DNA of 64,000 nt from Fimbriosthenelais zetlandica (Eukaryota), in contig OZ365113.1 of NCBI GenBank assembly GCA_977030845.1, positions 16,864,001 to 16,928,000 of the forward strand. Direction: 5' to 3'. The notes beneath the pieces are model-generated. The model saw nothing but the letters and a program-made list of their open reading frames with translations, made no database searches and was not told the origin of the DNA. Of this stretch, positions 1 to 64,000 are shown one piece after another; the first letter of the stretch is position 1; the number at the start of each line of letters is the position of its first letter. The translations under genes were made by a program, and so were the position numbers.

Positions 1-36
1 AAATAATTAAGTAGCGAGCAGAAAAATGGTTGATTA

Positions 37-101
37 GACTGGGAATCGAACCCCGGTCCCTCCCGTTCCAGGCCAGTGTCTTACATCTAGACTACATTGG
101 G
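37..101 (-). pseudogene. tRNA-Asp-derived tRNA-like module (subtype a)
   Basis: Reverse complement reads TAGTCTAGATGTAAGAC...CGGGGTTCGATTCCCAG. A-box, B-box and D-stem GTCT/AGAC are present, but the acceptor stem does not pair. A T5 run follows on the minus strand (aaaaa at 22-26). Confidence 0.7.
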
Positions 102-184
102 CGCAGGTCTGACCCAATACATCCCCTCAAATTTAGTCTGAACTGCCGAGGACTAGGCTGAATCAAAATTTATATAATTGTTTT

Positions 185-218
<34 letters not shown>

Positions 219-450
219 ACTCCCCTCCCCTACCCTCCACCCCAATCCCCGTTAACTCCCTGCAAATACACCAGCCCGATTTGAAACGGCTAACATGTCA
301 AAATCCATTAGAATAGCCCACTGTGTAGCTACTGTCCATAGGCGCCAATGTTAAAAATTATTTAGCCCCCCGGACCCCTCCCCGGCCCCCAACCTCCACC
401 CCAACCCCTATGTCTACCCCCAGTACCCACCCCAACACCCTCCCAAAATC

Positions 451-510
451 GAATCGAACCCCGGTATCTCGCCTTCCAGGCCAGTGTCTTACCTCTAGAC
501 TACCGGGACC
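451..510 (-). pseudogene. tRNA-Asp-derived tRNA-like module (subtype b), truncated in the T arm
   Basis: Essentially the exact reverse complement of 5347-5405. Confidence 0.7.
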
Positions 511-1514
511 AGACGCCAATGTACGACACGTCCTCAAATTTAACCTGAACCACCCAGGACAAGGCTAAATCACAAATTTTATAATTATTTTGCCCCCCGA
601 CCCCTCCCTGGCCCCCAACGTCCACCCCCACCCTCATGTCTAGCTCCAATACTCCCACCAACTCCCTACCCAGCCCGATTTGAAACGGCTAACCTCTCAA
701 AATCCATTGGAATAACCCACTGTGTAGGTACTGCCCATAGGCTCCAATGTTAAAAATTATTTAGCCCCCCGGACCCCTCCCCGGCCCCCAACCTCCACCC
801 CAACCTCCATGTCTACCCCCAGTACCCACCCCAACACCCTCCCAAAAATTCAGCCTGATCCATTGATTCTAACCTGTCTAAATTCCCTGTTTTCCGCAAA
901 AGTGCACGCTCCATAGGCGCAATGTTAAAATTAACTCACGATTACAGGAATGTGTGCCACAGAGCCGGTTTGCCAGTCCACTCCAATCGGCTCTTTCCAT
1001 ACTTTATATGTGTTATTTTCACTCAAAACCACGGTTACGTATGACTTATGACCTCTACTGATAAATATCAAAAGAGCAGAGACGTAAAACGAGGATAATA
1101 CCGATTTTTGCGAAGTTGACAAATCGGCCGAACGTATACCGGCCTATAATTTGGCCTTTTAAAAACCTTAACAGCGCCCTCTCACTAAAAGTCGAAAAAG
1201 TTGAATAACTTTGTAAATAATGGGTCTAAAATTACAATATAAACGGATTATTCTTAGTTGAGAGCACCTCCAGGTATCTATGTGATTTTTGTGCAACTGA
1301 AATTAATTTAAAATTTCGATTTTTGAAAATGGTGCTAATTTGAGGCTTTAGCATTGGACTCTATGGAAGGACAAGCCAGCGCGACTGAGGCGACCCGAAA
1401 GCGGCAGAAAGGGGAACTATTCTACTATGATCTACCCAACGCACCGAGAAAGGAGTAGAGAGCTTTGGCGAGATCATAATAACCTACTGTAGTTCACCGT
1501 TTCGCCGCTGTATG

Positions 1515-1720
1515 TCACAAGGCCTATACCCGGACTTGGCGTTCTTTAACTATTTCCCATAAATATCACAAGGCCTATATACCCTTGCTAGGCGCTCCTT
1601 CACTATTTCCCACAGGTCTATATATCACAAGGCCTATATACCCTTTCTAGGCGTTCCCTCACTATTTCCCATAAATATCACAAGGCCTATACCCTTGCTG
1701 GGCGTTCCTTCACTTTCATT
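1515..1720 (+). repeat. ~51-59-bp minisatellite, 4 copies, in the core of unit 1
   Basis: Units start tcacaaggcctata at 1515, 1566, 1625 and 1678. Approximate consensus: tcacaaggcctatatacccttgctaggcgttccttcactatttcccataaata. Confidence 0.9.
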
Positions 1721-2749
1721 CAGACTATGCTGGCTGTAGCCTATATGACAAGCCTCGTCCTCCCAGCGAATAGCCTCACCGGGACTGGTACTCCGTCTTT
1801 GCTGGCTGGCCCATAGTAGTTCACGTTTACGCCGTTCTCGGGTCGCCACTGGCGCTCAGGCGCCTCCTTCCATTGACTCCAATGCTAATTGAAGAAATTC
1901 AGTCCATTTTGAAAATCTAAAATTTTAAATGAAATTTATCGGAACAAAAACCATATAGATATCTGAAGGGTCTCCCAACTAAGAATAATCCGTTTGAATT
2001 GTAATTTTAGACCAATTAATTACGAAGTTATTCAACTTTTTCGACTTTTAGTGAGAGGGCGCTGTTAAGGTTTTTAAAAGGCCAAATTATAGGCCGGTAT
2101 ACGTTCGGCCGATTTGTCAACTTCGCAAAAATCGGTATTATCCTCGTTTTACGTCTCTGCTCTTTTGATATTTATCAGTAGAGGTCACAAGTCATACATA
2201 ACCGTGGTTTGGGTGAAAATAACACATATAAAGTATTGAATGAGCCGATTGGAGTGGACTGGCAAACCGGCTCTGTGGCACACATTCCTGTAATCGTGAG
2301 TGATTTTTAACATTGCGCCTATGGAGCGTGCACTTTTGCAGAAAACGAGGAATTTAGACAGGTTAGAAGCAATGGATCAGGCTGAATTTTTGGGAGGGTG
2401 TTGGGGTGGGTACTGGGGGTAGACATGGAGGTTGGGGTGGAGGTTGGGGGCCGGGGACGGGGTCCGGGGGGCTAAATAATGTTTAACATTGGCGCCTATG
2501 GGCAGATGAGTACCTACACAGTAGTGGGTTATTCCAATGGATTTTGAGAGGTTAGCCGTTTCAAATCGGACTGGGTAGGGAGTTGGTGGGAGTACTGGGG
2601 GTAGATATGATAGTGGGGGGGGGGGGGGGGGGGGTGTGGACGTTGGGGGCTAGGGAGGGGGAGGGGGCAAAATAATTATAAAATTTGTGAATTAGCCTTG
2701 TCCTTGGTGGTTCAGGTTAAATTTGAGGACGTGTAGTACAGAGGCGTCT

Positions 2750-2815
2750 GGTCCCGGTAGTCTAGAGGTAAGACACTGGCCTGGAACGCGAGAGACCGGG
2801 GTTCGAATCCCCGTC
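2750..2815 (+). pseudogene. tRNA-Asp-derived tRNA-like module (subtype b)
   Basis: GTCCCGG TA GTCT AGAGGTA AGAC A CTGGC CTGGAAC GCGAG AGAC CGGGG TTCGAAT CCCCG TC. The 3' half closely matches metazoan tRNA-Asp(GTC) (GCCTGTCACGCGGGAGACCGGGGTTCGATTCCCCG). The anticodon position reads GGA and the acceptor stem is broken. T6 run at 2831-2836. Confidence 0.75.
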
Positions 2816-3032
2816 TTCTAAAAATTTAACTTTTTTCCATTTTAATACGCCATAAGAATCCATTTTGACTACTATTTTCCCCTGATACTGCCTTCTTTGT
2901 GGCAAAACATAACAGTGTCAGTGTCTTACCTCTAAACTACCTGGCAGACACGTTACTACACCACACCCTCGGCAAAACAATACTGCCAAGCCGATCAAAT
3001 AATTAAGTAGCGAGCAGAAAAAAGGCTGATTA

Positions 3033-3097
3033 GACTGGGAATCGAATCCCGGTCCCCCGCGTTCTAGGACAGTGTCTTTCATCTAGACTACATTGCG
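3033..3097 (-). pseudogene. tRNA-Asp-derived tRNA-like module (subtype a, more degraded)
   Basis: Copy of 37-101 with several substitutions. A6 run at 3018-3023 gives a T6 on the minus strand. Confidence 0.65.
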
Positions 3098-4090
3098 CAC
3101 AGGTCTGACCCAATACATCCCCTCAAATTTAGCCTGAACTGCCGAGGACTAGGCTGAATCAAAATTTATATAATTGTTTACCCCCCCCCCCCCCCGTCCC
3201 CTACCCTACCCTCCACCCCAATCCCCGTTAACTCCCTCCAAATACACCAGCCCGATTTGAAACGGCTAACATGTCAAAATCCATTGGAACAGCCCACTGT
3301 GTAGCTACTGTCCATAGGCGCCAATGTTAAAAATTATTTAGCCCCCCGGACCCCTCCCCGGCCCCCAACCTCCACCCCAACCCCATGTCTACCCCCAGTA
3401 CCCACCCCAACACCCTCCCAAAAATTCAGCCTGATCCATTGCTTCTAACCTGTCTAAATTCCCTGTTTTCCGCAAAAGTGCACGCTCCATAGGCGCAATG
3501 TTAAAATTAACTCACGATTACAGGAATGTGTGCCACAGAGCCGGTTTGCCAGTCTACTCCAATCGGCTCTTTCCATACTTTATATGTGTTATTTTCACTC
3601 AAAACCACGGTTATGTATGACGTATGACCTCTACTGATAAATATCAAAAGAGCAGAGACGTAAAACGAGGATAATACCGATTGTTGCGAAGTTGACAAAT
3701 CGGCCGAACGTATACCGGCCTATAATTTGGCCTTTTAAAAACCTTAACAGCGCCCTCTCACTAAAAGTCGAAAAAGTTGAATAACTTTGTAAATAATGGG
3801 TCTAAAATTACAATTTAAACGGATTATTCTTAGTTGAGAGCACCTCCAGGTATCTATGTGATTTTTGTGCAACTGAAATTAATTTAAAATTTCGATTTTT
3901 GAAAATGGTGCTAATTTGAGGCTTTAGCATTGGACTCTATGGAAGGACAAGCCAGCGCGACTGAGGCGACCCGAAAGCGGCAGAAAGGGGAACTATTCTA
4001 CTATGATCTACCCAACGCACCGAGAAAGGAGTAGAGAGCTTTGGCGAGATCATAATAACCTACTGTAGTTCACCGTTTCGCCGCTGTATG

Positions 4091-4341
4091 TCACAAGGCC
4101 TATGGCGTTCTTTCACTATTTCCCATAAATATCACAAGGCCTATATAGGCTACCCTTGCTTGGCGTTCCTTTACTATTTCCCACACATATCATAGGCATA
4201 TACCCTTGCTAGGCGCTCCTTCACTATTTCCCATAGGTCTACATATCACAAGGCCTATATACCCTTTCTAGGCGTTCCCTCACTATTTCCCATAAATATC
4301 ACAAGGCCTATACCCTTGCTGGGCGTTCTTTCACTTTCATT
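4091..4341 (+). repeat. ~52-bp minisatellite, ~5 copies, in the core of unit 2
   Basis: Same unit as 1515-1720, starting at about 4091, 4132, 4188, 4246 and 4299. The first copy has an internal deletion. Confidence 0.9.
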
Positions 4342-5346
4342 CAGACTATGCTGGCTGTAGCCTATATGACAAGCCTCGTCCTCCCAGCGAATAGCCTCAC
4401 CGGGACTGGTACTCCGTCTTTGCTGGCTGGCCCATAGTAGTTCACGTTTACGCCGTTCTCGGGTCGCCACTGGCGCTCAGGCGCCTCCTTCCATTGACTC
4501 CAATGCTAATTGAAGAAATTCAGTCCATTTTGAAAATCTAAAATTTTAAATGATATTTATCGGAACAAAAACCATATAGATATCTGAAGGGTCTCCCAAC
4601 TAAGAATAATCCGTTTGAATTGTAATTTTAGACCAATTAATTACGAAGTTATTCAACTTTTTCGACTTTTAGTGAGAGGGCGCTGTTAAGGTTTTTAAAA
4701 GGCCAAATTATAGGTCGGTATACGTTCGGCCGATTTGTCAACTTCGCAAAAATCGGTATTATTCTAGTTTTACGTCTCTGCTCTTTTGATATTTATCAGT
4801 AGAGGTCATACGTCATACATAACCGTGGTTTTGAGTGAAAATAACACATATAAAGTATGGAAAGAGCCGATTGGAGTGGACTGGCAAACCGGCTCTGTGG
4901 CACACATTCCTGTAATCGTGAGTGATTTTTAACATTGCGCCTATGGAGCGTGCACTTTTGCGGAATACCAAGGATTTAGACAGGTTAGAAGCAATGGATC
5001 AGGCTGAATTTTTGGGAGGGTGTTGGGGTGGGTACTGGGGGTAGACATGGAGGTTGGGGTGGAGGTTGGGGGCCGGGGAGGGGTCCGGGGGGCTAAATAA
5101 TTTTTAACATTGGAGCCTATGGGCAGTACCTACACAGTGGGTTATTCCAATGGATTTTGAGAGGTTAGCCGTTTCAAATCGGGCTGGGTAGGGAGTTGGT
5201 GGGAGTATTGGAGCTAGACATGAGGGTGGAGGTGGACGTTGGGGGCCAGGGAGGGGTCGGGGGGCAAAATAATTATAAAATTTGTGATTTAGCCTTGTCC
5301 TGGGTGGTTCAGGTTAAATTTGAGGACGTGTCGTACATTGGCGTCT

Positions 5347-5412
5347 GGTCCCGGTAGTCTAGAGGTAAGACACTGGCCTGGAAGGCGAGATACCGGGGTT
5401 CGATTCCCCGTC
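5347..5412 (+). pseudogene. tRNA-Asp-derived tRNA-like module (subtype b)
   Basis: GGTCCCGGTAGTCTAGAGGTAAGACACTGGCCTGGAAGGCGAGATACCGGGGTTCGATTCCCCGTC. Perfect D-stem and T-stem, unpaired acceptor stem. Confidence 0.75.
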
Positions 5413-5898
5413 TTCTAAAAATATCATTTCGCTGCCCCCCGTATCGTTACACATTCAAACGGCTTAGTAGCATTGGTTTGGGCATTGTTTCTTTTCGTTT
5501 GAGTTGCCGAGGGGTCGTGCAGGCGGTCGTGTATGGAAGCCAAGGCCACGGTGAAGGCTTGGAAGAACAGTGGTTCCCAGAACGATTGTCAACCGGTATA
5601 ATGTACAGTTGTCAATTCGCTGCTTCCTGGGTCGCTACACATTTCTAATACGGCTTAGCTTGTTATTTTCGTTTGAAGAAAACATTCAAGAGGGAAATAC
5701 TAATACTCTTTATTTTTTGTGGGGTTTTTTTTTTTGGGGGGGGGGGGGGGGGGCTGAGGTCGGAAGGGGGTGGCGTGGGGAGGGGCTTAGCCTAACCCAC
5801 GGGGAGGGGGTTCAATCCCACGACCCCTCCTCTGGATCAACCAGTCTCGACAGAGGAACTCCAATAGCCAGGTACAGGGCGCTCTGCGTAGGCTAGAA

Positions 5899-6045
5899 TG
5901 ATCATAACGTTAGTAGCGTAGTTCACCTTTTGACCGCTGCATATCTCGGTCACCTCATTGGTGCTGGCTTGCTCCTTCCATAGAGTCCGATGCTGCTAAA
6001 GACCTCAAATTGACACCATTTCAAAGAATCAAAATTTTTAATTGG
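5899..6045 (-). repeat. Older, diverged fragment of the fold-back inner arm
   Basis: ctccttccatagagtccgatgctgctaaagacctcaaattgacaccatttcaaagaatcaaaatttt is a diverged reverse complement of ~1310-1400. tagttcaccttttgaccgctg resembles 1489-1511. Confidence 0.7.
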
Positions 6046-7221
6046 TCCTCTTTTTTACTTAAATTTTATTCATTACATTTGAAAGGGAATTTAATCAGAT
6101 TTAACCACCATCCAGTGAGAATATCTTTGAAAGATGAACAAGTTACAGTATAGCCTATGTCGAGAAAACTTCCTTGCAGTGGCGTCATTCACGTCATTTT
6201 TAGATTATTAGGCTAACTGTGCCACAATTCACCTTTAAAGGAATAATTGCAATTATACTCAGGAGAAATGCTCATATGTCGGCTAATTGTGTAGTCTGTA
6301 GGTAATATAAATTTCCAGAATGCTCTTTTTCCATCAGTGTATGAAAATTCTCACATTATTTCATATAACATAAAACACCTTCATTCTTCATAATAATATA
6401 TTAAACTCCATTCAAAAATAATTAGAACTCAAGCCATTCGGACTTGTGCCATTACTAAATATATATGCACATTTGATATAGTGTACTCTTCGTTTGGTCT
6501 TATCGCTCTTGCATAATTTACAGGCAAATTATCCACACCTATATTTTTTCACATTCATATCTCTATCAGGTTTTAAAAAAAATTCCTACCAGTGATTTAC
6601 AACCATATACAAAATGTACATGTATGCACGTTGTTTTGGAGGTAAGATTGCAGGTTTCAATCAGATCTCTCAGATATCAAAATTGTCAACAATTTACATT
6701 ATGCCAAAAATATTAGGTTTGCGCGCCTTTACTGTTAAAGATTTTAATTCCAATTATGCATTGCTACGGTTTCCATTCAAAGATCTCCTGTGATCTGGAA
6801 AAACCTAGCAAGTCATTGGCTTAGGCTATATTGGAGATAACTTATAAGTGAGCAATCCTCTCAACGTGAATTAACTCGGAAAAGGTGCATCCACATATAC
6901 TGTCTGTATCGCCGTCCATCCACTCAGCACCTGAAACAAGGAATGAGCGCAGGATAAATAATTTGCTAACAAGTAAGTATACATGTAATAAAGGAGCTTT
7001 TCACTCTAAAATTTTAAACACCATAGTTCATTATTTTGATCAACTTCTACAAGAAATCTTTTGAATCTACAAGATTTTGAAAGTAAAAGTGGTTACATAA
7101 ACCTCCTTTGTGCGGTCAATATCTACCAACGACTTGGTCATCAGACTTCAGAAAACCTGTAAAAGCTATCATTATAAAGAGAATTTAGGAAATCATACCT
7201 GAACATCTAACATCATTCTTT

Positions 7222-7416
7222 TCAGAATCTGTCATCACTTTCTAGATCATCAATAATTTTGTCTAAGTGTTCACGTGTAGTAACGTTGATGAGGGACTCG
7301 CTGTCTTGTGAAGCTATGTTCACACGTCCTAGCACGGGTTGGATGTTCATGTGACGCCATCTTTTAGGAGGCCACACAATGTAGGATGCTCTTGAGTTGA
7401 TGAGACCCATCGCAAC
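7222..7416 (-). CDS. IMMP2L: IMMP2L last coding exon (VAMGLINSRASYIVWPPKRWRH...DDRF*)
   Basis: Acceptor ttttgttttctacag|GTTGCG at 7417 and stop TGA at 7222-7224. The peptide matches the human IMMP2L segment [20 protein letters not shown], and the phase-0 junction is in frame with the preceding exon. Confidence 0.92.
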   Translation of the reverse strand, partial: VAMGLINSRASYIVWPPKRWRHMNIQPVLGRVNIASQDSESLINVTTREHLDKIIDDLESDDRF

Positions 7417-8169
7417 CTGTAGAAAACAAAATATTCTTAGATTTTCTTTCTATATTAAATTTTATAACAAAATATCTATATTTTTTATCCAAAAAGGGGT
7501 GCAGGTGGTGTAAGTCATTATACATAATTTTCCTGACATTTTGGCCTAAATTTCCTGACCATTAATAAATATCCTTCACTTTTCTGACAAGTTTAAACGT
7601 TGTACAAAATCAATAATATACTATCCCCTTAAATTATATATTTTAGAAGACAGGAAGAATGAAAAATATAGCTAATGCCAGATGGGTGACGCAAAATTAT
7701 GACATTTATATAACTGATAAATTACAAGATCCAGGAGGAAACTTGGCAGCTCGTGGTTGAGTTAACAACACGCCAATTAAATAGCCAAGACACAAAATCA
7801 TCATGAAACAAAGACAGGGTTTTAATACTGTAACAAGCAAGTGGTCACGTTTATTGGCCGCGGGTGATGATAAAGCGTGACATAAGCAGGAGGACAGTAA
7901 TGACTTGTAATCCCTACTCATCACTCTCTACTTCTCCATCTACCTCACTCCACACCAACCCTGCTCTGAGGGCCGCCAGAAGCCACGTCTGATAATTGGT
8001 TCAATTATCTAAGAGATCCCAAGTCAAGGGACATCCCATGTACAATTAGCGTGGGACTTAACCCCTAATGCCACTGCCTAATTGGATGGCAGGCTTTCTC
8101 AAGCCAATGCTAGACAGCTCAAGGTGCATTGTAAGTAACTTCTTGAGAGGCGTAGAATTTTTCAATGTA

Positions 8170-9243
8170 CAGTGCTCCCTCCCCATCCGACCACCCCCTC
8201 CAGCCGACCACCCCCTCTAACCGACCATTTTTGCCCGGTCCCGTTTTTTTCCTTATATATTTCAATATAGCTATCCTCCCTTAAACCGACCACCCCCCTA
8301 TTCCGGTTACCGACCACTTTTTTCGGTCCCAAATGGGAAAATCGTTATAAATTTTCCCCCTTTAACCGACCACACTCTGACCTGGACATCAAAGAGGACG
8401 GCTCAACTGTAGTCGGCCGACAGAATGACCATCGGTGGCATGTTGGTTCAGTGGTTAATCTCCCTGTAGATAAACGCACTTAATTACTGTGCTCAAGGTG
8501 GGGACAGGAGAAAAATAATGTGGGATATACACAAACATGTTCTAACTCTTCCCACAACCCCCTCTCCTCCAATCCCACATAATCGTACTATTTTATTGTC
8601 CTACAAGCCAAGTCTCCATGAAAAATATTTTGGTTCAATTTGTGTTAATATCTGCTAAGTTTTGTGTCTATAATTATGACGAGGTTACTTCAAAGAAAAA
8701 AGAGAGAATTGTCTTGTATATAACGTCACATGAATTAGCCCTGGAAATATTCGGAATGAATTTTGTTTGAATAAAAATCTCTACTGTGATTTTAAACACC
8801 AATGGAAAACAATGCGTCGCGGTCAAAGACAATAGGCTAACTCATCCATTGTTGGGGTGGGGAGGGTGGGTAGGGTACCAGGTAGTCCTTCATATAGCCA
8901 CACTAATCCCTCCATTGTCTACTCCGTCGCGCCAGGCGGGGAAATTCAAAGGGGTATAATAATCCTTACTATATATTTAGCTTAACAACCAGATTTGAAT
9001 AATTTTATTCATTTTTGTTCATTTTGTTTTCATGGAATTCTGAACAAATAGATCTGTTTAAATTATTTTCAATATTTTGTGGCTATATATTAATTTCTTT
9101 TGACTGATTTAACTTTCCATAAATTTGGTCGGCATTGATTATTGATGACGACCACGCCCCCATCCCCCCTTAAACCAACCCCCTCCTTTAACCGACCACT
9201 TCAGCTAGGTCCCTTTGGTGGTCGGTATCGGGGGGGAGCACTG
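8170..9243. mobile_element. Non-autonomous Tc1/mariner-superfamily element (MITE), ~1.07 kb
   Basis: TA|cagtgctccctccccatccgaccacc at the left end and ggtggtcggtatcggggggg-agcactg|TA at the right end: ~27-bp imperfect TIRs and a TA duplication (8168-8169, 9244-9245). Subterminal ccgaccac motif is repeated. No transposase ORF. Lies in the last coding intron of IMMP2L. Confidence 0.85.
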
Positions 9244-10270
9244 TAGTTTTTCTTTGGCCATCTTAAATCAGTAGGTTAATCTATTTGAGAACAAAATGTT
9301 GCCAGCTAGTAACATAACCAGTTAGTGACTACTGATCATCATAATTTCGATTCGATTTCATGACTAGCCAATATAGGAAGACATTGTGGATCAAACTATG
9401 CCATAAATGCATCATTTACTATCTTTAAATTGATCCTATCATTGCTGCTCCAGGGGTAAAATAAAAGGGGCAGGCAACACTTGAAGTGAAAAGACAAATA
9501 CCAAAAGGAGGCAGTGAGAAATCATCGTGTTTGGGCCGCCTCAGGTCATGCCTCCCTCCAGACAAAACCTACTTCTGTACTTATTCTAATTTCCCAGCCA
9601 ATTTCCCAGGCTGCACAGCTGTGACAGCTCAGTGTGTTGGGAGCCTCACTGGACCCATCTATCACCCCTCCTCTGTGTGTGCAGGGTTGCTGCAAGTCTT
9701 GCCACAGGGACTTATGTCCAACCCCTTCACTCCCTGGTTAAAAGATAAATCAGAGCTTGAGGCGGTGCATACATGTATAAGAAGGAAGTTAAGATATTTT
9801 GGTGCAAAAGTGAGAGAAATTTAAAGTTTCGCATATGTCTTAATTATTCCTCTGTACAATAGAACTCAATAGCGTCCATTAATGTTTGACATAGTATTAT
9901 TAGTATCTTGGAAAACGGGACACTAGAGCAGAGCGACTCTGACAGAATTTTAGCGTGCACCTCACACTGACTCACATTGTGGGTGGCACTGCTCAGCTTT
10001 CCACAGTAATCAGAACCTAATCAGACTAACGATAACTCAGGGTGGTCAGTGATTCATTACAGAGTGACTTTTGTCTTATTCATGAGAGAAGTTATTGGCT
10101 AGAATTATTATTTTCAAGACGTATGTGTGTATAGGCTATTGGCAAATACAATCTGATAATTTTGCAGCTCATTAACCTTGTGTTGTTTAAACTCAGCTGC
10201 ACTTCAGAAAGCAATACGTTTTTTTTTTTAGAAAGTAGAGCTAATAAAAGCAGAAATAACAGATACTCAC

Positions 10271-10373
10271 AGGACCAAACATATTGCTGTCGAAGCTCTG
10301 TGCGTGATGATCTCCCTCCACCCAACAGTGACCAGCAGGCACTTTAACATAGCGATTTTTATAAGACAGTGTT
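10271..10373 (-). CDS. IMMP2L: IMMP2L internal exon (K)[34 protein letters not shown]
   Basis: Acceptor ctctttttcag| and donor |gtgagt; 103 nt. Matches human [34 protein letters not shown] (S26 peptidase motifs WVEGD and DS). Confidence 0.95.
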
Positions 10374-10805
10374 CTGAAAAAGAGTTAAAAAAATGTCTAG
10401 CATTTGTAGCATTTTAAAGACTTGAAAAGATATTTGGAAAGAATAATTTGAAAATTACAAATCAAAATATTATTTAAACTTTGTTCTAGCCAGTCTATCT
10501 ATTATCTAAGCAACACTTAGTAGTAGGCCTACCCATTTCTCAGAGATTAGTTGTTACTTTCAAAAGCCAATACTTTTTCATGCAGTTATTGTTGCACTAC
10601 TATATAGAAGGAAATTGCCTAGGTTAATCATAAACCTTATAAATAGGGGGCCAATAGCATCTCAAGGGACTCTAACAGCCATTGCCTTGTCATATTTTTT
10701 ATTTCGGAGGTGGTCCTTTAAGCCAGGAGGGCCGACGGTTTCCATGGTAAAGTGGGAATTCATCATATGGAGTAAACCTAGCTAAGACGCTCAATTTCCT
10801 GGATA

Positions 10806-10870
10806 CCAATTGGCTGGATCGCGTCACGTGATGATGGATAGAACAGCTGCAATATCCCGGAAGTGAGAAT
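10806..10870. promoter_or_regulatory. Promoter-like motif cluster inside an IMMP2L intron
   Basis: CCAAT at 10806, GTCACGTGA E-box at 10823 and CCGGAAGTG ETS-type motif at 10857, within 65 bp of locally CpG-rich sequence. Motif evidence only. Confidence 0.3.
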
Positions 10871-11209
10871 GACTATTTTGTATCTATCACTGACAGTCCA
10901 CAAGCACTAGCAGTAGCATGGGAGGCGACTGAAACTGGTTTTTTTTAGCCCACGGTGTCGACGTCTCTTGATTGCAGCGAAATCTCTAACAGGTTACTCT
11001 ATTCATGGTCTAAGACCTGTATCCAGATCCACTATACTTGATGTAATTACTAACGCTTGGTCAAAGATAAATTCTTCCTTACGTGTATATAGGTAAAGCT
11101 TATGTTGAACGACACACTCTCCACTTTTTACCTACCCATTCCGCCACCCTGCCAAACACCAATATGCAACTGAATAAAACTAGAAATAGAACGATGTAAG
11201 ATATCTTAC

Positions 11210-11275
11210 TTTACTGTGTCTCCTTCCAATCCAACAATCCGTTTAATTATTTTCTGTTCACAGTTCACTGGTGAC
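11210..11275 (-). CDS. IMMP2L: IMMP2L internal exon SPVNCEQKIIKRIVGLEGDTVK, containing the catalytic Lys motif
   Basis: Acceptor tttttgtcttttcag| and donor |gtaaga; 66 nt, phase 2/2. Matches human [22 protein letters not shown] and joins in frame to 10271-10373. Confidence 0.95.
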
Positions 11276-12805
11276 CTGAAAAGACAAAAAATATGGCTCA
11301 TTTTTAATATAATTTCAACTGTTTGTGTATATTTCCATTTTAATTTTTCATCAATAAAGGTTTGAAAGAATGTTACAGAGAAACATTTAACCTTAGACTA
11401 TAGGGTACTGCGAAATTGACCTCTGCTGAAAGTCACTAAGGATTAATATTAATAATATGTTTGGTTGTCAACTGAAGAGACAATAACAAGGATTTGTGCA
11501 ATGTTCAGCTAATTAGGAGAAGCTGTCACGACTGAAGGAGATGTCAAAGGAGACTAGGGGAACACGAGGAGGCGAAGTCAGCTATAGGACATCCTCATTG
11601 GAATTAATGTGAACCTGTCACGCAACAAGGCTGTCACTAACAGGGGTCGACAGTAAAGTATGCGACTTGACTATCAAAAGACAAGCAAAGTTGCATAAAA
11701 TTAGTCTGACTCACAATAATGGATGGCGAAAAAGTTTCAAGAAATAATCGGAGACATTATTTAGTCTGCAGAAATAAACTGGCAAGCATAATCTGTTTCC
11801 AAAGAACATTTGTGTTATGGAGAAATACGTGACACCAAAGTGCCATGCCAGCTCTTACATTATACTCTCCCTACATCCATGTACATGTATCACCTCGCCA
11901 TGCAGTCAGTCAACACAAATACTCTGAAACTAATATCACCTTAAGGCATTTGCACTTTTTGCTGTCTATAATTATTCTGTGCCATCAATCCATTCATTAA
12001 GAAGGTGTGCACAGGGTTTGTGAATTAATTTTATCAGGGAGAATCCAATTTTCTTTCCACCTCAATGGCCCACAGAAGCTGGCAAGGAATTCTAAAATGA
12101 TGGATGGAAGTTAAAAGGGAAGGAAAGCCGGTCCCCTTTCTGTGGAGAGAGGAGGCCAAATTCTCCATCAATCACAATCTTCGATATTCAACACTTCTGG
12201 TGGGGGTTTTCTCACTTACTGAGCATTTGATGTGTTATGGAGGACTGGCAGGGAGCAGGGATACATTTAATTCAAGGGAAAACTGAATTTCAGCCACGAG
12301 GTACACCATTAGTATGCCTGACCCTGGTCATGTCCTGGGGTATAGATTAATCCCCTTGTCACAGCTAGAAGGGAAATGTTATGACGGGATTACCAGAATG
12401 CACAACATCCACTCTACTTAATTTTATTGGGATCAAGGTCAAGCCAAGTGGGATCCAGTCTCGATTGATCTAGTAACTATACATTCAATTTAGTCCTCAA
12501 TCTATCTGTCAGTTACAGAATTCAGTAAAGTGCTAATACCCGAGTAGCGCCGCCTCTAGCTGTAGTGCGGCCTCACCTGGTGGCCATGACTGGTTATAAT
12601 GCATCCAGTCAAAATGGACTGCGTCTCGGCTTTCTCCCCGCGCGACCGCAGTAGGGCGGGCGCTATACATGCAGTTGTCCCCAAATCCTATTTTTACTAA
12701 ATAATTCATTTTTGGGTAACATAAATTTCCCAAAGTCGGAGGTGGCTATCTGTCATATTATTATGCAACTTAGTATCACATTTGCAAATATTTGTATGGC
12801 CTAAT

Positions 12806-13990
12806 CGAGGAGAAATAGAATGGGAAAAGTATACTGTGGGATTTCTGCCTATGAGCTTATGCAGTAGACCACCGACATGCCATACTGCCTATTAAATAGG
12901 CAGTGAAACCCCGATTTGAAACTGATGGTCGCAAATGATGTCAAATGTAGATTGAGATGATTTAATTATTGTCAAACTTCGACCTAATTATATGTGTATG
13001 TGTCCCGATGTGTCTTAAGTTTTTGAAAACACTTATTTTGTAAATGTGGTTATAAATAAAAGGGAAAGGGTAAACTGTGGCCGTACTGCCAGTGATCTTA
13101 TGCATTTGGTCACCTGGTTAGAAAGCAGAGGAAGTGCAGTAAGATAAATAATTATAGGCCGGGTATTGCATTGCAAACTTATCACTTTCCTGTAGGTGTA
13201 GGCCTAAGTTACAAATGTGTGAAACGCTACTTTTGGTTCACACCTTGTAGGGTGAGAATTCAATGAAAAATTGCATAGGGTGAAATCCTTATATTCAGTC
13301 ACAACTTTATCATCCTGTCCTTCGGGGATGCTGGTGGGGGACAGGAGTGGGGCATATATACAGTACTATAATAAGATGATGTAGTATTAAATTCCTACAT
13401 AATGATATGAATATTTATGAAGCTATATAACTATATCCCGTACATCACCAACCGCGGCCAAACCATTAGCCGGTGGTCTACTGCATAAGCTCATAGGCAG
13501 AAGTTCCACAGTATACTTTTCCCATTCCATTTTCCTCGGAGTGGGTCATATATACAGTACTATAGTAGGATGATGTAGTATTAATCTTCCACCTAATTAT
13601 ATGAATATTTGGAATGATTTGTCTTAACTTTTTCATGTAAATTTAATAAGTTGTATGTACTCGTGTACAGACAGCGGCCAAACCATCAGTCATCCCGCAT
13701 GTGTTGCTCTGCAGTCCATAAAGCCAGTATGGCCGGTGGTCTACTGCATAAGCTCATAGGCAGAAGTTCCACAGTATACTTTTCCCATTCTATTTCTCCT
13801 CGGAGTGGGTCATATATACAGTACTATAGTAGGATGATGTAGTATTAATATTCCACCTAATTATGTGACTATTTGGAATGATTTGTCTTAACTTTTTCAT
13901 GTAAATTTAAGAATTTGTATATACTCGTGTACAGACAGCGGCCAAACCATCAGTCATCCCGCATGTATGGCTCTGCAGTCCATAAAGCCT
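12806..13990. repeat. Mixed inverted/tandem repeat
   Basis: 12806-12887 is the reverse complement of 13727-13802 and of ~13470-13540. A ~262-bp unit is tandemly duplicated (~13470-13731 and ~13732-13990), with a partial degenerate copy at ~13340-13470. Confidence 0.85.
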
Positions 13991-14469
13991 ATAGTATTTC
14001 ACTGCGGAAGCTTTCATATTCAAACACTGTAACTTATCATATCTTACTAATTGAAATATGGAAACATATAGGCCTAATTCTGGCTCATTTCTTTCCACTC
14101 TGTACATGCATTAGTCCTGTGCTAAGTATGTGAAATGTGTTAAAGCAGCAGCTAAATCATGGATAATTGTTCACACCTTGTGAGGTGACATTGTCCACTC
14201 GCATGAAACATGAATAGTGTTAAATCTTATAACCTAAGCCAGTTTGCGAAAGCCTACCCTGCTTTCCATTCACAACTCCCCCACCAGGTCCTAACAAATA
14301 TTATGTCGTTTATTCTTTTGTGCCAACACAGGAAATATATTTCATTACTAGTATTGAAAACGATAATAAAATCGATTTAACACAGTATGTTCAGAGACCC
14401 ATGCTTATATATAAGGGACCTATCATTGGATTGTTTGAATCGCTCAGCTTTTTCGCATTGCATCAGGAG

Positions 14470-15120
14470 AGTTCTCACTTCCGACTTCCGCCATCTTGTC
14501 TCCAATTCAAACAGGTAGGTAATTCATGGTCTTATATTTCTTGATTTTTCTCCAAACTTTTAGCGAATGCACCTTAACATATAATACTTCAAAATAGTTA
14601 AGGTGTTCAAGAACACTTTGTATCCTATTTCGAGTCAATTTATGCCAAGACAACGTAGTAATGGAAACATTTTTTAAGCACAATCCCGGGGCATATAATC
14701 AAAGATGGCGGGCCTACTCCTACCTGTATGCAAACTTTTATATCATACAGTCACAGTGTTGGTAACAATACTAACATGTGGTAGGCTATGAGCGCAACAC
14801 TAGGCTAACACTGACTGTGCACACATTTGAATGCAACTTTATTTTGGGGATAATCCCATAAACCTAGGGATAATCCCATACTGCCATATAGACCATTACA
14901 TGATTATTATTTGTCCTCGAATCAGGTCAGGTACAGACCGGGAGTGCGGCATGCATGCTGACCTAATTAGAGACCCACTAGACCCTAGCTTTTTGCTAAC
15001 ACCTGTCCTCACCTGGACAGGTGTCCGCCATCTTGTCACAAATGCACAAACACCGCACGCCCCCAAACAAACACATAATAAGGAAACAATCGTTTTAAGG
15101 AACCTCCTGACAAGGTAATT
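14470..15120. promoter_or_regulatory. Promoter-like island (YY1/ETS motifs, Inr-like site, splice donors on both strands)
   Basis: CCGCCATCTT at 14488 and 15025, AAGATGGCG at 14702, ACTTCCG twice at 14477-14490. Donors: CAG|gtaggt at 14515 (+), AAG|gtaatt near 15114 (+), CAG|gtgagg at 15012 (-). Such motifs also occur in DNA-transposon relics. Confidence 0.4.
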
Positions 15121-15194
15121 TCCCAAACCCATTTGCATAAAAAGTAGTTCAACAATATTTAATAAATACTTATATATATATTTGCTTTTTTCAG

Positions 15195-15247
15195 GTTGAA
15201 CACTGCAGTTCTTAGGCCAGATGATGTTTTCTCTTCGCCAACTTGAG
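15195..15247 (+). ncRNA. Putative 53-nt exon of a spliced, probably non-coding transcript antisense to IMMP2L
   Basis: Strong acceptor tttgcttttttcag| and donor GAG|gtatgg. A further acceptor taattttaatttcag| at 15507 and an AATAAA near 16701. Splicing gives only a 19-aa ORF (MMFSLRQLETFLLVIPIEN). No expression evidence. Confidence 0.35.
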
Positions 15248-15869
15248 GTATGGGACAGACTTAATAATAATCAGTCAATGGCGTCATGCAAACCCAAGAG
15301 TTAAGTGTTACACACATGTCGATTTGACTTCTGATCTGGTCATTCTTGTAAATGAAGAAATTCCCTTCCACTTAATCATGTCATATTTCTAATGTAATTA
15401 TAAAAAGGACTGTGATAAAAGCTAAGTGGGTGTCGCTTGACAAAGAGTGTGAAAATGATATTCTTACACGTAATGTCAGTTCTCAACTTTATTAATTTTA
15501 ATTTCAGACATTTCTTTTAGTAATACCGATCGAGAACTAATTAAGAACATCCAAGGACCACAACTAGTGTCCCGATATCAACTCGTCAATAATAATTTCA
15601 ACCTGCAACATATCACCTCCCCATCCACCTACATCTCTACCTACCATCTGCCAAGACACATGACCTTCAATGAAGACTTGACCAATCGAACAACAAAACG
15701 CATCAGTTTGTGTATAAAGAAGGAACCATATTCTCATAACTCGTCGACTCAACTACCAGTCAGAATGGAAATTAATTCTAGAAACAGACTAGATGAAAAG
15801 ATTAAATCTTTGTATAAACATATTGTTATCTGTGAAAATGAAAACTTAAACTAAAACATAATTCCTCCC

Positions 15870-16230
15870 CATCCATCCGCCTACCTCCTCTACTCAGTAA
15901 CCTTCTCATCCATGCCTTCCCTGATCCACCTGTCTTTGTCTCTTTCTGATCTCATCTCCCTCCTCTTTCCCCCTCCCCTCCCTCCTCCCCTCTCCCCTCC
16001 CTGCTCCTCCCCCATACGTTCCCTGCTCATTATCACCCCCTTTTGCTTTTCCCCCGCGTTCACCCCTCTTGTCTCCCATCTCTACTCCTTATCTCCTCTC
16101 CTTCTTTGTCTCTCATATCCACCTCTCAGTATCACCCCTGGTTCTCCCCCCCCCCCCCGACTGCCATCTCGCCCCCCCTCTCCCTACGTCTCTGTTTCTA
16201 CCTAAAACCCATTACCCCAACGCTCCTATC
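15870..16230. repeat. C/T-rich low-complexity tract
   Basis: Runs of cct/ctc/ccc; these explain the Pro/Ser/Leu-rich pseudo-ORFs at 15912-16357. Confidence 0.75.
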
Positions 16231-19200
16231 CCGCCTTTTTAGGGCTTACTGCAACCCTGGAAATGTAGGCCTAACATTTAATTTTTCTTATCAGCTACAC
16301 AGATCCATAATTGTTTGGAACATTTTCCTCCCTATAATTGTATGTTTGTGTATTTAACAGACTGGTTTAAGGTTTAGTACTAGGCCCATCATTATTTCAC
16401 TTTTAACCATTCAGTTTAAATTGATATTAATTAGGGTTGCTAAATATTATTTATCCCATCTGCGTGAATCCATGTAGCTTGTGCATAATTGAATCTTTCG
16501 TAAAATTTTATTATGCAAAAAGTACCTTTTTTGAGGTACCTTATTCTTCGTCTGTTTCATCTAACCCGAGATGAATGCTTGATGATCAATATTGTGTATC
16601 AGCATATTTTATAGCATGGTTTGGTCCATCATTTTACACGTTTATTGGATCATTATATCTACATTTATTTTATTATGATGTCAAAGTGATCTTTATGCAA
16701 AATAAAAATACATAAGCACAATGTATATCTTGCCTTTCTTACTACCAAGGACTGGTACTATTCTTGATTGTGGCCATGATATAGACTCCATAATGAAACT
16801 ATATCGTGGTCAATTTCAATAATAGGACTGGTCACTTTTACCTAAGAAAACTAATAAAAAAAATTTAATCCTAAAAAGGGGGGACCCCATGCTGAATCCG
16901 CTTTTGCCGCGGTGGTATACTGCGTGAGCGTCCCCAGGTTATAACGCTGTCTCTGTACCCGAGAAAAACGCTGTGCTTGTCGCGCGGTGGTATACTGCGG
17001 CCGCTCACCGGGTGGGAAGTCAGAAAACTTCCACGGTGGAACAGGCTTTATGGACTGCAGAGAAAGCCATGCGGGACGCCTGATGGTTTTCCCGCAGTTC
17101 GTGTCGCTTGGGTATGGGAATAACAGGAGTAAGAGATGGCTTCATGCTCGTATAACCCAATTTACCGATATCTCGAGCAAGTCTCTTATAGTTTTCTCAT
17201 AGACACTTCACCACTATGCACTAATAATGACCGCCCTATAGTAGATCTCTAAGGTGCATGATGGATGGCATGAAGTCAGTCCCATTATAAACCACCATCG
17301 GCTGGGTTTCAGTGCGACATTTTTCAACTTCCGGTATAATCCCCCTACTGATCTATCATCCACTAATTCCCTTACAAAGAGACAGCCCGTCATGACCAAT
17401 TTACAAGCCACATTCATTCCTTCACCGTGTGGAAGGCAGGAAATTTGTAAGTAAAATGACCTTGCTTCGCTCTTTAACGTGCCAAAGGCAATTTGCTAGT
17501 CTCAGTTGCCACTGATCTCTGAGATCAATTTTAACGGTTGAAATTTGCATGAGGTAAGCTGGGTTTAAAGAGGCGGCCATAATGAGTTTTAATCACTTTT
17601 GAAAGTTGGTCCTAGCAGATGGGGAAAACATTAATGATGAAAGGGTGGGACAAAGAATATGCTGGATTACAAACAGACGCTATTTAAAATCCATATAGGC
17701 CTATGCTAGTAGTACAGGGAAAGAGTGGAATTGGGCTGGCCATTATACTGTAGTTGTAATAGTGTTACAAATTAACAATACTACATGAAAAATCAGAATC
17801 GCCTGGGAGAGTATGTATTGTATAGTCTCTGTAGATGGCTTTTAAAAATATTTAGGCTCCTACATTGAAATATAAACTTTTACAGATTTTATAGGTTTAT
17901 CTGGGAGGCCCCTGTATGACTGTTGTTTAGCAACGAGAAAGCTAAACGGAAGGCAATCAGAAAAACCAATTCAGCTCAACTGAGCTCCTCCCTTGCCCTT
18001 GTGCCTCGCATGTCTCTCGGTCTGGCTCGCTGAGACACATTTCAAGCTCGACTGATTCTCCAACATGGCAGGTCACTTGATAAGACATCTGTGAAGTGAA
18101 GCCAGGATTCCCAGTCCCTCTTTCTGACATTCAGATCATAGAAGACTGTTCCAATACTTGGCTCAGAATTCTGCTACATGTTGTTTGGAAAGAGTCCAAA
18201 TTGAGGAAATAATTTTGCTGACACAAGATGCAACTACTAGACCTATAGAGCAACAGCTAGATGGTGAACCAAAGTTCACAAATAACGTTCTAGCAAACTC
18301 AGACAATCCTGAACATTCAGAATGTGCTTGGTGCCTTGGTAGGTAAAAGGCAATATGTATATACCAACAAGTCGTGGACACACCCAGACACAACTACATG
18401 AGGGAACGGTATTGAGGCAGGTAAATTACATTACCCGTCTCACTACCTATAGGAGACCACTGCTAGCCCGAACTGGCAGACCGGAAGCCAATATCCTGTT
18501 TAATTCTCTCCGCATGTCTGAGTCCAACAGCTGGTCTATCTGTCTCACCAAGATTAGTTATAGACCCTGCCACCAGTGATAGGAGAGGTGGTGCCAAAGG
18601 TGGAGTTCATGGTACTTGTGCAGGTAGCAGCAGTAGTCATTCAGAATGACGATTTAATTGTCATATTTTCTCTTATAAGTTCTTATGACAACTTTGGCAA
18701 GATGGAGAAAGTATATTGCACTTCTCAGAGAACAGGAGAAGGATGAAATGAAAGCTGTTACCATAAGTTAGCACTGTTAACTCAATGTTCGCACTAAATA
18801 AATGGTTTTATATGAAGAGAGTATAATGTTATTGGGTCCATGCAGAGCATGCAGTAATTTCTCGGTCAGGATGACCTAATCCTAGCATGGAAATAGGAAT
18901 GGGGCAATGCAACCATCCATGGCAGCAGTCTCATAAGTCAGACCTACCTACCAACCTACCTACCAATAGACTACAATCCAATGATCAGCAATCTAATGAT
19001 TAAAACATATAATTATATATCCTGATCAGTTTTCCAATCATTATTTTCAAAATGCCATATTTCAAAACCAATCTTCTGGAGAGAATATTAAATTTACAGT
19101 GAGGTAACGTTCAGATATTACTTGATGTAAAGTTGCAATTACCCAATCCATTACAGTTTTAATTTCAAACAGCATCAATGCCTAAGTGTCCAATCCCCAA

Positions 19201-21862
19201 AAGGTGGTCCAGTATTAAGGCTCCATCTACAAAGCAGTAGATCTCACTTACCGGCCATTACGGATATTGGACTTTCCGTTCAAGGATAAATGTATACAAC
19301 AATACCAGCAGTGGGGATGAGAAAGGGCCACAAAAACGATGGAAGAAAGTGGAAATCAGGAACAGCATTGTGCAGGGGTCAAGGTATTGACCTCCAGGTC
19401 TTAGTGAGTCAGGTACTAGCAATTTAAAATGGGGACTGGAATATTGTGATAAGTCTTAGGGCTATAAGGTAGGGGCTATATATCAGAGAGGAAGGGGAAT
19501 GGAATCTGGGCTATGAGGGGCTAAAACTACAAAGGGCCTTCACTAAATCTCCAGTCCAATAGACTGGCCATTTCCATTTTCAGACGACTCCTTCCAACAA
19601 TGCCATAATTGATCTCCGCGACATGTTTTCTCATATCAGTCCTAGCATTGCTCCGTAATAAAATAGGCCTGGAGAAAAGGAACTATAAGTAGGCCCAAGG
19701 GCCATGGAGTATCACACAATATATGGGGACTTTCAAAAACGTTATACAGACGTAGGCCTACCTAAGAAATCCATGATGTAAGGCACAAGCACTTTGGACT
19801 GCATCTCATGCAGTTTCATGGAATATCCAACAAGAAATAGGTCAAGAAAGCGAGTGGTCCAATCTTAGAACATTGAAAGAACGAATTGCAATATAAACAG
19901 TGGTATGCTATAGTCACCCCACAAAAGGCTTATTAGAGGTGATAAGACTGTCCCCGGCAGGTCATTTCCTCCAGTAATGACGATATTAATGGATGAAAGG
20001 ACCGCGCGGACCCACCAAAGTTCCCACTCCGGTCATCAATGACCTCCTGGGACTTGAAGGTCATGAGTAATGAAAGTGCTGGTTAATGCTGTGATAGAAA
20101 GGCCCTCTGAGGGTGGGGTCCTCCTGCACCACCTGGGGCTTTGCCCTTATATGGAAATCCAACCAACTAGAGATCAAAACCCAACTTTAATGTCCTTTAA
20201 AGGGTTCGCCTTCAAGGGATATTCTAACTATGTCAATGGCAGCTTTACTGAACAGTTAGCTCACTTTTGGGTGGAACAATAACTATACTAAAACAGAATA
20301 ATTTAGTTTATATAATATGTAGGTGCGAAATGATCCACTAACCAGTTCCTTATTCGCGAAGTCAGATTATTTTAAACCTTTTTGTGACAGATGTCTCTGC
20401 CTAATAATTGGCCAGATCCACTACAACTTCTATCGGTTCCATTTTATCATGTGAGAGAGTTACTAATCTGTTATTTGAGAACCACAGAGACTATCTGCCT
20501 GGCCATATGGTATTTGGAGTTAATCTTGTGTCTAGTGAACCGCTTCATCTACAGTACAAAATCTAGTAAGGACAGATTACCTCAGTAATTGGGGTTACGT
20601 CATTAATCTATTGTGAATCATGCAAGTCAGCAGTTAGTGGGCACCTGTCTAATAAACCCCTTAACTCTGTATACTATAATATCAGGTTATAATTGGATAG
20701 ACTAGCTCAGCTTCAACAGCACTGATTTCCAAAGAAATCGTCCAGTTTAATTTCGACTAAACAGGGGATAAAGCAAAGATTATCATCTGCCATGTGCTGG
20801 GGCAGATGGCTCTTCCTCTAATAAAACAAACAGCCTAACGGTTCATCATAGTTAAAAGCATATGGTCGTGAGAAAGGCAAAGCTTTATGACAATGAACTT
20901 CATCGTCTAAATGATATTCTATCAACAAAGCCTACTTTGAACTTGGTATTACATGACAGAGAAATAACACCTTCAATTGACACCTTGGGCGGCGATATCC
21001 AAGAATGCCACATGTTCATTATACGTACGGTTCCTATTATAACATACATTGCCTTATTCACTTGTAACTTCGTAATTCGGAAGCAATAAGTTTGGGGCGA
21101 TTCCGTTTTGCTATGGACTCGGATGCACTCTAATATAATGAGCAATAAACACAATCAATATAATCAATCATGTCTGTCTTCTTTAAGAAAATCGTCATTT
21201 TTTGGCACACGTTTCATTCACCATAGAACTGTTCAGTGGAGGTTTAAAAGTGTTTCCCCCCACAAGCCTAAAGGCGGATCATGCCGATCCCCCGCGGTTA
21301 AATCACAAAATCTTAAAATATCTTTTCCCTCTCCATAGGATTTTATGATTATCGCATATATATATACGTGTGTTAATACTTGTTGTGGACATATATAAAT
21401 TTAGTGATCTTAACTATTAGCTGCATGTAGAATCCTGTTAAGCATTATTTTAATCCCCTGAGCAGCATTTAATCTTCTACATGATGATTCGTTTTTAGAG
21501 GACCTTAACAGCAATGACCACGTGATGACGTAGAAGTTCAATATTAAAGGTTGAGGGCGAGCACCATGGCATAATAGAATGGATTATAGCTTACAGTTCT
21601 CCAGATCTGAATAAACCGATTTTGTATTAGGAAATGGACATAGGGCGGAGTAGAAACGTTTAATAGTTTATGAGGGACTACCATGGGACAGGAGTAGATG
21701 ACGCAATGTGTTGATGATATATAGCAGAGCGCGCTTTAAGCGCATTAAGGGATCCAATCTAAATGGACTGATCACCCAAGAGGCTTATACAAAGTACAGC
21801 AAGGATACAATATAATAAAATTACAAGCAAAGGCAAATGGTTTTGTTTTGTTTAAAAGTTCA

Positions 21863-21868
21863 TTTATT
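21863..21868 (-). terminator. Candidate polyadenylation signal for the RBM24/38 transcript (3' UTR ~2.8 kb)
   Basis: AATAAA on the minus strand followed by a T/GT-rich tract (tttgcctttgcttgtaattt). An alternative AATAAA lies at 22728-22733. Confidence 0.35.
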
Positions 21869-34700: not shown

Positions 34701-37700
34701 CATCTTGCTGTCAGCCTATTCAGAGCGCCTAATGGTGAAGACCAATCGGATTAGTGATATATGGCCGGAAGAGAAGTTTCGTATGGAAAACCAGGAGCGA
34801 GGCTGGTAGATGATAAATCAAAACAACCATACTTTACTGTATTGTCACGTATGCATTTTCACAATAAAGCATTGCTCAGCCTTCCGTATACATTTTCTTC
34901 TTTCTTATATGTACAATGTATTAAGCTCTGATTAATTTTTACAATATTTCCATAGGCAAATGGGATATGAAGGCACGCCAGTCGCCTAAACACATAACTA
35001 CGTATGATCCATATTTGTACTAGAAATATGATCCCATAAATGTAAATCAGCAGAACAGTGGAAGGCAGAAATGTCAGGTATATTTATACAAGTTGCCTGA
35101 TTCTCTCTAATTGGATCAGCCTATATGCAGGCATGAGGTCTGACAAGCAGGCTGAGGCCTCATTAGGTAACTTTCATTTTTGCCTGTCATTCAAACCAGA
35201 TTGGATTTTCCAGCTGCTGGGCTTCATTATGAGTTGCTGGGAGGCTATACTGACGTCTGGTAGGCGATGACGGGCGACTTTGATGTGTCAGGGCAACATT
35301 CTGGTATTGGGAGGGACGACAAGTGTGGATGGGCATTCTAAAAGTACCTTATATCTCAGAGATAATGACTGCATCACTTCTTCACATATTTATGAGTGTG
35401 GGGCATAATGACATTCCGACTTTTTCTTAAAATAATGTAATGTAATGAAACATTACAATGAATGCAGGACATGCTATTAAATTAAAAATTTCTATGAATA
35501 TGGAATACATTCAATATTTGATGAAAATTCATGAATACCAAACGTGAAACAAGATAAAATGGTGGGATTACTAAGATAATTCATTAATCATATTGTATGA
35601 ATTGTTCACATGCAGATTCTGGCCGTAATAATGTATATATGCTGCCTCAAATGACAGACATAGCTGGCGGTGACTCTGACAGAAGGATGGCATTTCAGCG
35701 AACCACTGACTTGATGTCTCCATGCTTTTCTCTGAGGCTCAGGGGCTGATAGAGGAATACTGGAAGTGGAGACCACAAGTCCTTCTGACACCCTGATGGG
35801 GAATAATAGAAGGAAACACCATGTAATGTAATCAACTAATGATCCATGCCTTCAAGGAGAGGTGCCGCAGAAAGCTGCATGGGAGAGGTAGGTAGATGGG
35901 GATATTATGGTTTGGGCAGGAGAAGGAAGACAAGAGAGATAGATAGAAGAGGAGAGATGCAGATCAAGCATCAACATTGGGTTGGATTTCGCCATGCAGG
36001 AGCATAACACTTGGAAAAGAATACCCCTCAATTGCACCAGGAGGCAAGCCAGCTGTTCCTGAATTACATTCAGCGAATCAAATGACAGGCCTCAAAGACA
36101 TAGAAGCTGGCCAGATTTAATTGCAGCATTCATTTGAGAGTCTGATAGCCTTCTCACATTTGAAGTTGAGAAGTTCAAACACTAGAATCGGTGTAAAAAT
36201 CATCATCAAAACTCTAGACCTGCTGAAGATTCTTGTTTTGAGCTTGAGGTTTCTTTTCCAGAGAGATGATAACGCAGCACCAGCATAATTAATTTCCACA
36301 AATTAAACTTCGGAATTAAATATCCCCCAGGGAGATTAGCCTTGTTAAAAATATCAATTTTAATGTGAACAATTCTTTTCACTTTCAGGGGCTGAACACC
36401 TGAACATTGCGCGGTGTTGGCGTGGGTTACATTGGTATTCACGGGTTACAATTTTGAGCATCACACTAGAGAACCGGGTGGTCTCATGGTTGTAATAATT
36501 TGTAATTTGGCCAAAGTTTGGCCACGCTTAGCTTCTTGATGGGCTCCCTGTTGTCAGTAATCGTTTTTCCCAACAGGCAGCGAGCGAGAAGGGCGCGACA
36601 GAGTCGGTGGGAAGTCAGTAGGCCAATGTACAAATAATTTAAGAAACATTTGTAATTTACCTGGCAATAAACATTGTATATAACGCTCTATATGCGTTTT
36701 TCTACATGGAGGAACACAAATATATCATTACCTGCTGATTTTTACATTATTCTCCCCATTATATATTGACAGTATCCATGCTGAGTGGTATTTACTATTA
36801 TGACTCCAGTCTCATTCCCATGAATAATTTCCCCTCATTTATTGAACTAGATAGATGGAAGAGGAACCTTATTCTTATTCAGGAACAAACTGCACTGCAA
36901 GCAGATCTTATTACTTTCGTTGCAGAATAGACATAATCAGGATTTGGGTCTGAGCTTGAGCCTCCTTACTTTGGAATGTATTTAGATAAACGCCAAGCTT
37001 TTTCGCAAAAACAAGATGCAAAATGGCTTGAACCTAATTCTCACCTTTTATTCAGGTCTCGCCTTTCTGTCCACACCTCTATAGAAGGAACAGAGAAATG
37101 CACTTCCAGGGGCGGGATGACTTAGAGCTTCTGTATTGAGAGGCTAAGCCCATTCTCATCCCATTCACCAGTCACATAAAGCCCATCTCCCAATCCTGTT
37201 GTTCACACCACAAAAGACCAGGAAAACACTTCCAGTCTACCTCTGACACGAGGCTGTGATAAAATTGCCATCTTACAGTATACTTTTTGCATGAGTGATG
37301 AGCTACCTTGATTATTATTCCAAGAAAGGAAATTCCCACTGACTCTCTTCAAAAGAAAAAGCCACAAAAGTCATTGCATGGAAGAGTCCTTTGAAAACAA
37401 AGCTTACAGAGGTAGAATGGAGCTGCCTATAAAATGAGAAAGAGGTGAGAGTAGGCTTGGATATTCAGGGAAAAACGCCACTGAAGGGTGAGGGATAGGA
37501 GTTTTAATCAGCAGCTAAAATCCAGGCAAGGCAGACCATCTTAAGTGGGCCCTAAACAGTAACAAAAGACCACCAAAGAAGTGAAAATGACAAATTAAAA
37601 CATCCTCCATTAGGTTTCACCCGAAACATCTGTGACCATGCAGTGTGAAGGCTTTGGCGAATAAAAATACCCTGCAGCATCAGAGGGAGTTACATGGGAA

Positions 37701-38886
37701 TATCATTTATCCCGATCAGCATTATTTTCTATAGCAGGAAGGCACACACAACCATCGCCATCACAGAGATAAGCACAATTGCCAGATCGACATGATAAGC
37801 CTCGGTACAAGATGAACAGACATTCTGGCCGTCTTATCACTTGTCACATTGTCTCCATATAGATGGGTCTATACAACGATCTCTTATCTTTTTATGTAGC
37901 TGCATGCTACATAGTGATTTCTATAGCAATGCGTTTTCTGGGGTCATATCAATCAGCATAAAAATTAATATGTAGCTGTGATAAGGATTATTCTTCTGCA
38001 TGGGGCATGTGTGAATTGACATATTAATTCTCTTTTCCTTCAAGTCCTGGTAAAAAAAAAACCTTCAAGTTATCTCAATAGCCTTTCAGTTCTGCTCAGT
38101 CTCCTCAACGAAAAAAAAATCTCCCTACATCTGTGTAACGTTTCATGGTAATGAACGTTTATAAGTGTTGTAGATAAGTAAAGTTCAGTATGTCAAATGA
38201 TGAAGATAGCTGTTCTCCTGTATCACCACTCTATATAAACACCAATAAGGCTTCATCCCTCCAACATACCAAGACTCTCTAAAATAGATAAGCGTTTCCA
38301 GTTTGGTGAGCTGGATATTTATAGGAGACCAGCTACCTCTATTCCGAGGTTGTCTGCGTATAAGAAAAGGTTGTAAAAACTTCAACAATTCCCTCATCTA
38401 ATAGTTGTAAAATTCACAGCATATTTAGCCTCCCTATGTGGCACATATAGACGCACAACTATCTTAGAAGAACTGTATTAAATATTTTTCTAGGGTCCAA
38501 GATGTATCGTCAAGATTCGTACGGAACATGACCCAAGTAAATGATAACAGGTGTTCTCTATATACCCAGCTAGAGAGTGAGTTATTCACGTATATAGGTG
38601 GATGAAAATGATGAATGCTGCCAGTCATTGTGTAAGAAAGCATGGGCAAGAGAGAAATACTCACAGCCATGGTAGAGAGAAAAAAACCAGACATCTCATA
38701 ACATATATACTGTCTGAACATATAATTATGTGATATATACATCTTATCATGCCATTGCTAGCTTGTGATCTACTCTAAATATACTCAAGAACAATCTAAT
38801 ATCAAGTGTACACAATGAGACGAGGTAAGAAAGTTGCTATTTGGTCCAGAATTATTATTGTCAAGTTAAAAGTAGATGGTTATTAA

Positions 38887-38968
38887 GATGGATGGATGGA
38901 TGGGTGGATGGATGGATGAGTGGATGGATGGATGGATGGATGGATGGATGCGTGGATGGATGGATGGG
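38887..38968. repeat. (GGAT)n microsatellite, ~20 imperfect copies
   Basis: Directly visible; explains the WMDG-type pseudo-ORFs. Confidence 0.95.
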
Positions 38969-41900
38969 TTCTACATCCACAATCCCACCACTAGCCACTC
39001 GATCCCATCAGCTCAGTCGATGGCCTGGCCCCAGGTGGTTTTACTAGGATGGCTGGGCGCACACATGTAGGCTTGGGTGGCAGCCAGCCTATATCTTTAC
39101 ACCCCATAACCAACGTTACAGTCACTCCTATTAGTGTTTACTGAGATATCGGGATATTAATCACCGTTTAAATGCAAGAAGACTGTGATCCCCCTCGTGA
39201 TTTATTTTCTAAATACCAAGGGATGTATGTCCATAGGAAAAAAATAGGACAACAAAGCAAGCGAGAACCAGCACAAAGATTTATCTGAGTTTAAGTTGTG
39301 ATTAAGGTAAATACATGGGACCAAAACAAATTTCCATGATCGTCATTGATGAATGGCAAGTGCTACCTCTGTAACTCGCACAATCATGAATCATATATGT
39401 TCGTTAACGTTGAAGGTAGGACCCACAAAAATCGTTCGAAAGAAGTGGACGTCTGTAAGGTCCCTGTCACACATAGGCGTTTTTAAACCGCTTTACATGT
39501 TATCATCTTTCAATCTGGCTCTCCTACTGCGACCTAATAAGTATAGAAGTGTGAGAGAAAAAGTACGGAAGGTCTCTGTGGACGATTAGGTGATGCAGTT
39601 GCAGACAGCAGACGGTCGCCATCACAGTTTGAGTATAGTGAGGACAAACTTAGATCATCAGGGTTGTGCGCCAGAACCTTTTTCTAGTGGCAGAACCTTT
39701 TTCTGACGCACAATTAATGCGGTAGCCTGGAGGTTGCAGTTCCATGTGACAGGGGTATGAACAATAAGGTTCAACTCAGGACATTTAGATTTCATTATCT
39801 CTCAATAGGGGGACTTCAGCATCCAACATAAAATGTTTGATAAGAAATCAATAGACTCCACTTATATCATATGACCAAAGTATGTCACACCATTAAAAGC
39901 TCCACATTGCACATTACGCCAAGGCGCTGTACTCGGCGCATATTTCACGTTACATAACTGATCCAATATGGCAGCTTCTTCAAGAGCCCCATAATTGACT
40001 TAGTGGTGGTATTGTGGTCCTTTGGATCTACGCCTAATCTAATACGGAATGGCAGTTAGGGGAGACTATGGCAGGGTTGGCGGTATGGGAGGTGTGGGTA
40101 TTCAAGCGTATGGTGTACTCTCTGTAGTGCCTTAATACGATCAGTGTGCATTTTCTTCAGCCTATATTTAATTTCAGTTGTCTTGGAGCTTGGTACAGAT
40201 ATAATGTTCCAACCATAAGTTGTTTATTATGGGTACTTCTGTGAAAATCTGGCGTTGATTAAAATTCATTTTAAACTTTAAAAGCAAGCGGATAAAAAGC
40301 AAGATAATGGTGTCGCTGCCTGACTTCACAAATTAGGTTATACCAGCAGGTGCAGGGCAACCAAGGACACAGCTAGAGCATCCACAAACGTAGTTACTCT
40401 AGTTGAGACTTATTCTCATTAGCACGGGGCTTCCAAAGCCAAAAAGTTAAGCTTTGAAAAAGAGTCTATTCAAGAAATGTCGTGCACAACATGGGGCCAT
40501 CTGTGGCTCGTCACAATTGTCAATAGACCAAGAAACGGAACTAGCCTTAAGACATAGAAGGAAGACATTCATCTGCTCGAAAAAGTGTTCTGGGTCTGCA
40601 AGGAGTAAGTTTAATGAGTTGTATATTGCATTGAGGCTGAGGACATGCTAAATGGCAGCCGGGATCTAATTGAGGAGATGGAGTACCTATGCCTTACCAA
40701 TGTCCTCAGGCTACATCTCGTATCCCCAAGCAAAACGCCTGTCAATTGGATATCCCCATGAGACCTGGTGACAAGCTTGCCTGTCACTCACCTGCCTTTA
40801 TTAAATGAAACTTGCTCCTACCTTAAGCTTTATTAGGGTATCATTCACCCATTTCTAGAGGGCCCTCATAGCCTATAATTGATCACACTTTACAGAATAA
40901 ATCAGGGGAGAGAAGGGAATGTACTCGCGAGTCCTTACCTCAGGACGAGAGACCCAAGAGAGGCACAAATATAGAAAAGTCGCATGAGGTGATACTGAGA
41001 GGTATTGGATAACAATCCCCACTTCCACATTAAGCTGGGATTTTTGATAATATCATGTAGAATGCATTTAACCGATTCAAGATTTCACCATCCTATCACA
41101 AGGTATCACATCTTTTGAAGCCCCTGATGGTACACAAACTTCAATCTCATCTCTCCTTTTACTTACTTAATTTCATTAGACACTGACTGATTGACAAAGG
41201 GTTTCCATGGAATAGTGCAGCCTACAACACGAGAACAGTATAGGTCCTACATTATGTAGAGCAGATATACTCAGGAAACGTGGGGTCCTGAGGAAACGGA
41301 TACCAGGGTGGCAAATTAGAGGAAGGTAAGTGGGGAGGAGAAATGGATCCTGACAGCTGTCCAATTAGAGCTTGTACTTACCTTTAGGAATGTGTTAATT
41401 GATGAAGGTTACAGTGGGGTCTTGGCTCCCACGACAAGCTGCTGACCTACATCAATGTCAGACTATATCAGGCCCGTTACATGAGTATACAAGCTTCTCT
41501 AAGCCTTTAGCATCATATGATAATAGACTTCGAGGATAAGATTTGATATATAGCTCAGCCGAGTTCTTGATAAACAAGAAACCATAAAAACAAGAAGGCT
41601 GTATTTATGCCGTGGCTAATGATTTTGCGAGGTGACAGACAGTAAACACCAGACATTCTATGGATTAGTAACTTTTTCCGATTCCTTAAAAGCAAAAACA
41701 CACTCTCTATTTAAAGGCAATCTTCTAAGGTTGAAGGAACATATATGTAAAAACCGAAGTTATAGATGAATGCAGTTCAATTTTGCATTTTTACCCCGCA
41801 ATATATCTATTAAAGGCAGGGAATGAAGCTGAAATAGAATTCATTTAAGCAATGATTTTGTTTCAGCCCCCATGCCTGACCCCAGCGTCAGCTCTGGGAC

Positions 41901-44900
41901 CTGGGGTCCACTGGGTAGAGTGGTTGGGGCTAAGCTAAGTTGAGCCCCTAGATTGATGCCAGGTCCCAACATTACTTAACACCTACCAGAGGACCAGCAA
42001 CACCTAACACTCACCACCCTATTCTATACATGTTCCACCATATTGGCTGGCGCCCCTGTGTGGGCACAATGTAACAAGATGGCTTCTGCGCTACAATCCA
42101 CTGGGGCTTTGACTATGGCCACCAATTTTGGACTTCTGAAAAAAATACTTCAGAGAGGTTTCTTTGTTTCTAAACTGTTGTTCCATACTGCAAATAGATT
42201 CAAAAACCATATATATTCTTATGTATGAGACGATAAATAGATAATATCCCAATTCAGAACTAAAACTATGTTACGCTGGAAAAGCATCTTTTCCTCCGGG
42301 TCCAACCTTGTCAGCGTCTCCCAGCCCCCTCCTCGGCCCATTAATGCAGGCAAATCATTGCAACACTCTGCTGGAGCCCCGACAAGCGACCAAGGCGTGG
42401 TGATTAACAAGGACAATGAATCTTGTACAAATTGAGTCGCAGGGACATTGTCGCCAACATGACTGGCCGGACCGCCGTGGTAACGTCCTGACTGTAATAT
42501 TCATGTCATCCACCGACAGCCCATCCCTCATGAGCGGTGAGTTCTCCAACTCTGGCCAACACCCCTCTTATCACACTGATGGACGATGGATGTGGCCAAT
42601 TACCTCAGATTTTTCTATACTTTGGCCAATTTTGTGTGGAGGCTGATATCAGGGGAACACATTATGTACCATGGACCAGGGGGGAGAGAACCTGTCTTAA
42701 TTCTATAAGAGGAAAAAGAGCATGATGAAAAATAGGGAAGAGGAAATGGGGAGGAAATGAGGAGAAAAAAAGTAGGGAGTATGATAAATAAGATAAATAA
42801 TTCAGTAATCAAATTGCTTTTTCTGAAATTCCACATTCACAACACATCATCAGAAATATCCAGAACAAAACAAGCATAAAGCCATGAGGATGCAAAGCAA
42901 TCCTCCCAGTGATACAATATGATCCGTCCCTATCCAATTAATAAGGTACCTTGATGGATCGCTTAGTTACCATGAATGGGTATGACACGGGCCCTATTGC
43001 TATGCCATATGCATCCTCAGCCCCACCCAATAGGTATAAACACCAAGGATTTATAGTCAATATTACCATGTAAAGGCATTAGGCTCCTCACATAAATTCC
43101 AGCCTGGACTCAGCCCTACATATTCATAAACCAACAGTGCTATACCAACACGTGTAAATTCCATGCATAATAATTACTCCCGGTGGACCCAGAAAAAATA
43201 ATCTTCACTGAATAAAAACCTCATAAAAAATGCAAGAGTAAAGAGCAACAGTTTTCTGATAGTTTACACTGTATTAATTCCATAAAGGAACAACCAACAA
43301 GTTGAAATCTATGGAATACAGTTTTGAAGCCTCTTCTATTTCCATGGCTGATGTCCAATGGAACCCCTATTCAACGCATAATGGAATTTCCGCTGCATCC
43401 AGTCCACAAATACCATTTGATGTATTAGCAAGTTTGGCCGCACGAGAGTATAGGCTGCCGTCTTCATTGCTATGCCATATGCAATATGATGTGGACAGTG
43501 GTGAAGGCCTGCATGGTGTTGTCACCATCTCCCTCTATAACACCTCTCACTATGCTGCAGTATGATGATCGATGGGGTGTGTATGTGTTAGGGGGTCTGT
43601 CCCTCTCCCTATACTCATCCACCTTGATCCAGCCCCATATAATGCGCATTATTCCTAATGCCACGACCTTTGCAACAAAGGATATAAGCACGACAAATGG
43701 CTATAAGTTTCAAAGTGGAAATGAAATCTCCCACTTTCAATCGTGAGTTTGATTCACATGCTTTTGGATAAAATTTCGGTCATCTATCCATCCATTCATT
43801 CCCTCATAACAAAACGGGTAATCCATCCATATTTAAACGTCAATGGCCCATTGACAAAGGAATAAAGCAATAAGAATTCAGGTCACAGGAGATATGAGTG
43901 TTTGTTGGGAGTTGTCAATGTAAGTTCATACATAAGTATTCATATGTACATCATCGGAGAATAGACACATGTACTGTTTGTCCGCCGAGCTAGCTCTCAT
44001 TTCACTGTTGAAGGTCATATAATAAATCTTGATGGATGCTGGTGTAATCCAACACCAATGCCTCCAATGAATGTATGCGCAGAGTCACAGCATTGTAAAG
44101 TAACTCTCCATCAATTCAGCAATGGGGCTTCTAGAATTTCACTTTGTACTGTCCACACAATGTTTATGACATAGGTTCGACTACCATGTATAACAGCTGC
44201 TTATCTGAGAGAATGACATTGAATCCAATATCATATGCACAACTGAAAAGCACAGCATGGACAACACATGGAGCTTCGGGGAAAAGGAATCTGTGATTGA
44301 AAAGTGGATTCTACAAAGAAATGTCTTCTAAAGGGTATCAAAAAGTTTATTGAAATAGATGGAAATGAGATGGAGAGCAGGAAGAATTGTGGAGGCGTTC
44401 CCACGCTTGTTCCTTGTCATCTCTCTAGCCTTAAACCAACTAGTATTTTATCAGCAGCTGGTTCCTAATGATGAAAGGAGACTCAACGGGAGAAACTTTA
44501 ATTATTGGCAGGCCACCAGCAATAATGTCATAAAACCTACTTAAATCATATCCTACTGAGAAAATAGAGTATCAATCAGAATTAGCCGACCAAAAGAAAT
44601 TCTTCATGAATCGACAATATTTTGGCAAATAAATTTCATTTTGCCATTGAATTTGTGCTCTGTTCACTCAACACATGCTCGACATCTGAGCCTGAAAAGA
44701 GGCAGGGAAGACAGATGTATTCCTCTATCAAAAGTCCTATGCTTAAAGACTTGTTATAATGTTTTCCCATTCATTTTACAGTCCATTATTTTTACCAAAG
44801 CTCTCGCGCCAATGTGGTCCTGATCTATCATTTTTATAAGATTCTTTTCAGCAACTGTGGGGTCTTCGGTGTTTCAGAACAAAGTCTGTAGAGGCAGCTG

Positions 44901-47900
44901 GTCCTTTTACTAAAGTGAAATAACATACAAGTACAGCGTTAGAAGCCAAGGCAACCACCACACACATTCACAAAAGACAAACACGAAGAGCCTTTGTTCT
45001 ATAGAAGCCAGGGAGAGTGGTAAAGCTGTTTGTCGGAAGAAGAGGGAAGTTAGTTGTTTGATAGATGTGGGATTGATGAGAACATTATGTTCAGACTGGA
45101 CGTAATGCCTCACACGACGGGCAACATATTCACATCTTTGGGACACGTGAGGGGAATGTAATTTATAGTTGAAAAGTGACATAATATTATGTTCAATATT
45201 AACACATGGAACCAGTGTCAGAAGGGACCTCATTAGAAAAGAACCTGTTGCAATATTACATTCGTTCTGGCAATATTCGCATATACTTCGATTTATCTTA
45301 ATCAGATACACCAAGGTGTTGAGAGCAGAATAACTCTAAGACATCCCTAAAGACATTTTTTCAAATATGATACTTATCTTATGAACGTGTTATCAATGGA
45401 TCTGAACCCTAGTACGTTCCTTTTCATAAAGGCGATTGAAGAGAACACCTTCAAGAGTATATAAGAGCTACGCGGATGGTTAAACTTCATAAGACGTACA
45501 TAACATGGCGACCCTGGTTTCCTCCAATTGTCTACTCCAATCAGGAATGGAATGACTTACGTCCGCAACCCACATATCCACATTGACATTTCGGTTCAAC
45601 ATTTCTCACAGCTTCCTCTTACCAAGTTGTGTATAACGTTTGAATACCACTCAGTTAAACCTTGCTCAACACTGACTGAAATTCTATATTCACTAAATCT
45701 CGCCAAGAGCGAAAGACAATGAGTTCAGCTCATAAATAATATTCGCCGATTACTTATAGTGACATTTTGACATTTCCACTTGCTGGTTAAACATACGTTG
45801 GTGGTTGTAACGATGCAGTAGATCAGCATTGTTGTATATTACTTTGCTGGGCCCCAGTGTTTCTTTCATACAAAATTTATAGAGATAGTACAATAGTTGA
45901 GCCTAGAGGGGGAGATGAATTCCCATCCTTTGAGCAAAGACCACCACTCTGCCATAAAACATGCAAGTCATACACCAAAGATAAAACAATGATGCAGCTC
46001 TGGGGGCGAAAAAGATCACGTAAAAAGCACACATAATAAATAGGCAATGTTTTCCAGAGAATTCATCTTTTCCAGTGGCGGATCAAGGAATCTGTGGGGA
46101 GTAGAGGGGGTGCATCCAGTATGGTTGAGAGGGCGAGAGAGCAAACTGTTTTGAGTTCCTGTATATATACATGTTGTAAACATGAAAAGAACTAGAAAAC
46201 ATGAAAATGCTAGAGTTCTATGAGTTAGCGTATACGCTATAACTTAACTTAAAATAATGAGCCTAAAAACTTTTCAAAGGAGAAATCCTAATACTTGGGA
46301 GTATTGTCAAAGCTGGAAGGGGTGTATTTGAGAACCATCCATTCCAGGTTCTGCATCATGTAGTATTGCCTTGCAGGAGGATCAGGGTCTGTCCCCAGGA
46401 GATCGGAATCCACACAAGGAGATCCAGTCTCCTGTAGAATAGACTCGGTCCAATCAGATACTATAATGATATCTAACATAGAATCCGTTTAGAAGAAGAC
46501 TATAAATCGTCTTGACTGAAGACTGGGCCATAGATACAGGTCCCATCTGAACAGGACTCAATCCCCCTGCTGTAGACCAAGTATCAGTCAAAAACAACAC
46601 GCTGACGTACGTGGGATCGGGGAGAAAATATGCAATGCTGGCGCTACCGAAACATAAAAACATACTCCTCTCTTTACAGGACAATATCCAAACCAGTCAT
46701 GCCTAATGGATATGGAAGAAAAAGACCATTGAACAAATTTATGGATGGCTCTCTGATTATTTTTCTATTTTTGATTCCAACTTCCGGTAGCTATGTAATT
46801 ATAAAAATAATCAAGGATAAAACCTAGATGGGCACCTGGAAACAATATATCTTGTAGTTTTTTACTGTCACTGCAGGGGGAAGTAAAAAGATATGTTGCA
46901 TACTACATCATATTATGTCAATGATCATGGCCACAAGGCTACGTTAATTCCATTAAAACGATGTTCGCTGCCTGAGAATAAACAATATATGGGGTATAAA
47001 GCTCGATAATTTACAATTTATTAATAATTAGATTTTGTACATAATTATTGCATGGACAAATATATATTATCCTCAGTTCAAAATAATAGGATTCCCAGAC
47101 AGAAAAGTTTTCCAAGGGGAAGAGACAAGTCGAAAAATATGAGGAAAAATAGAACAATCAATATTTTTTGTTAAAGAGTTAAAAAGGGCAAAAAGGAGCG
47201 AAAGACACAGCCCGGGGAATCGATGGTCGGTAAAACTGGGAAGAGCGATACTGCAGCAATCTCGATGAAAAAGTAATCAAGCGTGAAAGAACTTCTTTTT
47301 CCGAATTTGAAAAATCTTTCTGAAGACAGAAAGTTTTTTTTTCGTTGCGAAATTTTAATTCCACAACAGTTTCACCACAGGATTTAGTCTGACCACAATA
47401 CTATGTATATCAACGTGGACAACGAAATCAGCGGAAAATAACCATAAACAGGCCATTCCTTTAACATAAACATTATGAATTTTATTTAATGAAAAATGTC
47501 AATCCCTTGTGTCCCAACCAGGCAAGCAAGATAATATCATTTAATGGAGCGGGCGCTTGGGGCATGTTTCCATGGGTAAGGCCTTGAAAAACCATGGGCG
47601 AAATTCCAGAAATAAAATAATAAGGAAGACAAGTTGTCATAACTGATTAATTGAATGCTGCAGTTTTTCCTTTGGACAAGGTCCAAAAACTCATTTGGAA
47701 ATGGCCTGAAGGTATGGGTAAAAGATTCAGGCAGGGTGATAGGAAGGATTGGGGGATGAATGGAAAAAGGGACAGATTAAAGGATAAGCAATGTCAGGGG
47801 TCTGTAAGTGAAAGCTTTTAGGCCATTTGTGCTCAGAATAATGAGAGAAAAGAGACCCTAAGAACATTATAAAGATAAACATATAGCCGAATAGCTCAGG

Positions 47901-50900
47901 TGGTAAATGGAGGAGAACAACGTCCGATTAAACATTAATCTACTCATAGCTTTAACAGGGGTCCACTATGGATTAGAATGCTTCTACGTGTATTTTCAAA
48001 CATGAAAGAAGTCCTCTCCAAATTATATATATATACATTCTAGAAGGGAATAATGTTGAGTACCCGAGGGAATGAAACAATAGCAGCGTATGCCGCACAC
48101 AATGATATATTCCCCACTCAAAATTCTGAAAAGCTCTCACAGCTCTCTCCCGGGAGGGGCTCGGTCGGAACCAGTCAAGGTCAAAGGGTCAATACGAGCT
48201 GACATTGGTCCTCCATTTACGCCACCTATGAGCCAAGAGCTAACTAAAAGGCTGGGAGGTGAAAATGGCAAAACACAGAGCATGGCTTTCCTCTGGTATC
48301 GATCACACGGCCAAAGGTCTTGTGAAGTGGTGGATCCAGGAAGTGGCTCCTGCAGCAGGGAAGAAGGAAGCCATCGCAACTTGAGGGACTTTAAATTCAA
48401 GTAATACTTAATTCATTGATTTATCCCCCTCCTTAGTAAAGCTAAGGACGAAAGTCATAAATTCTCCAAGTATGGAAGAGACATGTGGGTATTGAACGTA
48501 ACACATGCTGCAGTGTGGGCTGAATGGGTGATCGGTAGTGTGTGAAATGGCCGGGAAGGGGAGGAGCAGCACTTGACATGGCTTCCTTTGAGAGCGCCAA
48601 TGACAGAGATGCAAATGCAGGCAGTTAACTTCAGAGGCTTTTAAACTGAAGAGATCAGCATTTCTAGGGCATAGGCCAAGGTCATGTTCTGCACACTGAA
48701 AACGTCAATACCACAAAAGTCAACAGAGAGAATCCTTGGCGAGAGAAAGAGTTATTTTAAGAAATCAATAAAAAGTGGCTTCACCCAACTTTGCCGTGTA
48801 CGGGGTATATATTTGTTTCCCTGTTACATGCATGCCGAGTGCTGGAAATGGAAGGTCTTCACAAGAAAGCTTTTGTTTAAAACAGCTTTTAGCTCTGTTA
48901 TTATAACCTGAGCTGGTTGGGAAGTAGGAGGAAGTGTGCCCATTTTGGGTGGCATGGAAAAACTTGCCAACATGCAATGAAAGGCAATACTGGCACTCTC
49001 AACAACTGCATTCTATCCTACCAGAATATAGCCTAGAAAAGCACGAGATGGGGGCTTTTAACAACCTTTGTGTGCACTCATTGATGTTTCCTCTCACGGC
49101 TTTTCCCAACAGCAGCGACGAGATTATGAAATGCCTCTCCACATCAAGTCCTCCAGCACCAAAAGAAAATCTCCACAAAGCTTCCTAACATTTCATTCAT
49201 CCTGCATAATTCCAAATTGCTGTTTAAGTAAAATCGGCCCGGTCTAAATTGATGGATCTCCCTCCAACCATTCAGGCTTTGAAGTTGAAAGGCACAGAGC
49301 AATGGCTTTAACACACGCTATAACCAGGCTGTAGATTGATGTGGGCATATCTTCCCCATTACGGCATATGTTTGCTTTCCTTATGGACAAATACAACACT
49401 ATGTTATGGAAGGGGCTCTTCACATACGGCTATGGTAAAACGATGTAGTTGCATGGTACGAAAGCTACACAGAACACATTTCTGCCACTTCTCCACTATG
49501 ACAATATTTATATAACATCGACCATATTTCATTCGTTTCTCGATGTTCAACAAAGTGCATGATGATGATGGAGACTGTATTAATAGTATTATTCAAATTA
49601 AGGCCACACCAAAAGTAAAACTGATTGACAGCTTACCAATATAAAACAAAAATACAAGTGCAGTCAAACTGACAGACAACTGACTGACAAAAAGCCAGGC
49701 ATGGTGATCATAGAGATCCACTCAACCACACAGAAAATATGAGCAGTATACTGATTACAGATTTTAATTGCAACAAAATGGCCATGTTTTGATAAGCTTC
49801 AATCATTTTAACTTTTAAATGCACCGGAAAAGATCTTCTGAACAAATACCACCTGAACAGCAAATAAAGCAATGTAGTATTATTCCTGACACAAAAATTA
49901 AGAAAATATTTTGAAGACAAATCAAGATTAAGACAATCCAGGGATTGTTTCCAACTGACAGCCAGAAATTGAAATGACCAATGATATAATGTCATCAAGT
50001 ATGGAGATTTATGCCAATTTTATTCACTGAAACCCTCATCAATCAAATTGTGCAGAGTTCTAGGTAAATAATTTTGGTTGAATATTGAAAAAATAACCAG
50101 TCTAACTTTTAGTCGGTATTACCGTCACAAATTCTGGCTCAACATCAACAATAATACCACACAGTTTCCGAGCTGCGACTTTTCCCAACTCTGAAAATAT
50201 CTTGGGAGAAGTAAAACATTTTCTTTCGTAGAACATCATGAATATACATGAGCACTGGGAAAACAAACCAGAAGTTGGAGAAGAACACGCTGGATAATAA
50301 AAAAGAAACATCCATCTGCGACATCCTGTCCAAACGTGATTGATAGTTCCTTATAACCCAAGGTATTCAAATTTTGTTCAGTAATTTGCAGAGAACGGAT
50401 AGCAATGTGATTGAAGACACTTTTATAAGTGACAATCCTGCGATTGATATGGCAGTGGTTTAAAGTATCATATACATGAAAGCTAGTATTTAGCCAACTA
50501 CAAGATTGGAACGGGTTTTAAGAGGGATCCGCGCATGGGTTCTGTTCATGAGATACCTGACATGATCGGAAAGTCGACATAAAATGGCAATGTTTTTCGA
50601 GCATGTTTGCACAGTCATACTTCGTGCAGACCTAAGAAATGAGGAACTAAAATAGAGAAACATGAGTGGTGATATTTCTTATATAAATATGCATATTTAC
50701 AGCGATGACATATGAGGAAATTTCCATCACTTCAGACATGCAGGAAGGGGCCACATCGACGAGAAGCCTGTCTGCATAAATAATTCTTTATCAAGCTCCT
50801 GGGAGGACAGCGAGGTGAGGAGTTGTTCGATGATGGTCGATGAATAATTAAGGATGAGGAGAAGTTTATGTTGTGTGAAAATATGAGACATGGCGGGAAT

Positions 50901-52569
50901 AATTACTACATGATGGGAGCATGCCACGCTAATCGGCTCTCAAGTGGGAAAGGCTTTGTTTATGACTCTGGGAGAGGAGTTGGCTCTGTTGGTTAGAACA
51001 CCAGCTCACTCAACATGCGTTAAAAGCTGGTAAGATGACCGCCAATTCAATCTGCACACATGGCATTTACACTACATATATTTAGTGTGTGGAGTGCCCA
51101 TTCTGTTCTAGAACTATTGCAATAGACTAATATCTCTTGCACAAAAAGCAAATATAGTCAGTTCCCGCTGAAGAGATCAAGACAAAAGGTCCGCGAAAGG
51201 GCCAAAAGCCATCCACGCCTTCGCCCACTGTTATTAATCTCCATGGTGATTCAGATGAAACCCAGAAGCTCCATTAAGCCTATTTCATTTTCCCTCCAGA
51301 AACTCGAGATCCCCGCTTCCCTGCACCCCGTCTCACGTTCCACCCTCCCCTCCCCTCACTCTGACCTCTCAATAATGGTCGCCCTTATCGAAATATTACC
51401 TTTCCATTCATCACAGCAATCCCAATCCCAAATCCTCTCACCACACACAGCCAAGCTGGCCTCATCCCTTCTGCCCTGATTACTTTATGAATAATGCCTC
51501 AGTCTTACATCTCGAGGATACATTACATTCAGTTCTCTTCTCCCCATCACATATTACTCTACTTCTCCCATGACCTGTATCATCTCATCTCTCCTGACCA
51601 CATCCCCGCACATAGATCCAATCACTCAGGCTAAAACAAATAATACATGCTTCCTGGAACACCTCCTTTAACAGAAGAAACCAACAGAACCTGTTAACAG
51701 TAACTCATTAACACAGAACCTGAGACTATCCATAAAAGACCATCAGAAATACCATAATAACTCCTTCTAGACAGCAAACTAAACCGATATACAAATGTAT
51801 ATAAGTTCTAATTGTGTCCATCTTGCAAATACAGGATGGGCAAATGATGAGCTTTTTCCCGACACAATTACCGATCTTTCTCTGGAAACAATCCTCTTAT
51901 TGGCCTAACCATGGAATAGAAGCTTATATGGGAGCAGCTTTGTACACGGGACTGTCAGTGCTATCCCTGGATGACTCCCATCACCTAATTCAACATGACT
52001 GTGAATATTGATAACTTTTACACCGACATCCATCGATAGAGAGATATTTTCCAGTTTTTCGCGGGGAGACCACACGGTTAATGCATCGATCAGCAGAACA
52101 GAATGAAGAAGGAAAAGCATTGAGGCGACTCAGTCCATTGGGCAGCGTGGCTGATCAGAAGTGACAATGGTTTAGTGATAAGGAGGGAAGGCAGTCAAGC
52201 GTGGAGAGTTAGAGGAAGGGGTAGTGAAGCCATATTGAGATGAGATCAAGAACATGGATAGAGATCTCTGAGAACATGAGGGAACAGGGTGGTTTGCCTA
52301 GATGTATTTTGAGGCCAGATCCTGAGATATCAAGACCAATGACCTTTACTTATACTGTAGGCTTCTGTAATAAAACTGTCATTGTTTACAGTGTATGTGA
52401 AGCACCTGTCACTAGTTGGAAGTTCATCAAATAGCAATGCTCTGCCCAATGAGATTACAGGTTAGAAGGGAAAACTTGGCAAACGTCATGCGGTTAAGAC
52501 ATGATTAATGACCTCACAGTGGTGATTAGAGGAGGACACATTCACTTCTAATTACCGTCCAATGTCAGC

Positions 52570-52707
52570 CAGAGAGAGAGAGAGTGGGGGGATGGAGAGA
52601 GACAGAGAGAGGGAGAGGCAGACAGAGAGATAGAGAGGGGGAGGGAGGGAGGGAGGGAGGGAGGGAGGGAGGGAGGGAAGGAGGCAGGCAGGCAGGGAGA
52701 GAGAGGA
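52570..52707. repeat. Compound (GA)n/(GGGA)n/(GGCA)n purine microsatellite
   Basis: Directly visible. Confidence 0.93.
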
Positions 52708-55700
52708 AGAGGTTCAATCGTCTCCAACCGACTCAACCAACTCCAACCGTCAAAAGAATTGGTAAGAAAAGGCAATGGCTCCAAAAAAAATGCAGCTTTA
52801 AGCCGATTTTTAGGCGTTATATGCAGGTTTGAAATTGCTCAGCCTGCACATCCCTTGTAGCAGCTGAAACTGGAATATCTATTCAAGGCTTCATCAAAAG
52901 AATTCACGTTGTAATGGAAATGAGCCAAGCCAGGGCAGATGGAACCACACATGCAAGTCACACGCGACCAAGACGAACCAATCAAGTCACAAACGAAATC
53001 AAAGTTTTCATCCACAGAACTTTTAAAAGTTCCAGCAATTAGCCGATAGTTTGTACAATCAGCGCAGAGCAAACATGGTTTTCATGATGCTGATAAATAT
53101 TTAATCGTAAAATCTCATCATAAATGCAACACCTACCCTGCTTACTGAATTCAATGCTTTTTTTAATGCTCCACAGCAGATCTGCTGGAGGCAGTAAAGT
53201 CCAGAATAAAACAGCCAACCACCCTCCTCTCCCAACTCTGGACTACACCTCATTCATTGGGAGCTGAAATTTTTCAAATAAAATACTTTTTCCAATCAGC
53301 TTCCTTTCAAACTCGAGCTACATTGATTCCAGGGACTGGAAAAAAAACAAGCTGGGTTGACTTTGTTTGATAGATTGATCTCCTAATGAGAATGTTCGTG
53401 CTCACACTCAATTGCATTGTCTGAACAGAGTGAATTACAGAGCGATGTCATTAACGTTTGATAGTCTTAGCTGCGAGGTCTGTTCTCAATTTGCAGGCCT
53501 CAGCTTTTTGAATGAGAATTCCATGAATATCCAAATTTTATCCTAATAGCAGCCTTCAAGCTGGGCTTTAACTGCTGATGTCCTCAGCTTCATGCCAGCA
53601 ATCGAATCACAGCCAATTCACTGCAGTTATGAGCTGCCTATAATAAAACGTGATCCATCGAATAATTATAAAAGCTGGATCATTTGCCTTTTGGCTCCTT
53701 AAAAGTGACATAAATGATTTTAAATAGATGGAAAATACCCAAAAAGTTATATCTAAATTTAATTGGATTCTTCAACTATGCTCAACATATTATTATGCAG
53801 AAAATCAATATACTTCCATGTACAGAGCTCTCACTTCCTGCCATCCTTAATTCCTTCACCAATTGATATTCCAATGGCTATTCGGATTTTCATGAATATG
53901 CACCAATGTACATACATGTCTGACACCGCAGTGACTGCAGACAACGATAAAAGAAAGTCTGGTAATGATTTTGCCTGTGCCTTTGCATCTCATCTTTAAC
54001 CAACAGGCAGAGGAAAGAATTCAGGAAGGTATACGGAAAGATATGTATGGTTGTTTTTTCTTGGCTTGGCTTCATTTAACACTGGCTTGATAGTCATTAA
54101 ATCAGGGAGGATGGGCGTTACCGGTTTATGGATGTGTACACATTACGTTTCCTCTAATCATCTACTTCACACAGCCTTGATGAGCAGGGGAGTGCTCAGA
54201 GCTTCTCATGTGGGAGTAAGACATTGAGAGGAGAGAAGGCGGTGACTAGTTATTTAACGTACGGTCTGCTATATCACAGGACGAGTAGAAAACACGCTGT
54301 TGACACATTAATCTACACTTCTCAAACGAGAAAGCCCTTCTCGAACGACAATATTATAACGGTTTAATAACACGCCTTTCATCAGAAAAGTGTGGAAACC
54401 AAACAAAAATATGTTGCTTGTTTCATAAAGCTACTTGACTTATATCCATGGCATAAGTCCATCGATAGACTGTCCCAACGTTAGAAACCTATACGTGATA
54501 CACACTGAACTGTTCCCAAGCTCACACTGACGCAAATTGTCATCAAACACAAATAAGGGTTTAATCATATTCCTTTAATCTGACTCCCCCGCCAGCTAAA
54601 TCCCTTGATGAGGAGGAATATAAACCGCCTGATAGGAAGCCCGTGTGACTTTTTAAAACTTAAATTCAATTCTGCATCAACAGCGGCGGAATACGCTAAG
54701 ATAAAAACTTGTTGGGGAATACTTCTCGTTCCTATTAAAGTTAATTAAAGCGAAGTCACCAGGAATAATGACTTTGATTAAAATAATAAGCTTAGGCCAC
54801 TTGCGTTAACTAGATATTTGCACTTGGTGCGATTCTAGTTAAGGCTTTGGGAAGCTGGTTAAGGAGGCATATATATAGTACTGGAAGTTAATTCACATTG
54901 AAGATTAAAGAGCCTCACTCAATTTATGCGATTTGTCACTAACGAACCAAAGAAAATTAATTGTGCTTTATGATAAAATGAGTGATTGCAGACATCCGAG
55001 CCATGGCTAAAAGCAGCTATACATTCTCTTTATCTGGCCTGTATTTATGTGTCACATACATAGATTTGTTAAGTCATAAGCGGATTTCTCCCAGATATTC
55101 ATGGATCCTTCCATTCCATTATTATCACAAATCAAAATCCAATAATCCGTGATAATTGAGTCCATAAAATACACCTTATCAAGTTAATCTTAATGAACGC
55201 TCTCACACTTCCACCCTGCTGACTCCATCATTCCCCCCACGCCATCACTTATTTTGCCAGAAAGCAATTTTCTCCTCATTGTAAAACACAGGAGGATTAT
55301 TAGGTGTGAATGTTCTTCCTTTTCTTTTCTCTCCAAAAAGCTTATATTTTTCAATTATCTTCAAGCGATGCGAACCAATAATGAGGGTAAATAAGGCAGC
55401 CTTGGATTGTGGCAGGTTTTCCCTGGTGCATGGGATGTAAATTGGATTTAACGCGTCTGTAATACCCGCGGGGACAGAAAGCTTCTTCCATTCTCACGAT
55501 TGGACATGTTGAGGAGGGTTTTTTGTCGGTGACCTGCACCTGAGGAGAGAGAATGTGTTCTCGTGGGAGAGAAGCGAGGTCAGACAACTGGTATGGTTAC
55601 ACTTGCGTGTGCACAAATGAAGCCTATGATATTCATACAGTGGACTGACTATTACTATAGCATGTAAATATGAATCACACTCTATAATTGGTTTCACCCA

Positions 55701-58700
55701 AAAGACTGACAGAGAGTGATAGGTCAAAGAACTGGCAGACATCAAGGAAATGACTTGGCGGACATTGACTTGGCGGACATGGGACCTAAAGTCATTCCCT
55801 GCATGCAGTAATTCCCCATGAATAATGAAAGAAGGATCCGAACAAAATGAATAATTGATACATCCATTGAGGCAATGCATGAGATAGAAAATTAAATTCA
55901 TTTGCTTCTGAAACACCAATATAAACTTCAGCCCCTTGACAATGATAGTATAGTCATACAAGATAATAGATACAAAGCCCACTGGACGTGATTGATGGGC
56001 AAGAAGCAATAGCAGGTCCCCATCCAATCAACTTGGCCAACTATAATACGAGACACTGCTCTGAGTTGACATAGTCAATGTTCGAACAAAGCAAGTAGAC
56101 CTATTTGATGGACATCTGACCGAAAAACTACTGATACGAAGTAATGGAATGAAAAGGATATTGACGGGACACAGAAGATATTAATGAACAAGTGATTAAT
56201 ACCGTAAATGCTATAGGCATATCCATAAACTAAGTAAATTGAAGGCGCCAAACGTACGGAATACAATTAAAAGATCCTGTTAGAAACACAAGATGCACTT
56301 TTCATTGAATATTGTCATTACAGGACATATGTGAAGCCTATCGATGGCTTCAGGCCCCACAGACCTTATTAATTGCTTTCTCTGTCCACACCTAAAGTTG
56401 TTAATATAATTGTTGTCCTAATATGCAATTCCATTATGGTCAATGTGGATAATTTGCAACGCCAACGATTGGTGATTTCAGACAAAGCGGTGCAGAATTC
56501 TGCAATACATGGTTTTCCTGCATAATAGTAATTGATGGTCATTTATGAAACAGGCTGGAGCAGCTAAGCCCCCTATTCTAGACAGGCAGTGAATGTTCAC
56601 AGTAGGCATCATTCAATGCCTCACCAACAGACCCCTAACCCAACATTGAGAGGCAATCTAGATAAGGGACAGGCCCTTTGCCTTCACAATGGCGCCTAAC
56701 TAGCTCGATGGTGGCAATTAGTTGTCGCATCCCGGGCAGTGCCAGCACGGATACAGGCAAACACACAAAACACTGAGTAATTGAGTAGAGACAGGGAGAG
56801 ACCAGCCAGGCTTCACTACACGGCTTTGTTAGGGGCTCTTATGGAACATTGAAGGGCCTTGTTAAAAATACTAATGAAGAATGAGCTTGATAAACCCCGT
56901 TTCACTAAAGATCGTAGAACTCGGTATGAGGGAAAATGTACAGGTTTCTGGTTGTGGTTGGCCTTATAGAAATGCCCTGTTCATTGAGAAATGGACCGGA
57001 AATAAGAGGTATGGCCCTTTTAGAGTTGCAGGTCTATTTTATCGTATGAGAAACAGGTATTTATCACGTGCTTCACAAGAACAAGATATACCGTACACAC
57101 ATGAGTCTCCACCTTCAATGAAAAAGCCTTGGACAGCTCAGAAATAGAACTACCAAATTTCTGACCATGTGAAATTTCTATCTAACCAACTGCACTATCT
57201 CCAATCACCTTTGCCACAAACTGTCAGTAAGCCCAGGAGACTATAATGAAGTATAAAAACAGATTATAATATACCAGGGACCAAGTTGACAGGGCAGCTG
57301 ATGATGGTGAAATGTTAAGGGGAAACATGTAACCTTACTCTGCTAAACAGACGTTCGTAATTTAAAAAAAGGCAACTTAACCAAGCGTTCAATATCTGAC
57401 AATGAAAGTATGGAGAGCAGAGGTCAGGAGAATGGAGTCAAACATATGCAAGGAGAACCAATGATGAATAGATATACTTTCTAGACATGTTTATTTTCGT
57501 GCCACCAATAAGCTTGCAGGAAACAAGCAATAAAGTAAGGTGCATGAAGGTTGGTGGAATTCTGGAGTAGAAGCCAGCCATAACTGAGTACCATGTTGTA
57601 GCTATAAAGAACACTGCCCCCTACAGCGTGAAGCTGCTACTCATACAATATGCATGAGAGGATATTATACACCGATCCCGTACGTGCATAATCCTTCAAT
57701 CAACTGGTGCATGGAGGAGGGACTCAAAGGCCCAGATAACTAGAGCTTACCTTTATCTATAGCTGACTGCACAGAGGGGGAAAATATCGATTTAGTTTTT
57801 TTACCCAAATCTCGTGTAAATTCAGGAAAGTCTTTCTGAAGTCGATATATATTATTGAGGAAATAATATTCGTAATATTCAAACTGAAACAGACTTTGGC
57901 TTGAAATCATATCATGAATTTCTTTGACTAGAGAAACAGAAAAATAAAAGCTTCATTGAAAATAGCTCAGGGCTGGCAGCCAAAAATCACCCTCCTGGAC
58001 ATTTTCGCCATCGGAAACAATTCCCTACCGAATTCTCATCAAGCGCCCAATAATTTAATCAAGTGGCTTTTAAGCCGTGTCAAAACTGGAACTCGGGGTG
58101 TTCTGTCGGAATGCCTTCTCTCACTTTTCTTGTCATTTTGTGCGTTATGATTAGAATTTTGAAGAGCACCATCATTTTTGTGCATCAGTTGCCAATAATT
58201 TTGAGCCAGGAAATGTCTCCCCTCCAGGACTGCCATAATCAGTGGAAACTGGACTTCCACCCACTGTCAATGCCTGATAATAATAACACAGGGGTTTCAA
58301 GAGTTTTTTCATGTTCCTTTGTTAACTTTAAATTAACCGCAACTTAATTTGGGAACGGTTTTTTTCCCAAGCTGCATCATTTGCGCAGACTCTGACGCTT
58401 CAAATTGGAAGGCGTCATCTTTAGAAAGAGGGTAATAATTGGATGGTTTCTTTAAGCACAAATAATAGAAATGGTTTTAATTCACACCTAAGGGAAGACC
58501 TATTTATAGAAATGTGGACAAGAAATATAGATGCAGGAGATAACAAGGTAGATGGTACTTACGCTCGACTTTCTCTCAGCTTCCAATGTCAAACTTTTAT
58601 AAATGGTACTTACCTAAAGAAAAATAGAGGACAATTATTAGCGACATTCATAATCAATCACCTTCATTATAACAATACAAAGATGTAAGATTCAGATGGC

Positions 58701-61700
58701 ACAATGGCAACGTGAGGAATAACAACCCAATGTGTCTCTCTGTATCATCATCCATTATAATTGTTCTTCACTAAGTACGAATTGATGAGGTACGCGAAAA
58801 GAATTTGGTGACAATACTTGATTATCGCGTGATATTAATTTAGTTCATTCTTATAATAATATGAAAAATTAATGCGGATAAACGACCAGTATTCACAGTG
58901 AAAATACAGTGATTATAGGTGAATGTGCTATGAAAAATGCCTAACTAAATTTTTCATCAGCCTAAAATGCCATGAAGAAGACTGTGAAAAACGATCATCA
59001 ATTGCTGTGCATGAGCCATACACCCTTTCTACGAAACAAACGGGAACAAAATATGTGTGTACAGTCAAAAGACAGATGGAATTGATGTTTACCCTTCCCC
59101 TCCTCCTCATTTCCCCACTATTATATCATATAACGAATTCATTAGACTACGAAAGAGCTAAAATCTTGCAATGTTTGATTTGGCACTGTTGAGAAAATAA
59201 TACGTAATATCATACGCAACTGCTTCACACAGGACACTAATGCTATCAACCATTGATTCCTAGTAGAACAAAGGTTTATTTGGATGTGCCTTTTTTCCTC
59301 CATGAATAAAGCTTGGCAGAGACTATGGATTGAGGCCATCAGGATATTTGGTCTTCCTTTTTCCAGAGAGAGAAAATGAAAAAGGGGAATAGAGTGAACG
59401 ATTGCAGGGCTTTAATCAGACTAATAGCCCTGAATTTAATCAGAGAAATGGAGGTTTAATTAAAGACTAGATTGCCACAGTAAATTCATCCCTCAGTAGC
59501 AGAGGTATGTGATGTTTAATCAGATTGGAAAGGTCGCTTGACAAGAATCTTCACATAACATACTAAACCCAATTTCTGGAAAATATTGCACTCACATCAA
59601 GGAGTACACCTGCAAGTCTTAAATCACACAAAAAAATGTGATCAATGCATGGCCAAACAACACATAATAAGATTGTAAATCTATAAATCTATTTTTGATC
59701 TTTTTTTCGGATTGCTCAGAGTCCATACAACTGCCTCCTTGTTCGTGGAGGGGATCGGCAGCGCGACGACTCTGAGTTTGCTTGTGTCGGGAACAGGGCG
59801 TGGTAAAGTAAAGAAACAAAAACAGGCTTGTTTGACCCATGTCTCTCACGTTCTCACGCCTGTCAACGCCCGTCTCATGCTTGTCTCACGCCTGGCGTAC
59901 CAAGTCTAAACCTTTCATGAGGAGCTGCTCACCTACAGAGAGTTGCTCTCTTACAGCACTGAGACGGTCATTATCAAATCATGCTCAATGCTCAATGCTC
60001 AAAGCAGCAGAGATAGGCAAGAATATTACTAATACATACTGAGAGAGGTGCATTTTTTCCTCAATGGATTTCAAAAGGCCGGAAGCCATTTCCCTAAATA
60101 ACCTGGTCCCCCTTACAACCTACCAACATCAGAGACGCTGGTATTATTCTTATCGCCACCCAGGAAATGAATCCTCTCAAAGGTGAGCAAAAGGCTGGGG
60201 AAGATGAGGCCTATCTGCTGATTTATTTAGTCATTAGCATGATGCAGCAAGGCGACCTATACAGCAGAGTCCTTCTCGGGGATTCCATGGTATAAGATCC
60301 AACGTACTGGGTACAAAGGACATGATTACTCACTCACGTAGCAAATAGAAGCAAACAATACCTTCATATGATATCATAAAAGTAATACAAAGCAATAAAA
60401 ATATATTGGATTTTCTATGCGCCACTCTTATCGAGTCATCTGGCAAGAACTCTTTAAGATTACCACATAAGTTCCATCGTGTCGAGGGAAACATAAAGTA
60501 TGGAGTGTTGGAAAGCTGCTCGCGTAATAAAGAAGCCTATATTGACCATTGTTATCTGCACAGTGGGAACTGAAAACGACTACCGGTCATAAAGCATAGA
60601 AACGAGGAGCTATAGATGAGAGAGTGTCATGAAAACCAACCTGCTCCGACCAGCAGATATCATGGAAGCGGCTAAGTGGTCCATGTCCACGTCCAGACAA
60701 ACTGACCAGTCAATATTTTCTATAACCCCTGAGGGATCAATTATTCTATTTTTCCCATTCTGGAATATCTCTCTAATATCATTCAGCTGCTCGAGTATAA
60801 AGCATTAAGCTGGAGGCATTTAGTGCAGATGATTTCTTCGGGAAGCTGGGAAATCCTATACCTTCGCTGTTAATTTTATTTCAGTGGATAAATACATGCA
60901 CAGAGCGTTGCACATGTTCTTGTATTTTGTGTGCCTTTATTGGATACGAAAATGAATCCTGGTCCTGATCTGAGAAAAAGGGGAGTTGGGTGTTTTTCGA
61001 ACTGAAGTGATCAATTTCAGTTCTGAAAGATGATAAAATCCCCAGGATAAATAGAAAAGTTGACAGGTCACAGGTACAATTCACACCTTATTGCGTCTCA
61101 TTTTGCAGCACTATCAAGTGCTCCCTGGATCATAAGCCCGTGATTGGTTCTTCCTTTGTTTAAATTTTAATATTGTTAAATTGGCTTTAAACAGATCTAT
61201 ATTTGTTCTCATGGATAACCATCAGGCTTGGTTTCAAGCAGCATCAGAAGATAATGAGTAGTAAACAGTCGTGTTTGCGAGAAGATCATGAATTAAACAA
61301 TTCAATTCAAAGGGAGAGATTTCACGATGATGAAAAGCTTGTTTAGGACAGTTAAACAAGTACAATTAAACGTACAACAAGACAGTAGAAGTACCAGTAT
61401 TTCTGTGTATAAAGTTGCTGCAGCTAATCTTGAGCCTTGCCAAAGTATATATCCTCCTGTTTATACAAATGGCCAAGCTAGTTGCCATGGGCACGCCTTT
61501 AAGTCCCTCTATCGCCACAATCCTAGCCAGGCAACTGATCCCATGTAAGCCTTAAGGAGATGGAAGGGTGGAAGTTGTCTCAAGAAATATTATCTAGCAG
61601 CCAAGTGTATTCCTAAAGGCCAAGAAAATTAATTGTTGTTTTGTGGTCGCTTCTGGCAAGGTTTAAGTGAACCCGCCATAAAATGCTTATTTGGCAATAA

Positions 61701-64000
61701 AGCAATGGCTACTTGGATGGGAAATGGGAAAACAATGAGAATGCACTTGAAAACACTGGCTTAAATGATTGGTATGGGGTCTTCTTAACAAAGCCTGGAT
61801 TCAAATAGTGACATTAACTATTGTCCTTGGTAAGGACTTTGTCTTTTCCAAAGACTGAGCAATGACTCAACATCTGTATAAATGCAATGATGCGAAAGTT
61901 TGAAAGTGTCAAACTGTCAAAATAGTTTTGCATACAGGCTATATGTGATAGGCTATGAGTTAAAGCTTCTAGGCAAGTTAGGATCTAAGACAGATTGACA
62001 ATGTCATCTGTTATGTTAAGGTGATGTCCCTAATCAGCTCATTAAAGAGACTCATTAGTGAACGACCTATTAGCAGCCTCCTATCAATTTAACATACAGT
62101 ACAGACCCTTTTCAATATAGCATACATCTACATACAGACCTTGCTTTAATGGTTACACATAGGAATTCCTGCACTCTCCGGAATGAGAACTGAATGAGAA
62201 CGAGAATGTTATGTCCTCTACCCTCACATTGACAATATTATTTGCTGTACAGAGAATAGTTATTGCGGATACATTTGTCAGCTTGTTTAAACAGTATTAA
62301 AACATAGCATAAATATAACTATTTTAAACCATTTTTAATTCAAAGAGCTTGAGAACAAACCATGTGTTTTTGTACCAAGTCCCCAATGGAGGAACATCAA
62401 GTGGTGCTGTCCAATGATAGAGTGGTGAAGACGAGCACACTGCCCAGCTCCAAGGTCGTAGATCAAGTGGTAAAAACTGGCAGCAGTGTTAAAAGGGATT
62501 TGGAAAATTTATCTCTAGGAACTGCATGTGGCCAAAAGAGCCTACAAATGGCCAATTGTCAGTCATGTATTTGCAAGTTTCCCTCTCACAACAAATACCA
62601 GCGCCAGTAGAGCTGATGTATGAAAGCTGGCATACAAATGGGGGATGGCTCAAGGTGGCAAGCCCAGAGCAGGCCGAGGAAATGCCTATCACTTTGGACA
62701 AGAGTAATGAGAATGGAGTCCAAGAAAGGCAGAGGGAGATAAATAAACTGACAGGCAAGCAAAGAAAATGGAATATAGGCAATATGTACTGGTGGTGACT
62801 TTTGCTCCGAGAGCAGGATTTAGGACCCATGAAAAAATGGGAATAAATCAAATCAGGGGAGTGACTTCTTGAACCGTCTGCTGGAATGGGGATTTGACAG
62901 AAAAATAACTTTTATGTCTATTGTGTTGCTATATTGTCATACGAAAAATGTTTAGTCGAGATAAAGAGAGGTGAGAGCTCTGATCTGCCTTATAGCAATC
63001 AGCTTCTGTTACAGCACTTGCTTTTAAGGGTATTCTGTACGAAAGTGTTCATAGACTGCCATCGTATATATACCATCTTTATGTCCTACTTATAGGGCAT
63101 CTTAATTGACAGAAACCATTTTTTCCAAGCCTAGAAGGTCATTTTTTCTGCAATAATACCAGAAACAAAAGATTCTGCCTTTTGCCATAGAGGCCTGAGG
63201 GCACTTTCAGGCCTCACAGATGGAGAAAGCGTCACAAATCGTATTGATTGTGTGGCTGGTGTGAAATCGCATCTCGGGTGAGAGCACACTCTACTTGTTA
63301 CCTCCCCATATATACTGCTACTGGGTGAAAACATATTATATAGCACATCTGACAAAGGCCGGCCTGACATCTGTTGTTATACATTGAGCCTGTATGTAGA
63401 CATGTTACACCGCGGGAGAACAGTAACAGTGATAGCAGGTAGGCTAAACCTATTTTCGACAGGTATCCACGAAGAAAAACGAGACTCATGAGAAAGGGAA
63501 CATGAATTCCTCTCAGGTCCTGGCTGGCATATATAAGGTCAATTTCGGTTTCTAGAATTCATTTAGTAGTCAATGTGGAATGGTAAATCTCACACCCTCA
63601 GACCAGCAAACCAAGGAGAGCTGATTGCCTCCACTGCCTGCACCTGAGGCAGTGAATATACAAGAACATTCTCTGCAGTTGTGCCATGAGACTTCAATAT
63701 GTGACATCGTGGAGACATCCCTTGGAATCACATGCAAGCGGCCCCAATCCTAGCATGGCTTGGCCATAGGGAAGTAAGGCCGAAAAGTGAAAACTGTCTT
63801 CTTTCTCAGGTCAAGGCCATAGCTGGACATAGAAATATAAGCCAGAATAAGGCTTCATATATACGCGCGGACAGCAGTGAAATAATAAAAACTGTCAGCG
63901 GGAAAGTGTAGTTCAGTACACTGTTAGAAATGATGAAGGAGCCCGTATAGATCATGATAATAGATGTTTGGCATCCTATAGGACTCAGTAAGATTGGTAG

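What the first reader, a model, noticed from the sequence alone, without database searches (positions are those of the whole stretch)
11276..64000. IMMP2L appears to keep its giant intron, here hosting RBM24/38 rather than LRRN3
Seen: three IMMP2L exons with vertebrate-like boundaries (66 nt, 103 nt, last). A manual search of the whole minus strand to the right found no exon encoding the upstream G-x-S-M-Q or P-x-L-N-P...RGD-I/V motifs. Inference: this intron is >52 kb, against neighbouring introns of 0.8 and 2.9 kb. Established: in human the equivalent IMMP2L intron 3 is very large and contains LRRN3 on the opposite strand. Here no LRRN-like long ORF is visible; instead an RBM24/38 gene is nested on the same strand, the rarer orientation. 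A housekeeping bystander gene whose same intron is expanded and hosts a developmental regulator in distant lineages would fit a genomic regulatory block, possibly with turnover of the hosted gene.
Basis: partly seen in the sequence, partly recalled or inferred. Interest (0 to 1): 0.7.

Follow-up and report, generated by a model that had tools for sequence, protein, structure and literature searches.

The report
IMMP2L giant intron hosts LRRN and RBM retrocopy
The mitochondrial peptidase gene IMMP2L of this spiralian (probably an annelid) has a 95.6-kb intron, the same intron that holds LRRN3 in humans.

Summary
Three 3' IMMP2L exons (66 nt, 103 nt, terminal) lie on the minus strand at 7.2-11.3 kb, and no upstream exon lies in the window. 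The two missing exons are 43-47 kb beyond the window's end on the same gap-free contig. The gene is complete (192 aa, five coding exons, consistent phases). Its second coding intron is 95,624 nt, against 836-3,864 nt for the others.

That intron follows a 104-nt exon, as human intron 3 does. It holds a 738-aa LRR-Ig-FN3 LRRN gene on the opposite strand, 1.6 kb from the 104-nt exon. The same nest is annotated in the annelid Owenia and the bivalve Sinanodonta, so the hosted gene has not turned over.

The RBM24/38 gene is nested on the same strand, but its coding sequence has no introns. The canonical RBM24/38 gene, with introns at conserved positions, lies on contig C21. In the tree the intronless form is a long-branched, lineage-specific clade under strong purifying selection (dN/dS about 0.01). 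This is the pattern of a functional retrogene.

No RNA runs were listed, so all splicing is inferred.

The parts
7222..7416 (-). IMMP2L last coding exon (64 codons plus TGA)
   Evidence: AG acceptor at 7418-7417. Translation VAMGLINSRASYIVWPPKRW... ends at the TGA. IMMP2L HMM positions 131-176, E 1.5e-4.
10271..10373 (-). IMMP2L 103-nt exon (coding exon 4)
   Evidence: Pfam PF10502 positions 123-155. HMM E 8e-23. 74-82% identical to IMMP2L relatives among 1.8 billion proteins.
11210..11275 (-). IMMP2L 66-nt exon (coding exon 3), holding the catalytic-lysine motif IIKR
   Evidence: PF10502 positions 62-87. HMM E 4.5e-6. Four database isoforms lack exactly these 22 residues, so the exon boundaries are the same in other animals.
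11276..64000 (-). In-window part of the 95,624-nt IMMP2L intron, which runs on to C19:16970899 (42,899 nt beyond the window's end)
   Evidence: Acceptor ttttcag at 11276. Donor GTAAGT directly after the 104-nt exon at C19:16970900-16971003. Phase 2+1 closes the codon GC|G. No N in the 264 kb read. Beyond the window the intron holds the LRRN CDS on the + strand at C19:16967082-16969298 (L026:1082-3298). The two upstream IMMP2L exons are at C19:16970900-16971003 and 16974868-16974978. The ten other longest ORFs in the intron have no Pfam family.
24708..25448 (-). Intronless RBM24/38-type gene (246 aa plus stop), nested in sense orientation
   Evidence: One uninterrupted ORF. RRM_1 E 3e-20. Best named hits are RBM24/RBM38. 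A paralogue on C21 has GT-AG introns at GYGF|V and after ...GIQTG. dN/dS is 0.01-0.016 against a sister species.
21650..28115 (-). Flanks of the RBM copy with eight colinear conserved non-coding patches (likely UTR or regulatory)
   Evidence: Logan contigs L046-L048 of a sister species (dS about 2 in the CDS) align colinearly, with no intron-sized gap. The patches are 73-89% identical over 75-160 nt.

Best explanation
This is a complete, single-copy IMMP2L gene (mitochondrial inner-membrane signal peptidase subunit 2, S26 family) spanning about 104 kb on the minus strand of contig C19. Its intron between the 104-nt and 66-nt exons, the counterpart of human intron 3, is 95.6 kb and holds two independent genes.

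(1) An LRRN-family neuronal adhesion gene (LRR-Ig-FN3-TM, one coding exon) lies antisense, with its 3' end 1.6 kb from the 104-nt exon. This is the ancestral nested partner. The same arrangement is present in human, in a bivalve and in other annelid-like genomes, so the nest most likely predates the protostome-deuterostome split.

(2) An intronless RBM24/38 paralogue lies in sense orientation, 13.4 kb upstream of the 66-nt exon. It most likely arose when an mRNA of the intron-bearing RBM24/38 gene on C21 was retroposed into this large intron in a recent ancestor of this lineage. It has since been kept as a working gene.

Shown: the exon model, the intron size, both nested ORFs, the absence of introns against the parent's introns, the tree, purifying selection, and the nest in three other genomes.

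Inferred: that exon 2 really splices to the 66-nt exon (no RNA data), that retroposition was the mechanism, and that the intron is kept large because LRRN regulatory elements are spread through it, which would make IMMP2L a locked-in bystander.
For: The gene model has five colinear HMM matches with E from 8e-23 to 1.5e-4 and canonical GT-AG sites. The exons are 111+104+66+103+195 nt = 579 nt and give a 192-aa protein that aligns without gaps to the IMMP2L HMM at 238 bits, with GASMQP and IIKR present. The only other S26 loci in the genome are a SEC11-like gene on C10 and a second, unexamined S26 gene on C25. Intron homology rests on the 104-nt length of human exon 3 (PMC9249242), on LRRN3 lying in human intron 3 (PMC3565204), and on the conserved boundaries of the 66-nt exon. 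LRRN domains are and the LRRN1/2/3 hits. In Owenia the LRRN gene lies inside an annotated 190-aa Peptidase_S26 gene on the other strand, with IMMP2L exons 1 and 2 lying 3 kb beyond its 3' end. Sinanodonta shows the same annotation. The same exon1-exon2-LRRN layout is in relative contig ctg38387. For the RBM retrocopy, the second locus on C21 has a roughly 10-kb intron at GYGF|V, and its exon junctions match a spliced transcript contig of a close species. Paralvinella has introns at the same positions. In the tree the intronless clade has 100/100 support, sits on a branch of 0.48, and is sister (93/81) to the C21 gene, which is 100% identical to P0153 over the 99 compared columns. dN/dS is about 0.01, and dN is 0.16 with dS saturated against the farther relative. 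Two single-copy 47-nt blocks about 10 kb 5' of LRRN are conserved with the relative.
Against: There is no transcript evidence for this genome: no sequencing run could be listed. No poly(A) remnant or target-site duplication flanks the RBM copy. In the relative contig RBM and LRRN share a strand, whereas they are on opposite strands here, and that species' IMMP2L 3' exons were not found, so nesting of RBM may not be conserved. Evidence for conserved non-coding elements is thin: only about 60 kb of the relative could be compared, and nothing was shared with Owenia outside coding sequence. A crab LRRN-like gene shows no host gene within 10 kb.
Confidence: 0.8

Rival explanations
1. One reading: the giant IMMP2L intron has exchanged its hosted developmental gene, with RBM24/38 here taking the place of LRRN3.
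For: Within the 64-kb window only RBM24/38 is visible, and no LRRN ORF is present.
Against: LRRN is present in the same intron 39 kb beyond the window. The RBM gene is a derived intronless paralogue whose intron-bearing counterpart is on C21. The canonical RBM24 gene of Paralvinella has no S26 host gene annotated within 10 kb.
Confidence: 0.02
2. The nest and the big intron carry no regulatory meaning. Once a gene sits inside an intron it can hardly be moved out without breaking the host, so the pair persists passively, and the intron is large only through neutral growth.
For: Apart from two 47-nt blocks, no non-coding conservation was found near LRRN. The intron carries interspersed repeats. 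A retrogene and a Mab-21 gene have landed in IMMP2L introns, which is expected of large neutral targets.
Against: The intron is the expanded one in both human and this spiralian, while its neighbours stay at 0.8-3.9 kb. LRRN keeps the same place and orientation beside the 104-nt exon in three spiralians. The two conserved blocks are single-copy and colinear with a relative in which neither these searches nor one lower-seed local alignment around the blocks found other significant non-coding similarity. The human locus is scored as a regulatory block with LRRN3 as target (PMC6906185).
Confidence: 0.3
3. The RBM copy arose by DNA duplication, or is the older form, and lost or never had introns. 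It is not a retrogene.
For: No poly(A) tract or target-site duplication is left. Similarity to the C21 gene starts 9 nt upstream of the parent's ATG, which either route would give.
Against: All the coding introns mapped in the canonical genes are absent at once: two mapped in the C21 gene and five in Paralvinella's annotated gene, the first two at the same positions. The copy is on another chromosome-scale contig. It is nested inside the spiralian RBM24/38 clade on a long branch rather than at its base.
Confidence: 0.1
4. Assembly artefact or truncated duplicate: the 3' exons and the 5' exons belong to different IMMP2L copies, or are joined wrongly.
For: No reads could be laid on the region.
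Against: Each exon occurs once in 264 kb, and the whole-genome S26 search finds no other IMMP2L piece. There is no N in the span. The phases match exactly. Independent assemblies show the same exon1-exon2-LRRN layout, with the host gene running on past LRRN.
Confidence: 0.03

Closest known systems
Human IMMP2L-LRRN3 host/nested pair (7q31.1; LRRN3 in intron 3, opposite strand)
   Same: The host gene is the same. The intron is the same one: it follows the 104-nt exon and precedes the 66-nt exon. The nested gene is of the same family, has a single coding exon and lies on the opposite strand. That intron is by far the largest in the gene.
   Different: The intron here is 95.6 kb, which is smaller than the human intron as I recall it (hundreds of kb; from memory, not tested). 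LRRN lies only 1.6 kb from the upstream exon. The single LRRN gene is co-orthologous to vertebrate LRRN1/2/3 rather than to LRRN3 alone. The intron also holds a second, sense-strand gene.
Genomic regulatory blocks (developmental target gene plus bystander genes locked by interspersed enhancers)
   Same: A housekeeping gene (IMMP2L) keeps synteny with a neural developmental gene across phyla, and the intervening DNA is a gene-poor stretch. The human locus is listed with LRRN3 as target and IMMP2L and DOCK4 as bystanders (PMC6906185).
   Different: An array of conserved non-coding elements, which defines such blocks, was not shown here. Only two 47-nt blocks near LRRN and eight patches around the RBM copy were found, in the little sequence of relatives that could be read.
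Functional retrogenes lodged in introns of host genes
   Same: The copy of a multi-exon parent on another chromosome lacks all of the parent's coding introns. It shows a long branch after duplication followed by strong purifying selection, and it sits in a large intron.
   Different: The retroposition hallmarks (poly(A) tail, target-site duplications) are gone. It is on the host's own strand, and its expression and promoter are unknown.
Canonical RBM24/RBM38 genes (vertebrate muscle/p53-axis RNA-binding proteins; one canonical intron-bearing gene here, on C21, and one in Paralvinella)
   Same: A single N-terminal RRM with intact RNP2 (IFVGGL) and RNP1 (KGYGFVTM), an Ala/Pro/Tyr-rich tail, and a C-terminal QPQxxxER motif.
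   Different: The coding sequence has no introns. It is about 80-90% identical to the C21 gene in the RRM exons, and about 59% identical overall to P0153, the near-identical product of that gene in a close species. It has three extra N-terminal residues (MLLA) that match the parent's 5' leader.

Membership tests
IMMP2L (peptidase S26, mitochondrial inner membrane protease subunit 2) | Signal-peptidase S26 fold recognised by the family profile | tested here: met
   PF10502 hits on two exons (21.7 and 17.8 bits each, exon-sized pieces below the whole-protein cut-off). The spliced 192-aa product scores 238 bits, ungapped, against an HMM of 21 IMMP2L relatives.
IMMP2L (peptidase S26, mitochondrial inner membrane protease subunit 2) | Catalytic Ser-Lys dyad (Ser in G-x-S-M-x-P, Lys in I-K-R) | tested here: met
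   GASMQP lies at the exon 1/2 junction and IIKRIVG in the 66-nt exon, both aligned to the conserved HMM columns.
IMMP2L (peptidase S26, mitochondrial inner membrane protease subunit 2) | Orthology to IMMP2L rather than to IMMP1L or SEC11 | tested here: met
   The other S26 loci are a SEC11-like gene on C10 and a second S26 gene on C25 whose type I did not examine. The exon lengths 104, 66 and 103 nt, the skipped-exon boundaries and the LRRN nest match IMMP2L of human, Owenia and Sinanodonta. No named-sequence tree was built.
LRRN (leucine-rich repeat neuronal 1/2/3) | Architecture: signal peptide, LRR block, Ig I-set, FN3, one transmembrane helix, short tail | tested here: met
   LRR_8 E 1.4e-47 (five stretches), I-set E 1.4e-12 at 471-549, fn3 E 1.2e-5 at 562-624. 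Hydrophobic N-terminal and C-proximal stretches were read in the translation; no predictor was run.
LRRN (leucine-rich repeat neuronal 1/2/3) | Nearest named relatives are LRRN proteins rather than other LRR-Ig families | tested here: met
   Named full-length hits at 77-92% query coverage (79-92% in most) are LRRN1/2/3 of a bivalve, a crab and vertebrates, at E 1e-121 to 1e-75. Chaoptin, Toll and LRIG proteins follow with partial coverage.
RBM24/RBM38 | Single N-terminal RRM whose nearest relatives are RBM24/38 | tested here: met
   RRM_1 E 3.3e-20 at residues 22-82. The top named hits are all RBM24 or RBM38, and the sequence falls inside that clade.
Retrogene (processed copy) | Lacks the parent's introns, and an intron-bearing parent exists elsewhere | tested here: met
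   The ORF is uninterrupted. The parent on C21 has GT-AG introns at two mapped positions, shared with Paralvinella and confirmed by a spliced transcript contig.
Retrogene (processed copy) | Poly(A) remnant and target-site duplications at the borders | tested here: not met
   No A-rich tract lies within 2.7 kb 3' of the stop, apart from one weak 20-mer at 22823, and none lies upstream. This is expected for an old copy (dS about 2 against the sister species), so it lowers the certainty of the mechanism only.
Genomic regulatory block | Synteny of target and bystander kept over long evolutionary distance | tested here: met
   The LRRN-in-IMMP2L nest is seen here, in an unnamed relative, in Owenia and in Sinanodonta, and in human by the literature.
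Genomic regulatory block | Array of conserved non-coding elements spanning the block | tested here: inconclusive
   Two single-copy 47-nt blocks 5' of LRRN and eight patches around the RBM copy. Only about 60 kb of the farther relative, 6.5 kb of the sister species and 20 kb of Owenia could be compared.

The most novel reading that the evidence does not exclude
[quoted passage not shown] In this lineage a retroposed RBM24/38 copy was captured in that landscape and kept under strong selection, possibly by borrowing its neural enhancers. That would give a natural test of how a new gene is wired into an ancient regulatory block.
Probability: 0.35. Interest if true: 0.55.

Novelty: new member of a known kind. 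Interest (0 to 1): 0.42.

Why it matters
IMMP2L and LRRN3 form a much-discussed human disease locus (Tourette syndrome, autism, schizophrenia), where it is unclear whether lesions act through the host gene or the nested gene. If the nest, the intron and the orientation are the same in annelids and a bivalve, the linkage is ancient and probably constrained. That supports reading the human intron as LRRN3's regulatory territory and offers small, tractable genomes (a 96-kb intron) in which to find the elements. The RBM24/38 retrocopy shows that such introns also collect new genes. It corrects a tempting but wrong 'host turnover' story that arose only because the window ended too early.

Tried and rejected
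- The whole-genome Pfam S26 search did not find the two N-terminal exons. They are too short for the model in 447 Mb, and the C10 hit proved to be SEC11.
- Regex motif scans gave only chance hits for G-x-S-M-x-P, because the motif is split by the exon 1/2 junction.
- Two run searches (rna, any) listed no sequencing run, so read laying was never used and the 11275 junction could not be checked.
- A search with the exon-4 ORF for the relative's IMMP2L 3' exons returned three unrelated short proteins.
- Walking the relative's contig by four look-ups found no IMMP2L 3' exons in 314.8-353.6 kb or 456.5-487.6 kb.
- The Lingula RBM24 look-up failed because no exact product is on record.
- A crab LRRN-like locus showed no host gene.
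- Rfam and tRNA scans of the exon1-LRRN region found nothing. A 115-nt match to the bivalve locus turned out to be an interspersed repeat.
- The ten longest other ORFs in the intron have no Pfam family.
- No poly(A) or target-site-duplication hallmarks were found at the RBM copy.
- The literature searches found no paper in the held library on the IMMP2L-LRRN nest outside vertebrates.
Full report
WHAT IS IN THE WINDOW

The window is G000:C19:16864001-16928000 of a 447-Mb assembly in 79 contigs.
- 11275-11210 is 66 nt and encodes SPVNCEQKIIKRIVGLEGDTV.
- 10373-10271 is 103 nt and encodes [34 protein letters not shown].
- 7416-7222 encodes VAMGLINSRASYIVWPPKRW... and ends in TGA.

The introns between them are 836 and 2,854 nt. 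Pfam Peptidase_S26 recognises two of the exons in a six-frame search of the whole genome. The 103-nt exon alone finds 283 relatives among 1.84 billion proteins, at 74-82% identity for the best.

FINDING THE MISSING 5' EXONS

The whole-genome Pfam search gave no N-terminal IMMP2L exon. Its other hits were a SEC11-type gene on C10 and a second S26 gene on C25, whose type I did not examine. I therefore fetched 200 kb beyond the window. I built an HMM from 21 full-length IMMP2L relatives and searched all 16,253 six-frame pieces of the 264 kb.

Exactly five pieces scored, and the next best had E about 8. They are colinear on the minus strand.
- HMM positions 7-41 match C19:16974868-16974978 (111 nt from the ATG, MTTW...VEGASMQ, donor GTAAAT; E 7.5e-6).
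- HMM positions 40-75 match C19:16970900-16971003 (104 nt, PALNP...RGEVVSLA, acceptor CAG, donor GTAAGT; E 5e-9).
- The other three are the window's exons.

The phases fit: exon 1 ends in phase 0, and the 104-nt exon leaves two bases that the first base of the 66-nt exon completes. The 579-nt CDS gives a 192-aa protein that aligns ungapped to the HMM at 238 bits, with the GASMQP serine and the IIKR lysine present.

The introns are 3,864, 95,624, 836 and 2,854 nt.

WHICH INTRON IT IS

Human IMMP2L exon 3 is reported as 104 nt (PMC9249242), the same length as the exon that precedes the giant intron here. Four database isoforms from other animals lack precisely the 22 residues of the 66-nt exon, which shows that its boundaries are shared. 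LRRN3 is reported to lie in intron 3 of human IMMP2L (PMC3565204). The 95.6-kb intron is therefore the counterpart of human intron 3.

WHAT THE INTRON HOLDS

Only two ORFs of at least 200 codons lie in the intron.

The first ORF is a 738-aa ORF on the plus strand at C19:16967082-16969298, 39 kb beyond the window's end and 1.6 kb from the 104-nt exon.
- It has LRR_8 (E 1e-47), I-set and fn3 domains.
- Its best named relatives are an Owenia protein (45%), Sinanodonta 'leucine rich repeat neuronal 1', a crab LRRN1-like protein and vertebrate LRRN1/2/3 (about 31% over 77-90% of its length).
- It is an LRRN gene, antisense to IMMP2L, as in human.
- A first-stage note on the neighbouring window (s1-193462) had flagged it, and I confirmed it independently.

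The ten next-longest ORFs in the intron have no Pfam family.

THE LRRN NEST IS OLD
- In Owenia fusiformis the LRRN orthologue lies inside an annotated 190-aa Peptidase_S26 gene on the other strand. My HMM finds IMMP2L exons 2 and 1 at 3.0 and 3.6 kb beyond LRRN's 3' end.
- In an unnamed relative (ENA contig ctg38387, LRRN 63% identical) the layout is the same.
- In the bivalve Sinanodonta woodiana the LRRN gene lies inside an annotated 172-aa Peptidase_S26 gene that spans the whole 22-kb locus.
- A crab locus showed no host gene within 10 kb.
- Together with human, this makes the nest most simply an inheritance from the protostome-deuterostome ancestor. No non-vertebrate deuterostome could be checked.
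- I found no paper in the held library that describes the nest outside vertebrates. Supplementary microsynteny lists were not searchable.

THE RBM GENE IS AN ADDED, PROCESSED-TYPE COPY
- A genome search with its protein finds a second locus on C21, in two pieces about 10 kb apart.
- That gene has GT-AG introns at GYGF|VTM and after ...GIQTG. A spliced transcript contig of a close species (90% nt identity) joins exactly at these junctions. The Paralvinella RBM24 gene has introns at the same places, and no S26 host gene is annotated within 10 kb of it.
- The C19 copy reads straight through these positions and is homologous over its full length, including 9 nt of the parent's leader.
- In a 46-sequence tree the C19 copy groups with two unnamed orthologues (95% and 79% identical) at 100/100 support on a branch of 0.48. 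The group is sister (93/81) to the C21 gene and lies inside the spiralian clade.
- It is under strong constraint. dN/dS is 0.01-0.016 with dS about 2 against the sister species, and dN is 0.16 with dS saturated against the farther relative.
- Eight colinear non-coding patches (73-89% identity) flank it in the sister species, and there is no intron-sized gap over 6.5 kb.
- No poly(A) or target-site remnant survives.
- The best reading is an old, functional retrogene that landed in the large intron. It is not the ancestral RBM24/38 locus and not a replacement for LRRN.

OPEN POINTS
- No sequencing run could be listed for this genome, so every splice is inferred from sequence and comparison.
- In the relative contig RBM and LRRN are on the same strand, 141 kb apart. 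Here they are on opposite strands, 78 kb apart, so one lineage has inverted the RBM segment.
- The relative's IMMP2L 3' exons were not found in the 70 kb I could read, so whether RBM is nested there is undecided.
- Support for a regulatory-block mechanism is limited. Two single-copy, colinear 47-nt blocks about 10 kb 5' of LRRN are 83-85% identical to the relative, and one carries ATGCTAAT/TAATTG-like motifs. The human locus is classed as a block with LRRN3 as target and IMMP2L as bystander (PMC6906185).
- Passive persistence of a nest that cannot easily be undone remains a serious rival for the mechanism, though not for the structure.

VERDICT

The headline interpretation, RBM24/38 instead of LRRN3, is wrong because the window ended 39 kb short of LRRN. 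What is there is a spiralian instance of the known IMMP2L-LRRN host/nested pair in the homologous intron, plus a lineage-specific sense-strand RBM24/38 retrocopy. It is a tidy comparative result of moderate interest, not a new kind of system.

Noticed in passing
L026:7133-7837 and 7950-8498 (+), = C19:16973133-16974498, inside IMMP2L intron 1: Two adjacent ORFs (235 and 183 aa) carry Mab-21 nucleotidyltransferase (E 8e-4) and Mab-21_C (E 2e-11) domains. They lie antisense in the 3.9-kb first intron of IMMP2L. In the relative that intron is only about 1.1 kb and in Owenia about 0.5 kb, so this third nested gene looks lineage-specific.
   Followed up: partly
L026:6836-6947 (= C19:16972836-16972947): An interspersed repeat with over 1,100 first-look candidates in this genome (84-90% identity). 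Its core is also 76-87% identical to two places in the Sinanodonta LRRN locus. This may be a SINE-type core domain shared between phyla.
   Followed up: partly
window 1-5420: Tandem units of about 2.6 kb with repeated short ORFs. Rfam tRNA matches lie at 2756-2815 and 5353-5412 (+), just downstream of the IMMP2L 3' end.
   Followed up: partly
ena:ERZ25767047:ctg38387, 333888-334613 versus 475306-477570 (L033, L034): In the relative the RBM retrocopy and LRRN are on the same strand, 141 kb apart. Here they are on opposite strands, 78 kb apart. This implies an inversion within or beside the IMMP2L intron in one lineage.
   Followed up: partly
C19:17008367-17009128 (-), 80 kb beyond the window's end: A 254-codon open frame that by eye looks like a BTG/TOB anti-proliferative protein. 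Exon-like HEAT-repeat pieces, which by eye look like a maestro-type gene, lie at C19:16984676-16989651 (-), upstream of IMMP2L exon 1. No search was run on either.
   Followed up: no
L008:8515-8561 and 8938-8984 (= C19:16956515-16956561, 16956938-16956984): Two single-copy 47-nt non-coding blocks about 10 kb 5' of LRRN are 83-85% identical and colinear with a relative. In that relative these searches and one lower-seed local alignment around the blocks found no other significant non-coding similarity. They could be an enhancer or an LRRN 5'-UTR exon.
   Followed up: partly
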